64,000 nt of DNA. Source: a bacterium (GTDB lineage Bacteria > Krumholzibacteriota > Krumholzibacteriia > LZORAL124-64-63). The translations under genes were made by a program, and so were the position numbers. Positions 1-64,000 of the stretch are shown here, in pieces. The notes under the pieces are model-generated. The model saw nothing but the letters and a program-made list of their open reading frames with translations, ran no database searches and had not been told where the DNA came from. Each line of letters starts with the position of its first letter. The first letter of the stretch is position 1. The stretch spans positions 10,264 through 74,263 of the forward strand of contig JANOEP010000027.1 of NCBI GenBank assembly GCA_031441465.1, written 5' to 3'.

Positions 1-825
1 GATGTCGAGCGCGGCGGCGGTCTCCAGCCGCGCGATCATCGCGGCGCTGAGCAGGCCTGCCAGATCCGGCCCGTAGGCCAGCGCCGCAGCGGCCGCCGGC
101 GTCATCCCGCGCACCGTCTCCCAAGCCCGCTGCAACTGGCGCACCGTCTTGCCCAGCCCCGCGACGGGCAGCACCTCGTCCTCGAGGCGGGTCAGGGTCT
201 CGGTCGCCAGGCAGTAGGCGAAGTAGGGTTCGTAGGGGTACTCGCGGGAAGCTTCGCGCAGCAGGCGGCGGTTGCGTTCGCCGCGGTTCGCGGCCCGGTC
301 GGGACCGCCGTCGTGGATCAGCGCGAGCTGCGAGCCCCTGATCCCGAGCCCGCGGGCGGTCGCCCAGTTCTCCAGGGCGATCTCCACCGTCTCGTGGACC
401 GGGTAGCAGTAGCGGACGTAGGGGTGGTTGCGGAACAGGCGCACCTGGGTCGCCGTCTCGTCGCCGCGCTCCTGGCCGCCGGCGAGGATCGCCACCCGGT
501 AACCGGCGGCGTCCGGCTCCGACAGCAGGCGCTGCATCTCGACCGGGCGCACCGGCTGCAGGCGCTCGTCGGCGTCCAGCACCAGGATCCAGTCGCAGCG
601 GGCCTCGGCCAGCACGGCGTTGCGCGCCGCGGCGAAGTCGTCTTCCCACGGGACGTCGACCACGCGGGCCCCGTAGCCCTCGGCGATCAGGCGCGTGTTG
701 TCGGACGAGCCCGTGTCGCCGATGACGATCTCGTCGACCACCGCCAGGGCCGACTTGATGGTCTGGCCGATGGTCGATTCCTCGTCCTTGGCGATCATGC
801 ACAGCGTGACGGTTTTGCGTTTCAT
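1..825 (-). CDS. GT2 family glycosyltransferase (SunS/WaaE-like N-terminal domain), truncated by window edge
   Basis: Manual translation from ATG at 825: MKRKTVTLCMIAKDEESTIGQTIKSALAVVDEIVIGDTGSSDNT...WEDDFAAARN...WILVLDADER (GT-A motifs, DxD). Missing from the ORF track because it runs off the window. Confidence 0.88.
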   Translation of the reverse strand, partial: MKRKTVTLCMIAKDEESTIGQTIKSALAVVDEIVIGDTGSSDNTRLIAEGYGARVVDVPWEDDFAAARNAVLAEARCDWILVLDADERLQPVRPVEMQRLLSEPDAAGYRVAILAGGQERGDETATQVRLFRNHPYVRYCYPVHETVEIALENWATARGLGIRGSQLALIHDGGPDRAANRGERNRRLLREASREYPYEPYFAYCLATETLTRLEDEVLPVAGLGKTVRQLQRAWETVRGMTPAAAAALAYGPDLAGLLSAAMIARLETAAALDI

Positions 826-1016
826 ATCGCGGGTCGCACCTGATCGTGATGGTGGTTCAAGGCCGCTCCTTCGCCTCCGGCGCTCCCTCGAAGATGATAT
901 CGGCCGGCGACGGCTCCGGTTTAACCCGCTGTTGCCAGAAAGACGATTCTTCCGCATCATGCCCGGCAACGGGCCGCCGGACGGCCCCACCGGACCCACG
1001 GCCACCGGGGACCCCC

Positions 1017-1565
1017 ATGCGCTTCAGCGACGACCCCTTCGCCCGCCCCGCCGACCGGCTCGACCGCGCCTCGCTGGCCGGCCGGGACCGGATGCCCGTC
1101 ACGGCCCTGCTCGACGGCATCCGCAGCGCCGGCAACGTGGGTTCGATGTTCCGCACCGCCGACGCCGCCAACCTCGGCGGGCTCTACCTCTGCGGCATGA
1201 CCGCCACCCCCCCGCGCCCCGATATCGAAAAGACGGCGCTCGGCGCCACCGAGACCGTCCCCTGGGACTACCGGCAGGATCCGGCCGCCGCCGTCGCCGA
1301 CCTGCGGGCGCGCGGCATCCAGGTCGTCGCCCTGGAACAGGCGCCGGGGGCTGTGTCCTTCGAGGACTTCCCCTACCGATTCCCGGTCTGCTTCGTCGTC
1401 GGGCACGAGGTCAGGGGCGTCGGATCCGCGACGCTGGCAGCCGTCGACGCCTGCGTGGAGATCCCGATGGCCGGCGCCAAGAAGTCCCTCAACGTCGCCG
1501 TGAGCTTCGGCGTGCTGGCTTTCCACCTGCGCCGCGTGTGGCTGACCGCCGGGAGCCCGCCTTGA
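1017..1565 (+). CDS. TrmH/SpoU family RNA methyltransferase
   Basis: SPOUT motifs IRSAGNVGSMFRTADA, VVGHEVRGV, EIPMAGAKKSLNVAVS; start trimmed to ATG 1017. Confidence 0.9.
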   Translation: MRFSDDPFARPADRLDRASLAGRDRMPVTALLDGIRSAGNVGSMFRTADAANLGGLYLCGMTATPPRPDIEKTALGATETVPWDYRQDPAAAVADLRARGIQVVALEQAPGAVSFEDFPYRFPVCFVVGHEVRGVGSATLAAVDACVEIPMAGAKKSLNVAVSFGVLAFHLRRVWLTAGSPP

Positions 1566-2173
1566 GCGCCCCGCGCCCGGGTCGCCGAGCGAGCGACCGA
1601 CCGCCCTACCGATCTCCGTGGCGGCACCGCGCCTTCGTGCTGGCCGTGGCGGCGGTCCGCGTCCTGCTGGCGCGGGCCGGCCGGTCGGACGAGTTCCTGA
1701 TCCGCCGGCTCGTGACGGACAACAACCGCCGCGTCGAACGCCGCCTCGCGGCCCACGGCGCCGCGACGGTGCTGCTGATCCTGCCGCGGTGCGTCAAGCG
1801 GGGCTGCTGCAAGCTCGACAACGGCGGTTCGCTGTCCGTCTGCCTCGGCTGCGACCTCTGCGACCTGGGCGCGCTCGCGCGCATCGCCGAACTCCACCGG
1901 GTCGATGCGCTGGTCGCCTTCCGCAGCCACGTCGCCTTCGCCCTGGCCCGGGAGCGCCGGCCCGACCTGATCATCGCCACCGCCTGCGGGGACCGTCTGC
2001 TCAAGGCCCTGCGCAACGTGCCGGAAATCCCGGCCCTGCTCGCACCGCTGACCGGCATGGAGCGCATGTGCGTCAACGCCACCTTCGACCCCGCGTGGTT
2101 CGCGGCGCAGCTGCGCCTGGCGACGGCGAAGAGGGAGGCGGAGCATGACGCGCACGCGACGGCTCGGGCGTAG
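1562..2173 (+). CDS. DUF116-like Cys-rich protein
   Basis: TTG at 1562 overlaps the trmH stop; LLILPRC...CC...CLGCDLCDLGAL...IIATAC...C pattern typical of DUF116. Start codon uncertain. Confidence 0.7.
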   Translation: MSAPRPGRRASDRPPYRSPWRHRAFVLAVAAVRVLLARAGRSDEFLIRRLVTDNNRRVERRLAAHGAATVLLILPRCVKRGCCKLDNGGSLSVCLGCDLCDLGALARIAELHRVDALVAFRSHVAFALARERRPDLIIATACGDRLLKALRNVPEIPALLAPLTGMERMCVNATFDPAWFAAQLRLATAKREAEHDAHATARA

Positions 2174-3113
2174 GCTGCTGGGCTCGTCGTTCGACTACCT
2201 GCTCTTCCTGCGCCCGCGGCAGTGGCCCATCCTGACCGCCCAACTGGCGGTCGGCGTGCTGGCCGCCCCGACGGTCCACGCGGCGATCGTCACGCTGCTG
2301 CTGCCGGTGAACCACCTGTCGGCGGCGCCGGCGCGCCCGGTCGCCCTGCTGCTGGCCTGGTTGGCCTGGGTCCTGTGCCTGAACGGAGGCACGCTGGCCT
2401 TCAACAGCGCCCACGACCGCGACGAGGACGACATCGCCTACCTGCGCGCCCCGCCGGCGCCGCCGCCCCGCCTGGCGGCGTTCTCCCTGGGCCTGATGGC
2501 GGCGGGCCTGGTCCCCGCGCTGCTGGTCTCGCCGCGCTTCGCCCTGGTGACCGCCGTCTGCATGCTGCTGTCGGTCGGGTATTCGCACCCCGCGACGCGC
2601 TGGAAAGGCGTGCCGGGCCTGGATCTCGCGGTGAACATGGCGGGCTACGGGATGGGCACGACGCTGGCCGGTCTGTTGGCGGGCCAGGCGGCGGCCGGCG
2701 GTTCCGACGCGTGGCCCGGCGGCGCGGGTTGGCTGCTGGCCGGCGGCTTCGCCCTGCTGTTCGGCTCGTTCTACCCGATGACCCAGCTCTACCAGATCGA
2801 GTCCGACCGCGCCCGCGGCGACCGCACCCTGGCCACCTCCCTGGGCGTGACGCGCTCGCTGGACCTGGCCCTGCTGCTCGCCGTCGGCGCGGCGGTTCTG
2901 CTGGTCCGGGCCCAGACTGCCGGATCGGCGCCGCAGCCGACCCTGATCCTGACGCTGGCGATGTGGTTCCTCGTGACGGCGCTGTGGCGCCGGCAGGCGC
3001 CGGGCCTGGCGGCGCGCCGGCACGAAGCCCGCATGTACGCGGCGTTGGTCGTGTGGGTGTTGATCGATGCGGCGGTGCTGGTCGGGCTCTACGCCGAACT
3101 CTGGACGGCCTGA
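2145..3113 (+). CDS. UbiA family prenyltransferase
   Basis: Polytopic membrane protein with LRPRQW, Asp-rich NSAHDRDEDD and YQIESDRARGDRTLA motifs. Confidence 0.85.
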   Translation: MTRTRRLGRRLLGSSFDYLLFLRPRQWPILTAQLAVGVLAAPTVHAAIVTLLLPVNHLSAAPARPVALLLAWLAWVLCLNGGTLAFNSAHDRDEDDIAYLRAPPAPPPRLAAFSLGLMAAGLVPALLVSPRFALVTAVCMLLSVGYSHPATRWKGVPGLDLAVNMAGYGMGTTLAGLLAGQAAAGGSDAWPGGAGWLLAGGFALLFGSFYPMTQLYQIESDRARGDRTLATSLGVTRSLDLALLLAVGAAVLLVRAQTAGSAPQPTLILTLAMWFLVTALWRRQAPGLAARRHEARMYAALVVWVLIDAAVLVGLYAELWTA

Positions 3114-3117
3114 GCCC

Positions 3118-4212
3118 TCAGAACTGGGCGCGCCAGCGGCGGTCGAGCACGCCGCCCGGCTGCACGCCCAGGGCCTCGAACTCCGCGAGCACCCGGTTGA
3201 TCAGGCGGGCCTTGTCGGCGAGCGGCAGGAACGCGCTCTTGAAGCCGTCGAGCAGGATCTTGGTGACCTGCTCCACGCTCAGGGCGTAGTGGGCCACGGC
3301 CAACTCCAGTTCGTGGGTCATCGTGGTGCCCGACACCAGCCGGTTGTCGGTGTTCAGGGTGACCCGCAGCCCCTCGTCCAGGAAGCGCTTGATGGGATGG
3401 TCCGACCAGCGGGCGATCGCCCGGGTCTGCATGTTGCTCGCGAGGCACACTTCCACCGCGATGCGGCGGTCGTTGACCCACTGCATCAGATCGGGGTCGC
3501 GGACCAGGTTGGTGCCGTGCCCGATCCGGTTGGCGCCGCAGTAGTGGATGGCCTGGTGGATGCTCTCGGGGCCGAACGCCTCGCCCGCGTGCACCGTGAC
3601 CGGCAGGTTGTGGTTGAGCACCACGAAGAAGGCCTGCCGGTGGTCCTTGGCGGGAAAATCCTTCTCGGCGCCCGCCAGGTCGAAGGCCACCACGCCCCGC
3701 CCCTTCCAGCGCACCGCCAGCTCCGCCAGTTCCACCGACGAGGCGGGCGAAATGTGTCGGATCCCGCAGATGATCTGCCCGGTGACGATGCCGTAACGCC
3801 GGCGCGCCAGGTCGAGGCCGCGCTGCACCGCGGCGACGATCTCGTCCAGGGTCAGCCCCCGCACCGTGTGCAGCATCGGCGAGTAGCGCACTTCCATGTA
3901 ACGGATGTTCTCGCGGTGCGCGTCCTCGGCCAGTTCGAAGGCGATCCGTTCGATGTCGCCGGCGTGCTGCATGAGCTGCAGGGTGATGTCGAAGACCTTG
4001 AGGTAGTCCTCGAGGCTCTCGCACTGCTCGCCCACCTCGCAGACCGCGCGCACGTCGTCGTCGTCGCGGAAGGCGAAGGGCAGGTCGTGGCGCGCCGCCA
4101 GTTCGCGGACCGTGGCCGGGCGCAGCGAACCGTCCAGGTGGACATGAAGGTCGGTCTTGGGGAGGGCGTGCAGGAGTTGGCTGGTGGCCCTGTCGGTCAC
4201 GTCGGTCGTCAT
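3118..4212 (-). CDS. add: adenosine deaminase
   Basis: LPKTDLHVHLDGSLR, DLAGAE, TVHAGE, RIGHG, LNTDN motifs; AGGAG RBS before ATG 4212. Confidence 0.93.
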   Translation of the reverse strand: MTTDVTDRATSQLLHALPKTDLHVHLDGSLRPATVRELAARHDLPFAFRDDDDVRAVCEVGEQCESLEDYLKVFDITLQLMQHAGDIERIAFELAEDAHRENIRYMEVRYSPMLHTVRGLTLDEIVAAVQRGLDLARRRYGIVTGQIICGIRHISPASSVELAELAVRWKGRGVVAFDLAGAEKDFPAKDHRQAFFVVLNHNLPVTVHAGEAFGPESIHQAIHYCGANRIGHGTNLVRDPDLMQWVNDRRIAVEVCLASNMQTRAIARWSDHPIKRFLDEGLRVTLNTDNRLVSGTTMTHELELAVAHYALSVEQVTKILLDGFKSAFLPLADKARLINRVLAEFEALGVQPGGVLDRRWRAQF

Positions 4213-4247
4213 CGCGATGCTCCTGTCGAACACCCGGGGGTCATAGC

Positions 4248-4565
4248 ATCCTGGGCCGGGGACCCCTTTGGGACCCGGCCCAGGATAGAAAGCGCCGATG
4301 CGGGCGATGGTCCTCCAGGCCTGAAGGCGACTCATTTCCCCAGGCACTGATGCCGGCCGCTCCGCAGCCACGAGTCAAGCTGCGTGGGACCGCACCGACC
4401 CTGTGCTGACAGGCTGGGCCTTCAGCGAATGATGATACCTCGCCACCAACCCGAAGGCAACCCGTAGGTTGTGACGGCGAAATTGTCCCCGGCCGGACTC
4501 GTTCTGTCACCCGGGCCTGGACCTTGGACTTTCGGACCGGCAGCCTCTTTCCCGATGGAATCTTA
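4248..4565 (-). ncRNA. candidate structured 5' leader RNA upstream of add
   Basis: Three-way junction with cUACGg and cUUCGg tetraloops, a multistem domain closed by CUGAAGGC/GCCUUCAG, and a 13-bp perfect stem at 4248-4286. No known family recognised. Confidence 0.45.
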
Positions 4566-4926
4566 ACTGTCATGAACATAAAGTCTTATCCGGTGAGCGG
4601 CTCCACGCCCGCCGCCGATACTGCCTGGGTTCGACTCGCCGCGCCCCTTCCGGCGGCGAGCCTTCCGTCCCTCCTCACGATTCGAGCGATCCGACTTCCT
4701 GCCGAGTCTGCCGATCGTGAGACCGTCACTGCCGCGGCCGACCGGTCGAGCCCGATGCGCCGTGCGTTCGCTGCTTGTCCGCTCGCGAATCGCCTGGCCT
4801 GGACGGTGTGACTGCACTTCCTGATCCCAGGGACAATCTCCCGGTCACAACCTGGACAACACCCTGGTGAAGCAGTATCTTCCATTCGCAGCGATGGACC
4901 CCCACCGCCCCGAAAGGAGCGCGAGC

Positions 4927-5724
4927 ATGCGTTCGCTCCCGAGTCCGACTCGGCCCCTCGCCGGTTTGGTCCTGATGGCGTTGCTCCTGGGCCTGGCGCC
5001 CTCGGTTTCCCACGCCCAGGACCCGGCCGCCGCCGCCGCGCCCGCCGACAGCGTTCAGGCCCCGGCGCCCACCCGGCTGCGGCACCCCTCGCTCCTGGCC
5101 GCCTCGGCGTCGTTCGTCCATCTGCTACCCCTGCACATCCTCAAGGAGAATGTCGCCGACATCAACGACCTGACCACGGCGGGTACGGGGGTCATGGCCG
5201 ACATCCGGGTGAACGTCCTGGACGGACTGGCCCTCTCGGTCGGCGGCATGCGCGGCGGCTTCGGGCTGCGCGACAACAAGCCCGGCGAGATGTCCGCGAT
5301 CAACGAGCGGTTCGTCGACAGCGACCCCATCACTCCGGACAACTACCTCCGGCTCGACGGCGTCTTTTTGAACGTCACCGCGTACCTGGGCAACAAGATC
5401 ACGCCCAACTCCCGCTTCAACCCCTACATGCGGGGCAGCGTCCTCTACTACGACTGGGCCCTGCACGAGGACGGACGCGGCAGCGACGTCGTCACCTACC
5501 AGGACCAGGCCCTCGAAGGCCAGAACCTCGGCTTCGGCGCCGGTTTCGGCACCGAGTACCGGTTGAACTCACGGGCGAACCTGGACCTGCAGTTGCTCTG
5601 GGGATACGTCCTGACCGGCGACGAGATCAAGTGGGAGGGCCTGCAGTCGCCGTTCAACGAGAGCTACTACTGGACGAACACCCACTTCTGGAACCTGTCG
5701 CTGGGACTGGTGATCGGGATCTGA
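4927..5724 (+). CDS. outer-membrane beta-barrel protein (OmpA/OmpW-like)
   Basis: AAGGAG RBS, Sec signal ending SHA-Q, amphipathic strands (FNPYMRGSVLYY, GFGAGFGTEYRL, WNLSLGLVIGI). Confidence 0.72.
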   Translation: MRSLPSPTRPLAGLVLMALLLGLAPSVSHAQDPAAAAAPADSVQAPAPTRLRHPSLLAASASFVHLLPLHILKENVADINDLTTAGTGVMADIRVNVLDGLALSVGGMRGGFGLRDNKPGEMSAINERFVDSDPITPDNYLRLDGVFLNVTAYLGNKITPNSRFNPYMRGSVLYYDWALHEDGRGSDVVTYQDQALEGQNLGFGAGFGTEYRLNSRANLDLQLLWGYVLTGDEIKWEGLQSPFNESYYWTNTHFWNLSLGLVIGI

Positions 5725-5747
5725 CCCGCGACCCTCCCGCTTGCACG

Positions 5748-5777
5748 AAGGCCGGCCCCGCGGGGGCCGGCCTTTTT
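5748..5777 (+). terminator. intrinsic terminator between convergent OMP and ahcY
   Basis: AAGGCCGGCCCC-gcg-GGGGCCGGCCTT followed by TTT. Confidence 0.8.
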
Positions 5778-5800
5778 CGTGCGGACGCCGCGGCCCGGGC

Positions 5801-7078
5801 TCAGGTGCCCGCGGAATAGTCGTCGGCGTAGAGGACCTGCTCGTCGGTCAGCTTGTCGAGCGACATGCCCATGGTGCGCAGCTTGATGCCGGCGATGTAC
5901 TGGTCCTGCGTCTCGGGGATGTCGTGGACGTCGGCGGCGAGGCTGCCGCCCTCGTGCGCGAGCCGGACCATGCTCAGGAACTGGTTCGCGAACGACATGT
6001 CCATGACCTCGCTGGGGTGTCCCTCGGCGGCGGCCAGGTTGACCAGGCGGCCCTGCGCCAGCAGGTAGATGCGCCGGCCGTCGCGCAGGGTGTACTCCTC
6101 GCAGTTGTCGCGGATCTCGCGCTTGCCGGTCGACAGCGAGGCGAGGTCGTCGATGTTGATCTCGCAGTCGTAGTGGCCGGTGTTGCAGACGATGGCGCCG
6201 TCGCGCATGACCTCGAAGTGCCGCTTGACGATGACGTCCTTCATCCCGGTCGCGGTGATGAAGATGTCGCCGACGGCGGCGGCCTCGTCCATGGTCATGA
6301 CCCGGTGGCCGTCGAGGGTCGCCTTCAGGGCGGCCGTGGCCTTGATCTCCGTGGCGATGACGCTGGCGCCGAGGCCGGACGCGCGCATCGCGCAACCCTT
6401 GCCGCAGTGGCCGTAGCCGGCGACGACGAAGTTCTTGCCGGCCAGCAGCACGCTGGTCGCACGGATGATCCCGTCGAGGCTGGACTGGCCGGTGCCGTAG
6501 ACGTTGTCGAAGTCCCACTTGGTCTCGGCGTCGTTGACCGCGATGACCGGGTACTTCAGCGCACCGTCGGCGGCCATCGCGCGCAGGCGGTGGATGCCGG
6601 TGGTGGTCTCCTCGGTGCCGCCGACGATCCCCCCGATCAGGTGCGGGTGGCGGTTGTGGACCGAGAAGATGAGGTCGGCGCCGTCGTCGAGCGTGAGGGT
6701 GGGCTTGAAGTCGAGGGTGCGGTCGATGCACCAGTAGAACTCCTCGACGTTCATCCCGTGCCAGGCGTAGATCGAGATGCCGGCGGCCGCCAGGGCGGCG
6801 GCCACGTCGTCCTGCGTGGACAGGGGGTTGCAGCCGCTCCACGAGATCTCGGCGCCCGCGGCGAGCAGGGTCTCGATCAGGACGGCCGTCTCCTTGGTCA
6901 CGTGCAGGCAGCCGGCGATGCGCATGCCCTTGAGCGACTGCAGCCGGGCGTGCTCCTCGCGCAGGGACATCATCACCGGCATCCGGCTCTCGGCCCAGTC
7001 GATCCGGCGCCGCCCGGCCGCGGCGAGGCCGGGATCGGCCACCTTGCTGGGAACGGCGCCGGCATGCTTGTTCGTCAT
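5801..7078 (-). CDS. ahcY: adenosylhomocysteinase
   Basis: GCLHVTKET, SGCNPLSTQD, LDDGAD, EETTTG, VNDAETK, DNVYGTGQS, GRLVNLAAAEGHPSEVMDMSF; AGGAGG RBS. Confidence 0.97.
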   Translation of the reverse strand: MTNKHAGAVPSKVADPGLAAAGRRRIDWAESRMPVMMSLREEHARLQSLKGMRIAGCLHVTKETAVLIETLLAAGAEISWSGCNPLSTQDDVAAALAAAGISIYAWHGMNVEEFYWCIDRTLDFKPTLTLDDGADLIFSVHNRHPHLIGGIVGGTEETTTGIHRLRAMAADGALKYPVIAVNDAETKWDFDNVYGTGQSSLDGIIRATSVLLAGKNFVVAGYGHCGKGCAMRASGLGASVIATEIKATAALKATLDGHRVMTMDEAAAVGDIFITATGMKDVIVKRHFEVMRDGAIVCNTGHYDCEINIDDLASLSTGKREIRDNCEEYTLRDGRRIYLLAQGRLVNLAAAEGHPSEVMDMSFANQFLSMVRLAHEGGSLAADVHDIPETQDQYIAGIKLRTMGMSLDKLTDEQVLYADDYSAGT

Positions 7079-7098
7079 CATCGTCCTCCTCTTGCGGG

Positions 7099-8145
7099 TC
7101 AGTGCGGGACGGGTCCCGCCTCGTCGGTCGCGGATGGGGCGGCCGCGGCGGGAGTCTTCTCCCCCACGGCCAGGAACACGTCGGGCCAGACCGCGCCGCG
7201 GTCCTGCAGGCCGGGCGGCAGGGAGACCCGAGCCAGGTCGATCTGCGCCGGACGGCGCACGAGGTAACGGCGCGGGGCGAGTGCGTGGCGCGCGAAGAAC
7301 GCCAGCATCTCCTCGCGGGAGAAACCGAGCCACTGGTGGGCCAGTTCCTCGCGCATCCACTGCAGATTGTGGCTCGTGAAGGCCACCACGACCACCTTGC
7401 CGCCGGGGCGCACCACGCGGGCCATCTCGCTCACGGCCTGCCCGGGGCTGGCAACGTGGTGCAGCACCATCGAGCAGTAGGCGGCGTCGAAGGCGCCGTC
7501 GGCGAACGGCAGAGCCTGGACGTCCGCGCTCCGGAACCGGACGCCGGCGATCTGCTCGCGCTCGCAAAGCTGGCGTGCGCGCTCGAGCATCGCCTCGCTG
7601 GTGTCCACGGCGGTGACGGTCGCGCCCGTTCCCGCGAGCAGGGGCAGCAGGGCGCCCGTGCCGGTGCCGATGTCCAGGACCGCGAGCCCGGGCGGAACCA
7701 GGGCCGCCACGGCGCCGGCCTGGATGTCGGGGGCCTCGAAGGCGGGGCGGATCTGGTCCCAGGCGCCGGCGATCCCCGCGAAGAACTCACCCGTGCGGCG
7801 GTCGCGGTCGGCCAGCACGCGGCGCAGCGCCTCGTCGTCGCCGGCGGCCTCGGGCACTCGGCCCGCCGAGGCGAGGACGGCATCCAGCAGGCCCGCATCG
7901 GCGCCCAGGGCGGACCGGTCGGCCAATCCGTACCAGCCCCAGGTCCCGTCCTTGCGATGGCTCAGCCAGCCCGCGTCACGCAGGACGGCCAGGTGCTTCG
8001 AGACGCCGGGTTGGCTCAAGCCGAGGATCTGCACCATGTCCTGGACGGTCAATTCTCCCCGCCCGAGCAACCGCAGCAGCCGCAGCCGCGTCGGATCGCC
8101 GACGGCCTGGTACATGGCTGCAGGGTGCTGGAATTGGGTGACCAC
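7099..8145 (-). CDS. sahR: SahR-type regulator (ArsR HTH fused to SAM-dependent methyltransferase domain)
   Basis: DPTRLRLL...SQPGVSKHLAVLRDAG HTH plus LDIGTGTG and MVLHHV...EMARVVRPGG; lies directly upstream of ahcY. Confidence 0.85.
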   Translation of the reverse strand: MVTQFQHPAAMYQAVGDPTRLRLLRLLGRGELTVQDMVQILGLSQPGVSKHLAVLRDAGWLSHRKDGTWGWYGLADRSALGADAGLLDAVLASAGRVPEAAGDDEALRRVLADRDRRTGEFFAGIAGAWDQIRPAFEAPDIQAGAVAALVPPGLAVLDIGTGTGALLPLLAGTGATVTAVDTSEAMLERARQLCEREQIAGVRFRSADVQALPFADGAFDAAYCSMVLHHVASPGQAVSEMARVVRPGGKVVVVAFTSHNLQWMREELAHQWLGFSREEMLAFFARHALAPRRYLVRRPAQIDLARVSLPPGLQDRGAVWPDVFLAVGEKTPAAAAPSATDEAGPVPH

Positions 8146-8166
8146 AGTCTCCGCCTGCCGAACAAT

Positions 8167-8186
8167 GAATCGCTAAATAACGATAC
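8167..8186. promoter_or_regulatory. candidate SahR operator
   Basis: Imperfect 20-bp palindrome gaATCGcTAaaTAaCGATac (ATC-N10-GAT) in an AT-rich patch about 20 bp upstream of sahR. Confidence 0.5.
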
Positions 8187-8261
8187 AGAAATATAAATGA
8201 GTTCCAGCCGTTCAGCAACCAGAAATGCCGACATGAAATACCTACGCGGGAGGCCCGGTCA

Positions 8262-9671
8262 TCAGTGACCGGACACCCCCAAGACATCGTGGAGCGCCTC
8301 CTGGAGGCCTTCGCTGAGTGTGGGGTGCGGGTGCACGACCCGGCTCCAGACCGCCAATCCCCCCCCGAACCCCAGAGCGGTGGCGGCGGCGGCGATCAGG
8401 TCCGTGGCGTGGGGCCCAACCATGTGGACGCCGAGGACCCTGTCGCCGGATCCTTCGGCAACCACCTTCACGAAGCCATGCAATTCATTGAGGATGGAGG
8501 CTTTGCCGAGAGCGGACATCGGGAAGCGCCCCACGCGGACCTCGTGGCCTCGGGCACGGGCCTCCTCTTCCGTCAGGCCGACGGAAGCGACCTCGGGAGA
8601 ACAGTAGGTGCAGGAGGGGATGAGATCGAGATCGAGCGGCGTCACCGCCAGCCCCGCGGCGTGTCCGGCGGCGACCAGCGCCTGGGCGCTGGCGGTGTGG
8701 GCCAGTTGGGGCGCCAGCGTGATGTCGCCGATGGCGTAGACGCCCGGCGCCGCCGTCAGCTGGAAAGCGTCGGTCTGGACGAAGCCGCGCCGGTCCACGA
8801 CGGCACCGGCTTCGGCCAAGCCGAGGCCCTCGGTGACCGGCCGGCGGCCGACCGCCAGCAGCAGGTGCGAGGCCGTGCGCACCGCCGACTCGCCGGTCGC
8901 GAGGTTCTTGAGTTCGACCTCCACGAGGTCGCCGGCGCGTTCGACCCGCACGGCGCGGTGGCCGCAGAGCACGCCGATCTTGCGGCGGACCAGCGCCTGC
9001 TCGATCTCGCGCGAACAATCGGCGTCTTCCAGCGGCAGGACCCGCGGCAGCATCTCCACCAGCGTCACCACACCGCCGAAGGCCGCGACGACATCGGCGA
9101 ACTCGACGCCGACCGCACCGGCGCCCAGCACGATCAGGGACGGCGGCACGGCCGGGATCTCGAGCAGGTGGTCGCTGGTCAGGATCCGCTCGCCGTCGGG
9201 CTGCACCCCGGGGACGGCGCTGGCCGCCGAACCGGTGGCGACGATGATCTTCGGCGCCAGCAGGACTGCCGGGGATTCGCCGACCCGCTCCACGACCACG
9301 CGGCCGGGGCCGTCGAGGCGGCCGCGGCCGCGCACGACCTCGACGCCGGCGTCGTCCAGCAGCGCGGCGACACCGAGAGCGCCCTTGCGCACGACCGTCT
9401 CCTTGCGCTTCTGGACCTTCGTCCAGTCGAAGCCGGCGGCGGTAACATCCACGCCGAAGGTCTTCGCTCCCTTGCGGCACAATTCCCAGGTGCGCGCCGA
9501 CTGCAGCAGCGCCTTGGTCGGGATGCAACCGCGCAGCAGGCAGGTGCCGCCGAGCCGCTCGTCCTTCTCGACCAGGACGGTGCGCAGCCCGAGTCGGGCG
9601 CCGCGCGCGGCGGCCACGTAGCCGCCCGGCCCGGCGCCGATCACGACAAGGTCGCAGGATCGTTCGCTCAT
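8262..9671 (-). CDS. lpdA: dihydrolipoyl dehydrogenase
   Basis: IGAGPGGY, GGTCLLRGCIPTK redox disulfide, GAGAVGVE, HPHPTLSE. Confidence 0.95.
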   Translation of the reverse strand: MSERSCDLVVIGAGPGGYVAAARGARLGLRTVLVEKDERLGGTCLLRGCIPTKALLQSARTWELCRKGAKTFGVDVTAAGFDWTKVQKRKETVVRKGALGVAALLDDAGVEVVRGRGRLDGPGRVVVERVGESPAVLLAPKIIVATGSAASAVPGVQPDGERILTSDHLLEIPAVPPSLIVLGAGAVGVEFADVVAAFGGVVTLVEMLPRVLPLEDADCSREIEQALVRRKIGVLCGHRAVRVERAGDLVEVELKNLATGESAVRTASHLLLAVGRRPVTEGLGLAEAGAVVDRRGFVQTDAFQLTAAPGVYAIGDITLAPQLAHTASAQALVAAGHAAGLAVTPLDLDLIPSCTYCSPEVASVGLTEEEARARGHEVRVGRFPMSALGKASILNELHGFVKVVAEGSGDRVLGVHMVGPHATDLIAAAATALGFGGGLAVWSRVVHPHPTLSEGLQEALHDVLGVSGH

Positions 9672-9868
9672 GGTCTTCTCCCGGGGATGTCGTCCGCGGC
9701 GGAGCCGGCGGGGCCGCGCCGCGTCCATCATAGGAGCCGGCCGGCGGGAACGCCAGCCGCGACGCGGGCCGGCGCCGCCCCCTCTCCGGCGTTGACGAAA
9801 CGGGTCGCGCAGGTTCTGATGGGCCAGGCTCGCCACGGCGGCGGACCGCTCACGACAGGAGAAACGCC

Positions 9869-11212
9869 ATGTCCGACACCACCGCCTCGGCGGCCCCGGG
9901 ACGCTTCCACCCGGCCGGACGTCCGTACCGGCTGATCGTGCTGGGCTTCGCCAGCCTGCTGACCTTCGGCAGCTACTTCGCCTACGACATCATCGGGGCC
10001 CTGGCGCCCTCGCTGGTGAAGGATCTGGGCGCCTCGCGCAGCATCATCGGCGGCTTCTACACCGCGTACAGCGTGGCGGCGATCCTGGCGGTGTTCGCCA
10101 GCGGATTCCTCATCGACCGTCTGGGCACGCGCCGCTCGAGCATGATCTTCTCGGTCCTGGTGCTGTGCGGCGCGCTCGTGGTGGCCTCGGCCAAGACGAT
10201 CCCGATGGTCTTCGTCGGACGCTTCATTTTCGGGGCCGGCGCCGAACCGCTGGTCGTCGCCCAGAGCGCCATCCTCGCCCGCTGGTTCCGCAACAAGGAG
10301 ATCGCCCTGGCCTTCGGCATCTCCCTGACGGTCTCGCGCCTGGGCACGCTGTTCGCGTTCAACACCGGCGAATTGATCGCCCAGACCTTCGGCGGTTACC
10401 GGGCCGGCCTGGTCGCGGCCGCGATCTTCTGCTGCGTCTCGCTGCTGGGCAACATCGTCTACGTGATCCTGGACCGCCGCGGCGAGCGCCACCTGCCCCA
10501 CCTCCAGGAAACCGGCGCCGAGGACAAGATCACCCTCTCGCACATCCTGAAGCTCAGCCCCAGCTTCTGGTACGTGACGCTGCTCTGCCTGACCTTCTAC
10601 TCCGCGGTGTTCCCCTTCACGGCCCTGAGCACCGACTTCTTCGTCGACAAGTGGGGCGTGCAGCGCGTGGCCGAGGCGAGCGGGGGTTTCCTCGCCAACG
10701 TCTTCACCAGCTTCCTGCACATGTTCGAGACCGCCGGCGGGCTCTCCTCGATCATCATCTTCGCCTCGATGATCTGCGCACCGTTCGCCGGCCTGCTGGT
10801 CGACCGGGTGGGGCGGCGGGCGACGATGATGCTGGTGGGCTCGATCCTGATGATCCCGGCCTACCTGCTGCTCGGATTGACCGACATCTACCCGGTGCTG
10901 CCGATGCTCGTGCTGGGCGCCGCCTTCGTGCTGGTCCCGGCGGCGATGTGGCCGGCGATCCCGATGGTGGTCAAGGCCGAGCACACGGGCACCGCCTTCG
11001 GCCTCTGCACCGCGATCCAGAACATCGGTTTGGCCATCTTCCCCTTACTGAACGGGTGGCTGCGCGACGCCACCCAGGGCTACAGCGCCAGCATGCTGAT
11101 GTTCGCCGGGCTCGGCGTCGTGGGGTTCGTCTTCGCGCTGCTGCTGAAACGCGCCGACCGCGCCGGCGGCAGCGTGCTGGAGCACAAGCCGCGCCGCGAG
11201 GCCGGGGTTTGA
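9869..11212 (+). CDS. MFS transporter (MFSD1-like)
   Basis: About 12 TM helices, motif A GFLIDRLGTRR and GLLVDRVGRR, FGSYFAYD in helix 1. Confidence 0.88.
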   Translation: MSDTTASAAPGRFHPAGRPYRLIVLGFASLLTFGSYFAYDIIGALAPSLVKDLGASRSIIGGFYTAYSVAAILAVFASGFLIDRLGTRRSSMIFSVLVLCGALVVASAKTIPMVFVGRFIFGAGAEPLVVAQSAILARWFRNKEIALAFGISLTVSRLGTLFAFNTGELIAQTFGGYRAGLVAAAIFCCVSLLGNIVYVILDRRGERHLPHLQETGAEDKITLSHILKLSPSFWYVTLLCLTFYSAVFPFTALSTDFFVDKWGVQRVAEASGGFLANVFTSFLHMFETAGGLSSIIIFASMICAPFAGLLVDRVGRRATMMLVGSILMIPAYLLLGLTDIYPVLPMLVLGAAFVLVPAAMWPAIPMVVKAEHTGTAFGLCTAIQNIGLAIFPLLNGWLRDATQGYSASMLMFAGLGVVGFVFALLLKRADRAGGSVLEHKPRREAGV

Positions 11213-11306
11213 CGCCCATGCGGACGCCGCCTATCATACCGACGCCCGCCGCGCGGGCCCGGCGCCGCATTCGGCGGCCGCCGATGCACGAGAGCCTGGA
11301 GGCCCC

Positions 11307-12089
11307 ATGAAGATCGCCGTTTGCGTGAAGCAGGTCCCCGATTCGGAGACGCGGATCGCCCTGGCCGCCCCGGGCCCGGTGCTCGATCGGTCCGGCTTCA
11401 CCCGCGTGTTGAACCCCTACGACGCCTACGCCGTCGAGGAGGCGGTCCGCATCAAGGAGCGCCTGGGCGCCGATTGCGAGATCACCGCCGTGACGATCGG
11501 CCCCGACCGCGCCGTCGAGACGCTGAAGAAGGACTGCCTCGCGGTGGGCTGCGACCGTGCGATCCGGGTGAACGAGCCCGCGCTGGAAAACGCCGAACCG
11601 CTGCAGACGGCGAAGGTGCTCGCGGCGGTGCTGCGGCGGGGCGGCTACGACCTGATCCTGACCGGCAAGCAGGCCATCGACGACGACAGCGCCCAGGTGG
11701 GCCCGATGCTCGCCGAGCTGCTGGATTGCGCACAGGCGACGGTGGTGACGAAGCTGGAACTGGACGAGGGAACCTTCACCGCCACCTGCGAGATCGAGGG
11801 CGGCGCCGCCATCGTCCAGGGCACCTTGCCCGCGGTCGTCACCTGCCAGAAGGGCCTGAACGAGCCGCGCCTGCCCAGTCTGCCAAACATCATGAAGGCC
11901 GGACTGAAGCCGCAGGAAACCCTGACCTGCGCCGATCTGGGTCTCGAGATCCCCGCAGCCCGCTCCCGGGTCACGACGTACACCCCGCCCCCGCCGCGCG
12001 CCGCGTGCCGGATGGTCGCCGCCGACGATCCCGCCGCCGCCGCCCGGGAACTGGCGCGCCTGCTGCGCGACGAAGCCAAGGTCATCTGA
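11307..12089 (+). CDS. etfB: electron transfer flavoprotein beta subunit
   Basis: MKIAVCVKQVPD, NPYDAYAVEEA, GKQAIDDD, LNEPRLPSL. Confidence 0.95.
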   Translation: MKIAVCVKQVPDSETRIALAAPGPVLDRSGFTRVLNPYDAYAVEEAVRIKERLGADCEITAVTIGPDRAVETLKKDCLAVGCDRAIRVNEPALENAEPLQTAKVLAAVLRRGGYDLILTGKQAIDDDSAQVGPMLAELLDCAQATVVTKLELDEGTFTATCEIEGGAAIVQGTLPAVVTCQKGLNEPRLPSLPNIMKAGLKPQETLTCADLGLEIPAARSRVTTYTPPPPRAACRMVAADDPAAAARELARLLRDEAKVI

Positions 12090-12102
12090 CGGGAGACTGG
12101 AC

Positions 12103-13080
12103 ATGCCGAACATCGCCGTTTTCATCGAGCAGAGCGGGGGAACCGCCAAGAAGGTCGCCTGGCAGATGACGGCCGAGGCGCGCCGCCTCGTCGACCGGAC
12201 GGGCGGCGAGGTCTGGGCCGTCATCCTGGGAGACGCCGCCGCGGCCGTCGACGCCGGTCGCCACGGCGCCCACCGCGTCTTCGTCGCCGAAGGCGACGCC
12301 TTCGCCCGTTACAACTCCGAGACGTGGACCAGGGCCCTGGCCTCCTTCGTCGCGTCCCGCCACCCCGACCTCCTGCTGGTGGGCGCGACCGCGATGGGCA
12401 AGGACTTCGCACCCCGACTGGCGGCGCGGCTGGACGCGGCCTGTGTGAGCGACTGCGTCGGTCTGGCGTTCGACGGGGGCTTCTCGCTGCGCCGACCGAT
12501 CTTTGCCGGCAAGTGCTACACCGAGACGGCGATCGACGCGCCGGTGGCGGTGGTCGGCGTGCGGCCGAACGCCTTCCCCCTGCTCGTGGACGGCGACGCC
12601 GGCCAGGGACGGGACGCGACCACCGAGAGCTTCGACCCCGGCCTGGACGGCTTCGTGCCGCACGCCGCAATCGTCGAGACGCGGACTTCGGCGGAGAAGA
12701 AGATCGAGCTGACCGAGGCGGAGGTCATCGTCTCGGGCGGCCGCGGGCTCAAGGAAGCCGCCAACTACCGGCTGATCGAGGAGCTGGCGGCGGCCATGGG
12801 CGCCGCGGCGGGCGCCAGCCGCGCCATCGTCGACGCGGGCTGGGTGCCCCACTCCCACCAGGTCGGCCAGACCGGCAAAACCGTCAGCCCCAAGCTCTAC
12901 GTGGCGGTGGGAATCAGCGGCGCGATCCAGCACCTCGCGGGCATGAGTTCCTCGAAGTGCATCGTGGCGATCAACAAGGACCCCAACGCCCCGATCTTCA
13001 AGGCCGCCGATTACGGCATCGCGGCCGATCTGTTCGAGGTCGTGCCGGCGCTGCGGGCCGCGATCCAGGCCCTGGACTGA
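12103..13080 (+). CDS. etfA: electron transfer flavoprotein alpha subunit
   Basis: [45 protein letters not shown]. Confidence 0.96.
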
Positions 13081-13120
13081 CGAGGGCCCGACACCGCCGC
13101 GATCGTGCACCACCATGCAG

Positions 13121-13155
13121 AGGGGCTCCGCCGCGGCGGAGCCCCTGTTTCGTTT
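13121..13155 (+). terminator. intrinsic terminator after etfA
   Basis: Perfect 26-bp palindrome AGGGGCTCCGCCGCGGCGGAGCCCCT followed by GTTTCGTTT. Confidence 0.75.
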
Positions 13156-13176
13156 CCCGTCTGTCGTCCGGAGCGA

Positions 13177-14673
13177 TCAGCCCGCGATCGCGTTGCGCAC
13201 GGGCCGCAGACCGACGTTGATCACGCCGGCGGCGGGGTACATGGCGGTGCGGCGGGCGCTGCGGCAGCCGTGGGCCGGGCTCGAGTAGGTGCCGCCGCGG
13301 GTGACCCGCAGCATGCCGTCGCCGACGACCAGGGGATCGGTCGCCGGTCCCGGGGCGTACGGAGCGGAGACGTCCTGGCACCATTCGGCCAGATTGCCGT
13401 GCATGTCGTAGAGGCCCCAGGCGCTGGGCAGCTTCTGCTCCACGCGCATGACCACGGGCATGCAACTCCAGCCGATCAGGTCGAGGTTCGGGTCGACGCA
13501 CTCCGGATTCAGCAACGGCCCGTTGGCGAAGGCCGTGGTCGAGCCCGCCCGGCAGAGGTATTCCCACTCGGCTTCGGTGGGCAGCCGGTAGCCCTGCGTG
13601 TCGACCTGATTCCCGGCGGCGAGCGTCCAGGTGGCGTGATCGTAGGCGCGCGGGAGCCCCTGACGCAGGTTGCGCCAGTCGCAATAGGCGGCCGCGCCGT
13701 ACCAGTTGACGCCGCCGATGGGGTAGGTCGCGAAGTCGGCGTTCAGGATCCGGAACGAGTCCGCCAGGGCGGAGAACGACAGCGTCGTGGCGTTGAGGTT
13801 CAGCAACTCGGTCTCGGAACCGTCGAGGTTGTCGTACACGTGGTAACCCAGGACTTCGTCGATGGTCAGCGTGTCGACGCGGCAATGCCCCTGATGGTAG
13901 GCCCAGTTCAACTGCGTGCGGAACGCCTCGCGCGTGATCTCGCTTCTGGCGGCGAAGAGGCCGCGGGACAGGGTGACCTGGCGTTGGCTTTCTTCCGCGC
14001 GACGGCCCCATTCGCCCTCGGGGCTGCCCATGGTGAACGCGCCGTCGGGCACGAACCGGTACCCGGTCGGCGCCGGCAGGTCCTGGCGGTAGACGCCCGC
14101 GAAGGTCGTGACGCCTCCGAAAACTTCCAGCGTCTGAGGGGTGAGGACGGGCAGCCACCAGCCGCTGCGCGTCTCCCACGCCAGCGTGTACACGCCGGAG
14201 TCGAGAGCGTCGAGGGTCAGGTCCCCCGCACCGGTCAGCCGGTAACCGTCGGGCCCGTTCAGAACCCAGGCCGAACCGGCATCGTCGGGGGTGGCGTCGA
14301 TCATGATCGTGCTCGGCAGGTTCTCCCGGTAGAGACCGGCGAATTCCAAGCTGCCGCCGGCTTCGAGCTTGAGGGTCACCGTCGTCGGGGACGGGCGGAC
14401 CCAGCCCGCGACGGCGCCCCAGGTCAGCGTGTAGTTGCCCAGGGATTGCGACGTGAACGTGCGCGCCCCGGTCCCGCTCTCGTTGAAACCGCCGGGGCCG
14501 CGCAGCGTCCAGGAGATGCCGAGGGTCGTCGGGCCCGGGGTGACGACCACGGTGCCGGACGTGGGGGGAGCGGTGGACGAGCCGCCGTCGTCTTCGCCGC
14601 AGCCCGCGCCGAAGGCCAGGGTGGCGGCGAGCGCGGCGCAGGCGAGGATCGGGTGTCGCTGCTGGAACATCAT
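13177..14673 (-). CDS. lipoprotein with two beta-sandwich (PEGA-like) repeats and a formylglycine-generating-enzyme-like (FGE-sulfatase) domain
   Basis: Lipobox FGAG-C; FTMGSP, YRLPTEAEWEYLCRAG, WGLYDMHGNLAEW, RVTRGG, VGLRPVR. Confidence 0.88.
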   Translation of the reverse strand: MMFQQRHPILACAALAATLAFGAGCGEDDGGSSTAPPTSGTVVVTPGPTTLGISWTLRGPGGFNESGTGARTFTSQSLGNYTLTWGAVAGWVRPSPTTVTLKLEAGGSLEFAGLYRENLPSTIMIDATPDDAGSAWVLNGPDGYRLTGAGDLTLDALDSGVYTLAWETRSGWWLPVLTPQTLEVFGGVTTFAGVYRQDLPAPTGYRFVPDGAFTMGSPEGEWGRRAEESQRQVTLSRGLFAARSEITREAFRTQLNWAYHQGHCRVDTLTIDEVLGYHVYDNLDGSETELLNLNATTLSFSALADSFRILNADFATYPIGGVNWYGAAAYCDWRNLRQGLPRAYDHATWTLAAGNQVDTQGYRLPTEAEWEYLCRAGSTTAFANGPLLNPECVDPNLDLIGWSCMPVVMRVEQKLPSAWGLYDMHGNLAEWCQDVSAPYAPGPATDPLVVGDGMLRVTRGGTYSSPAHGCRSARRTAMYPAAGVINVGLRPVRNAIAG

Positions 14674-14795
14674 CGACCTCGGAGGGGTGGAGTGAGCGGA
14701 AGCGGCGGCGAACACCCATGCCGGACGGCGCGCGCCCCGTCTAATGTAGGGTCCGGCCTTCGCCAGCGTCAAGCGGGGAAGCGCCCCCTGCGGCC

Positions 14796-15842
14796 TCAGG
14801 CGCCCAATTGCCTCTGGGCGGCGGCCACCGCCGTCTGGGCCTCGTCGACCAGCTGCTGGAGGATCTCGCGCAGGGGCTGCGTGCGGGTCACCAGGCCGAC
14901 CGACTGGCCGGCCATGAGCGAACCGCGAACGACGTCGCCGTCCACCGCGCCCTCGCGCAGGGAACCGACCCAGTACTTCTCCACCTCGAATTGGGCGTCC
15001 TGGCGGGTCATTTCCCCCGCTTCCACCTGGCGCAGCAGGTCGAGCTGCAGCTCGCCGAATCGCTGCATCGCCGAATTGTTCAGGGCGCGCACCGCGACCA
15101 CCGGCAGCTTCGACGAGTACTGGGGCGTGGCGATCGCCTCGCGGGAGCGGGCCTTGATGAAGGCCTGCTTGAACGCCGGGTGTGCGAGGCACTCGTCGGC
15201 GACGACGAAGCGGGTGCCGAGCTGGGCGCCGGCCGCGCCCATCAGGCAGAGGTGCCCGATCATGCGGCCGTCCGCGATGCCGCCGGCGACGAAGATCGGC
15301 AACCGATCCGCGAACGGGAACAGGACCTCCTGCAACAGCACCGAGGTCGAAACGTGACCGATGTGGCCGCCCGCCTCGCTGCCCTCCAGGATGAGCGCGT
15401 CGGCCCCGTAGTCGATCATGCGTTCGGCGATGGAGCCCGCCGAGGCGAAGCAGATCACCTTCGCGCCGCTCGCGCGGGCCTGTTCGACCTCGCTCTGGCG
15501 CGGGATCGAACCGGCGAAGAAGATGTGGCTGAGATTCTTCTCGCAGCAGATGTCCAGGTGGGCCCGGTAGTTCGGCGCGATGACGATGATGTTGGCGCCG
15601 AAGGGCCGGTCGGTCAGGGCGCGGGTGCCGTCGATCGAGGCCGCGAAGAGTTCGGGAGGCATGTTGCCGCCGGCGAGCGAGGCGAAACCGCCCAGGTTGC
15701 TGAACGTCGCGACGAGGTGCGGGTCGGAGATCCAGGTCATGGCGCCGCACATGATCGGCACGTGGGAGCCGAAAAAGTCGGCGCCGCGTCGCCAAAGACG
15801 GTCCAGTAGGGGAGTCGTGCGCACGGGATCGTAGCCGGCCAT
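14796..15842 (-). CDS. nitronate monooxygenase / FabK-like enoyl reductase family flavoprotein
   Basis: PIMCGAMTWIS, EGSEAGGHIG, FVAGGIADG, GAQLGTRF, MAGQSVGLV; GGAGG RBS. Confidence 0.88.
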   Translation of the reverse strand: MAGYDPVRTTPLLDRLWRRGADFFGSHVPIMCGAMTWISDPHLVATFSNLGGFASLAGGNMPPELFAASIDGTRALTDRPFGANIIVIAPNYRAHLDICCEKNLSHIFFAGSIPRQSEVEQARASGAKVICFASAGSIAERMIDYGADALILEGSEAGGHIGHVSTSVLLQEVLFPFADRLPIFVAGGIADGRMIGHLCLMGAAGAQLGTRFVVADECLAHPAFKQAFIKARSREAIATPQYSSKLPVVAVRALNNSAMQRFGELQLDLLRQVEAGEMTRQDAQFEVEKYWVGSLREGAVDGDVVRGSLMAGQSVGLVTRTQPLREILQQLVDEAQTAVAAAQRQLGA

Positions 15843-15987
15843 CGTCGCCTCCATCGCTCGGGAATCCGCGTCGGCGTCCCGGCGGTCCGGGGCAGCCGAC
15901 GTCAACGATATCTTACCGCACATGTCTGGTTTGGCAAGTTCCGACGTCGGCGAGCGCGGTCCGACGAGGGCGGCGGGCCCGTCCGGC

Positions 15988-17997
15988 TCAATCCTCCAGC
16001 TGGCGTTCGATCATTTCGGCCAGGTCCAGGGCGCGCAGGGTCTCCTCGCGTCCGGTCTCCTTGATACCGTCGTCGATCATCGTCAGGCAGAACGGGCAGG
16101 CGGTGCAGACCTCCGCGGCCCCGGTGCCGGCCGCCTCGTCGACCCGGTTCTGGTTGATGCGCGTGCCCAGGGACTCCTCCATGAACATCCGGGCCCCGCC
16201 GGCGCCGCAGCAGAAGCCGTCGCGGCGGCTGCGGGCCATCTCGACGCGTTCGAGGCCCAGGGCGTCGACGAGGTCGCGAGGCGCGTCGTAGACGTCGTTG
16301 TGCCGGCCGAGGTAGCAGGAGTCGTGGTAGGTGACCCGCGCGCGCCCCCCCTCCTTCAGCCGCAGCCGCCCCTGCGTCACGAGGTCCTGCAGCAGCTCGG
16401 AATGGTGCAGCACACGCGACGCGGACCAGTCGAACTGGGGGTACTCGTTGCGGATCATGTTGAAGCAGTGCGGGCAGGCCGTGACCACAGCGCCGACGTC
16501 GTAGCGGGCGAACGTCTCGATGTTGCGCCGCGCCTGCGCCTGGAAAAGATACTCGTGACCGGCGCGGCGGGCCGGATCGCCGCAGCAGCCCTCTTCGGTG
16601 CCCAGCACGGCGTAGTCCACGCCGGCGCGGTTCAGCAGACGGCACACGGCGCGCAGGACGTCCTTGTTGCGCTCGTCGTAGGCGCCGGCGCATCCCACGA
16701 AGAGCAGGTAATCGGCGCGGCCCCGGTCGCGCAGACGCGGCACCGGCAGGTCGCCGATCCAGTCCTCTCGGGCGGCGGCGCCGACGTTCCAGGGGTTCGA
16801 ATTGTTTTCGAGGCCGCGCAGCGCCGACTGGAACTCCGGCGGCATGGCCGAGTCCATCATCATGCGGTGGCGGCGCAGGTCCACGATGTGGTCGACGTGC
16901 TCGATGGCGACCGGGCAGACCGTCTGGCAGTAGCCGCAGGTGGTGCAGCCCCACAGCACGTCGTCGGGGATCACGACGCCGGCGAGAGCCGGACGATCGA
17001 GCGCGGCCGAAACGGCGGCCGCCTCCGCGTCGCGTCCCTGGTGCTTCAGCTTGCCGACCTGGCGCAGGCCGTCGGCGACGGCCAGCAGGTGGTCGCGCTG
17101 GTCGGTGATGAGTTCCCGCGGGCGCAGCGGCTTGCCGGTGGTGGCCGTGGGGCAGTGCTCCGTGCAGCGCCCGCACTCGGTGCAGGAGTACATGTCCAGC
17201 AGGCGCCGCCAGGAGTAGTCTTCCAGCTTCCCGACGCCGAAGACCTCGCGGCCCTCGAAGTCCAGGCGCGCCGGCGCGCCCGGTGGCCCCAGTTTCATCG
17301 TGAACACGTTGGGCAGGGCCGTCAGCACGTGGAAGTGCTTGCCAAAGGGCAGAAAATTCAGGAACGCCAGCACCAGGACCAGGTGCGACCAGAACAGCCA
17401 GTCCAGCCACGCCCGCGCGTCCGACGCCGGGACGCCCGCGAACAGACCCGACAGCGCGGTGCCCACGAAGGACCAACCGGCCTCGGGGTGGTCCGGCCGC
17501 AGGGCGAACAGGACCGCGTCGCCGAGCAGGTCGGTGACCATCAGCGCGGCGATCCAGGCCAGGATCAGCACGCCCTCGGCGCTGAAGTGCAGGCGCCGGG
17601 GCCGCAGCACCAGCCGGCGCCAGGCCGCGAAGCCCACGGCGGCCAGCACCACCAACTCGAACACGTCCTTCAACGCCGCGTAGGCCCCGCCGAGCGGGCC
17701 GTCGAAGCCCGGCAACTGGAAGTCGGGGCTGAAACCGCGGCCGCACAGCGTGATCGTGCGCAGGGACACCACCAGGAAGCCCGAAAAGATGCCCACGTGC
17801 ATCCAGCCCGCGCCCCGCTCGTAGAGCAGCCGCCGTTGGCCGAAGCCGATGGCGAACAGACGCCGCAGGCGCTCGCCAACGCGGTCGCGGCGGTTGTCGG
17901 GCGCGGCGGCCCGCAGCAGCCAGGCCCGGTCCGCGATGGTGTTCGCGAACATGGCCAGCGCCGCCAACAGCAGCACGAAAGTCAGTACGGGGTTCAT
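15988..17997 (-). CDS. membrane-bound Fe-S oxidoreductase, FadF / ETF:menaquinone oxidoreductase type
   Basis: N-terminal TM region with His residues (WMHVGIF, WSHLVL, GKHFH), two CxxCxxCxxxCP clusters, two CCG domains. Confidence 0.88.
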
Positions 17998-18234
17998 GGC
18001 CGTCCTCGCGGATCGGGATTCGTGACGTCGCGGCGAAGATAGCAACCGCGGTCGGGTCGGGGTATCGAAATCCGCAAGCGCGCCCGCCACCCTGGGGGTG
18101 GACACCGGGGACGGTCCTCGGTACATTCTGCGGGTTCCGCGACGACGTCGTTGGGGCGCCGGGAGCGAGTCCCGGTTTTCCTGGCGGGATCCGCGTTTTC
18201 GACTGCGGATTCCGGCATATCCGGAGGGACGTCC

Positions 18235-18675
18235 ATGGACCACAACCGCACCGACGACTTCGACCCCACTCCCGGTGACGACGCCGTCCGGAAGCTCCTG
18301 CTCGGCATGCGCCGGGTGGCCGTGGTCGGCATCTCCGAGAATCCCGAGCGGGCCAGCCACGGCATCGCCCGCTTCCTGATCGGCAAGGGTCTCGAGGTCG
18401 TGGGCGTCAACCCCCAACTGCGGGAAGTGCTGGGCGTGCCCGTCTACCTCTCGCTGGCCGACGTGCCCGGGACGATCGACGTGGTCGACGTCTTCCGCCG
18501 CAGCGAAGCCGTCCCCTCCATCGTGGACGAGGCCATCGCCGCCGGCGCGCGCGCCGTCTGGCTGCAGGAGGGCGTGGTCCACGCCGAGGCGTCCCGCAAG
18601 GCGATCGCCGCGGGACTCGTGGTCGTCGCGAACCGTTGCATCTACAAGGAATGGCTGCGCCTGGCCAACGCTTGA
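18235..18675 (+). CDS. CoA-binding protein (YccU-like)
   Basis: [35 protein letters not shown]. Confidence 0.9.
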
Positions 18676-18708
18676 GTCCAGGCCGGGAGGGATCGCGGAG
18701 GTGCCTCG

Positions 18709-19677
18709 ATGAAGAAAGTGCTGATCACGGGCGTGACCGGGTTCGTCGGCTCCCATCTGGCGGAGCACCTGCTCGCCGAGGGCGGCCACGAGGTTCACGG
18801 CCTGAAACGCTGGCGGAGCCGGCTGGACAACATCGCCCATTTCGAGGACCGGCTCGTCCTGCACGACGGCGACATCACCGACGCGCGCAGCCTGCGCGAG
18901 GTGGTGGCCGCCGTCGCCCCCGACCAGGTCTACCACCTCGCGGCCCAGTCCTACGTGCCGGCGAGCTGGCGGGAGCCGGACTCCACGCTGACGACCAACG
19001 TGCGCGGGCAGCTGAACCTGTTCGAGGCCGTGCTGCAGGCGGGCCGGCCCTGCAGGATCCAGATCGCCGGCAGCAGCGAGGAATACGGCCTGGTCCACCC
19101 CGGCGAGCTGCCCATCACCGAGGACAACCCGTTGCGCCCGCTCAGCCCGTACGCGGTGAGCAAGGTGACCCAGGACCTGCTGGCTTGGCAGTACCACCGC
19201 AGCCACGGGCTGGACGTGGTGCGCACCCGCGGCTTCAACCACACCGGCCCGCGGCGCGGCGAAGTCTTCGTCAGCAGCGATTTCGCCCGACAGATCGCGC
19301 TGATCGAAGCGGGCCGGCGCGCACCCGTGATCCACGTCGGCAACCTCGAAGCCAGCCGCGACTTCACCGACGTGCGCGACATGGTGCGCGCCTACCGTCT
19401 CGCCCTCGAGCTGGGCGAATCCGGCGCCGTGTACAACGTCTGCTCGGGCGTCGCGGTGACCATCCGCGAACTGCTGGACCGGTTGTTGGCGATGTCACGC
19501 GTCTCGGTCCGCGTGGAACAGGATCCCGCCCGCATGCGCCCGTCCGACGTGCTGGTCCTGGCCGGGTCGGCGGCCCGCTTCCGCGACCGCACGGGCTGGG
19601 AGCCGGTCATCCCCTTCGAGCGGACCCTCGCCGACCTGCTCGACTACTGGCGTACCCGGATCGGCGCGGGCGCCTGA
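18709..19677 (+). CDS. GDP-mannose 4,6-dehydratase / Rmd-like extended SDR
   Basis: [51 protein letters not shown]. Confidence 0.88.
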
Positions 19678-20693
19678 TGGCCGGCCGCAACCCCGCCTCG
19701 GACCTGGTCCTAGTCACCGGCGCCACGGGCTTCGTCGGCCAGTGGCTCCTGGAGGAACTGCTCGAGAACGGCGCCGCTGTCGCGGGGACCGGTTTGCCGG
19801 CCGCCGACGGGAGCTCTCCCCGTTTGAGTCGTCACGTCCGTGAAGGCGAGGCCCGCTACCGCTGCCAGGCCGGCGTCTGGCATTTCTCGCCCCTGGACGT
19901 GACCGACGGCGCGGCGGTCGCCAGGGCGCTCGCCGCGCTGCGGCCCGCCACGGTCTACCACCTGGCGGCGCAGAGCTCCGCCGGGCTCTCCTTCCAGGAC
20001 CCCCACGGCACCTTCGCCGTGAACGTCGGCGGTACGCTCAACCTGCTCGAGGCGATCCGCGCCCTGCCCGCGGCGGCACGGCCGCGCCTGCTGGTCGTGG
20101 GTTCGGCCGACGAGTACGGCGCGCCGGAACAGCCCCTGCCCCTGACCGAGCGCGCACCGCTGCGGCCGCTGTCGCCCTACGGGTCGAGCAAGGCGGCCGC
20201 CACGCTGCTGTGCCGGCAGTACCACGCGGCCCACGGCCTGCCGGTGATCGTCGCGCGACCGTTCAGCCACACCGGGCCGGGCCAGTCGGTGAACTTCGCT
20301 TTCCCCTCGTGGGCGCGGCAGCTCGCGACCGCGGCGAGGACGGGCGGCGTGGCCGAGATCCTGGTCGGGGACCTGCGCCCGCACCGGGACTACCTCCACG
20401 TCCGCGACGTCGTGCGGGCCTACCGCCTGCTGGCGGAACGGGGACTGCCGGGCCAGGTCTACAACGTGGCCTCCGGCGCCGGGACCACCCTGCAGAACGC
20501 TCTGGACATCTTGTGCCGGGCGTCGGAACTTGGCGTCCGAGTCCGGACCGATCCGGACCGTTTGCGACCCGCCGACATCCCCCACCTGGTGGGCGACGCC
20601 GCCAAGCTGCGCGCCGCCACGGGCTGGGTGCCGAAACTGGACCTGGAAACCGCACTGCGCGACCTGCTGCAGTGGATGAGGGAGCAGCCATGA
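19677..20693 (+). CDS. second Gmd/Rmd-like extended SDR (probable GDP-4-keto-6-deoxymannose reductase)
   Basis: ATG overlaps the upstream TGA; TGATGFVG, YHLAAQSS, GSADEYG, YGSSK, RDYLHVRDVV. Confidence 0.85.
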   Translation: MAGRNPASDLVLVTGATGFVGQWLLEELLENGAAVAGTGLPAADGSSPRLSRHVREGEARYRCQAGVWHFSPLDVTDGAAVARALAALRPATVYHLAAQSSAGLSFQDPHGTFAVNVGGTLNLLEAIRALPAAARPRLLVVGSADEYGAPEQPLPLTERAPLRPLSPYGSSKAAATLLCRQYHAAHGLPVIVARPFSHTGPGQSVNFAFPSWARQLATAARTGGVAEILVGDLRPHRDYLHVRDVVRAYRLLAERGLPGQVYNVASGAGTTLQNALDILCRASELGVRVRTDPDRLRPADIPHLVGDAAKLRAATGWVPKLDLETALRDLLQWMREQP

Positions 20694-22000
20694 GCCGCAT
20701 CTGCATGATCGGAACCGGATACGTGGGCCTCGTTTCGGGAGCCTGCCTGGCCGACTTCGGGCACGAGGTCTGGTGCGTCGACATCAACGACGAGCGCATC
20801 GCCGACCTGCACCGCGGCGTGATGCCGATCTACGAGCCCGGCCTCGACCGTCTCGTCGCCAAGAACGTCGCCGGCGGCCGCCTCTTCTTCACCACCTCGC
20901 TGGCCGAGGCGATGGGCAAGACCGACGTGATCTTCATCGCCGTGCAGACGCCCATGTCCGACGGCGGCGAGGCCGACCTGACCTACGTGCTCAACGTCGC
21001 GCGCGAGATCGGGCAGTTGATGACGCGGCCCAGCGTCATCGTGACCAAGAGCACCGTCCCGGTGGGCACGTCGCGCAAGGTCAAGGCGGCCATCCTGGAA
21101 TCCCAGAAACTGCCGGTGGACTTCGATCTGGCCAGCAACCCGGAATTCCTGCGCGAGGGGTCGAGCATCGAGGACTTCATGCGCCCGGACCGCGTCGTGG
21201 TCGGCACCGATTCGGCCCGCGGCGAGAAGGTCATGCGCGAGATCTACCGGCCGCTCTACCTGCTGGAAACCCCGATCCTCGTCTGCGACATCGAATCCGC
21301 GGAGCTGATCAAGTACGCCAGCAACGCCTTCCTGGCGGTCAAGATCTCCTACATCAACGAGATCTCCGCGCTGGCCGACCGCGTGGGCGCCGACGTCTCG
21401 CTGGTGGCCAAGGCCATGGGCCTCGACAAGCGCATCGGGCCGAAATTCCTGCACGCCGGACTGGGCTTCGGCGGTTCGTGCCTGCCCAAGGACACCAACG
21501 CCATCGTCCACATCGCCGAACAGGCCGGCACGGACATGAGCATCGTGCGCGCGGCGATCGGCGTGAACGAGCGCCTGCCCGACCTCGCCATGGCGAAGGC
21601 CCGCGAACTGCTGCCCGAACTGAAGGGCGCGGTCGTGGCCCTGCTCGGCCTGAGCTTCAAGCCGAACACCGACGACATCCGCGACGCGCCCAGCCGCGCG
21701 CTGGTCGCCGCCCTGCAGACGGCGGGCGCCACGCTGCGCGTGCACGACCCGGTGGCCATGGACAACTTCCGCGCCGTCCACCCCTCCCTGCACTACTGCG
21801 AGGGCCCGTACGACGCCGCGGCCGGCGCCGACCTCGTGCTGCTGGTCACCGAGTGGAACGAATACCGGCAGCTCGACCTGGCGCGGCTAGGCGCCGCCAT
21901 GCGCGGGCGCCGCTTCCTGGACTGCCGTAACGTCTACAACAGCGCCCTGCTGGGCGAGCAAGGCTTCGCCTACCGGTGCTTCGGGCGCCCCCGCGCCTAG
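20690..22000 (+). CDS. ugd: UDP-glucose 6-dehydrogenase family
   Basis: IGTGYVGL, PIYEPGL, KSTVPVGT, SNPEFLREG, GFGGSCLPKD, FKPNTDDIRDAP. Confidence 0.95.
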   Translation: MSRICMIGTGYVGLVSGACLADFGHEVWCVDINDERIADLHRGVMPIYEPGLDRLVAKNVAGGRLFFTTSLAEAMGKTDVIFIAVQTPMSDGGEADLTYVLNVAREIGQLMTRPSVIVTKSTVPVGTSRKVKAAILESQKLPVDFDLASNPEFLREGSSIEDFMRPDRVVVGTDSARGEKVMREIYRPLYLLETPILVCDIESAELIKYASNAFLAVKISYINEISALADRVGADVSLVAKAMGLDKRIGPKFLHAGLGFGGSCLPKDTNAIVHIAEQAGTDMSIVRAAIGVNERLPDLAMAKARELLPELKGAVVALLGLSFKPNTDDIRDAPSRALVAALQTAGATLRVHDPVAMDNFRAVHPSLHYCEGPYDAAAGADLVLLVTEWNEYRQLDLARLGAAMRGRRFLDCRNVYNSALLGEQGFAYRCFGRPRA

Positions 22001-22040
22001 CGGCCCTGCGACCGGCCGCGGCCGGACGGGAAAGGACGAC

Positions 22041-23168
22041 ATGCACGAGAAGGACGGCCGCCGCGTCGCCCGCTACGACCTGGTGACGCCGATGCTGCCC
22101 TGCAAGCAGGAGATCCTGGCCGGCGTCGACCGCCTGCTGTCGACCGGGGAGTACATCCTGGGCCGGGAAGTGCACGCCCTCGAAAGCGAGATGGCCGCGG
22201 CCTGCGAGGTCGCCGACGCCGTCGGCGTCGCCTCCGGCTCCGCGGCCCTGTACTTGGCGCTGCAGATCGCCGGTGTCGGGCCCGGCGTCGAGGTCGTGAC
22301 CACTCCCTACACCTTCGTCGCGACCATCGAGGCGATCATCCGCCTGGGCGGCACGCCCGTGTTCGTGGACCTCGACCCGCGCACGCTCAACCTGGACCCC
22401 GACCTCGCCGCCGCGGCCGTCACCCCGCGCACCCGCGTCCTGCTGCCGGTGCACATCTTCGGCATGCCCTGCGAGATGGAACCCCTCGCCCGGACCGCGG
22501 CGCAGCACGGTCTGGACGTCGTGGAGGACATGTGCCAGGCCTACGGTTCCCTCTACCGGGGCCGTCCCTGCGGGTCCTTCGGCCGCATGGCCTGCCTGAG
22601 CTTCTACCCGACCAAGAACCTGCCCGGCATCGGCGACGGCGGGATGATCCTCTGCCGCGACGACGACGACGCCGCCCGGCTGCGCCGCCTGCGCGGCCAC
22701 GAGACGGTCCGCGTCGGGGACCGCCTGCTCTCGGGCTGGAACAGCCGACTCGACGAGATCCAGGCCCTGGTGATCCGCGTCCGCCTGGCCCGCTTCGCCG
22801 ACGAGCAGGCCGACCGCGACCGCGCCGCCGCCGTCTACAACGATCTCATTCCCGAAGCCAACCGGCTCGCCGCGCCCCGGCCCGGCTCCGGCGTCCGCGT
22901 CACCCATCATCAGTACTGGATTCGCGTACCGGATCGTGCCAGACTGGAGGCCCGCCTCCGGGAGGCCGGCGTCGACTTCGGCATCTACTACGCGCCGCCG
23001 CTGCACCGTCACGAGCTGGCCGAGTACTGCCGGATCCACGGCGCGATGACGCACGCCGAAGCCGCAGGACGGGAAGTGCTGGCCCTGCCGATCCACCAGG
23101 CGTTGCCCGAACGGGACGCCCGCCGGATCGGGGAACTGGTGCAGGAACACCTCGCGCGGACGGCCTGA
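22041..23168 (+). CDS. DegT/DnrJ/EryC1/StrS sugar aminotransferase
   Basis: TFVAT, PVHIFG, EDMCQA, SFYPTKNL (PLP lysine), GDGG, NSRLDEIQA. Confidence 0.92.
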   Translation: MHEKDGRRVARYDLVTPMLPCKQEILAGVDRLLSTGEYILGREVHALESEMAAACEVADAVGVASGSAALYLALQIAGVGPGVEVVTTPYTFVATIEAIIRLGGTPVFVDLDPRTLNLDPDLAAAAVTPRTRVLLPVHIFGMPCEMEPLARTAAQHGLDVVEDMCQAYGSLYRGRPCGSFGRMACLSFYPTKNLPGIGDGGMILCRDDDDAARLRRLRGHETVRVGDRLLSGWNSRLDEIQALVIRVRLARFADEQADRDRAAAVYNDLIPEANRLAAPRPGSGVRVTHHQYWIRVPDRARLEARLREAGVDFGIYYAPPLHRHELAEYCRIHGAMTHAEAAGREVLALPIHQALPERDARRIGELVQEHLARTA

Positions 23169-23205
23169 CATCGGTGCGGACCGCGACCACGGGAGAGTAC
23201 GAGCG

Positions 23206-24297
23206 ATGAGCAGCGGCACCTACACCCTGGGAACCCTGGACGGGCGCCTCAACCGCGCCCAGACCTTGCTGGTCATCGAACGGCTGCGCGCGGCGCACCC
23301 GCGGGCCATCTTCGACATGGTCACCATCTCGGACCCCCGCACCAACCGGCAGAGCGCGTCGGAGCTGTACTGCGCCCACTCGGCGGCGGAGATCGAGATG
23401 CTGCTGTCGCACCTGCTCGCCGGGGAGTTCCAGCTGCTCGACATCGCCGCTGAGGATATCGTGCGGCCGCTGCCGAGCGGGCTGGTCGTCGCGGCGGTGC
23501 CCGAGCGCAACACGCCCTTCGACGCCCTGCTGCACAAGGGCGGCTGCATCGCGGACGACCTCGAGGACGGCACGCGCGTCGGCGTCCTGAGCCGCCGCTC
23601 GATGGCCCAGATCCACCAGCTCTGGCCCCAGCTCAAACCGAAGCTGCTCTACGGCGGCGCCGTCGAGGCACTGGACGCGTACCTGCAGGACGAGGCCGTG
23701 GACTGCCTGGTCCTGCCCGCGGCCATCGCCGAGCGCCTGGGCGTCCAAGACATCGTGACGGAGATCTTCTTCCCGGAGATCACCCTGCCCGGAGCCGGAC
23801 AGGGCCTCATCGCCATCATCGCGCGGGCCGGCGACGCCGAGGTGCTCGGCATGGTGGCGGCCATGGACTCCCCCCAGTCCCGCGCGGAGATGACGGCCGA
23901 GCTGGCCTTCCGCGAGAGGATCTGCTCGGACCAGGACTGCCCTCTCGGCGTGCTGGCCCAGGCCGGCGAAGACAGCCTGATCATCACCGGCGCCGTGGGC
24001 TCCATGCACGGCCACTCCATGAACCAGGCCGTCCTGCGCGGGCCCTCGATCGAGGCGGCGGCGCTGGGCGTGCGGCTGGCCGAGCAGCTCCTGCTCAACA
24101 CGGCCTCGCTGATCGACCTGCTGGAAGCCGATTTTCCCGAGGGTCTGCCCGTGGAACTCGAGGAGGGCGCGGCGGCGCCGCAGGAAGCCGACGGCATCCA
24201 CGAGGAAAACCTGCCGGAAGAGCTCGGCGAGGATTTCAAGGGCGGCGGGGACGATCCCTACGACGACGATTTCGTGGAGCCGCGCGACGACTACTGA
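23206..24297 (+). CDS. HemC (hydroxymethylbilane synthase)-fold protein lacking most active-site residues, with an acidic C-terminal tail
   Basis: Colinear with HemC (PERNTPFDAL, DGTRVG, ERLG, LPGAGQGLIAI, TAELAF, LGVRLAEQLL) but the GTR, GKGLF, HSxKD, RGN..R and GGC motifs are altered. Confidence 0.8.
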   Translation: MSSGTYTLGTLDGRLNRAQTLLVIERLRAAHPRAIFDMVTISDPRTNRQSASELYCAHSAAEIEMLLSHLLAGEFQLLDIAAEDIVRPLPSGLVVAAVPERNTPFDALLHKGGCIADDLEDGTRVGVLSRRSMAQIHQLWPQLKPKLLYGGAVEALDAYLQDEAVDCLVLPAAIAERLGVQDIVTEIFFPEITLPGAGQGLIAIIARAGDAEVLGMVAAMDSPQSRAEMTAELAFRERICSDQDCPLGVLAQAGEDSLIITGAVGSMHGHSMNQAVLRGPSIEAAALGVRLAEQLLLNTASLIDLLEADFPEGLPVELEEGAAAPQEADGIHEENLPEELGEDFKGGGDDPYDDDFVEPRDDY

Positions 24298-25259
24298 CCC
24301 GAGGGCGACGACCGGCCCTGTCCTGCCGACGTTTCCGGATCGCCTGCGGCCGCCAAGCCGGCCGCCACGGCAGCGGCGGCGAACGGGTCGCTCATTTGGG
24401 CCGTGCCGATCTGCACGGCGACCGCTCCCACCGCGAAGAACTTCAACGCATCCTCGAGGGTCGTGATCCCACCGACACCCACTACGGGCAGACCCGTCTC
24501 CTGCACGATCTCGTCGACCCGGGCCAACGCGACCGGCAGCAGGGCGGGGCCGCTGTAACCGCCCCGCCGGCGCGGCAGGACCGGCAAACCCGTGCGCAGG
24601 TCCACGTCCATGCCGATCAGGGTGTTGATGGCGGTCACCCCGTCGGCACCGCCGCGCGCCGCCGCGGCGGCGAGCCGGGCGATGCTGCCGACGTTGGGCG
24701 TGAGCTTGGCCAGCAAGGCGCGCTCCGGCAGGTGCTCGCGCGCCGCGGCGACACAGCGCTCCACCATCACGGGATCGCGGCCGAAGTCGACCCCGCCCTC
24801 GGCCACGTTCGGGCAACTCAGGTTCAGCTCGACGCCGTGCCAGTGAGCCGACCCGGCGGCCGCCGCGGCCAGCCGGCGGGCCAGATCCCCGAACTCCCCG
24901 GGCCGGGTGGCCGCGAGGCTGGCGACGAAGGGCACCCCGCGCGCTTCGAGGACCGGCACGATCTCGTCCACGAAGCGCGCGAGGCCGACGTTCTCCAGCC
25001 CGATGGAATTCAAGGCGCCGTGCGCGGTCTCCCACAGCCGGGGCGGCGGGTTGCCGGGGCGGGCCTCGGGCGTGACCGTCTTGGTGACCACCGCCCCGAG
25101 ACCGGCGAAGGGCGACCCGTAGCCGGGAGCGACGAGATCGGCCCCGTCCAGGCCGTAACCGAAGCAACCCGATGCGGTCCAGATCCGACCGGGAAACTCG
25201 CGCGGGCCGAGCCGCAGAGGTCCGCGGGGATCGAAGGCGAGCCAGCCCGGCAGCATCAT
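24291..25259 (-). CDS. pyrD: dihydroorotate dehydrogenase class 1B catalytic subunit
   Basis: TASGCFG, VTKTVT, LNSIGLEN, ELNLSCPN, KLTPN, INTLIG, GGYSGP. Confidence 0.93.
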   Translation of the reverse strand: MMLPGWLAFDPRGPLRLGPREFPGRIWTASGCFGYGLDGADLVAPGYGSPFAGLGAVVTKTVTPEARPGNPPPRLWETAHGALNSIGLENVGLARFVDEIVPVLEARGVPFVASLAATRPGEFGDLARRLAAAAAGSAHWHGVELNLSCPNVAEGGVDFGRDPVMVERCVAAAREHLPERALLAKLTPNVGSIARLAAAAARGGADGVTAINTLIGMDVDLRTGLPVLPRRRGGYSGPALLPVALARVDEIVQETGLPVVGVGGITTLEDALKFFAVGAVAVQIGTAQMSDPFAAAAVAAGLAAAGDPETSAGQGRSSPSGQ

Positions 25260-26086
25260 CACACACCGCTCCCCTCGCCGAACCGCGCCCAGTCCAGTCC
25301 ACGCGCGTCGAAGACGGGCCCGTCCTTGCAGGCCGTGGCGTAGCCGCCGTCCTGCGCGCGCGGAACCACGCAGCCCCGGCACACGCCGTACCCGCAGCCC
25401 ATGCGTTCCTCCACCGAGACCGAGCAATCCCAACCGCGCTCGGCGGCCAGCACCGCCGCCGCGCGCAGCAGGGGCAGCGGCCCGCAGGCCAGCACCACGT
25501 GCGCCGGCGACCCGGCGGGCAGCAGCGAGCGCGCCAGTTCCACGACATTCCCGCCGAAGGCGAGTCGACCGGCCGGAACCGCGCCGGGCCGGTCCAGGCT
25601 GACGCGCCAGGCGGGGCTCAGCAGGCCCCAGGGCAGGTCGTCGCCGTCACGGCCACCGGCACAGCGGAGATCCTGCGGCCGGTCCCAGCGTTCCGCCCAG
25701 GCGAGCAGGGGCGGCAGCCCCACCCCGCCGGCCAGCAAGAGGCGCGGCCTGGGGTCGGGTGCGGGGAACGGGCGGCCCAGGGGGACGAGGCAGGTGACCG
25801 GGGCCCCGACACCGGCGTCGCGCAGCCGGGCGGTGCCGCGGCCGACAACCTTGTAGAGCAGCGAGAGACGTTGTCCGGTCTTCGCCAGCAGGGAGAAGGG
25901 CCGGCCGAAGACCAGGGCGAGGTCGCCCGTGAGGTTGAGCATGCAGAACTGGCCCGGTTGGAACGGGACGGCTTCCTCCAGCTCGAGTTCCAGCCGCCGC
26001 ATGGACGAGGAGACGGGGACATCCGCGGCGATCGTCCCACGCAGACGGCGGGCGGACGGTGGGGGCGCGGCGGCGGGCATGGTCAC
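25259..26086 (-). CDS. pyrK: dihydroorotate dehydrogenase electron transfer subunit
   Basis: PGQF, RPFS, VVGRGT, AGGVGLPP, ACGPLP, EERMGCGYGVCRGC, CKDGPVF. Confidence 0.92.
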   Translation of the reverse strand: MTMPAAAPPPSARRLRGTIAADVPVSSSMRRLELELEEAVPFQPGQFCMLNLTGDLALVFGRPFSLLAKTGQRLSLLYKVVGRGTARLRDAGVGAPVTCLVPLGRPFPAPDPRPRLLLAGGVGLPPLLAWAERWDRPQDLRCAGGRDGDDLPWGLLSPAWRVSLDRPGAVPAGRLAFGGNVVELARSLLPAGSPAHVVLACGPLPLLRAAAVLAAERGWDCSVSVEERMGCGYGVCRGCVVPRAQDGGYATACKDGPVFDARGLDWARFGEGSGV

Positions 26087-26120
26087 GTGGCGTTCTCCTG
26101 GGCCGCGGCCCGGTTTCCCG

Positions 26121-27695
26121 TCAGCCTCGTCCCTGCAGCTTGCGGTCGCGCCAGTGCGACCGGCGCCCGCCCGGGACCGGAGAAGTCAAGGGCCGTTCGC
26201 TCACCGGACCGGCCGCCTCGGGGCCGTCATCGCCGATTTCCGGCGGCGCGCCGGCTGCCAATTCGAGTTCGCGCCGGCGTGCCTCGAGCCCGGTCAGGTA
26301 GCCGTAGAGATCGCCCTCGGGCCCTTCCCGCACCACGAAGGCCTGGGGCGACTCCGGGAACTCGGCCTGCAGCCGCGCGGTCTGCACCGCCGCGGAATCC
26401 GGCAAGGCCAGATGGTCGCGGTAGATCAAGGCGGCGCCGTAGAGGCCGCGCACGGCGGCGGCGCTGTCCTGCGCCGCCGCCGCGGCCACTTCGAGGTAGG
26501 CGTCCAACGCGAGCCGCGGCCGGTCGAGTGCGAACAGCAGGACGTTGGCCATGCTCAAACGCAAGGCGGGCTTCTGGTCCTCGCCGGCGGTGCCGAGCCG
26601 TTGCTCGGCGGCCAGGTAGCGGTTGAGTTCGGCGTCGAGCCGGCGGCAGCGCTGCTCGTCCTCCAGGACGTTCGCGTTGCGCAGGGCGTCGCGGAACTGC
26701 TGCCGGGCCTCCTCGATCTTCCACTGCTTCAGGTAGATCTCCCCGAGCATCTCGGCCAGCCGCGCCGGCACCTCGCCGGCGCGCCACTCCACGGGGAGGT
26801 TCTCCAGCAACGGGGCCGCTTCCTCGGACTTCCCGCGGGCGATCAGGACCTCGGCCTGAGCCAGGGCCACCACGCCGTCCTTCCCGTAGAGTTCGGCCTC
26901 CTGCTTCAACTGGGTGACCAGATCCGCGGCCTCGTCGTGGCGCCCGAGCCGCGCCAGGCAGCGGGCCTGCAGCAGGCGCGCGTCGAACAGCTCGCCCTTG
27001 TCCCCGCCGACGGCGGCGACGGCCTCCAGCCGGCCGCGGGCCTCGTCGTACTCCCCCAGCTCCCAGTAGCAACGGGCCAGCTTGGTGCCGACGGCTGCCG
27101 CTTCGCCCCGGTCGGCGTGCCGGTCGAGATAATCGCGGAAGCGGTCGCGGGCGTCCGCCCAGGCCTCCATCGCCAGGGCGTTTTCGCCGCCGACGCGCAG
27201 CGCTTCGGCCTGGAATTCCGACTCGGGGAAGGCCTGCTCGAGCTGGGCGAGGTAGTTGCTGCTGCCGCCGACATCGCCCACCAGCAGGTGGCTCACGGCC
27301 TGGAGGTACAGGGCCTCCTCCAAATGAGGCGTGGCCGGGAAGTTCGAGACCAGCAGTTCCAGCTGGGTGATGGCCATGCGGTGGGACTCGAGGCGGTGGT
27401 ACGCCTTCGCCATCAGGAACAGGGCGTCGTCGGTGAGGGCGTGGCCCGGGTATTCGTCCAGGATGATCTGGCACTTCTTGATGCAGCGCTGGTATTCCAG
27501 GGCCTGTTGCGACGTGGGTGTGGCGGGGTCCAGGCCCTGCTTGATGCGGTCGCCGCGCACCAGTTCGGCGGTCGTGAAGGCCTTCTTGGCATTGTAGAAG
27601 GTGTTGAAGCGGGCGCAACCCGCGCCGCAGGCCAGCAACGCCAGGACGAGCAGGGCGGCGGTCGGTTTCCGATGCCGGTACCACATCGCGATCAT
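26121..27695 (-). CDS. TPR-repeat lipoprotein (BamD/SprE-PorW-like)
   Basis: Lipobox GAG-C followed by ARFNTFYNAKKAF; repeated DDALFLMAKAY and FPESEF/FPESPQ TPR caps. Start could be 27686. Confidence 0.75.
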   Translation of the reverse strand: MIAMWYRHRKPTAALLVLALLACGAGCARFNTFYNAKKAFTTAELVRGDRIKQGLDPATPTSQQALEYQRCIKKCQIILDEYPGHALTDDALFLMAKAYHRLESHRMAITQLELLVSNFPATPHLEEALYLQAVSHLLVGDVGGSSNYLAQLEQAFPESEFQAEALRVGGENALAMEAWADARDRFRDYLDRHADRGEAAAVGTKLARCYWELGEYDEARGRLEAVAAVGGDKGELFDARLLQARCLARLGRHDEAADLVTQLKQEAELYGKDGVVALAQAEVLIARGKSEEAAPLLENLPVEWRAGEVPARLAEMLGEIYLKQWKIEEARQQFRDALRNANVLEDEQRCRRLDAELNRYLAAEQRLGTAGEDQKPALRLSMANVLLFALDRPRLALDAYLEVAAAAAQDSAAAVRGLYGAALIYRDHLALPDSAAVQTARLQAEFPESPQAFVVREGPEGDLYGYLTGLEARRRELELAAGAPPEIGDDGPEAAGPVSERPLTSPVPGGRRSHWRDRKLQGRG

Positions 27696-27735
27696 CCATT
27701 CCCAGGGGTCGTCACAGAACTGGATCGGTACGCTC

Positions 27736-29046
27736 TCAGTCCCCGTCGCGGTAGGTCGACCGGCCGCGCAGGAAGGTCGCCTTGACGCGCCCGATCAGCT
27801 TCTGACCGCCGTACGGGGTGTTCTTGCTCTTGGACCGCAGCGCCTCGGGCTGCACGGTCCACTCCTCTTCCGGGTCGAAGAGCAGGAAGTCGGCCTCCCC
27901 GCCCTCCTCGAGCCGTCCGCACGGCAGCCCGTAGGTCGCCGCGGCGCGCGCGCTCATCCGCTCCACCAGCTGGCCGAGGCCCAGCTTGCCGGTCCGGACC
28001 AGGTGAGTATGGCAGACCGCGAGCGCGGTCTCCAGTCCGACCACGCCGAAGGGCGCCTGGTCGAACATCAGTTCCTTCTCCATCGCCGTGTGCGGCGCGT
28101 GGTCGCTGGCGATGCAGTCCAGCACGCCGTCGACGAGCCCCTGGGTCACGGCCTCGATGTCCTCCTGCTCGCGCAGCGGCGGGTTCATCTTGAACAGCGG
28201 CGAGAAGTCCCGGCAGCACGAGTGGTCCAGGGACAAGTGGTGGGGCGTCACCTCGGCGGTGACGTGGACGCCCTGTTCCCGCGCGCGGCGGATGATCTCG
28301 ACGGTGCCCCGGGTCGAAACGTGGGCGACGTGCAGGTGGCCGCCGGTGGTGCGGGCCAGCTCGACGTCGCGGAAGACCATCACGTCCTCGGCCAGCCGCG
28401 GCAGCCCGGCCAGACCCAGTTTCGTCGACCAGTAGCCGGCGTGCATGACGCCCTTGCCGGCCAGGGTCGCGTCCTCGGCGTGCGAGGTCACGGGTACGCC
28501 CAGCATCCGCGCGTACTGCAGGGCGTACTGCATGAGTTTGCCGTGCATGACCGGCTGCCCGTCGTCGGTAAAGCCGACGGCCCCGGCCTTGACGAGGTCG
28601 CCGAACTCGGTGAGCGACTCGCCCTCCTGCCCCTTGCTGATCGCCGCGGTGGGGAAGACCCGGCAGAGGCCGGTCTCCTCGGCGCGGTCCAGGATGTAGC
28701 GCACCATCGGCGCGTCGTCCACCGGCGGGCGGGTGTTCGGCATGGTCACCACGGCCGTGAAGCCGCCCGCCGCCGCCGCGCGCGAGCCGGTGGCGATCGT
28801 CTCCTTCTCCTCCTGGCCGGGCTCGCGGAAGTGCACGTGGACGTCGACGAGGCCGGGCGCGCAGACCAGGCCGCCGCCGTCGAGCACGGGCAGGTCCTCG
28901 CGCGACGGCGCGCCCAGGCCCAGCGCCTCGACGCGGCCCTTCTGCACGTGCAGGAAGCCCGGCCGCTCGGACAGCGTCCCGTCGCGGCACAGGCGCACGT
29001 TCGCGACCAGGTACTCGGCGGGGATCCGCTTCCAGTTCCACTCCAT
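27736..29046 (-). CDS. pyrC: dihydroorotase (type I)
   Basis: DVHVHFREPG, MPNTRP, HVAHVST, EVTPHHL, KMNPPLR, ASDHAPH, SKNTPY. Confidence 0.95.
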   Translation of the reverse strand: MEWNWKRIPAEYLVANVRLCRDGTLSERPGFLHVQKGRVEALGLGAPSREDLPVLDGGGLVCAPGLVDVHVHFREPGQEEKETIATGSRAAAAGGFTAVVTMPNTRPPVDDAPMVRYILDRAEETGLCRVFPTAAISKGQEGESLTEFGDLVKAGAVGFTDDGQPVMHGKLMQYALQYARMLGVPVTSHAEDATLAGKGVMHAGYWSTKLGLAGLPRLAEDVMVFRDVELARTTGGHLHVAHVSTRGTVEIIRRAREQGVHVTAEVTPHHLSLDHSCCRDFSPLFKMNPPLREQEDIEAVTQGLVDGVLDCIASDHAPHTAMEKELMFDQAPFGVVGLETALAVCHTHLVRTGKLGLGQLVERMSARAAATYGLPCGRLEEGGEADFLLFDPEEEWTVQPEALRSKSKNTPYGGQKLIGRVKATFLRGRSTYRDGD

Positions 29047-29048
29047 GG

Positions 29049-30013
<965 letters not shown>

Positions 30014-30017
<4 letters not shown>

Positions 30018-30565
30018 CCCTCCTGCACCTCCCCGACGACGACTTCCTGGCGATCGTCGTACTCCTTCACCTTGACCTTGATGATCTCCTTCTGGGAGGT
30101 GGGGACGTTCTTGCCCACGAAGTCCGGTCGGATGGGCAGCTCGCGGTGCCCGCGGTCGATGAGCACCGCCAGACGGATCGCGCGCGGCCGGCCCCAGTCC
30201 ATGATCACGTCGAGCGCGGCGCGCACCGTGCGGCCGGTGTACAGCACGTCGTCGATCAGGATGACGTTCTTGTCGGTGACGTCCATCGGCACGGTGGTCT
30301 CGTTGATCCGCGGCGCCGGACCGATCGTCGACAGGTCGTCGCGGTAGAACGTGATGTCGATGGCGCCGAGCGGCACCTCGACCCCCTCCACCTTGCGGAT
30401 CGCCTCGCCGATCAACGCCGCCAGCGGCACGCCGCGGCGCTGCACGCCCAGCAGCACCAGGTCCGTCGTCCCCTTGTTCGCCTCGATGATCTCGTGGGCG
30501 ATGCGGGTCAGCGCGCGGCCGACCTCGCTGCCGTTCATGATGGTGGTCTTCTCGACGAAGGACAT
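30014..30565 (-). CDS. pyrR: PyrR attenuation regulator / uracil phosphoribosyltransferase
   Basis: [43 protein letters not shown]. Confidence 0.96.
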
Positions 30566-30598
30566 CTCTTCACCCCTCCCGGGGGCGTCGCCGGACAC

Positions 30599-30684
30599 AA
30601 AAAAAGGCAGGGCCTGAACGCACCCGTGCCAGCCTGGTTCCGGTTCCGCCTCCTTTTGGGCCTCGCGGGGCCGCATTAAAAGGA
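30599..30684 (-). promoter_or_regulatory. PyrR-binding RNA leader with attenuator terminator
   Basis: Minus strand CCTTTTAA-tgc-GGCCCCGCGAGGCC-CAAAAGG (PyrR binding-loop pattern), then hairpin GGCACGGGT...GCCCTGCC with T7 before pyrR. Confidence 0.85.
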
Positions 30685-30776
30685 CAGCCGCTACTGTCTC
30701 GGGGCGAATCTAGCAGATCGCCGGCGCGGGCGCAAGAGCCACCTCCGGGCCGGTCCGTCCCCGGACCGGGCCGCCG

Positions 30777-31793
30777 CTAGACTTCCCGGTCCGCACACAG
30801 CTGCAGGTCCGCCTCGCTCTTGACCTCGGCCAGGACGGCGAGCATCTGCTCGCCGGTCTCGGTGGCGAACAGGCGGCGGCGGATGGCCGCCGCGCCCGGG
30901 AAACCCCGGAAGTAGCGCACGACGTGCTTGCGCACCACGTGCGAGCCGATGCGCTCCCCCTTCAGACGGCATTCCTCGACGATGTGCCGGTCGACGGTGG
31001 CGAAGATCTCGGCCAGAGTCGGCGGCGCGAATTCCCGCAGGCCCTCGGCGGCGTCCATCGCCGCGAAGAGCCACGGGTCGCCGGTGGCGGCCCGCCCCAC
31101 CATGACCGCGTGGCAGCGGGTCGTGCGCACCATGCGGGCGTACGAGTCCCCGTCCACGACGTCGCCGTTGCCGATCACCGGGATGTCGAGGGTCGCCACC
31201 AGGTCCGCGATGCGCTCCCAGTCGGCCTCGCCGGAGAATTTCTGAGCGCGGGTGCGGCCGTGCAGCGTGACCCAGGCGCAGCCCGCCTCCTGCAACGCCA
31301 GGCCCACCTCGCGATAGTTGACCGAGGCCTCGTCCCAGCCGGTGCGGATCTTGGCGCTGACCGGCGCCGGGCTCGCCGCGACGACCGCTGCCGTGATCTC
31401 CGTCAGCAGCGGCACGTCGGCGAGCAGCGCGCTGCCCCCGCATTTCGCCACGACCTTCTTGGCCGGACAGCCGAAGTTGATGTCCAGCACATCGAGCCGC
31501 CGGTTCGCCATCAGGCGGGCCGCGCCGGCCATCGCGGCGGGCTCGTTGCCGAAGATCTGCACCCCGACCAGCCCCCGCTCGCCCTCGGTGTCCACGAGCC
31601 GCCACGCCTGGGGGATGTCGTAGGTCAGGCCCTTGGCGGCGGTGAACTCGCAGAAGGCGATCCCCGCGCCGTGCTCGCGGCAGATGTCCCGGAACGCCCG
31701 GTCGGTCACGCCGGCCATGGGCGACAGGGCGGTGCGCACGCCGGCGAACCAGGGCGTGCGGGGGTCGATGCGGACGGGCTTGCGGTCGAACAA
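30777..31793 (-). CDS. dusB: tRNA-dihydrouridine synthase (DusB-like)
   Basis: SPMAGVTD, VQIFG, DINFGCP, AKIRTGW, TLHGRT, IGNGDV, VMVGRA. Confidence 0.9.
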   Translation of the reverse strand: MFDRKPVRIDPRTPWFAGVRTALSPMAGVTDRAFRDICREHGAGIAFCEFTAAKGLTYDIPQAWRLVDTEGERGLVGVQIFGNEPAAMAGAARLMANRRLDVLDINFGCPAKKVVAKCGGSALLADVPLLTEITAAVVAASPAPVSAKIRTGWDEASVNYREVGLALQEAGCAWVTLHGRTRAQKFSGEADWERIADLVATLDIPVIGNGDVVDGDSYARMVRTTRCHAVMVGRAATGDPWLFAAMDAAEGLREFAPPTLAEIFATVDRHIVEECRLKGERIGSHVVRKHVVRYFRGFPGAAAIRRRLFATETGEQMLAVLAEVKSEADLQLCADREV

Positions 31794-31879
31794 GGCGCTC
31801 CGATCGGTTGGCGATCCGGCGTGGCGGCGCCTCCAATATAGCAGGGATGCCCGTGGCTGAAAGGCCGGTCGCCGACGGG

Positions 31880-31911
31880 AAACGGGCCGCCCCCGTCGGG
31901 AGGCGGCCCGT
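31880..31911 (-). terminator. probable intrinsic terminator of the 31933-32778 gene
   Basis: ACGGGCCGCC...GGCGGCCCGT stem followed by TT on the minus strand. Confidence 0.6.
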
Positions 31912-31932
31912 GCGCGGGTTTGGGGTCCGCGA

Positions 31933-32778
31933 CTACTTGTACATCGACTTCACTTCGCCCCAGCCGTACAGGTCGTCGACGTCCTCGGCGTCGTCTTCCT
32001 CGTCGGCGGCGGTGTCCAGCGAACCGGCCAGCGTCTTGTTGCCGCAACCGCAGTCGCCGCGGTTGAAGTCGCGCAGCTCACGGATCAGGCGCCGCGCCTC
32101 GCTCCGGGCCGAGTGCGACAGGCATCCGTACCAGGGACGCGAGCCCAGGAACGTGTCGGCGGCGGCGATCGACGACGCGGCGGTGTCCTCGACGCCGGCG
32201 GCGACGTTCAGCTTGGCGGCGATCAGCTGGCGGGCCAACCGCATCTGCAGGGTGATCGCGGGCAGGCGCAGCACGCACAGCAGTTCCTGCTTGTTGCGCA
32301 GGTGGTTGCCGATCCGCAGCTGATTCACGGGCCATTCGTTGCAATGGCGCTTCCACCAGGCCGGGCGGTGGGCGCAGACGACCGTGGTGTTGCCGCCGCA
32401 GTCCAGGACTTGCTCGAAAGTCTTGATCGTGTCGCCGCTGGTGACGAAGGGCAGGAAGAAGGTCCCGATCACCGTGACGTTGCCCGTGAGGTCCAGCGAC
32501 CACTCGCCCGCCGCTTCCATGGGGACGGCGTCGGCGTCCATCTCGAGCCGGACCGTGCCGGTGTGCTCCTCGAGCACCGCGCCGTCACGGGTCGCCGCGA
32601 CAGCATATTCCACGTCGACGTAGGGGTGGCTGGTCCCGATCTTGACCAGACCTTCCATCGACCAGCCTTCGCAATCCGCCGTGGCGCTGAAGGCGTCCCA
32701 GCGGGTGGCCTGGGCGGAGGTCGCCAGGCCCGCCACCAGCAACGCCAGCAACAAAACGTTCATCTTCTTGGACATCAT
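31933..32778 (-). CDS. secreted hypothetical protein with C-terminal WGEVKSMYK motif
   Basis: GGAGG RBS, signal peptide ending AQA, beta-rich N-domain, WWKRH..EWP...LARQLIAAKLNV domain, acidic linker, terminal WGxVKxxYK. Confidence 0.78.
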   Translation of the reverse strand: MMSKKMNVLLLALLVAGLATSAQATRWDAFSATADCEGWSMEGLVKIGTSHPYVDVEYAVAATRDGAVLEEHTGTVRLEMDADAVPMEAAGEWSLDLTGNVTVIGTFFLPFVTSGDTIKTFEQVLDCGGNTTVVCAHRPAWWKRHCNEWPVNQLRIGNHLRNKQELLCVLRLPAITLQMRLARQLIAAKLNVAAGVEDTAASSIAAADTFLGSRPWYGCLSHSARSEARRLIRELRDFNRGDCGCGNKTLAGSLDTAADEEDDAEDVDDLYGWGEVKSMYK

Positions 32779-32846
32779 CGACTTCCCTCCTACGTACAAG
32801 CTATGTTGTTGGTTGATTTAGGGGTGTGGCCCTGCGCCACGGAAGA

Positions 32847-32876
32847 ATCATACATCATGCAAATATCCTAATTCAA
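32847..32876 (-). promoter_or_regulatory. sigma70-type promoter for the 31933-32778 gene
   Basis: Minus strand TTGAAT-N18-TATGAT preceded by an AT-rich UP-like tract. Confidence 0.55.
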
Positions 32877-33012
32877 CAATAAAAATGTGAAATTATCAAA
32901 TACACGCAGGTGGGGGCAGGGCCGCCCGGCCTTCTGGAGGAGGAATCCTGCTGGTAATTCTTTATTTTTCAACGAAACTGATGACTTCACCCTGACCGGA
33001 GCGTCCAGAGAG

Positions 33013-34119
33013 ATGGTGACGGCGAACTCCCGGATCAATCTGGCCCTGGTCAACGGCATGAGGAGCCTCGGCGGCGCCGAACTCTGGCACCTGGACGTGG
33101 CCCACGGTCTGCGGGACCGCGGGCACCGCGTTCTGGTGGTCGGCCAACCCGGTTCGGAACTGCTGCGCCGAGCGTCGGCGTCGGGACTCGAGGTGGCCGG
33201 CGTGCCGATCCGCTGCGACGGGGCGCCTTGGACCGTGGCCCGACTCGGCCGGTTGTTCCGCTCCCACGGCACGACGGCGGTCCTCTGCAACCGCCTCAAG
33301 GACCTCAAGGCCGCGGGCGTCGCGGCGCGGCTGGCCGGGGTCGGGGTCGTCCTGAAGAGCCGCGAGAGCGACCATCCCCTGCGCCGGCGCCCGCATTACC
33401 GCTGGTACTACGACCGGGTGGCCACCGGCGTGCTCGTCAACTCGCAGGCCACGTTGCGCACGACCATGAGCAGCGCGCCCTGGCTGCGGCCCGAACGGGT
33501 CCACCTGCTGTACAAGGGCATCGACGGCGAGCGCTTCGGTGTGCAGCCGGAATCGCCGGGCCGCCTCGCGGTGGGCTTCGCCGGCAGCCTGGACGAGCGC
33601 AAGGGCGTGCCGCTGCTGATGGCGGCCTGGTCGAGGGTGCTCGCCGCGAGCGGCGGCGCCTCCCCCGTGCTGCGCCTCGCCGGCGACGGCCCGCTGCGGC
33701 CGGCGCTGGCGGCCTGGCGCGCGGGTTTGCACGATCCCGGCAGCGTCGAGTTGTCGGGTTGGGTCCAGGACATGCCGGCGTTCCACGGCGCGCTCGCGCT
33801 GCTGGCGGTCCCGTCGCGGTACGAGGGGTTCGGGCTCGCCGCCGCCGAGGCCGGAGCCTGCGGCCGGCCCGTCGTCGCGACACGGACCAGCTCCCTGCCC
33901 GAGGTGGTGCGCGACGGCGAGACAGGTCTGCTGGTGCCCCCGGGCGACCCGGACGCCCTGGCCGCCGCGATCCTGAGGTTGCTGAACGATCCCGGTCTGC
34001 GCCGTCGCCTCGGCGCGGCCGCGGCCGGGCACATCCGCACACGCTTCGACCGGGCCGCGATGCTGACCCGGCTCGAGGGCCTGCTGCGGCCCCCGCTGCG
34101 GCAAGAGGAGACGCCGTGA
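33013..34119 (+). CDS. GT4 family glycosyltransferase
   Basis: LGGAE, FAGSLDERKG, PSRYEGFGLAAAEA (EX7E), LPEVVRDGETGLLVPP. Confidence 0.9.
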   Translation: MVTANSRINLALVNGMRSLGGAELWHLDVAHGLRDRGHRVLVVGQPGSELLRRASASGLEVAGVPIRCDGAPWTVARLGRLFRSHGTTAVLCNRLKDLKAAGVAARLAGVGVVLKSRESDHPLRRRPHYRWYYDRVATGVLVNSQATLRTTMSSAPWLRPERVHLLYKGIDGERFGVQPESPGRLAVGFAGSLDERKGVPLLMAAWSRVLAASGGASPVLRLAGDGPLRPALAAWRAGLHDPGSVELSGWVQDMPAFHGALALLAVPSRYEGFGLAAAEAGACGRPVVATRTSSLPEVVRDGETGLLVPPGDPDALAAAILRLLNDPGLRRRLGAAAAGHIRTRFDRAAMLTRLEGLLRPPLRQEETP

Positions 34120-34910
34120 CCAGGCTGCGCGTGGCCGCGATCCAGACCTCGCCGGTGTTCGGCGAGCCCGCCCACAACCTCGAGACGGCCCTGGCCCTGG
34201 TGCCGCCCGGCCTCGACCTGGCCGTCCTGCCCGAACTCTGCACGACCGGTTACCAGTTCCGCGATCGCGAGGAAGCGCTGGGCCTGGCCGAGACGGCCGA
34301 CGGCCCGACGTCGCGGCGCCTGGCGGCGTGGGCCGCCGCGACCGGCACCACCCTGGTGGCGGGCTTCGCCGAGCGCGACGGTGATCAGCTCTACAACAGC
34401 AGCCTGCTGGTGCGGCCCGACGGCACCACGGCGTTCTACCGCAAGGTCCACCTCTTCTGGGACGAGAAGCTCGTCTTCGCGCCGGGCGACCTCGGCTTTC
34501 CCGTCATCCCGGCCTGCGGCACGTCGGTGGGCATGATGATCTGCTTCGACTGGATCTTTCCGGAGGCGGCCCGCACCCTGGCGCGGCGCGGCGCGAAACT
34601 CATCGCCCACCCCAGCAATCTGGTGCTGCCCCACTGCCCCGACGCGATGGTGACGCGCTGCCTGGAGAACCGCTGCTTCGCGGTGACGGCGAACCGGGTG
34701 GGCGGCGAGGAGCGGGTCGAGGGCCGGCGGCTCGAATTCATCGGCCGCAGCCAGGTCTGCGGCCCCGGCGGTGCGCCCCTGGTGCGCCTCGGCGGCGACG
34801 TCGCGGGCGTCGCCGCGGCCGTGATCGACCTCGCCGACGCCGACCCGCGCCTGACGCCGCGCAACGATGTGTGGGAGGATCGCCGGCCGGATCAGTACAC
34901 GGACGGCTAG
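34116..34910 (+). CDS. carbon-nitrogen hydrolase (nitrilase superfamily)
   Basis: GTG overlapping the upstream TGA; Glu-Lys-Cys triad LPEL / YRKVHL / MICFDW; ANRVG. Confidence 0.9.
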   Translation: MTRLRVAAIQTSPVFGEPAHNLETALALVPPGLDLAVLPELCTTGYQFRDREEALGLAETADGPTSRRLAAWAAATGTTLVAGFAERDGDQLYNSSLLVRPDGTTAFYRKVHLFWDEKLVFAPGDLGFPVIPACGTSVGMMICFDWIFPEAARTLARRGAKLIAHPSNLVLPHCPDAMVTRCLENRCFAVTANRVGGEERVEGRRLEFIGRSQVCGPGGAPLVRLGGDVAGVAAAVIDLADADPRLTPRNDVWEDRRPDQYTDG

Positions 34911-36190
34911 GCTATGGCCTCGGCGCCGGCCCGCCAGTCCTTCGGCACCACGACCACGCCGGCCTCGGTCACCTTGAACAGGCGGTGGTCGGCCTCGCGG
35001 TCCCAGCCGATGTGCATGCCGTCGGGGATCTCGGCGCCCTTGTCGACGATGGCGCGGTGGACCGCCGCGCGCTTGCCGATGCGGGCGTTGTCCATGATCA
35101 CCGAATCGACCACGTGGCAGCCGGCGTCGAGGTAGACGTTGCGACCCAGGATCGAGCGCTCGGCGGTGCCGCCGGAGATGATGGTGCCGCCGCCGACGAT
35201 CGAGCCGATCAACTGCCCGATCGGGCTGGCGCCGTCGAAGTGGTTGTGGACCGTCTTGGCGGGCGGGGCCGGCGCCATCCAGGTGCGGATCGGCCAGTCG
35301 CGGTCGTAGAGGCTGAACGGAGGCACCGGACGGATCAGGTCCATCGAGGCGGCGTAGTAGGTGTCGAGCGTGCCGATATCGCGCCAGTAGCGCGGCTGGT
35401 CGGTCTCGTGGTCGAGGAAGGGATAAGCCAACACCCCGCCTTCGCGCACCATGGCCGGGATGACGTTCTTGCCGAAGTCGTGGGCCGATCTCGGGTCGCC
35501 CGCGTCCTTCTGCAATTCGCTGACGAGGTCCTCGCGGTTGAAGACGTAGACCCCCATGTTGACCAGGCACCAGTCGGGCTTGCCGGGGATCGTCTTGGGG
35601 TCCGACGGCTTCTCCTGGAACCCGATCACCCAGCCCTTCTCGTCGACCTCCAGGATGCCGAACTCGTGGGCCTCGCTGCGCGGCACCACGACCGCGGCCA
35701 GGGTCAGGCGCGCCTTGCGGCGGGAGTGCAGGACCATCAGCGTGGAGTAGTCCATGCGGTAGATGTGGTCGCCGGAGAGGATCAGCACGAAATCGGGCTG
35801 CTCGCGGTCGATGAGGTAGATGTTCTGGTAGATGGCGTCCGCGGTGCCGCGGTACCACATCTCGCCGACGCGATGCTGCGGCGGGATGCCGTAGAGGAAC
35901 TCCCCGGCCTCGTGGTTGAAGATCTGCCAACCCTTCAACAGGTGCTTGTCCAGCGAGTAGGACTTGTACTGCGTCAGCACGTAGATGCGGCGCAGGCCCG
36001 AATTCCAGATGTTGCTGAGCGTGAAGTCGATGATGCGGTAGTTGGCGCCGAACGGCACGCCGGGCTTGGACCGCTCGTCGGTCAGGGGCCGCAGCCGTTC
36101 GCCGCGCCCGCCGGCCATGATCATCGTCAGGGTGTGGCGCGGCAGGTCGAGGATCTTCACGGGCGAGTCCGTCTTGCTGCCGACGCTCAT
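34907..36190 (-). CDS. glgC: glucose-1-phosphate adenylyltransferase
   Basis: MAGGRGERLRPLT, KPGVPFG, WYRGTADAIYQN, LSGDHIYRMDY, FQEKP, HDFGKNVIP, YWRDIGT. Confidence 0.96.
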   Translation of the reverse strand: MSVGSKTDSPVKILDLPRHTLTMIMAGGRGERLRPLTDERSKPGVPFGANYRIIDFTLSNIWNSGLRRIYVLTQYKSYSLDKHLLKGWQIFNHEAGEFLYGIPPQHRVGEMWYRGTADAIYQNIYLIDREQPDFVLILSGDHIYRMDYSTLMVLHSRRKARLTLAAVVVPRSEAHEFGILEVDEKGWVIGFQEKPSDPKTIPGKPDWCLVNMGVYVFNREDLVSELQKDAGDPRSAHDFGKNVIPAMVREGGVLAYPFLDHETDQPRYWRDIGTLDTYYAASMDLIRPVPPFSLYDRDWPIRTWMAPAPPAKTVHNHFDGASPIGQLIGSIVGGGTIISGGTAERSILGRNVYLDAGCHVVDSVIMDNARIGKRAAVHRAIVDKGAEIPDGMHIGWDREADHRLFKVTEAGVVVVPKDWRAGAEAIA

Positions 36191-37638
36191 GTTCCCTCCA
36201 GGCTGCAGTAGAGATCCTCGTAGGCGGCCGCCGGCGCCGCCCAGCCGTAATCCGCGTCCATCCCCCGCCGCACGAGACTACTCCATCGGCCCGGCTCGCG
36301 CCAAGCTTCGATCGTGCGGGCGAGCGCGGCGCCGAGCGCCGCCGGCGTCGCCTCGTCGAAGACGAAGCCGTCCCCGGCGGGGTCGGCGGCGTCGGTCACG
36401 GTGTCGGCCAGCCCGCCGGTGCGCCGCACCACCGGCGGCGTGCCGTAGCGCAGGGCGTACAGCTGGGCCAGGCCGCAGGGTTCGAAGCGCGACGGCATCA
36501 CGAAGGCGTCGGCGCCGGCGTAGAAGCGGCGCGAGAGGGCCTCGTCGAAGCGCGCGGCGAAGGCGATCCGGCCCGGATGAGCCGCCGCGGCCGCGCTCAG
36601 GGCCAGTTCCAGGGCGGGTTCGCCGGTGCCGAGCACGGCCAGCCGCCAGCCGTCGTCGACGAGCGTGCCGACCAGCGGCAACAGCAGGTCGATCCCCTTC
36701 TGCTGCGCCAGGCGGCCGACCGAGGCGAGCACCGGTCCGCCGTCCTCGAGCCCCAGTTCCCTCAGCAGGGCGGTGCGGCAGGCGATCTTGCCGACCGGCG
36801 CACGCGCCGTGTAAGTCGCGGGCAGGCAGGGGTCGGTGGCCGGGTTCCACGCCTCCCGGTCCATGCCGTTGAGGATTCCCGAGAAGTCCGCGCCCCGATC
36901 GCGCAGCACGCCGGCCAGGCCGCAACCCAGGTCCTCGTCGGCGGTCACCTCGTGCGCGTAGGTCGGGCTGACCGTGTTGACCCGGTCGGACAGCAGGATG
37001 CCGGCCTTCATCAGGTTCAGGCCGCCGTGAAATTCCATCTCGCCGGGGTGCCAGGCCAAGCGCGCCGGCAGGTCGAGGCCCGGGAACTCCCAGCGCGGAT
37101 GGAGCGATTGGTGGGCGAGGTTGTGGATCGTCAGCAGCGTGCGGGACTTGGCCAGCGGCGTGCCCGCCCGCGACCAGCAAGCCAGGTCGACGGCCGCCAA
37201 TGCGCTCGCCGCGTCGTGGAGATGGACCACGTCGGGCGCCCAGTCCAGCATCACCGCCGCCTCCAACGCTCCCTGCGCCAGCAGGGCCAGGCGCGGCAAC
37301 GTGTCCGCGAACTCGCTCGTTTGCGCGTAGCCGTAGATGCCGGGGCGAAAGTACAGAGCTGCGTTCTCGAGCAGCAGCACGTCGGGACCCTCGGCGGCCT
37401 GCGCGCGCCAAAACCGGCAGCGCCGCACCGCGCCGCCGCGGCGCACCGCGAAGAACGGCAGTTCCGGGCAGGGCGTCAGCGCGTGCAGTTCCCGGTCGAT
37501 GTCGCCGTAGAGCGGCAGCACGACCTTCACCTCGTGCCCGCGCGCGGCCAGGGCGCCCGCGAGCGCCGCCACCATGTCGCCCAGGCCGCCGGCCTTGGCC
37601 AGCGGCGCGTACTCGGCGGTGATCATCAGGATCTTCAT
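36187..37638 (-). CDS. glgA: glycogen synthase (GT5)
   Basis: KAGGLGD, TIHNLAHQ, NTVSPTYA, GILNG, RLAQQKG, MPSRFEPCGL, TGGLADTV. Confidence 0.95.
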   Translation of the reverse strand: MKILMITAEYAPLAKAGGLGDMVAALAGALAARGHEVKVVLPLYGDIDRELHALTPCPELPFFAVRRGGAVRRCRFWRAQAAEGPDVLLLENAALYFRPGIYGYAQTSEFADTLPRLALLAQGALEAAVMLDWAPDVVHLHDAASALAAVDLACWSRAGTPLAKSRTLLTIHNLAHQSLHPRWEFPGLDLPARLAWHPGEMEFHGGLNLMKAGILLSDRVNTVSPTYAHEVTADEDLGCGLAGVLRDRGADFSGILNGMDREAWNPATDPCLPATYTARAPVGKIACRTALLRELGLEDGGPVLASVGRLAQQKGIDLLLPLVGTLVDDGWRLAVLGTGEPALELALSAAAAAHPGRIAFAARFDEALSRRFYAGADAFVMPSRFEPCGLAQLYALRYGTPPVVRRTGGLADTVTDAADPAGDGFVFDEATPAALGAALARTIEAWREPGRWSSLVRRGMDADYGWAAPAAAYEDLYCSLEGT

Positions 37639-37639
37639 C

Positions 37640-39805
37640 TCAGACCTCCCGCGGCGCGGCGACCCCGTGCTCGATCGCGAACGACTGCCGGAAGGTCTGC
37701 GTGACGCCGGGATCGAGGTCGAGGTCCCAGACGAACAGCAGCAGGTGCCCCTGGTAGGTCAGCCGGAAACCGTCCTCGGCCTGCGTCGCCGTGCGCACGG
37801 CGTGGATCCACACCTCCGCCTCGTTGCCCAGCTCCCAGCGCAGCGCGGCGCGGTGCAGGGGCACCAGCACGGTCAGTTCGCGGCGACGGTCGAGGCGGAC
37901 CGAGTCCAGCGGCGTCGCCGGCTCGTCGCCGTCCGGAGCGTAGGCGCCGCCGTCGTACAGGGCCAGGTTCCACTCCGGCGCGAAACGGCAGCGCACGCGT
38001 TCCGTGCCGATGTTGCGCACCGTCCAGGCGACGTCGAACGCCGCGCCGTTGCGGTGCAGCGCCACCGTCTTCTCCACCTGCAGCGGGAAGGCGCGGCCCC
38101 CGCGGTCGCGGTAGCAGCCTTCGCGGCGGGTCTGGAAGCGATCGTCCTCGAGGCTGCCCGTCTGGCCAAAGCGGGGCGACGTCATCGCCGCCGGCGCGGC
38201 GGCGAAATCGCCGCCGTCCTGGCCGGCCATGTCCGGCAGCACGTTGGGGAACCCGGCGTCCGGGTGCAGGAAGCGCTCGAGCAGGGAATAGCGGGGCTGG
38301 GGGTCCACGGCCAGCGCCCGCTTGATTTCCGGCGACACGCGGGTGACCAGGTCGTGGATCGACACGCCCTGATCGGCGCCGGCGGCGTCGCCGCCCGCCC
38401 CGGTGAGCGGCGCGCGCTCGATCTTGGTGTGGTAGGCCTCGCGCCGGCGGCGCAGGGTGTTCTGGAGATTCCAGTCCTCGCGGCGGTCTTCGAGACCGAT
38501 CAGCGCGCCGCCGCGGTCCGGCGAGAGGTAAAGTTCGATCGCGTCGTTGCCCAGCCGCACGTCGGTGCCCGTCCGGCCGACCAGCGACACCATCTGGGCG
38601 CGCGGGGGCGGCGCCACGGTCTGGATGATCTCGGTGCCCAGGATCAGGTGCCGGTAGATCGCGTGACGCAGGTGCGGCAGGTAGAGACCGCCGAAGACGC
38701 CGTGCCAGTAGGCGCAGTTGCACTGGGCCCGCCACAAGTGGTCGCGGGCCTCGTCGACGCGCTGCTCGTCGGCGCCGGTGGCCTCGGCGGCGGCGATCTC
38801 CTCGTGCAGCAGCAGGGAGCGCCGCTGCATCAGCAGGCTCTCCTCGTACTTCTGGAAGAACTGGCGCCAGAAACCGCCCCTGAAGAAGGGGCGCATCTCG
38901 TCCCAGCGGTCCTGGTCGCGGTAGGCGTGCACCGCGTCGGCGAAGATCTCGGCGGCGGGCATCGGCAACGACCATTCCGACATCTCGAAGTAGCTGCCGG
39001 GCGGCAGGTAGACGCGCTCGCGCGGCGGGCGGGCCCGCAGCACCTCGGACGGGTGCGCCAGCTCGAGCCAGTCCGACTCGGCGTCCAGGGCCGTACAGAA
39101 GCGGTCCAGCCAGCCGCGGCCGTAGACGAGGTCGTGGGTGCCGGGCCAGGCGCCGAACTTCTCGCCGTCGTCGATCATGACCAGGACGCCCTCGGGGTCG
39201 CGCTCGTGCAGGGCGCGGCAAGCGGCCACGGTTTCGGACGGGTCGCGGAACGGGATCAGGTAGCGCAGCTGCTCGCTGATGGGCAGCAGGGCCACCTCGT
39301 GGCCGAGGTCGTCGGTCAGCAGCGGGCCGTGGGTCAGGCGCTCCGGCGGCACGCCGGCCTGGACGAAGTGGTAGTCGTCGAGCAGGGCGAACTCCACGCC
39401 GGCGCGGGCCAGCGAGCCGGCCAGGTGCGGCTCCCAGACGCGCTCGGCCATCCAGACGCCGCGGCAGTCGGCGCCGAGGTGCTGGCGCACCCAGTCGCAC
39501 ATCATCCGCAGCTGGCCGACGCGGTCGCGCTCCGGGATGGCGGCGAGGATCGGCTCGTAGAAGCCGCCGCCGAGCATCTCCACGCGCCCCGCGCGCACCA
39601 GGAAGGCCGCGCGCTCGAGCCACTCCGGGTGGTGGCGCTGCAGCCATTCCAGCAGGGGTCCGCTCACGTGCAGGCTGAAGCGGAAACGCTCGTGGCGCTC
39701 GACCCGCTCCAGGAACGGCAGGTAGCTGCTGCGGTAGATGTCCTCGATCACGTGATCGAAGTTGCCGACGGGCTGGTGGTTGTGGATGCCGACGACGAGC
39801 TTCAC
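37640..39805 (-). CDS. GH57 4-alpha-glucanotransferase / alpha-amylase type (cytoplasmic)
   Basis: GTG start; conserved regions HNHQP, GGFYEPIL, WMAERVW, DDGEKFG, AQCNCAYWHG; C-terminal beta-sandwich domain. Confidence 0.92.
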   Translation of the reverse strand: MKLVVGIHNHQPVGNFDHVIEDIYRSSYLPFLERVERHERFRFSLHVSGPLLEWLQRHHPEWLERAAFLVRAGRVEMLGGGFYEPILAAIPERDRVGQLRMMCDWVRQHLGADCRGVWMAERVWEPHLAGSLARAGVEFALLDDYHFVQAGVPPERLTHGPLLTDDLGHEVALLPISEQLRYLIPFRDPSETVAACRALHERDPEGVLVMIDDGEKFGAWPGTHDLVYGRGWLDRFCTALDAESDWLELAHPSEVLRARPPRERVYLPPGSYFEMSEWSLPMPAAEIFADAVHAYRDQDRWDEMRPFFRGGFWRQFFQKYEESLLMQRRSLLLHEEIAAAEATGADEQRVDEARDHLWRAQCNCAYWHGVFGGLYLPHLRHAIYRHLILGTEIIQTVAPPPRAQMVSLVGRTGTDVRLGNDAIELYLSPDRGGALIGLEDRREDWNLQNTLRRRREAYHTKIERAPLTGAGGDAAGADQGVSIHDLVTRVSPEIKRALAVDPQPRYSLLERFLHPDAGFPNVLPDMAGQDGGDFAAAPAAMTSPRFGQTGSLEDDRFQTRREGCYRDRGGRAFPLQVEKTVALHRNGAAFDVAWTVRNIGTERVRCRFAPEWNLALYDGGAYAPDGDEPATPLDSVRLDRRRELTVLVPLHRAALRWELGNEAEVWIHAVRTATQAEDGFRLTYQGHLLLFVWDLDLDPGVTQTFRQSFAIEHGVAAPREV

Positions 39806-41514
39806 GCCTGACCTCCTGAGAGCAGCACGGGGATGTCGAGTCCGGGATCCGCCTCGGCGCCAGCCAGGTCCAGGGCCTGCTGCAGGTGGCGGCGGAACGT
39901 GGTGTCGAATTCGTGCGCGTAGTCGGTGGGGTTGTCGTCCCCGTACCACCAGAACCAGTCGCTGCTCTCGGCATTGGCCATGGCCGTCATCGCCGCCGCG
40001 AGCGGCCCCACGCAGCCGGGGCCGATCAGCGCGGGGTCGGGAGCCTCCACCTCGACGCCGCCGGCCAAGCCGACCCGGCGCAACGCGCCGGCGGCGGCCA
40101 GCCGCTCCTGGAAGCGGTCGCGCACGCGCGTCAGGTACTCCCATCCGCGGTTCTTCTCGGCGTGGCCGACCCAGGTCGTGAAGTCGGCCCGGATCCACGA
40201 ACCGGCGCAGACGCGCCCGAGTTCGCCGACACGGCCGCCCGCGACCAGATGCTCGTCGAAGGTCGTCCACCGCAGGTCGGGCGCCTCGGCGACGGCCCGG
40301 TACATGGCCTGCAGGAAATCCTGCCCGTTGCGCTCGTAGAACTCCCAGGGGTTCTCCCCGTCCAGGATGATCGGCACGACGCAGCCCGCGCCCTGGTCGG
40401 ACGAATCCGCGGCCAGCTCCGCGCGGATCGACCGCAGGTGGCCCAGCAGGTCGGCGACCGCGTCCTGCGCCCGCCACGACTGGTAGCGGAAACCCAGCGC
40501 GTCGCTCAGGCCCGTGTCGCGGAAGAACAGCGCCGGCGCGTCGGCGCCGCCCCAGCGCCAGGCCTGGAAGTGGCGCCGTGCGGGGGCGGTCTGACCGCTT
40601 CGCGCCAGGGAGCGCGCCAGCACGCCCTGGTCGGTCGCCGCCCAGAGGATCCCCTCGGTCTGCAGCACGCGCAACGCGGCCTCACTGATGGAACCCTCGG
40701 CCGGCCACATGCCGCGCGGCCGCACTCCGAGCACGCGCGCGGTCTCGTCCAGCGCCGTCTTCACGTGGTACCAGGCGTCGCCGGGGTAGCGGAAACGGGC
40801 CGCCGGCAAGGGCAGGTGCGGCAGGGCTTCGTGGGCGGCCTCGGTGTCGCAGAGCAGCGGCAGGATGGGATGGTTCAGCGGCGTGCAGGAGATCTCGATG
40901 CAACCGCGGTCGGCCGCCTCGCGGTAGGCCGGCAGCACGCCCTGCAGGAACGCGTGCTGGCGCTCGAGGAGTTCCGCCTTGTCCGCGGCCGAGAACCCGT
41001 CCCCGCGCGCGATCAGGCGCGCGACCGACGGATCCTCGCGCAGCGTGCGCCCGCACCAGGCGAGGTGGAAGAGCACCTGCAGGTCGAGCAGATCCTGATC
41101 CGTGAAGCGTTCGGCGCGGCCCGCCGGCACCTCGACGCCCTCTCCCCGCTGTTCCCACAGGGCGCGCAGGCGGGGGAACTCGGCGAAACGGCGCGCGTGG
41201 TGGAAGGCGAAGAAATCCCGCACGATCCGCGCGCGGTCGGCCGGGTCCAGGTCGGCGGGGGCGGCCCGGGCCAGCAGCAGGTGGTCGTCCGGCACGCCCG
41301 CGGCCGCCGCCTCGATCTGCCGCAACAACGAGGGCACGACGTTGAACACGGCGCGGGCGCCGGGCTGCTCCCGCACGTAACGGACCATATCGTAATAGCT
41401 TAGCAGCGCGTGCAGGCGAACCCAGGGCATGCGCGGCCGGCCCAGCGCGGCGTCGGTGTAGTCGGGCTGGTGCATGTGCCACAGGACGGCGACAGACAGG
41501 GGCTGGGGGGTCAT
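39802..41514 (-). CDS. GH57 amylopullulanase type (cytoplasmic)
   Basis: WHMHQP, HPILPLL, MWPAEG, ILDGENPWE, AESSDWFWW; no signal peptide. Confidence 0.92.
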   Translation of the reverse strand: MTPQPLSVAVLWHMHQPDYTDAALGRPRMPWVRLHALLSYYDMVRYVREQPGARAVFNVVPSLLRQIEAAAAGVPDDHLLLARAAPADLDPADRARIVRDFFAFHHARRFAEFPRLRALWEQRGEGVEVPAGRAERFTDQDLLDLQVLFHLAWCGRTLREDPSVARLIARGDGFSAADKAELLERQHAFLQGVLPAYREAADRGCIEISCTPLNHPILPLLCDTEAAHEALPHLPLPAARFRYPGDAWYHVKTALDETARVLGVRPRGMWPAEGSISEAALRVLQTEGILWAATDQGVLARSLARSGQTAPARRHFQAWRWGGADAPALFFRDTGLSDALGFRYQSWRAQDAVADLLGHLRSIRAELAADSSDQGAGCVVPIILDGENPWEFYERNGQDFLQAMYRAVAEAPDLRWTTFDEHLVAGGRVGELGRVCAGSWIRADFTTWVGHAEKNRGWEYLTRVRDRFQERLAAAGALRRVGLAGGVEVEAPDPALIGPGCVGPLAAAMTAMANAESSDWFWWYGDDNPTDYAHEFDTTFRRHLQQALDLAGAEADPGLDIPVLLSGGQA

Positions 41515-41606
41515 GGCGCTCCCTCGAAAAAAAACATGGGCGGCCTGGAACCTCGGCCGCGGACCCTGCGTAGAATACAACATCGGATCGGACAAGCAAC
41601 TCAGGA

Positions 41607-41663
41607 CCGACCCCGAAATTCAGATCCGAGCCCGAAACTCAGTACCGAATCCGAGAGTCATTC
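41607..41663 (+). repeat. three imperfect 19-bp tandem repeats
   Basis: CCGACCCCGAAATTCAGAT / CCGAGCCCGAAACTCAGTA / CCGAATCCGAGAGTCATTC. Confidence 0.7.
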
Positions 41664-41697
41664 CCCAGAGGCGAGAGCAGAGCGAGTCAAGCGTGCA

Positions 41698-41732
41698 GCG
41701 GCGGGAGCGGGGCGACCCGCTCCCGCCGTTTT
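41698..41732 (+). terminator. terminator-like hairpin upstream of malK
   Basis: CGGCGGGAGCGGG-GCGA-CCCGCTCCCGCCG-TTTT (13-bp stem, GNRA loop, T tract). Confidence 0.72.
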
Positions 41733-41816
41733 ATGCCTCGTTCAGGAATCCCCCTTGGAGCAGCGCACCCGGATCGACTAAGATCGCCCCCGTCCCGAAC
41801 CCTGAGGAGCGACGGC

Positions 41817-42899
<1,083 letters not shown>

Positions 42900-42916
42900 T
42901 TCGGGACCGCCGCCCG

Positions 42917-45148
42917 TCAACGACGGGGCGGAACGCGGATCTCCACCGCCGACCGGATCCGCTCGGCTCCCGGCCCTTCCAGATCCCAGTCCACGACCTC
43001 CCGCCCATCGGCGCCGCGGGTCACCGTGACTCGCAGCACCGCATCCCCCACGGCCACCAACCCGGACAGGCGCGGCCAGGCCTCCGGCAGCGACGGCGCG
43101 ATCGTCACGCGCGGCGGGTCGGCCGCGAGGTCGGCCTTCACGCCCAGGTAGTCCTCCCCCACGTTGCGCAGCAATTCGCTCAGCGACCAGGCCTGGCTGG
43201 TGGCGCCGCCGAACTCGTCGTTGCTGGCGGCGCGGTCGCCGTCGCGGATCTCCTGCAGGGTGCCGACGGCGCCTTCGTCCAGGATCTCGTCCAGCAGCAT
43301 GCGCGTCTGCCCGAAGCCGTCGCGCGGCGCCGGCAGCGCCGACACGTACGGCCCGGAGAGCCAGAGCCAGACGTCGCCGTTGTGGTAGGCCTCGTCGTAG
43401 TAGTAGCGGTCGAGCCAAAGGTGGCGCGGGTGGTAGTTCGGGTCGGCCGCGTCGAGGGAGCGCACGCCCCAGGGCGTGACCGTGTGTTCGCGGTTCTCCG
43501 CGACGATCAGGCGGCGCTGGTCCTCGTTGAACAGGTGCGGGGAGACCAGCAGGGCGAGCAGCCCGTTGGGGCGGTGCTGCGTGTCCGGTGAACCGTCGGG
43601 GTCGAGATGGTCGGCGATCCTCCCCCCGGCCACGAATCGCTGCTGGAAGGCGTTCTCCAGCCGCAGGGCGGCGGTCGTGTACCGGCGGGCCAGTGCGTCG
43701 CCCTGCAGACCGGCGGCTTCGCCGCCGCAGCGGACGGCCAGACGCGCCGCCGTCTGCAGGCCGCGGTGGAAGAGCGCCTGGGCCTCGACGGCTCGGTTCC
43801 CGCGCGGCGAGTAGGGATGCTGCTCGCCGCCGCCGTCCATCCAGGTCTCGCCCTCACCGTGCGTCAGGAAACCTTCGCCGTCGACGGCGTGAGCCAGCGC
43901 CCCCTCGCAGGCGCGCAGCACCACGGGCGTCATCTCGCGGACGAAGGCGTCATCCCCCGAGCGCCGCCAGTACTCGTCCAGGGCGCGCACGAACCACCAG
44001 GTGCCGTCGATGCTGGCGTACTGCACCTGGTCCACGGTGACGAAGTTGGGCACGCGGCCGAAGCGCGGGCTCGCGGGGTTGCGGTCCTGGTAGGCGGCGA
44101 AGGAGCGCAGGATCTCCCGCGCCGTGGCGAAGTCGAGGCCCGCGGCCAGCGCCCCGGGCAGCACGATGAAGGTGTCGCGGCCCCAGTAGGTGGTGAACCA
44201 GTAGAAGCCGGCGTAGACGCCGACGCCGCGCTGCTCCATCACCAGGTTGTCCAGCGAGACGCGGGCCCAGCCCAGGGCGCGGTCGTCGCGGGCAACGCCC
44301 GTGGACAGGCGCGCCGGATCGGCGAGGTCGGACAGCCGGGCGGCCCGCGCGGCCGCCAGTGCGGGCGCGTCGGCCAGCAGCCGCCGGGCGCGCTCCGCCG
44401 CCGCCGACGACGTCGCGTCGGCAGCGATCACCACTTCCACGCGGCCCGACGGCACCTGCGACGGGATGCGCCCGCGAATCTCGCCGGCCTCCCAGGGCGT
44501 GGCCGACTCCATGGCCTTGCGTGCTGCGTCGACGGGGTAACGCCGCGGCAGGTAGCGCCCGGTCGGCGCGAAGTCGGCTGCGCCGGCGACCGCGACGGCC
44601 AGCCAGGGCGGGTTGCGTTCCCCGGCGGCGGCCGCGGTGCGGTCGGCGCGCCCGACGCACAGCACGCCGCCCTCCCAGACGGTCAGGTAGTCGGGCCGCA
44701 CGACCTTCCACAGGAAGCGCATGTCGACCCTCGGCACGAAGGCGAAGCCGCCGACCGGCACACCCGCGTAGACGACCTGGAAGCCGTCGCTGCGGTCCAG
44801 CAGGGTGACGGTCTCCACGACGACACCCTCGGCGAGCCGGTGGAAGCGCAGCAGCCGGTCCGGCAGCACGGCGGCCGAGTCGGCGGTCGCGGCCGCCAGC
44901 TCGCGCCCGTCCTCCAGGCGCAGCGACCAGCCGTCGAGCAGCTCGTGCATGGCTATGGTGAAGCCGTGGTAGCTTCGGGTGTCCTCCCCGACGGCGCAAC
45001 CCGCGAGGTGAGCCGCGCCTTTGTCGGTGAAGATGAACTCGCGAGGGTGGTCGGGGGTGACCGGGACCGCCAGGTCCTCGAGCACTCCGGCGACGACCTG
45101 GGCGGGCAACGTCAGCAGCAGCAGGAACATCAAGCTATACGGTCGCAT
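42917..45148 (-). CDS. amylo-alpha-1,6-glucosidase (GDE_C, six-hairpin) with signal peptide
   Basis: AGFYWF..WGRDTFI, SIDGTWWF, TWMD, PRGNRAVE.QAL, RPN, WGVRSL, YHNGDVW.WL, QAWS; hydrophobic N-terminus MRPYSLMFLLLLTLPAQVVA. Confidence 0.88.
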   Translation of the reverse strand: MRPYSLMFLLLLTLPAQVVAGVLEDLAVPVTPDHPREFIFTDKGAAHLAGCAVGEDTRSYHGFTIAMHELLDGWSLRLEDGRELAAATADSAAVLPDRLLRFHRLAEGVVVETVTLLDRSDGFQVVYAGVPVGGFAFVPRVDMRFLWKVVRPDYLTVWEGGVLCVGRADRTAAAAGERNPPWLAVAVAGAADFAPTGRYLPRRYPVDAARKAMESATPWEAGEIRGRIPSQVPSGRVEVVIAADATSSAAAERARRLLADAPALAAARAARLSDLADPARLSTGVARDDRALGWARVSLDNLVMEQRGVGVYAGFYWFTTYWGRDTFIVLPGALAAGLDFATAREILRSFAAYQDRNPASPRFGRVPNFVTVDQVQYASIDGTWWFVRALDEYWRRSGDDAFVREMTPVVLRACEGALAHAVDGEGFLTHGEGETWMDGGGEQHPYSPRGNRAVEAQALFHRGLQTAARLAVRCGGEAAGLQGDALARRYTTAALRLENAFQQRFVAGGRIADHLDPDGSPDTQHRPNGLLALLVSPHLFNEDQRRLIVAENREHTVTPWGVRSLDAADPNYHPRHLWLDRYYYDEAYHNGDVWLWLSGPYVSALPAPRDGFGQTRMLLDEILDEGAVGTLQEIRDGDRAASNDEFGGATSQAWSLSELLRNVGEDYLGVKADLAADPPRVTIAPSLPEAWPRLSGLVAVGDAVLRVTVTRGADGREVVDWDLEGPGAERIRSAVEIRVPPRR

Positions 45149-45280
45149 CGGATCTCCTTCCCGCAGGGAGCGCCAGGATACCCCCCGCCGCGGCGAGTGC
45201 CAACTGCGGGGAGCGTGCCCTGCCGTCTCGGGCTTTCGAGACTACCATGGTCTGGCATCCGCAACGACAGGAGTCGACCC

Positions 45281-46552
45281 ATGATCCGGATCACCTCGGC
45301 GCGCCGCTGCGCGCTCTTGCTGCCCGCACTGCTCAGCCTCGCCGCCACGGCCCGGGGAGCGGCGCGCGAGGACTTCGACTTCGTCCTGGCCGGCGACATG
45401 CGCCGCTACATCGTCGTCGACGGCATCCACGGCTGGGATCAGGCCTGCGCGGCGATCGCCGCGGCCGGCCCGGGCGCCTTCCTGGTCTCTCCGGGCGATT
45501 TGGATCAGCAGGGGACCACCAACCCCGCGAGCATCGTCTCAGCCACGGTCGAATCCGAGATCGGACCCGGGTATCCCTTCTTCCCGGGCGTCGGCAACCA
45601 CGATGCGGAGCACGCCCCGACCATGCAGTGGCTCCGCGGCTTCGACCTGGGCGGACCGGGCCTCGCGGTCAACCCGGGACCGCCCGGCAGCGAGGAAACC
45701 ACCTTTTCGTGGGACTACGCGCACGCCCATTTCGTGATGCTCAACGAGTGCTTCGACGGCGTCGACGACACGGGCGCCATCTACGGCAACTGGAACCCGG
45801 CGTTGGATGCCTGGCTCGAGGCCGACCTCGCGGCCACGACACAACCGCTGATCTTCGTGTTCGGCCACTTCCCGGCCTGGCCCCGTCCCGATCGCGACAG
45901 CGGCCTCTGGAATCACGCCAACGACACGGCGTTCAACGCCTACGGCGGCGGGGTCTACCGCGACGCGCTCTGGGACATCCTGACCCGGCACCAGGTGACG
46001 GCCTACGGGTGCGGGCACACCCACACCACGAGCGTCGTGAATTTCCAGGGCGTCTGGCAACTGGACCAGGGCCATGCCCGCGGGCCGGTCAACACGAGCT
46101 TCAACGGCCTGAGCACGTTCCTGATCGTCCACGTCCGGGCCAGCGGCGCCGTGGTCGTGGACACCTGGCGGCAGCCCCACACCGAAGGCGCCGGCAACGA
46201 GGCGCCCTACGCCCTGGCCCACGTCGACACGCTGCGCCAGGCCGATCCCGCCACCGCCGCACCGCCCGCGCCGACGTCCCTGGCCGACCTGCGCGTCTCG
46301 CCGAACCCCTTCAACCCGTCGCTGCTGGTCGAGTGCGAGGTGGCGGAATCCCGGGACCTGAAGGTCGGGATCTTCGACCTGCGCGGCCGGCTGGTGGCCG
46401 ACCTTTGGCGGGGCGCCGTGCCCGCCGGCACGCACGTCCTGCGCTGGGACGGGGACGGCCCGGACGGGCGCGCCGCGCCCTCGGGCTCGTACCTCGTCCG
46501 CATGGAAGACGGCGGTGTCGCGACGAGCCGTCGCGTCACGCTGGCCCGCTGA
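45281..46552 (+). CDS. secreted calcineurin-like metallophosphoesterase with FlgD-Ig/T9SS-type C-terminal domain
   Basis: Signal peptide; AGD, GDLD, GNHD, FGH, GHTH; C-terminal PNPFNP...IFDLRGRLV...WDG...SGSYLVR. Confidence 0.88.
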   Translation: MIRITSARRCALLLPALLSLAATARGAAREDFDFVLAGDMRRYIVVDGIHGWDQACAAIAAAGPGAFLVSPGDLDQQGTTNPASIVSATVESEIGPGYPFFPGVGNHDAEHAPTMQWLRGFDLGGPGLAVNPGPPGSEETTFSWDYAHAHFVMLNECFDGVDDTGAIYGNWNPALDAWLEADLAATTQPLIFVFGHFPAWPRPDRDSGLWNHANDTAFNAYGGGVYRDALWDILTRHQVTAYGCGHTHTTSVVNFQGVWQLDQGHARGPVNTSFNGLSTFLIVHVRASGAVVVDTWRQPHTEGAGNEAPYALAHVDTLRQADPATAAPPAPTSLADLRVSPNPFNPSLLVECEVAESRDLKVGIFDLRGRLVADLWRGAVPAGTHVLRWDGDGPDGRAAPSGSYLVRMEDGGVATSRRVTLAR

Positions 46553-46578
46553 ATCCGTCCGGGCTTCCGGATATGGAC

Positions 46579-46608
46579 GAGGGCCCCGGTCCGCGGACCG
46601 GGGCCCTC
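46579..46608. terminator. hairpin between convergent genes
   Basis: Perfect 30-bp palindrome GAGGGCCCCGGTCCGCGGACCGGGGCCCTC; weak U tract. Confidence 0.6.
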
Positions 46609-46631
46609 TCTCGTTGACACGGCCCGTGAAG

Positions 46632-49007
46632 CTACTTCACGAGCATCATCTTGCGCACGCCCACCTCGCCGTTGATCTCGAGGCGGTAGAAGTAGACGCC
46701 GGCCGGCGACAGCTGTCCGGTGGCGTCGCGGCCGTCCCACGTCATCGCGTGGGCGCCGGTCTCCAGACGTCCTTCGTGCAGGGAGCGCACGAGCCCGCCC
46801 TTCAGGTCGTAGACCCGCAGCGAGGCCGGGCCGGCCCGGTTGACCGTGAAGCTGATCTCGGTCTGCGGGTTGAAGGGGTTCGGACGGTTCTGCTCGAGCG
46901 CCATCCGCGACGGCGTCAGGTCGGGAGCCGCCGTGGTCTCGCAGTGGTGCAGCACGTCGAGCTGCAGGACCTGGGGACTGGCGGTGCTGTAGTTGTCGGC
47001 GTCGACGGTGAACGAGCGGTTGGCCTGGCCCGTGCACTCGTAGACGTCGTTCACCATGTACTTGTAATCGGTGAAGATCTGGCTCGAGTCGGCGAACACG
47101 ACCGACTTCGAGTAGATCCCGTCGCCGGCCGTCGCGTCCGGCGTGATGCCGTTGTCGAGCATGACGTTGAGCGAAGGCACGTCCCAGCTGAAGCTCGGGG
47201 GCGCGACGTTGCTCGCGGTGCCGTTGACCGACACCACGTCGCCCGGGACGACCGGCGTCTGGCCGACGTTCGTGTCCACGCGGAAGACGACCCTGACCGG
47301 CCGCCAGGTGGTGGTGCAGCGGTCGAAGTGGACCACGGGCATGGCCAGCGGGCCCAGCGCGCCGCCGACGGTGTCGTAGAGTTCGTCGTTCAGGAAGACG
47401 CCGCGGTCGCCCTGCGCGAAGCACTCGTACGCGTCGTTGAGCAGGAACTTGTAGGTCACGTTCTTGCGCGAGCCGGCCGGGAAGGTGACGCGCTTCGAGT
47501 AGATGCCGTCACCGGCCGCGGCGTCCGGGGCGACGCCGTCGTCGGCCAGCAGGTTGATCGAGGGGACGGTGTAGTCCAGCGGCGCGTCGGAGCCGTTGAC
47601 CGCCACCACGTCGCCGGGCGCGAAGCCGTAGACGTTCAGGTCCACGTACAGCAGCACGTCGATGGCGTGGGCGGTGAACTGGGTCGGGTCGGCGTTGTTC
47701 CACCACACGTCCAGGACGTCCTGGGCGCCGGTGGCGAGGTCCATCACGTGGTTGCGGTTGCCGGCGATCGGCTCGTAGGTCGCGCAGTTGTAGACCCACT
47801 TCCACTCCAGGTTGGCCGTGGCGGTGCCGGCGCCGCAGTTGCCGGGCAGGCAGAAGTCGGAGGCGACTTCGTAGACGCCGCCGCCCTGGTCCACGCCGGT
47901 CATGCCGTCGCACAGCGACCAGGTCAGCGGCAGAGTGCCGCCCTCGACGGTGAAGTCGCCGTAGGGCTGCGTCTGGCCGGTCAGGAACTGGCTCATGCGG
48001 CCGCGGAACACGACGTTCTTGATGGCGAAGCAGGTCGTGCTGCCCGCGACGATGGGGTTGCCCGCGAGGTCCTTCACGTTGTTCACGGTGACCGTGTACA
48101 TCGTGGGGCTGGCCCCGATGTCGGCGTTCAGGGTCAGGTGGACGACGTTCAGGTTGAGGGCGTTGCGCGCGGCGGCGCTGACCGTCGCCCCGGTGACCAG
48201 GTAGTTGCCGGGCACCTGCGCGGTGGCGGCGCCGACCGGCTCGCTGAAGGTGACGTCGACGACGCTCGTGGTCAGGTGCTGCGCGCCGGACAGGGTCGGC
48301 GCGTCGTTGTCGGCGGCGTTCATGACGGTGAACGCCAGGTAATCGAACATCGGGATGTCGATCGGCGTGTCCCAGGTCGTCGAGCCCGGGGTCGACAGCT
48401 GGCTGGCGTCGTTGGCGGCGGCGTCCAGGGGGCCCTTGGTCGGGCTGTCCTGGGTGACCCAGGCCTCGACGTTGACGGCCGCTCCCGGCGCGACGCCCAG
48501 CGAGCCCAGCAGCACCCCCAGCTCGCAGAAGCCGTTGCCGGCGATCCAGCCAAGCGCGCCGTTGCCGGGCGCGGAGAGGTTGGCCCAGGCGGTGCCGTTC
48601 CAGTACAGGCCGCCCTGCCAGTTGTTGTCGAGGTTCACGTAGAACATGAAGTCGGGCTTGTTGGCGGCCAGGCTCCACTCCAGCTGCCGGCCCCACGGGT
48701 CGAGGGTGCCGCCGGCGGCGGTGCCCACGTCGATGGCGATGCCCAGCTGGACCGTGCCGAAGTTGCCGTTGTCCTGCTCGAAGCCGACGTAGAGCTTCAC
48801 GGCGTCGTTGGTCACGTAGAAATCGCCGATGTCGATCTGCGCGAACTGGGTGTCGCCGCCGTCGGCGTCCAGCAGGTTGGCCGGGTTGAAGTCGTTGACG
48901 CCATCGATGACGATGGTCTGCGGCACCTGGGCCGCGAGCGCCGCCGGCAAGGCCAGGGCGATCACAACCAGCAGCGCGGCGCGGGCCGGGGTTCGAGTCG
49001 TGCGCAT
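46632..49007 (-). CDS. secreted non-catalytic carbohydrate-binding protein (DOMON/CBM9-like, Ig, three CBM20-like repeats, FlgD-Ig/T9SS C-terminal domain)
   Basis: GAGGAGG RBS, signal peptide, repeats of V.F.V..(P)GD.V.VNG...DxG..PD..AGDGIYS...YK...YE...R, terminal QNRPNPFNP...YDLKG..V...WDGRD...GVYFYRL...KMMLVK. Confidence 0.78.
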   Translation of the reverse strand: MRTTRTPARAALLVVIALALPAALAAQVPQTIVIDGVNDFNPANLLDADGGDTQFAQIDIGDFYVTNDAVKLYVGFEQDNGNFGTVQLGIAIDVGTAAGGTLDPWGRQLEWSLAANKPDFMFYVNLDNNWQGGLYWNGTAWANLSAPGNGALGWIAGNGFCELGVLLGSLGVAPGAAVNVEAWVTQDSPTKGPLDAAANDASQLSTPGSTTWDTPIDIPMFDYLAFTVMNAADNDAPTLSGAQHLTTSVVDVTFSEPVGAATAQVPGNYLVTGATVSAAARNALNLNVVHLTLNADIGASPTMYTVTVNNVKDLAGNPIVAGSTTCFAIKNVVFRGRMSQFLTGQTQPYGDFTVEGGTLPLTWSLCDGMTGVDQGGGVYEVASDFCLPGNCGAGTATANLEWKWVYNCATYEPIAGNRNHVMDLATGAQDVLDVWWNNADPTQFTAHAIDVLLYVDLNVYGFAPGDVVAVNGSDAPLDYTVPSINLLADDGVAPDAAAGDGIYSKRVTFPAGSRKNVTYKFLLNDAYECFAQGDRGVFLNDELYDTVGGALGPLAMPVVHFDRCTTTWRPVRVVFRVDTNVGQTPVVPGDVVSVNGTASNVAPPSFSWDVPSLNVMLDNGITPDATAGDGIYSKSVVFADSSQIFTDYKYMVNDVYECTGQANRSFTVDADNYSTASPQVLQLDVLHHCETTAAPDLTPSRMALEQNRPNPFNPQTEISFTVNRAGPASLRVYDLKGGLVRSLHEGRLETGAHAMTWDGRDATGQLSPAGVYFYRLEINGEVGVRKMMLVK

Positions 49008-49018
49008 GGACATCCTCC

Positions 49019-52000
49019 TCATTTCACCAGGGTGAGCGTCCGGGTCGCGACCCGGCCGCCGTGAACGAGCTTGCAGACGTAGGTGCCGGCGGCCAACACG
49101 CGGCCGTCGAGGCCGACGCCGCGCCACGCCACCGCGTGGGAACCGGGGGCCAGCGGACCGTCGACCAGCACGGCCACGCGTTCCCCCTTCAGGTTGAAGA
49201 CAGCCAGGTTGACGGGCGCCGCCTCGTCGCCGGGCAACTCGAAACGGATCTCGGTCCGGGGATTGAAGGGGTTGGGATAGGGCGGCGACAACGCCAGAAC
49301 CGCCGGCGCCGGCGGGGTCGCGGTCGCCGACCAGGCGTCGGGCCGCCCGTCCCCGTCGTCGTCGACGGTGAAGGTCCAGACGGTGTCGATCGTCGGCAGG
49401 GCGGCCGCCGCGTTGCTGGGCGCCGAGTCGCCCCCGAGCACACCGCCGGGCTCGGGGTCCCAGCAGAGCGACGCCACCACCGAGAGCGTGGCGCCGGCGG
49501 GCACCCGCCCGGCGCCCAGCCCGAACAGGGTGTCCCAGGGAATGGCGAGCTCGCTGCCGCCGAGGTCGCCGTTCAAGTGCTGGGAATCGAAAGCCGAGAC
49601 GATCTCGCCGGTGAGGTCGGCGGTCGTCGTCGGCGAGAGGATCCTCCAGAAGGAGTCGGAGTCCCAGACGGACTGGTGCTGGTAGCAGCCGTACTGGTAG
49701 TCGGCGCGGAAGCCGGGGGCCGTGAAGATCGCGCCGCGCTCCCAGACGTCGATCGCCGCGAGGTTGATCTGGCCCGCCGGCCCTCCGGGATCGGTGTCCA
49801 GGTACAGGAGCCAGGAGTTGCCGCTGACCCGGCCGTCGACGGCCAGGTAGAGGTAGGCGTCGTCCCAGCTGGCGTGCAGGCCGTCGATCTCGTTGCTGGA
49901 GGACCACGACGAGTCGTTCGGGTCCGACAACTCCAGGTACCCGTCCCACTCGCCCGCCTCGAGGCGCCCGTCGACGGCCACCAGCGTCGGGGCGCGCACC
50001 GCGACCGTGACGTCGTCGGCCGCGGTCACCGGCGCGTTGCCGGCGCCGCCGGGGTCGCGCACCGAGTCCGCCGTCAGCAGCAGCCGCAGGTCGGCGGGGT
50101 CCAGGGCCGACAGCGCCGCGCCGTCGGCGGCGTCCAGCTGCAGGGTGAGCGCGTCGCCCGCGAGGGTCTCGACCACGGTGGTCGCGGCGCCCAACGTGAG
50201 TTCGGCCGTGCCGTCGGCGTCCGCGTCGATGCCGAATCCCGTCGGGTCCAGCGTGGCCGGGGCGGCCGCCTGGTCGAACGAGACCGCCAGCCGGCGCGAC
50301 GTCGGGTAGTAGTCCGCCGCCACGGGCAGTGGGCCCAGGTCGTCGGTCAGGGTCGTCGCCAGCGCGCGCAACTCAGCGATCTCGCCGCCGGCGCCGGGCG
50401 CGCTCGTCACGCCGGCGAACAGCCGCACCGCGAAGGCTCCCGCACCCTTGATCTCGTCGCCCTTCATGAGCGTGCCCGCGAACTCGCCCTGATGGGACGC
50501 GCCGGCCGTGCCCAGCACCCAGGCCGCCGTCACGCCGGTCCAGGGGTTGCGCTGGCCCATGTAGGCGGCGTCGGCGACCCAGACCCGGTCCATCTGCGCG
50601 TTCCAGATCAGATCGACCAGGGACGGCGAAAAGCCGCTGCGGATCCAGTGGGTGCCCGCACCCACGCGGTAGACGGCCTCCAGGAAGCTGTCGCCCTCGG
50701 TCAGGCTGATCTCCTTGGACGTCTCCCCGCGCACCGCCCGCAGCGTCACCGTCGGGCCCGCGCCCTGGACGACCTGCAGGTCGTAGGTCTCGTGCTGGTG
50801 GTCCGGGCTCACGTCGCTGAAGGCGCCGACGTGGTTGGCGTCGTTGTAGTCGGCCTCGCCGTTCCACGAGGCGTTGTCGCAGCCGATGGCCGTGTCGCCG
50901 AGACCCGGCCCCTTGACGAAGAGGTTGACCAGGCGGCCGCCGGCGGCTTCGAAGACCGCGAACAGGTGGTCGTTGTGCAGGACGACCTCGTCGTGGCCGT
51001 CGTTGTCGAGGTCGACCGCGTAGGCGGCCGTCGTCTGGAGGTACAGGCCCGCGGCCCAGCGCGAGGCCTCGGCGTAGATCATCGCCTGCTTCACGTGCGC
51101 GGAGTAGTTGTGCTCCCAGCCGGGGATCGGCCCCACGAGGCCCTCGTGCCAGGCCGTCTCGTAGAGGTTGGTCATCAGCACGTACCAGCCGGCCTGCGAG
51201 ATGTGGTTGTCCGGAGCGGCCATCAGCGCGTTGTAGGCGTCGTTCCACAGGGCGCCGTAGTTCTTGCAGTTGCCGCCCGCGCCGGCGCAGGCGCCGCCGC
51301 CGTCGCCGCCGTTGGCCCAGGGCACCCAGCCGGCCCAGTGGCCGTACCAACCGTTGTCGCCGCCGCCGTAGCCGCCGGTGCCGCCGATCTCGTTGTAGGT
51401 GCCGGGCACGGGCGAGAAGGTGTCGCCGTTGAAGTTCGGGTTGCTCAGGGCGTCGGCCAGCTTCCAGGTGGCGAGCCAGGCGCTCTCCTGGCTGCACTTG
51501 TTGACGAACCAGTCGTAGGTCTCCTTGGCGTTCGGGGTGGCCGAGGCCCAGCCGCCCATCTCGGCGATCGCCTCCCAGTCCTCGCCCGCGGTCGCGAGGC
51601 GGTACTCGCCGACACCCGACGCTGCCAGACCCGCCAGGATGTCCAGGGAACCCTGGCCGTTGCCGCCAACGATGTTGCCGGTGAAGCTGCGGTCGCGCGG
51701 AATCAGGCGCAGGCCGTTGGCCGCCAGGAAGTGGATCCGGTGGTTGTCGTGGCCCTGCAGGTGGACGTCGTCGTCCAGGATGACGCCCCAGACGCCGTGC
51801 GGCTGGAAATCGTCGCCGAGCCAGTCGTTGACGCCGCTGGACGGGTAGCCCGAGGTGTTGAGCCAGACGCGCTCGGGGATCCAGGCGACGCGCGGCTCGT
51901 AGCCGTAGCGCGTGGCGACCATGTCGGTCTCGATCGAGACCGCCCAGTCGTTCATCTCGTCGCGGACGAAGGGCATGATGTGCTGCGCGTAGGCGGAGGT

Positions 52001-52792
52001 GAGCATGCCGGCCCAGCCCGCGGCTGCGCCGTCGGCGAGCCAGGCGTTGAAGTCCTGCGGGTCGCCGCTGTTGTGGGCCCACTCGGCGGCGGTCTGCAGC
52101 GGGCCCGAGAGGTGGAAGTTGCCGGGCACGCCGGTCGCCTGGTGCACCTGGAGCGCCTCGTCGAAACCGCTGCCCTCGAGGTCGGCGCTGCGGCCGTGGA
52201 AGACGTCGCTGTAGCCGAGGCCCTGGTTGCCGTGCAGCACCAGGGCGCAGTTGGCGGCGTAGAGCTTGTCGGGAGGATCGTGGACGACGACCTCCTCGCC
52301 CGCCAGGGTGCTGACCGTCATCGTCAAGGGGCCCGCCGCGAGGTCCGCCGGCAGGTCCAGCCAGACCGCGTCGGGATCGCCCGCCCGCCTGCCGGCCCCC
52401 GCCGCGACGTAGGCACCGCCGGAGATTTCGAGCCGATCCTCGAACAGGACCCTCGCCGCGGCGCCGGCGGTGGCGACGGTCACCTTCAACGGCACGGCGG
52501 CGGGGCCCGCTGTCAGTTCGCTGCCGGGGAACAGACCCGCCGGGCGCGCTTCGAGGCTGAGGAAGCTGATGCGCAGCCGGTCGACGCCGTCGCCGCGGTG
52601 CCGCGTCACCGCCAGCACGTCGGCGCAGGGAGGCAGGCCGGGCAAGTGCCCCACGCCGTCGACACCCAGGACGGTCACCGTTCCCACCGGAGCGGGAGCC
52701 CCGGCGGCCCGGGCGGAGCCGGTCGCCAGGACGCTCGCGGTCCCGATCACCAGGATTCCGACCGTCAACCGGCCTCGGAACAAGCGGCGCAT
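49019..52792 (-). CDS. secreted divergent GH57-like glycoside hydrolase with accessory domains and FlgD-Ig/T9SS C-terminal domain
   Basis: Signal peptide; LVLHGNQ, HLSGPL, SAYAQHIMP, AWIPERVW, GEDWE, LYETAWH; DLDNDGHDEV...GGRL beta domain; terminal YPNPFNP...TLTLVK. Confidence 0.75.
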   Translation of the reverse strand: MRRLFRGRLTVGILVIGTASVLATGSARAAGAPAPVGTVTVLGVDGVGHLPGLPPCADVLAVTRHRGDGVDRLRISFLSLEARPAGLFPGSELTAGPAAVPLKVTVATAGAAARVLFEDRLEISGGAYVAAGAGRRAGDPDAVWLDLPADLAAGPLTMTVSTLAGEEVVVHDPPDKLYAANCALVLHGNQGLGYSDVFHGRSADLEGSGFDEALQVHQATGVPGNFHLSGPLQTAAEWAHNSGDPQDFNAWLADGAAAGWAGMLTSAYAQHIMPFVRDEMNDWAVSIETDMVATRYGYEPRVAWIPERVWLNTSGYPSSGVNDWLGDDFQPHGVWGVILDDDVHLQGHDNHRIHFLAANGLRLIPRDRSFTGNIVGGNGQGSLDILAGLAASGVGEYRLATAGEDWEAIAEMGGWASATPNAKETYDWFVNKCSQESAWLATWKLADALSNPNFNGDTFSPVPGTYNEIGGTGGYGGGDNGWYGHWAGWVPWANGGDGGGACAGAGGNCKNYGALWNDAYNALMAAPDNHISQAGWYVLMTNLYETAWHEGLVGPIPGWEHNYSAHVKQAMIYAEASRWAAGLYLQTTAAYAVDLDNDGHDEVVLHNDHLFAVFEAAGGRLVNLFVKGPGLGDTAIGCDNASWNGEADYNDANHVGAFSDVSPDHQHETYDLQVVQGAGPTVTLRAVRGETSKEISLTEGDSFLEAVYRVGAGTHWIRSGFSPSLVDLIWNAQMDRVWVADAAYMGQRNPWTGVTAAWVLGTAGASHQGEFAGTLMKGDEIKGAGAFAVRLFAGVTSAPGAGGEIAELRALATTLTDDLGPLPVAADYYPTSRRLAVSFDQAAAPATLDPTGFGIDADADGTAELTLGAATTVVETLAGDALTLQLDAADGAALSALDPADLRLLLTADSVRDPGGAGNAPVTAADDVTVAVRAPTLVAVDGRLEAGEWDGYLELSDPNDSSWSSSNEIDGLHASWDDAYLYLAVDGRVSGNSWLLYLDTDPGGPAGQINLAAIDVWERGAIFTAPGFRADYQYGCYQHQSVWDSDSFWRILSPTTTADLTGEIVSAFDSQHLNGDLGGSELAIPWDTLFGLGAGRVPAGATLSVVASLCWDPEPGGVLGGDSAPSNAAAALPTIDTVWTFTVDDDGDGRPDAWSATATPPAPAVLALSPPYPNPFNPRTEIRFELPGDEAAPVNLAVFNLKGERVAVLVDGPLAPGSHAVAWRGVGLDGRVLAAGTYVCKLVHGGRVATRTLTLVK

Positions 52793-52897
52793 GGCATCCC
52801 CCCGGGCGTCGGCTGCACCGGCGCCCGCCACGATCCACGTCAAAAAGGGCGCGTCGGGTCGTTTCGGGGCCGCCCGGCACGCAGGATTCCATAGGAG

Positions 52898-52927
52898 ATT
52901 GTATCAAATCTTGTGGGGGTATTGCAA
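52898..52927 (-). promoter_or_regulatory. sigma70-type promoter for the secreted GH57 operon
   Basis: Minus strand TTGCAA-N18-TACAAT with an extended -10 TGn; an imperfect palindrome AGATTTGATACAATCT overlaps the -10. Confidence 0.6.
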
Positions 52928-52952
52928 GTGGCATCGGCCGGCGCGGAGCGGA

Positions 52953-53795
52953 TCAGCCCTTCACGCCGCCCAGGGTGAGGCCGGAGATCAGGTACCGGCT
53001 GAGCAGCAGGAACAGGACCACGACCGGGATGCAGACCAGGACCGAACCGGCGGCGTAGTTGGCCCACTCGGTCTGGTAGGTGGAGGCCAGCGACTCGAGA
53101 CCCAGCGGCAGGGTGTGCAGTTCGGCGCTCGGCAACATGACGCGGGCCACGATGAACTCGCTCCAGCCGGTCATGAAGGAGAACAGCGCGGTGATCACCA
53201 GGGCCGGCGCGCTCAGCGGCAGCGTGACGCGGCGGAAGGCCTCGAAGCGGCTGGCGCCGTCGATCAGCGCCGCCTCCTCGAGGTCGACGGGGATCGTGTC
53301 GTAGTAGCCCTTCATGGTCCACACGCAGAACGGGAGCGCCGTGGCCACGTAGGCGATCACCACCCCGATCAGGGTGTCCACCAGCTGGACCTTGCGCATG
53401 ATCATGTAGAGGGGCAGCAGGAGCATCGTCGCGGGGAACATCTGCGTCACGAGGATCCCCTGCAGGGCGGCGCCGCGCCCGCGGAAGCGCGACCGCGAAA
53501 AAGCGTAGCCCGCCAGGCTGGCCAGCGAGACGCCGATCAGCGCCGTGCTCACCGACACCAGCAGGCTGTTGCGCAGCCAGGTCGGGAACGGCTTGTCGAA
53601 GAGGATGGCGCGGTAGGCCGCCAGCGTCGCGCCCTGCGGGATCAGCCGCAGGTCCGTGGTGTAGAGCTGGTCGCCGGGCCGCAGCGAGATGTTGACGACC
53701 TGCAGGATCGGGTAGACCGAGAACAGCACGAACAACCACACCAGCGCGTGCACCCACACGTGGCTCCAGAGACGGGCCGCCGGACGCGCACGCAT
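52953..53795 (-). CDS. malG: maltodextrin ABC permease (MalG-like)
   Basis: WLRNS, AGYAFSR, QMFP, MKGYYDTIPVDLEEAALIDGA (EAA loop), WSEFI, GLTLGGVKG. Confidence 0.9.
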   Translation of the reverse strand: MRARPAARLWSHVWVHALVWLFVLFSVYPILQVVNISLRPGDQLYTTDLRLIPQGATLAAYRAILFDKPFPTWLRNSLLVSVSTALIGVSLASLAGYAFSRSRFRGRGAALQGILVTQMFPATMLLLPLYMIMRKVQLVDTLIGVVIAYVATALPFCVWTMKGYYDTIPVDLEEAALIDGASRFEAFRRVTLPLSAPALVITALFSFMTGWSEFIVARVMLPSAELHTLPLGLESLASTYQTEWANYAAGSVLVCIPVVVLFLLLSRYLISGLTLGGVKG

Positions 53796-54694
53796 CAGAA
53801 TGCCTCCCGGTCGGCGGCGCGCTGGTAGATCTTCACGATCCCGAACAGGGTCAGGAAGATGAAGACCGAGAAGGCGGCCGCGTAGCCGTAGCGGTAGTAG
53901 GTGAAGGCGGCCTTGTAGACGTAGGTCACCAGGATGTGGCTCTTGTCGCCGGGCTCGCCCTGCTTGGTGACCAGCCAGATCACGTTGAGGTTGTTGAAGG
54001 TCCAGATCGTGCCCAGCACGATCGCGGGCGTCAGCACCGGCCTGAGCATCGGCAGGGTGATCGCGGTGAAGCGGCGCCAGGCGCCGGCCCCGTCGATGCG
54101 GGCCGCCTCGTAGAGTTCTTCGGGGATGCTCTGCAGGCCGCCCAGGGCCACGACCATGATGAACGGGAAGCCGAGCCAGATGTTCGTGATCGTCGCGGCG
54201 GCGAAGGCCGTCCACTCGCCGCTCAGCCAGCCCACCGCCCCGAGCCCCAGCTTGCCCAGCAGCAGGTTCACCGAACCGTACTCCAGGTTGAACATGCCGC
54301 GCCAGGTCAGGGCTGAGATGTACTGCGGCATGGCCCAGGGCAGGATCAGCAGGGCGCGGTACAGCGGCCGGCCCGGCAAGCGGCGGTTCAGCAGCAGTGC
54401 CGCGCCCACCCCGAGGGTCACGTGGAAGACGAGGTTGACACCCGTCCACAGGAACGTCCTGAGAAAGACGCGCAGGAATTCCGGCTCGCGCACGAGCTTG
54501 GCGTAGTTGGTCAGTCCGTTGAACGCCGGGTCGCGGAAGTGGAACATGTTCCAGTTGGTGAACGACATCCCGACGTTGTAGAAGAACGGGTACGCCACGA
54601 CCAGCAGCAGCACCGCGGCGGTGGGCGCCAGGAACCAGAGAGCCATCCGGCCGCCCCGGGATTCGAGGTCCACGCGTCGGCGCCCACCGTTCAT
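53795..54694 (-). CDS. malF: maltodextrin ABC permease (MalF-like)
   Basis: SFTN, GLTNY, LILPWAMP, NIWLGFPF, LQSIPEELYEAARIDGA, ITLPML, FNNLNVI. Confidence 0.9.
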   Translation of the reverse strand: MNGGRRRVDLESRGGRMALWFLAPTAAVLLLVVAYPFFYNVGMSFTNWNMFHFRDPAFNGLTNYAKLVREPEFLRVFLRTFLWTGVNLVFHVTLGVGAALLLNRRLPGRPLYRALLILPWAMPQYISALTWRGMFNLEYGSVNLLLGKLGLGAVGWLSGEWTAFAAATITNIWLGFPFIMVVALGGLQSIPEELYEAARIDGAGAWRRFTAITLPMLRPVLTPAIVLGTIWTFNNLNVIWLVTKQGEPGDKSHILVTYVYKAAFTYYRYGYAAAFSVFIFLTLFGIVKIYQRAADREAF

Positions 54695-55944
54695 TCCCGC
54701 ATCTCCGCGATCAGGCGCACGGCCCGCTCCTGCATGCGGGCGGCGGCCGCCTCCGGCGTCAGCTCGCCGCTGAGGCAGGCCTGGTAGGCGGGGCGCATGG
54801 CGTCCCAGATGGCCCGCATCTCGCTGACGATGGGCATGATGCGCCCGTGGTCGACCTGGCGACGCGAGGCGGCCAGCAGCGGGTCGGCCACGAGTTGGGG
54901 GTCGGCGCGCACTTCGATGTCGCCGGGCAACACCGCCAGTTCGCGCGCCAGATCCGTCTGCACCTCGGGCGAGGTCAACCAGCGCAGCAGAGCCAGGGTG
55001 GCCGGCAGGCTCTTGGGGTGCGTGTAGCGGTTCACCGAGTAGCACTTGGCCGCGGTCATCGGCGAGGGCCACAGCCCGGTGGCGGGGATACGCGGCAGCA
55101 GGCCCAGTTCGATGTCCACGCCGGCCTGCCGGTAGCCGTCCCACGACCAGGGTCCGTTGACGATGTAGGCGGCGCGCCCCTCCTTGAACAACGTGTCGGC
55201 CAGCTGGTAGTCGCACTCGCGCGGCATCACGCCGGCTTCCACTAGGCCCTTGAGGAAGGTCAGGGCGTCGATCATGCCCTGGGAGTCGAGGGTCGGGTTC
55301 GCCTGCGCGTCCATCACCCAGCCGCCGAAGCCGCCCAACCACGGCACCAGGAAGAAGGGCTCGATGCGGTCGAAGACCACGCCGTAGATCTCGGGCTTGC
55401 CGTCGCCGTCGCGGTCGACGGTGAGCCGGCGCAGCTGCGCGACCCAGGCGTCGGCGTCCTCCGGGATCGCGTCCACGTGCGCGCGGTTGGCCACCAGGGT
55501 GAGGTGGTTGCCGACCTGGTCGGGCAGGCCCCAGACGTGCCCCTCGAGGGTCGGCAGGCCGGAGGGGTCGAAGCGCGCCAGCACCTCGGGCGGCAGCAGC
55601 TCGTCCAGCGGCAGGATCAGGTCCATGATCACGAAGGGACCGACCTGGTCCGAGGGGCCGTAGACCAGGTTGGGTCCGCCCATGGCCATGGCTGCGGTCT
55701 GGAACTGGGTGCGCAGGTCCTCGGTGTTGTAGTTGGCGCGGGAGATGCGGATGTCGGCGTACTCGGGGTGGGCGGCCTGGAACTCGCCGATGTGCCGCTC
55801 GAGCAGGGTGCGCTCGCGGGGATCCATCTGCTCCCAGATGACGACCTGGTCGGCGCGGTCGACCCGACCGCAGCCGCCGGCGGTCGCCAGCAGCGACAGG
55901 CAGGCGACGAACGGCGCAATGCGGTGGGGGCACGGGCGGTTCAT
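54691..55944 (-). CDS. malE: maltodextrin-binding lipoprotein (MalE-like)
   Basis: Lipobox AGG-C, GPNLVYGPSD, LFKEGRAAYIVNGPW, IMPIVSEMRAIW (MalE MP..P.M...W type). Confidence 0.85.
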   Translation of the reverse strand: MNRPCPHRIAPFVACLSLLATAGGCGRVDRADQVVIWEQMDPRERTLLERHIGEFQAAHPEYADIRISRANYNTEDLRTQFQTAAMAMGGPNLVYGPSDQVGPFVIMDLILPLDELLPPEVLARFDPSGLPTLEGHVWGLPDQVGNHLTLVANRAHVDAIPEDADAWVAQLRRLTVDRDGDGKPEIYGVVFDRIEPFFLVPWLGGFGGWVMDAQANPTLDSQGMIDALTFLKGLVEAGVMPRECDYQLADTLFKEGRAAYIVNGPWSWDGYRQAGVDIELGLLPRIPATGLWPSPMTAAKCYSVNRYTHPKSLPATLALLRWLTSPEVQTDLARELAVLPGDIEVRADPQLVADPLLAASRRQVDHGRIMPIVSEMRAIWDAMRPAYQACLSGELTPEAAAARMQERAVRLIAEMRE

Positions 55945-56017
55945 GGTCCGATGAGGCTACCCGCCCGAATGGTCCCGTGCAATCGGAATGTGGTGGCGGC
56001 GCGACCGCCGCGCCCCG

Positions 56018-56023
56018 TATAAT
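56018..56023 (+). promoter_or_regulatory. -10 element for the giant surface-protein operon
   Basis: Perfect TATAAT in a GC-rich background 50 bp before ATG 56074; no good -35. Confidence 0.5.
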
Positions 56024-56073
56024 GCCGGCTCCCGGAACGCGACCACGTCCACCGACCGGAGCGGGGCGATCCC

Positions 56074-59000
56074 ATGCGAGCCAGCCAACTCCTGCGAACC
56101 CGCGCGGCCCTGGCCGCGTTGCTCGTCCTGCTGGGCGCCGCGGGCGCCGCGGCCGAACCCTTCCACACGCCGACCGTCAACGGCCTCATCGCCGGCGACG
56201 GCGTCGACTGGGAGACGCCCGACCGCGTGCTCGACGACTTCGACGACGACGGCAACCAGCGCTCGGGCAACACCCGTCACCTGTGGCTCACCTGGGACCA
56301 GAACAATCTCTACCTCGGCCTGAACTACCAGGCGCTGGACCGCACGGTCGTGGTCTACCTCGACGCGGGGCTGGGCACGGGACCCACCGACGCGTCGCTG
56401 CTCGACCAGTTCCCCCGCGCCCTCGTGCTGCCCGCGGGTCGGCACATCGACCTGCTGCTCGCGCAGCACCACACCGGGTTCACCAACCTCGGCACGCTGC
56501 AGGCCTGGCGCGTCACCGACGCAACCGGCGCGCTGACCGAGATCACCACCTCGACGCAGAACGCCCAGACCTACGGCGTGGACAACACCTTCCCCGGCGC
56601 CAGCATCTTCTGGTTCCGCAACGAGATCGCCATCCCCTGGAGCGTGGTCTACCCCGACGGCCCACCCGCACACGCGGTGCTGCGCGCCGCCGTGGCCGTC
56701 ACCCCCGGCGCCGACGGCGCCGGCGCCGACGACCTCATGCCCGGGCTCGGCCGGCTCGAAGGCGTCGCGGGTCCGATCCGGATCGCCCAGATGCACGCCT
56801 CGATCCTCGATCAGGACGGCGACGGCGAGGTCGACCCCCTCGACGCCGGCGCCAGCGGCACGGTCACCCTGCAGCAGGATCCGGGCAACGCGGCGATCAC
56901 CGCGACGGCCACGCTGACCGACTGGAGCGGCGCGCCGCTCGGCGGTCCGATCGCCGCGGTCCGCACCGCCGCCGGCGCCCACGACTACCGTCTCGGCCGC
57001 TTGGCCGCCGGCACCTACACGCTGCAGTTCTCGGCGCCGGGCTACTTCCCCAACACGATCGAGGTCACGGTAGCGGCCGGACAGGAGCTGACCGGCGCCA
57101 ACGTCACGCTGGAGAAGGCGACCACGATCACCGGCACGCTCGCGCTCGAGTTGGCCGGCTCGCGCGGCGGTTTCGTGTTCCGGGCCCCGGACGGCGCGGT
57201 CCTGGCGGAGCAGCCGCTGCTGCTGCCCAACCAGTTCCCGTACCACTTCACGTTCTACGTGCAGGAGAGCGGCGACTACGAGCTGGAAGCCTTCGCCGCC
57301 AACCACCTGCGCCGGACCTTCACCATCCCCGTGGTCGCGGGCGTCGATGTCGCGAACCTCGTCCTGCAGCTGCCGCGGGCGCCCCTGATCGCCGGCGCCG
57401 CCTCGTTCGCCAGCGGCCCCGGCGCGGCCGGCACCGTGACGATCGGCAACGCGGCCGGCGACACCGTCCTGGCGACCACGGTGATCGGACCCGGCGCGAC
57501 CGCGTTCTCGTACTACGCGCCGCGGCTCGGGGCCTTGACCCTGCGAGCCACCGCCGGCACCTACGCCCCCGTCGTGCTGAACGTCAACGTCGTCGCGGGC
57601 CAGGACCTGAACGGGCTCGCGCTGCCGCTACACCGCCTGCCGCAGCTCGCCGGCTCGATCGGCTTCGCCGACGGGCCCGGACACGCAGGCCGGCTGATCC
57701 TCTCCGGCGGCGCCGCCGATCCCGACACGCTGGACTTCCCCGCGGACGGCGGCACGTTCGCCGAAGGCTCCGGCGAGCTGGCGCCCTTCTTCGTGCCCGC
57801 CGGGAGCTACCTGCTCACGGCCGAGGCCGACGGCTACGTTCCGCAGACCCGCGAACTGGCCGTGGCCGACGCGCCCGACCAGACAGTGGACGCGGGCGTG
57901 TTCTCGCTGCTGGCGGTGCGGGCCGACCGCCTGCGCCTGCTGGACGACCAGGGCCTGCCGACGGTGAGCGTGTCGGCCACGGTCTCGGTCCCCGCGGACG
58001 GCTTCTACTCCTACGCGCCGCTGCGGCTCGAGGCGGTCGACGCCGCAGGGCGGCGCGACCTGTTTGACCTCGACGCCAAGCTGGCGGACCTACCCCTGAC
58101 CGCGCGCAAGCTCGACGACGTGTCGCCGCCGAGCGGGGCCGCGCGCTTCCTCGCGAGCGAGGACTTCGCGGACGTCGTCACCACCGCCAGCGCCGACAGC
58201 GGCCTGATCCGGCTCTGGATCGCCGACGACGCGGTCGAAGTGCTGCGCCTCTACGTTGGACCCGACGTTCCCGACCACCTCAAGCAGGGACCCGAGTCCC
58301 CCACGGCCCGCTTCATGGTCGGCTTCAACGACCCCCGCCCGGCCGTCGTCGTGCTCGCGGCCGAACGCGACACGCTGCGCACCGACGGCCAGGACGCCGT
58401 GCTGGTCTCGGCCCAGCTCTACGACTCCGCCGGCAACGCGAGCCTCCTGCCCGATATCGCGGTCACCTTCTCCGTCGCCCCGTCCTCGACCGGCGAGGGC
58501 GCCTTCACCGTCCCCACGGTGACCACCAACGCCGACGGCTTCGCCGTGGCCGAGCTGACCGCCACCGGCACCGGCGTGCTGCAGATCGACGCGTCCGTGT
58601 CCATCGACGGCGCGGTCCTGGAAGTCCGCACCGGTGGGCCGGACGGGCCCGTCGGCCGCCTGCCGGTGACCGTCATCCCCGGGGTCACGGTCTCCTGGCG
58701 GATCGCCGCCGCGGCGGGCACCGCCGGCATCGCCTTGCCGGCGACCATCGTCGCGCAGCTGGTCGACGCCTACGGCAACCCCACCGCGGACGCGGGCGTG
58801 CCGCTGACGTTCGTCGCGGCGCCCGCGACGCTCGGCTCGTTCACCGTCCCGGCGACCCAGAGCGGCGCCGACGGCCGGGCCACGGCCGTCTTCCAGCCCG
58901 CCGGCCTGGCCGGTGTGGTGACCCTCGACGCCGTCTCGTCCGCGTATCCCGTGGAGCCGGTCCTGCTGCAACTGCGCGACGTGGCCGTCGAGACCGACCC

Positions 59001-62000
59001 CGACTGGCAGAACGAGCCCGCAGACCACAACAGCTTCGACACGATCGACCTGACCGCCGTCGTGCTGGACAACACGCCCGACACGTTGCTGCTGGAGATC
59101 CCCTTCACCACCGACTGGGCCGGCGTCCAGCTGCACGTGCTGCTGGAGACCAACGCCGACGCGGGCGGCGCCGCGAGCGACCCCTTCGTCATGCCCGTCA
59201 ACTACGGCCACGCGCTGCGGCCCGACTACGCCCTGACCTCGAAGTATTCCGCCAACGACTACGGCGACTTCCGCAAGGCGTCCGGCGCGGGCTGGCAGTT
59301 CTGGAGCACCGCGACGGCGACCTTCGAAGACTCCCCCGGCACGAACAACATCCAGGACAGCTGGGTCGAGATCACGGCCGACGCGGTCCGCATCGCCATC
59401 CCGTTCGCGGCCCTCGGGGGCGCGCCCGATTCGCTGCGCTGCGAGGTCTACGCCACGCAGGAGGACGGGGGCCAGAAGCGCTCGGCCTTCGACTCGGTCC
59501 CGCCCGACGCCACCCTCGACCTGGACTTCGACTACCTCGACCCGCAGACGGGCGACTGGGAGTCGACGGTGCTGCCGACCACGCTCGCCAACTGGGGCCG
59601 CACCTACCGGATCAAGACCGACTTCCCGACGCCGCCGGCGGTGACCGAAGCCGCCGCCGCGCCCGTCGAACTGACGGCCGGCACGCCCTACGTCCTGACC
59701 GCCCGGGTCCTGGACGCGGGCGACGGCGTCGGCGACGTGCTGGCCGACCTCTCGTCGACGGCGGGCGCCGCGCTGGCGCGGATGCACGACGACGGCGAGA
59801 CGGCCCACGGCGACGCCTTCGCGGGCGACGGCGTCTTCAGCCTGCGCGCGTTGGTGCCCCTGGGCAGCCCCGGCGGCGAGCAACCGCTGGTGGTCCTGGC
59901 CTACGACGCCGCCAACCGCGTCGCCGCGCGCGACACGGCGCTGGTGCAGGTCGCCGCGCAGGTCGAGATCCTCCGCAGCACCACCGACGCCGAGGGCGAC
60001 GACCACGGCCCGAACCAGCCGAGCGAGGCCCTCAAGTACTACACCTACCCGACCAACGCCGTCTTCGTGCCGAACGCCTTCGACCTGCGCTCGCTGAACG
60101 TGTACGAGACCACGGCCGTGGTGGCCGGCCGGCCGGTCGTCATGCTGGCCTTCGAGATCGGCGTCGGCGACTTCCCCAACCCCGCCGATCCCGGCATGGC
60201 CGACTGGAACCCCACCTACGGCGAGATGAACATCCAGAAACTGGACCTGCTGATCGACAGCGCGCCGGGCGGGGCGACCACCGGCCTGCCCAACCGCCGC
60301 CTGGACCTGCAGCCCTGGAACGCCTGGGAGTACGCCGTGATCATGGACGGCTGGTACAAGGCGCTGGTCCCTTCGTTGGGCCTGAACTCGCTGGACGCCT
60401 GGCGCGAGAACGCCCTGCGCAACGACGTCGACATGCAGTTCTCCGGGGACTTCGACCGCAACACGATCACCGCCCTGGTCTCCAAGGCGGCCCTGGGCAA
60501 CCCGACCGCCGACGACGTGCGCAACTGGAACATCGCCGTGCTGATCTCGAGCCACGACTTCGGCGGCGAAGAGGTCCTGGGCGGCGTGCGCTGGGTCAAC
60601 GAGGCGCGCAGCGAGTGGAACTTCGGCGGCGGCCACTACACCGACCGCGACGCCAACGTCATGGATCTGCTGCTCTCTCCGGGCGCCGGCCGCAGCGCCG
60701 GCCTGCCCCAGGAGCAGATCCTGGACTACGACCGGCCCGAAGCGCGCGACCGCCTGGCGCAGGGCCTGGCCGCCTGCGCCCTGGAGATCTCCGCTTTCGA
60801 GGACACCGGCCCGCCGGTGATCCGCATCGTCAAGGACTACGGTGAGGTCGTGCGCCGCACGCCGCTGCGCGACGCGCCGATCGCCTTCACCCTGGAGATC
60901 AGCGACGACTACGCCGTCGACCACGCAACCTTCCGCTACCGGCCCAGCAGCGCCGCCGGCGCCTGGTCGGCGGAATCGCCCATGGGCTACGTGGGCAACG
61001 ACCTCTGGAGCGTCGACATCCCCGCCGCGTGGCTGGACGAGAACCTGGTGCGCTCCCCCGTCGACGGCACGCGCTACCTGGAGTTCCAGGTCGAGGCCGT
61101 CGACGCCAGCGCCGAGCACAAGACCACCGTCTCGCCGGTGACCACCATGCAGATCGAGGAGACGGCCGAGAGCCTGCGACTGACCGCAGCCATGGTTGCG
61201 GGCGAAGTGCGGCTGCGCCAAGTGGAGGGCTCGACGCTGGTCCTGGACGACGCCCTGCGCGGCCGGCTGGTCGAGTACTACCGCGACTGGACAGGCTCGA
61301 CCCTGACGGCCGACAGCCTGGCGATCGTGCTGGAACTCGGTTGGGATCTGCGCCGGGTCCCGGACAGCGTGCGCAGCGCCCCCGCCGCCACGGACGCCCG
61401 TCCACTGGGGGTGACCCGCGAGGTGCGGCTGGACCTCGCCGCGACGTCGAGTCGCCTGGTGCCGCTCGATGACCGCCTCCCGGGTCCACTGTCGCTCACG
61501 CTGCACTACATGCAGTCGGACCTGCCGCCCGGCGCCGACGAGGACCAGGTCGCGGTCTTCGAGTACCACGCCGCGGCGAACCGCTGGGTCCTGGTCGGCG
61601 GCAACGTCAATCCCGACGGCAACGAGGTCACCATCAACACCGACCACGCCGGGACCTACGGCCTGTTCTGGGCCCGCGACCTCGGCTACGACACGGGTGA
61701 GGTCGTCTCCGGCGTCACGATCTCGCCGAACCCGTTCTCCCCCAACGGCGACGGGCTCTACGACCAGACCACGATCAGCTTCTACCTCGACCGCGAGGCT
61801 TCGATCACGCTCGAGGTCTACAACATCGACGGCAAGCTCAAGGCGCGGCTGCAGGAGACCGTCTCCTACACCGGCGACGACGACGCCCAGGGCCGACCTC
61901 GCCGCATCGCCGGCTTGATCTGGGACGGCACCGACGGGAACGGCGACCTCGTCCCTTACGGCGTGTACGTGCTGCGCCTGCTGGCCACCTACCAGGTGGG

Positions 62001-62052
62001 CGGCGGCAACCGCACGATCGGCAGCAACCATCCCGTGGCGGTGATCCGATGA
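56074..62052 (+). CDS. 1992-aa secreted multidomain surface protein (DOMON/CBM9-like, carboxypeptidase-regulatory-like, Big_1, glucodextranase-C-like domains; type B-like T9SS C-terminal domain)
   Basis: Signal peptide; L..G.Y.L...A.GY repeats; AQLYDSAGN...TTNADG.A and AQLVDAYGNP...SGADGRA Ig domains; DAEGDDHGP...YTYPTNAVF...AFDL; terminal SPNPFSPNGDGLYD...WDG...GVY. Confidence 0.85.
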   Translation: MRASQLLRTRAALAALLVLLGAAGAAAEPFHTPTVNGLIAGDGVDWETPDRVLDDFDDDGNQRSGNTRHLWLTWDQNNLYLGLNYQALDRTVVVYLDAGLGTGPTDASLLDQFPRALVLPAGRHIDLLLAQHHTGFTNLGTLQAWRVTDATGALTEITTSTQNAQTYGVDNTFPGASIFWFRNEIAIPWSVVYPDGPPAHAVLRAAVAVTPGADGAGADDLMPGLGRLEGVAGPIRIAQMHASILDQDGDGEVDPLDAGASGTVTLQQDPGNAAITATATLTDWSGAPLGGPIAAVRTAAGAHDYRLGRLAAGTYTLQFSAPGYFPNTIEVTVAAGQELTGANVTLEKATTITGTLALELAGSRGGFVFRAPDGAVLAEQPLLLPNQFPYHFTFYVQESGDYELEAFAANHLRRTFTIPVVAGVDVANLVLQLPRAPLIAGAASFASGPGAAGTVTIGNAAGDTVLATTVIGPGATAFSYYAPRLGALTLRATAGTYAPVVLNVNVVAGQDLNGLALPLHRLPQLAGSIGFADGPGHAGRLILSGGAADPDTLDFPADGGTFAEGSGELAPFFVPAGSYLLTAEADGYVPQTRELAVADAPDQTVDAGVFSLLAVRADRLRLLDDQGLPTVSVSATVSVPADGFYSYAPLRLEAVDAAGRRDLFDLDAKLADLPLTARKLDDVSPPSGAARFLASEDFADVVTTASADSGLIRLWIADDAVEVLRLYVGPDVPDHLKQGPESPTARFMVGFNDPRPAVVVLAAERDTLRTDGQDAVLVSAQLYDSAGNASLLPDIAVTFSVAPSSTGEGAFTVPTVTTNADGFAVAELTATGTGVLQIDASVSIDGAVLEVRTGGPDGPVGRLPVTVIPGVTVSWRIAAAAGTAGIALPATIVAQLVDAYGNPTADAGVPLTFVAAPATLGSFTVPATQSGADGRATAVFQPAGLAGVVTLDAVSSAYPVEPVLLQLRDVAVETDPDWQNEPADHNSFDTIDLTAVVLDNTPDTLLLEIPFTTDWAGVQLHVLLETNADAGGAASDPFVMPVNYGHALRPDYALTSKYSANDYGDFRKASGAGWQFWSTATATFEDSPGTNNIQDSWVEITADAVRIAIPFAALGGAPDSLRCEVYATQEDGGQKRSAFDSVPPDATLDLDFDYLDPQTGDWESTVLPTTLANWGRTYRIKTDFPTPPAVTEAAAAPVELTAGTPYVLTARVLDAGDGVGDVLADLSSTAGAALARMHDDGETAHGDAFAGDGVFSLRALVPLGSPGGEQPLVVLAYDAANRVAARDTALVQVAAQVEILRSTTDAEGDDHGPNQPSEALKYYTYPTNAVFVPNAFDLRSLNVYETTAVVAGRPVVMLAFEIGVGDFPNPADPGMADWNPTYGEMNIQKLDLLIDSAPGGATTGLPNRRLDLQPWNAWEYAVIMDGWYKALVPSLGLNSLDAWRENALRNDVDMQFSGDFDRNTITALVSKAALGNPTADDVRNWNIAVLISSHDFGGEEVLGGVRWVNEARSEWNFGGGHYTDRDANVMDLLLSPGAGRSAGLPQEQILDYDRPEARDRLAQGLAACALEISAFEDTGPPVIRIVKDYGEVVRRTPLRDAPIAFTLEISDDYAVDHATFRYRPSSAAGAWSAESPMGYVGNDLWSVDIPAAWLDENLVRSPVDGTRYLEFQVEAVDASAEHKTTVSPVTTMQIEETAESLRLTAAMVAGEVRLRQVEGSTLVLDDALRGRLVEYYRDWTGSTLTADSLAIVLELGWDLRRVPDSVRSAPAATDARPLGVTREVRLDLAATSSRLVPLDDRLPGPLSLTLHYMQSDLPPGADEDQVAVFEYHAAANRWVLVGGNVNPDGNEVTINTDHAGTYGLFWARDLGYDTGEVVSGVTISPNPFSPNGDGLYDQTTISFYLDREASITLEVYNIDGKLKARLQETVSYTGDDDAQGRPRRIAGLIWDGTDGNGDLVPYGVYVLRLLATYQVGGGNRTIGSNHPVAVIR

Positions 62053-62930
62053 CAAGAACCACGACGAGGCGGGTCCTGCTCGCCCTCCTGCTGGTGCTCG
62101 GCGCCGCCCAGTCGGCCCGGGCCGACTTCCGCCACGCCCGTCTGGGTGCGCGGCCGCGGGCCCTGGGCTCGGCCTTCACGGCGTTGAGCGACGACCCCAA
62201 CGCCGTGTTCTGGAACCCCGCCGGCCTGTCGCGCGACGACCGGCTCTCGCTCACGCTCAGCCGGGCCTGGCAATACTCGGCGGAAGGCCTGGGCACCGAC
62301 GACCTGATCGTGACCTCGCCCGACCTGTGCGGTCTGCGGGTGGGCCTGGGCGTCATCCGCGTAGGCATCGAGGACCTGCTGTACGAGGACACCTACGCCC
62401 TGGCCGGCGCCGTGCGCGCACCGTGGCTGGAGGGGCTCTCGCTCGGGGTGACGGGCAAGGTCTTCCGCCTGGAGGCGCCCGGCTACGAGAGCTACGGCGA
62501 CCCCGCCTACAACGGCGGCGACATGGGCTTCGCCGTGGACCTGGGCTTCCTCTACGACAGCGGCCGGGCCTGGACCCTGGGCGGCGTGGTGCAGAACCTG
62601 AACGAGCCCTACCTGCAGCTGCTGGAGACGACCGTGGACCCCGATCCGGTGTTCAGCACCTTCGCCGTGGGCGGCAGCTACCTCTTCCGCGAGACACTGC
62701 GGGTCAGCGGCGACGTGCGCAGCCGCGAGGGCGGCTTCGGCGACACGACGCTGCACGGCGGCGCCGAGATCTGGTTCTTCGACGCGCTGGCCCTGCGGGC
62801 CGGCCTCGCCGCCGGCCAGGTCACGATGGGCTTCGGCCTGCAGGACGTGCGCTGGCAGCTCGACGTGGCCCTGGAATCCTTCGAACGCGTCGGCAACGTG
62901 TACATGCTCTCTTTCACGGTGAGGGACTGA
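62049..62930 (+). CDS. PorV/PorP-like outer-membrane beta-barrel
   Basis: ATGA overlap with the giant gene; signal peptide; GARPRALGSAFTALSDDPNAVFWNPAGL; GFAVDLGFLY; LALRAG. Confidence 0.82.
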   Translation: MTRTTTRRVLLALLLVLGAAQSARADFRHARLGARPRALGSAFTALSDDPNAVFWNPAGLSRDDRLSLTLSRAWQYSAEGLGTDDLIVTSPDLCGLRVGLGVIRVGIEDLLYEDTYALAGAVRAPWLEGLSLGVTGKVFRLEAPGYESYGDPAYNGGDMGFAVDLGFLYDSGRAWTLGGVVQNLNEPYLQLLETTVDPDPVFSTFAVGGSYLFRETLRVSGDVRSREGGFGDTTLHGGAEIWFFDALALRAGLAAGQVTMGFGLQDVRWQLDVALESFERVGNVYMLSFTVRD

Positions 62931-62931
62931 C

Positions 62932-64000
62932 GTGAAGTCTAGCTGGCGACGCAGTGCGCTCCTGCTGCTGACCGCGGCCCTGACGGCCGGCTCCGCGGCG
63001 ACCGCCGCGGCGGCGACGAAGCTCGAGGGGTACTACTCGATCTGGTCCGCCGCCGACCGCACCGACCGCAACTGGCATTTCGGGATGCCCTCCCACTACG
63101 CGGAGCTGAAGTTCCTCAACAACGCCAGCGAGGGCGTCGAGAGCTTCGTCAAGCTGCGCGTCAACGCCAACAGCGACGACGACCGCACCTCGTTCGTCGA
63201 GTACTACACGCCGCCCTGGATCGCGGCGGAGGGGCACATCAAGTTCCGCAGCAAGGCCACCGAGACGATCCTGTTCTCGCGCCAGAACCACTTCTGGATC
63301 AACGACGAGCCCCTGTTCAACCTCGTCAGCGACGGCAAGCTGAAGAACGACAGCTACGGTCCGCAGTCCCAGGGCGTGCGCTTCGAGCTTTTCAACCACC
63401 GGCTGCCCGGGCTGGGCACGTGGGGCGCCGTCGCCATCTACAGCGACGACGGCGGCACCCACAACTGGGGGCAGGGCGACGTGCGCGACGGCGTCGACTC
63501 CTGGATCGTGCGCGTGCGCAACCGCTCCTGGGGCGACCGCCTGGTGGGCGGCCTGATGTTCCTGCGCAAGGACTGGACCGACACCGGTGCGCCGCTGGCC
63601 ACGTCGCGGCTCGGCCTGATGAACAACCAGGTCTACGAAGCCGACCTGGCCTTCTTCCCCCACGACCTGGTCGCCGACGGTCTGCACCTCGGCCCGCTGG
63701 ACCTGGAACAGTCGCGCTGGACACTCGAATACGCGCTGAGCCGCGTGCCCTACCAGGAGCACATCAGCGGCCACCCCACCGATTTGAACCGCCTCTTCGG
63801 CGCCGAGGTGCGCGACATCCACGTCGGCAACCTCATCCTGCACGGCTGGTACCACGACGCCGGCGAGAACTTCCGCGACTTCCTCTCCGGGCGCTGGGAC
63901 GACGAGCGCAAGTACAACCGGATCACCCAGCACGCCGAGGGCATCTTCTTCGTGCCCCGCAAGGCGATCACCGCCAAGGTCGCCTACGACAAGGAGCGGC
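62932..64000 (+). CDS. exported beta-rich protein, probable outer-membrane barrel (truncated by window edge)
   Basis: Manual translation from GTG 62932: MKSSWRRSALLLLTAALTAGSAATAAA-ATKLEGYYSIWSAADRTDRNWHFGMPSHYAELKF...; open to the window end with GC3-rich codons; missing from the ORF track. Confidence 0.72.
   Translation, partial: MKSSWRRSALLLLTAALTAGSAATAAAATKLEGYYSIWSAADRTDRNWHFGMPSHYAELKFLNNASEGVESFVKLRVNANSDDDRTSFVEYYTPPWIAAEGHIKFRSKATETILFSRQNHFWINDEPLFNLVSDGKLKNDSYGPQSQGVRFELFNHRLPGLGTWGAVAIYSDDGGTHNWGQGDVRDGVDSWIVRVRNRSWGDRLVGGLMFLRKDWTDTGAPLATSRLGLMNNQVYEADLAFFPHDLVADGLHLGPLDLEQSRWTLEYALSRVPYQEHISGHPTDLNRLFGAEVRDIHVGNLILHGWYHDAGENFRDFLSGRWDDERKYNRITQHAEGIFFVPRKAITAKVAYDKER

What the first reader, a model, noticed from the sequence alone, without database searches (positions are those of the whole stretch)
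34907..64000. Candidate undescribed alpha-glucan utilisation system: T9SS-displayed GH57/CBM/scaffold proteins with MalEFGK and glycogen synthesis, no SusCD or GH13 visible
Seen: 15 contiguous genes covering a plausible full route. Surface capture: the 1992-aa scaffold and the 791-aa multi-CBM protein. Extracellular cleavage: a secreted GH57-like enzyme. Outer membrane: a PorV-like barrel and an unassigned beta-rich protein. Periplasm: a debranching enzyme with a signal peptide. Inner membrane: MalEFG and MalK. Cytoplasm: two GH57s plus glgA and glgC. Four genes carry T9SS/FlgD-type C-terminal domains. Known: Bacteroidota use SusC/SusD with GH13, enterobacteria use LamB with MalEFGK, and GH57 amylopullulanase beside a maltodextrin ABC transporter is typical of Thermococcales. 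Inference: a hybrid, archaeal-like enzyme set exported by FCB-type secretion, coupling glucan foraging directly to storage. The locus continues beyond the window, so the absence of susCD is provisional.
Basis: partly seen in the sequence, partly recalled or inferred. Interest (0 to 1): 0.82.

Follow-up and report, generated by a model that had tools for sequence, protein, structure and literature searches.

The report
Non-Sus starch/glycogen foraging locus, T9SS-linked
This stretch encodes a predicted starch/glycogen harvesting and storage gene set that pairs secreted surface proteins, including an unannotated GH57-like enzyme, with a maltodextrin ABC importer and unusual glycogen-binding outer-membrane barrels, but it is not free of classical GH13 amylases: two lie just past the window.

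Summary
The 1257-aa protein has no family annotation, but profile-profile alignment, a predicted structure and a conserved Glu/Asp pair place it with GH57. Downstream lie two large outer-membrane barrels (one fused to CBM48) and a CBM48 lipoprotein.

The "no GH13" point fails. The contig's last 141 bp equal the first 141 bp of another contig. That contig starts with an exported 5xCBM48 neopullulanase-type GH13 about 1 kb beyond the last locus gene, then a GH13 lipoprotein. Relatives carry the same GH13 inside the locus. No SusD was found in the genome and no TonB-dependent receptor on the contig.

Only the GH57-like enzyme and its 791-aa partner are widely adjacent (21 of 25 full-flank loci). 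MalEFG (12 of 25) and the barrel cassette (5 of 25) join in shuffled orders. The barrel was found only in genomes that have the enzyme (20 of 20).

Verdict: a SusCD-independent, T9SS-assisted alpha-glucan locus using both GH13 and GH57-like enzymes. It is a new variant of a known kind, and all functions are predicted.

The parts
34907..36190 (-). g1 glgC, glucose-1-phosphate adenylyltransferase, 427 aa
   Evidence: Pfam NTP_transferase 188.8 bits plus Hexapep_GlmU and LbH_GLGC. GC3 0.96.
36187..37638 (-). g2 glgA, glycogen/starch synthase, 483 aa
   Evidence: Pfam Glyco_transf_5 218 bits plus Glycos_transf_1.
37640..39805 (-). g3 cytoplasmic GH57, 4-alpha-glucanotransferase type, 721 aa, GTG start overlapping the g4 stop
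   Evidence: Pfam GH57 141 bits plus AmyA-A_glucT_m and AmyA-gluTrfs_C. PDB 1K1W at E 7.7e-130. g3 E121 and D213 align with chain residues E123 and D214. No signal peptide is seen.
39802..41514 (-). g4 cytoplasmic GH57, 570 aa, Aquifex amylopullulanase-like
   Evidence: Pfam GH57 122.7 bits. PDB 9jlq/8zyi at E about 1e-76. Those entries are titled GH57 family amylopullulanase from Aquifex aeolicus.
41733..42899 (+). g5 MalK-type ABC ATPase, 388 aa
   Evidence: Pfam ABC_tran, OB_MalK and TOBE_2.
42917..45148 (-). g6 exported GH133 amylo-alpha-1,6-glucosidase, 743 aa, signal peptide, no T9SS C-terminal domain
   Evidence: Pfam GDE_C 209 bits. A hydrophobic leader precedes the conserved mature start in 8 of 8 homologues.
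45281..46552 (+). g7 signal peptide + metallophosphoesterase + T9SS-type C-terminal domain, 423 aa
   Evidence: Pfam Metallophos 28.3 bits and FlgD_ig 35.7 bits. Its C-terminal domain is 38% identical to that of g9. Its link to the system is weak: 3 of 80 loci.
46632..49007 (-). g8 791-aa T9SS cargo: shared N-terminal module X, Big_5, three tandem repeats, C-terminal domain
   Evidence: Pfam and NCBIfam hits: FlgD_ig 36.5 bits, TIGR04183 26.0 bits (cut-off 23), Big_5. Repeats m1-m3 match each other at hhalign E 1e-11 to 1e-43. m2 against CBM48 gives probability 57%, E 1e-4. It lies next to g9 in 21 of 25 full-flank loci.
49019..52792 (-). g9 1257-aa secreted GH57-like enzyme: signal peptide, N-terminal beta-sandwich, GH57-fold catalytic and C domains (about 177-815), module X (about 905-1150), C-terminal domain
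   Evidence: AF2 model pLDDT 77.8. Foldseek gives 1K1X at E 1e-15. VIA gives Z 28.7 to 1k1x and Z 24-25 to other GH57s. hhalign against 29 TLGT-like GH57s gives probability 97.3%, E 2.6e-11 over 527 columns. E307 and D405 are at least 90% conserved.
52953..53795 (-). g10 MalG-type permease, 280 aa
   Evidence: Pfam BPD_transp_1.
53795..54694 (-). g11 MalF-type permease, 299 aa
   Evidence: Pfam BPD_transp_1.
54691..55944 (-). g12 MalE-like solute-binding lipoprotein, 417 aa
   Evidence: Pfam SBP_bac_8 88 bits. NCBIfam MalE model at E 2e-29, below its equivalog cut-off. A lipobox-like AGGC is in the leader.
56074..62052 (+). g13 1992-aa surface protein: module X, CarboxypepD_reg, Big_1, Glucodextran_C (1302-1555), C-terminal domain
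   Evidence: Pfam Glucodextran_C 90 bits. Its C-terminal domain is 37% identical to that of g8. No catalytic family appears in about 60 homologues of about 2000 aa.
62049..62930 (+). g14 293-aa PorV/PorQ/PorP-superfamily outer-membrane barrel; its start overlaps the g13 stop by 4 bp
   Evidence: NF033709 at E 2e-15 (57 bits, cut-off 90), PorQ at 3.7e-7, PorP family at 0.005, Pfam TraF_2. It is not among the genome's hits to the canonical PorV model.
62932..64000 (+). g15 536-aa predicted outer-membrane barrel (runs to window-equivalent 64542). Beyond the window: g16 (64614-66662, CBM48 + about 22-strand barrel), g17 (66673-67119, CBM48 lipoprotein), then across the C27/C48 join a 5xCBM48 GH13 (68093-71914, minus strand) and a GH13 lipoprotein (71976-73886)
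   Evidence: g15: signal peptide, C-terminal aromatic ...TWF and no Pfam hit. hhalign to the g16 barrel gives E 4.5e-5.

g16: AF2 pLDDT 84.7, with generic barrel matches at Z 14-15.6.

g17: lipobox in all 10 homologues read, 9 by pattern and 1 by eye.

Join and GH13s.

Best explanation
This is a SusCD-independent alpha-glucan (starch, glycogen or pullulan-type) utilisation locus of a Krumholzibacteria-like FCB bacterium, sitting beside a glycogen synthesis and remodelling operon.

Shown by the sequence and the tools:
- The families of 11 of the 15 window genes.
- Four homologous T9SS-type C-terminal domains.
- A GH57 fold and a conserved Glu/Asp pair in g9.
- Two exported GH13 genes just downstream.
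- A CBM48-fused large outer-membrane barrel and a CBM48 lipoprotein.
- Tight operon spacing.

Inferred route:
1. The T9SS exports g9 (GH57-like), its constant partner g8 and the giant g13 to the cell surface. g13 may be held by the adjacent PorV/PorQ/PorP-like barrel g14. With the Sec-exported 5xCBM48 neopullulanase-type GH13, these bind and cut alpha-glucan.
2. Oligosaccharides cross the outer membrane through the plugless barrels g15 and g16, helped by the CBM48 of g16 and by lipoprotein g17. No TonB-dependent receptor is involved.
3. In the periplasm the GH133 enzyme g6 trims branches and lipoprotein MalE hands chains to MalFGK.
4. In the cytoplasm the TLGT-type GH57 g3 and the amylopullulanase-like GH57 g4 process maltodextrins. 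GlgC and GlgA can bank glucose as glycogen.
For: Families.

g9 is GH57-like:
- hhalign probability 97.3%, E 2.6e-11, 527 columns.
- VIA Z 28.7 to 1k1x over 485 residues, and Z 24-25 at rmsd 3.1-3.4 A to other GH57s. CE4 scores about 20 and GH38 14-16.
- E307 and D405 align to the nucleophile and the acid/base of g3 and 1K1W, and are at least 90% conserved in 32 sequences.

Operon structure:
- malE-malF-malG have overlapping ends and are followed by g9 and g8 on the same strand.
- g13 to g17 are separated by -4 to 71 bp.

Linkage in shuffled orders across relatives. Of 25 loci with at least 8 kb on both sides, g8 is present in 21, MalEFG in 12, the barrel cassette in 5, and MalEFG or the cassette in 15.

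GH13 beside g9 in 14 of 80 loci, and in this genome across the contig join.

Phyletic pattern in 61 genomes of the phylum: g9 in 23 and the g16 barrel in 20. All 20 with the barrel have g9. In 12 of the 19 other genomes with both, the two genes lie on one contig within about 35 kb.

T9SS: SprA, PorU-like (403 bits, full length) next to PorV-like, and 49 C-terminal-domain-only hits genome-wide.

No SusD. No TonB-dependent receptor on C27.

Weak hint: metatranscriptome contigs of 90-95% relatives, from 2 runs of one study, cover g8, g9, malE/F/G, g13 and g15. One spans 52776-53882, across the malG-g9 gap.
Against: - Nothing is tested biochemically.
- g9 fails the Pfam GH57 cut-off (15.6 against 21.2 bits). 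Its closest structure is a transferase, not a hydrolase.
- g8 has no recognised CBM in 30 of 30 members.
- The module shared by g8, g9 and g13 is generic: 925 representatives, and of 49 scanned only 2 carry GH13 and 1 carries CBM20.
- The g16 barrel matches all outer-membrane barrels equally (Z 14-15.6). By the usual topology of such barrels (recalled), its N-terminal CBM48 would face the periplasm, which fits surface capture poorly.
- In 10 of 25 full-flank loci the g9-g8 pair has neither MalEFG nor the barrel cassette within the fetched flanks. In the two of these that were scanned (L020, L070) the sampled neighbours are unrelated genes.
- g1-g4 adjacency is confined to close relatives.
- PorU, PorV and g14 score below curated cut-offs. 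GldM was not found, though that control was silent.
- The RNA libraries may contain DNA and come from relatives.
Confidence: 0.7

Rival explanations
1. The g13-g17 cassette is secretion and anchoring equipment rather than an uptake route. g14 would be a PorP/SprF/PorQ-like partner that holds the giant cargo g13. g15, g16 and g17 would tether glucan or cargo at the surface. Oligosaccharides would enter through ordinary porins.
For: - g14 hits the PorV/PorQ/PorP family models, all below cut-off.
- Its start overlaps the stop of g13.
- The g13-g14 pairing recurs in L007, L013, L076 and L078.
- The g8 and g13 C-terminal domains hit CHU_C weakly, E 0.002-0.004.
- Cognate PorP/SprF-like genes next to large cargo are known from Flavobacterium (recalled, not checked here).
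Against: - The g13 C-terminal domain is homologous to the type-A-like domains of g7, g8 and g9.
- g15 and g16 are about 500-550-residue barrels, far larger than PorP/PorQ.
- CBM48 on g16 and g17 points to glucan handling.
- The barrel co-occurs with g9 even where g13 is not nearby.
Confidence: 0.15
2. The surface and periplasmic parts build or remodel an extracellular or periplasmic alpha-glucan (capsule, matrix or periplasmic store) rather than forage. g9 would act as a transglycosylase and the CBM48 barrels as exporters.
For: - The best match for g9 is a 4-alpha-glucanotransferase.
- glgC and glgA are in the locus.
- An N-terminal CBM48 on a barrel would face the periplasm by usual topology (recalled).
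- AlgE-type exporters are among the tied structural matches.
Against: - A binding-protein-dependent importer, MalEFG, sits upstream of g9-g8 on the same strand. MalK is nearby.
- Exported degradative enzymes accompany the locus: a neopullulanase-type GH13 at E 9e-107 and GH133.
- No glycosyltransferase or Wza/BcsC-type export gene is seen in the locus.
Confidence: 0.1
3. This is a chance juxtaposition. A glycogen operon, a maltodextrin ABC transporter and unrelated T9SS cargo genes merely happen to be neighbours in this genome.
For: - The full 15-gene order is kept only in the closest relatives (L007, L032, partly L010, L013, L074).
- g9-g8 stand among sampled unrelated genes in the two loci scanned, L020 and L070.
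- g7 is linked in only 3 of 80 loci.
Against: - The same parts recur with changed order and strand in distant relatives with only 40-60% identity in g9, for example L034, L076 and L084.
- The barrel was found only in genomes that have g9, 20 of 20.
- GH13 is adjacent in 14 of 80 loci.
Confidence: 0.05

Closest known systems
Bacteroidota starch utilisation system (SusCDEFG with GH13 SusG/SusA)
   Same: - FCB-group diderm.
- Surface glucan-binding proteins and surface amylolytic enzymes.
- Lipoproteins carrying starch-binding modules.
- An exported neopullulanase-type GH13.
- One multi-gene locus.
   Different: - No SusD in the genome and no TonB-dependent SusC-type receptor on the contig.
- Inner-membrane import by a MalEFGK ABC system.
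- Surface proteins carry T9SS C-terminal domains instead of lipoprotein anchors.
- A GH57-like secreted enzyme is added.
Enterobacterial maltose regulon (LamB, MalE, MalFGK, periplasmic MalS)
   Same: - Binding-protein-dependent MalEFGK import.
- A periplasmic alpha-glucan-trimming enzyme.
- Outer-membrane passage without TonB.
   Different: - No LamB-family assignment. Maltoporin is only one of many tied barrel matches (Z 15.4).
- The barrels are about 22-stranded by strand count on the model, and one is fused to CBM48.
- MalE is a lipoprotein.
- Secreted surface enzymes are present.
Thermococcales maltodextrin transporter with GH57 amylopullulanase (recalled from the literature, not checked here)
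   Same: A GH57-type extracellular enzyme is encoded next to malEFG-type genes. A Glucodextran_C/SLH-like module is in the locus (g13).
   Different: - Here the host is a diderm with T9SS export and outer-membrane barrels.
- g9 is closer in fold to the T. litoralis 4-alpha-glucanotransferase than to amylopullulanases.
- GH13 enzymes are part of the locus.
T9SS-dependent polysaccharide degraders such as Cytophaga hutchinsonii and 'Ca. Paraporphyromonas polyenzymogenes' (search listings only)
   Same: CAZymes and binding proteins exported through the T9SS by C-terminal domains, with contact-dependent degradation.
   Different: - Different substrate (alpha-glucan rather than cellulose) and different phylum.
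- Linked ABC importer.
- CBM48-fused barrels.

Membership tests
GH57 (for g9) | (beta/alpha)7-barrel catalytic domain with GH57-type helical and C-terminal beta-sandwich domains | tested here: met
   VIA gives Z 28.7 to 1k1x (485 residues, model 178-794). It gives Z 24-25 at rmsd 3.1-3.4 A to Aquifex, Staphylothermus, Thermus and Thermococcus GH57s. CE4 (about 20) and GH38 (14-16) score lower. Foldseek E is 1e-15.
GH57 (for g9) | Catalytic nucleophile Glu and acid/base Asp at the GH57 positions (E123 and D214 of the T. litoralis enzyme; residue roles recalled, positions checked) | tested here: met
   g9 E307 (WIPERVW) and D405 (EDWE) align to g3 E121 and D213. Those align to chain residues E123 and D214 of 1K1W. 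Both are at least 90% conserved in 32 sequences.
GH57 (for g9) | Scores above the curated Pfam GH57 threshold | tested here: not met
   PF03065 scores 15.6 bits, E 0.011, against a cut-off of 21.2. Only FlgD_ig, Por_Secre_tail, one PF10029 and one Big_5 are precomputed for the 120 listed homologues, and no GH57.
GH57 (for g9) | Activity on alpha-1,4 / alpha-1,6 glucans | not testable with these tools
   Context only: MalEFG, GH13 and CBM48 neighbours.
T9SS cargo (g7, g8, g9, g13) | N-terminal signal peptide plus a recognised C-terminal sorting domain | tested here: met
   - g8: TIGR04183 26.0 bits (cut-off 23) and FlgD_ig 36.5 bits.
- g7: FlgD_ig 35.7 bits.
- g9: FlgD_ig 26.7 bits (cut-off 27) and TIGR04183 16.2 bits.
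- g13: weak CHU_C only, but 37% identical to the g8 domain.
- Signal peptides were read.
The feature is met at the thresholds for g7 and g8, and by homology for g9 and g13.
T9SS cargo (g7, g8, g9, g13) | T9SS core machinery present in the genome | tested here: inconclusive
   - SprA_N scores 43.5 bits, over its cut-off, in a 2267-aa frame.
- PorU model scores 403 bits full length against a cut-off of 420.
- A PorV-like gene at 95 bits (cut-off 250) lies next to it.
- GldM gave no hit, but the control genomes were silent too.
- GldK, GldL and GldN were not searched.
Sus-like polysaccharide utilisation locus | Adjacent SusC-type TonB-dependent transporter and SusD-type lipoprotein | tested here: not met
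   PF07980 gave 0 hits in the genome, which is 96.8% complete. PF00593 gave 8 hits, none on C27. Other SusD models (PF14322, PF12741, PF12771) were not searched.
PorV / PorQ / PorP-SprF (for g14) | Scores above a curated family model | tested here: not met
   NF033709 scores 57.2 bits (cut-off 90), NF033711 29.5 (220) and TIGR03519 16.2 (90.55). g14 is not among the 6 genome hits to NF033710. The resemblance is at superfamily level only.
CBM48 (g16 and g17) | Pfam CBM_48 / AMPK1_CBM above threshold | tested here: met
   g16 scores AMPK1_CBM 53.4 bits and CBM_48 49.5 bits. g17 is just below threshold (24.3 against 26.8). It is 38% identical to the g16 module, E 9e-14, and its key residues are invariant in 9 sequences.
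Maltoporin LamB or TonB-dependent transporter (for the g16 barrel) | A specific structural or sequence match standing above other barrels; a plug domain for a TonB-dependent transporter | tested here: inconclusive
   Z is 14-15.6 for TonB-dependent barrels, porins, maltoporin, ushers and AlgE alike. No Plug or TonB_dep_Rec Pfam hit was found.
GH133 (g6) | Pfam GDE_C above threshold | tested here: met
   209.2 bits against a cut-off of 21.

The most novel reading that the evidence does not exclude
g14-g17 form a previously undescribed TonB-independent outer-membrane glycan-import apparatus of Krumholzibacteria, Eisenbacteria and Latescibacteria-type bacteria. In it, two paralogous plugless barrels of about 22 strands, one carrying a tethered CBM48, plus a CBM48 lipoprotein do the job of SusC/SusD. 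It is fed by a new T9SS-displayed GH57 subfamily (the g9 family, currently annotated only as 'FlgD Ig-like' or hypothetical) and its obligate partner g8.
Probability: 0.3. Interest if true: 0.8.

Novelty: new variant of a known kind. Interest (0 to 1): 0.6.

Why it matters
Starch and glycogen uptake across the outer membrane is understood for two models: SusCD in Bacteroidota and LamB in enterobacteria. This locus suggests a third arrangement in uncultured FCB phyla that are common in sludge, sediments and soils. It would combine T9SS-displayed enzymes, glycogen-binding barrels and an ABC importer.

The work also gives functional leads for several large, conserved, unannotated protein families:
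- The g9 family. The word-index search gave 268 hits at E <= 0.001, and the genome-contig scan gave 221 stretches encoding a relative.
- The g16 'glycogen-binding domain' barrels (120 hits, about 100 of them full length).
- g8 and g13.
- A domain with 925 representatives and no Pfam model.

If g9 is active, it extends GH57 to secreted mesophilic bacterial enzymes.

Tried and rejected
My first frames for g3 (37635-39974) and g7 (45247-46617) came from the raw ORF list and were wrong. The own-genome GH57 hit and the GC3 phase corrected them.

Searches that gave nothing:
- g9, g13 and g8 against PDB sequences found only FlgD-like tails.
- The A1 profile against PDB found only FlgD.
- The module X profile against PDB gave no hit below E 0.39.

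Weak or non-significant tests:
- hhalign of A1 against the single sequences g3 and g4 was not significant (probability 2% and 0.2%). Only the profile-profile run against 29 sequences was.
- ESM Atlas scores for g9 (0.75-0.78) and for neighbours of g8 (0.82-0.83, T9SS + CBM20 clusters) are below 0.9 and are leads only.
- hhalign did not link module X to Glucodextran_C (no pair above 30%).

Rejected idea: that g13 carries a type-B C-terminal domain needing g14. The domain is homologous to the others, so I keep this only as a rival.

Complex prediction of g16 with g17 gave no verdict (score 0.00). This is no evidence either way.

Consensus scans:
- Promoter scan: 2 sigma-70-like sites, one at 52927-52898 before g9.
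- Terminator scan: 4 sites, fewer than the 5.9 expected from shuffles.

RNA runs: only 2 runs of one study, holding small shares of the query words (0.09 and 0.05). They are contigs of 90-95% relatives, and 98% of the laid pieces run on into unlike sequence. I name no habitat and claim no expression level.

Literature:
- No paper holds both 'Krumholzibacteriota' and 'GH57'.
- Eight papers hold 'GH57' and 'type IX secretion'. By title and abstract none concerns this system.
- The searches gave nothing on CBM48 barrels or on this system.
- For PMC11495043 I read passages only. Its supplementary tables, which may list CAZymes of Krumholzibacteriota MAGs, are closed.

Not done:
- dbCAN/CAZy subfamily assignment.
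- A fold for g8, g13 or g15 (fold cap reached).
- Searches for GldK, GldL and GldN.

Full report
**Observation**

The window is 70% G+C, so raw ORF lists are crowded with false frames. I set the gene models by the three-phase GC profile and by start-codon context. All 15 models between 34907 and 64000 have GC3 of 0.92-0.97 and one terminal stop. Two frames I first took from the ORF list (g3 and g7) were wrong. They were corrected after the own-genome GH57 search hit a different frame. The window is G000:C27:10264-74263, and contig C27 ends 3.3 kb beyond the window.

**What the genes are**

| Gene | Assignment | Evidence |
|---|---|---|
| g1 | glgC | |
| g2 | glgA | |
| g3 | GH57 with the two extra domains of the Thermococcus litoralis 4-alpha-glucanotransferase, 721 aa | Pfam; PDB 1K1W at E 7.7e-130; g3 E121 and D213 lie opposite chain residues E123 and D214 |
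| g4 | GH57, closest solved relative the Aquifex aeolicus GH57 amylopullulanase | E about 1e-76 (titles) |
| g5 | MalK | |
| g6 | GH133 (GDE_C, 209 bits), with a hydrophobic leader in 8 of 8 homologues read | |
| g10-g12 | MalG, MalF and a MalE-like lipoprotein | |

g4 to g1 form one tight minus-strand operon. malE-malF-malG-g9-g8 lie on one strand, with overlapping ends inside malEFG, a 160-bp gap before g9 and an 11-bp gap before g8. g13 to g17 run the other way from a 129-bp divergent region, with gaps of -4 to 71 bp.

**The secreted proteins**

g7 (metallophosphoesterase), g8, g9 and g13 all have signal peptides. Their C-terminal domains are homologous to each other (BLASTP E 2e-9 to 3e-16). 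They hit FlgD_ig and the T9SS type A sorting-domain model, at threshold for g7 and g8 and just under it for g9.

The genome has:
- a SprA hit;
- a full-length PorU-like gene at 403 bits, against a cut-off of 420;
- 49 further hits confined to the C-terminal-domain part of the PorU model;
- a PorV-like gene right beside PorU.

GldM was not found, but the control genomes gave no signal either.

**g9 is a GH57-like enzyme**

- Pfam GH57 gives only 15.6 bits.
- None of the 120 listed homologues carries a GH57 annotation. They are named hypothetical, 'FlgD Ig-like' or 'T9SS type A sorting domain' proteins of Krumholzibacteria, Latescibacteria and Eisenbacteria MAGs.
- A 32-sequence alignment shows HGNQ, WVPERVW and EDWE motifs.
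- An AlphaFold2 model (pLDDT 77.8) finds the T. litoralis enzyme first in Foldseek (E 1e-15).
- VIA-align gives Z 28.7 to that enzyme and Z 24-25 (rmsd 3.1-3.4 A) to GH57 amylopullulanases and branching enzymes. CE4 enzymes score about 20 and GH38 14-16.
- A profile of the g9 core (31 sequences) aligns with a profile of 29 TLGT-like GH57s from the phylum (loci). The probability is 97.3% and E is 2.6e-11 over 527 columns. g9 E307 and D405 sit on the catalytic Glu and Asp.

I therefore call g9 GH57-like in fold and active site. I leave formal membership open, because the curated threshold is not met.

**g8 and g13**

g8 is the constant partner of g9. No CBM family is detected in any of 30 family members. 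It has three tandem repeats (hhalign E 1e-11 to 1e-43). One of them resembles CBM48 weakly (probability 57%).

g13 belongs to a family of about 60 proteins of about 2000 aa. It has a Glucodextran_C domain and no catalytic family.

g8, g9 and g13 share a roughly 200-residue module (hhalign 97-99%). That module has no Pfam or PDB sequence match. It is widespread and not specific to alpha-glucan proteins. There are 925 representatives. Of 49 scanned, 2 carry GH13, 1 carries CBM20 and 1 carries CBM9.

**The outer-membrane cassette**

- g14 is a small barrel of the PorV/PorQ/PorP superfamily, below every curated cut-off. It is not the canonical PorV.
- g15 (536 aa) and g16 (682 aa) have signal peptides and C-terminal aromatic residues, as do their homologues.
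- The g16 model (pLDDT 84.7) is a CBM48 sandwich, a linker and about 22 long strands.
- That barrel matches TonB-dependent barrels, porins, maltoporin, ushers and AlgE alike, at Z 14-15.6. It has no plug domain.
- g15 is a distant paralogue of that barrel (E 4.5e-5).
- g17 is a CBM48 lipoprotein. A lipobox is present in all 10 homologues read, 9 found by pattern and 1 by eye.

**The locus does not end at the contig end**

The last 141 bases of C27 are identical to the first 141 of C48, in the same orientation. In two relatives that are 88-92% identical, the C27 tail and the C48 head map contiguously.

C48 then carries, in order:
- a DUF134 helix-turn-helix gene and a Nitro_FeMo-Co gene;
- an exported protein of about 1270 aa with five CBM48/AMPK1_CBM stretches and a neopullulanase/TVA II-type GH13, E 9e-107. 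It is convergent with g17 and about 1 kb from it;
- a GH13 lipoprotein.

A third GH13, with a T9SS C-terminal domain, is on contig C16, and a cytoplasmic one is on C10.

The orthologue of the CBM48-GH13 lies between g8 and g17 in L027, L033, L038, L068 and L079. It lies beside g9 in L067 and L084. A different GH13 lies just upstream of g9 in seven Eisenbacteria-labelled loci. In total 14 of 80 loci have a GH13 near g9.

**Conservation**

The genome-contig scan matched 265 stretches, of which 221 encode a relative of g9. I examined the 80 loci kept. Of these, 25 have at least 8 kb on both sides of g9.

| Component near g9 | Full-flank loci (of 25) |
|---|---|
| g8 | 21 |
| MalEFG | 12 |
| Barrel cassette | 5 |
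| MalEFG or cassette | 15 |
| g13 | 6 |
| g6 | 5 |
| g3/g4 | 4 |

Order and strand vary. Varying order argues for selection on linkage rather than inheritance of one arrangement. In 10 of the 25, neither MalEFG nor the barrel cassette is within the fetched flanks. In the two of these that were scanned (L020, L070), the sampled neighbours are unrelated genes.

In 61 sampled genomes of the phylum:

| Gene | Genomes with a match (of 61) |
|---|---|
| g9 | 23 |
| g16 barrel | 20 |
| TLGT-like g3 | 34 |

All 20 genomes with the barrel also have g9, and three genomes with g9 gave no barrel hit. The g3 distribution follows a different pattern. Related genomes are not independent, so these counts are descriptive.

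**Mechanism and comparison**

The best reading is a SusCD-independent alpha-glucan utilisation system:
1. T9SS-displayed g9, g8 and g13, together with Sec-exported GH13s, bind and cut the polymer.
2. The g14-g17 cassette is the most likely outer-membrane passage.
3. GH133 trims branches in the periplasm.
4. MalEFGK imports the chains.
5. The two cytoplasmic GH57s and GlgC/GlgA process and store the sugar.

The families, the folds, the C-terminal domains, the contig join and the synteny are shown. Substrate, surface location, transport through the barrels and the link to storage are inferred.

The system shares its logic with Sus and with the E. coli maltose system, but it is a member of neither. 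No SusD was found, no TonB-dependent receptor lies on the contig, and no LamB assignment can be made.

The parallel with Thermococcales (a GH57 enzyme beside malEFG) is recalled from the literature. It is weakened by the GH13 genes in the locus.

**Novelty**

The searches and the passages read found no description of this system, of a T9SS-linked GH57, or of CBM48-fused barrels. Supplementary files could not be read.

I rate it a new variant of a known kind, with interest 0.6. Several conserved, unannotated families gain a coherent and testable role. The striking 'archaeal-like, GH13-free' claim does not hold, and nothing is shown experimentally.

Noticed in passing
C27 end (window-equivalent about 67168-67308) and C48 1-141: The two contigs of the assembly overlap by 141 identical bases in the same orientation. 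They map contiguously in two relatives. The assembly break therefore hides the continuation of the locus.
   Followed up: yes
L001:4384-4572 (window-equivalent about 67120-67308), just after g17: A perfect 24-nt inverted repeat flanks about 95 nt directly downstream of g17 and spans the contig break. It could be a terminator, a repeat element or the cause of the assembly break.
   Followed up: no
L003:160-835 (C48; window-equivalent 67327-68002): A DUF134 helix-turn-helix gene (96 aa) and a Nitro_FeMo-Co gene (127 aa) sit between g17 and the GH13. They are the only candidate regulator near the locus, and no MalR/LacI/MalT-type gene was seen.
   Followed up: partly
window 45281-46552: A T9SS-type secreted metallophosphoesterase (g7) lies inside the locus but is linked to g9 in only 3 of 80 loci. 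It may be an unrelated passenger, or it may act on phosphorylated glucans. This is speculative.
   Followed up: partly
g8 residues 28-235, g9 905-1150, g13 28-260: A roughly 200-residue extracellular module has no Pfam or PDB sequence match. It is found in 925 cluster representatives, often in several copies per protein and in very varied architectures.
   Followed up: partly
G000:C10:157445-161636: PorU-like and PorV-like genes are adjacent, as in Bacteroidota. A further 49 hits across the genome are confined to the C-terminal-domain part of the PorU model, which suggests a large T9SS secretome.
   Followed up: partly
G000:C16:132208-134847 (L004:3208-5847): An 879-aa GH13 alpha-amylase with Malt_amylase_C and a T9SS-type C-terminal domain lies away from this locus.
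   Followed up: partly
window 52898-52927 (minus strand): A sigma-70-like promoter match lies in the 160-bp gap between malG and g9. It would fit g9-g8 also being an independent unit, as in genomes where the pair stands alone.
   Followed up: no
window 32887-34910: A GT4 glycosyltransferase (410 aa) and a 264-aa ORF read by eye as a nitrilase/CN-hydrolase-like protein (not scanned) lie directly upstream of glgC on the other strand. There is no evident link to the locus.
   Followed up: no
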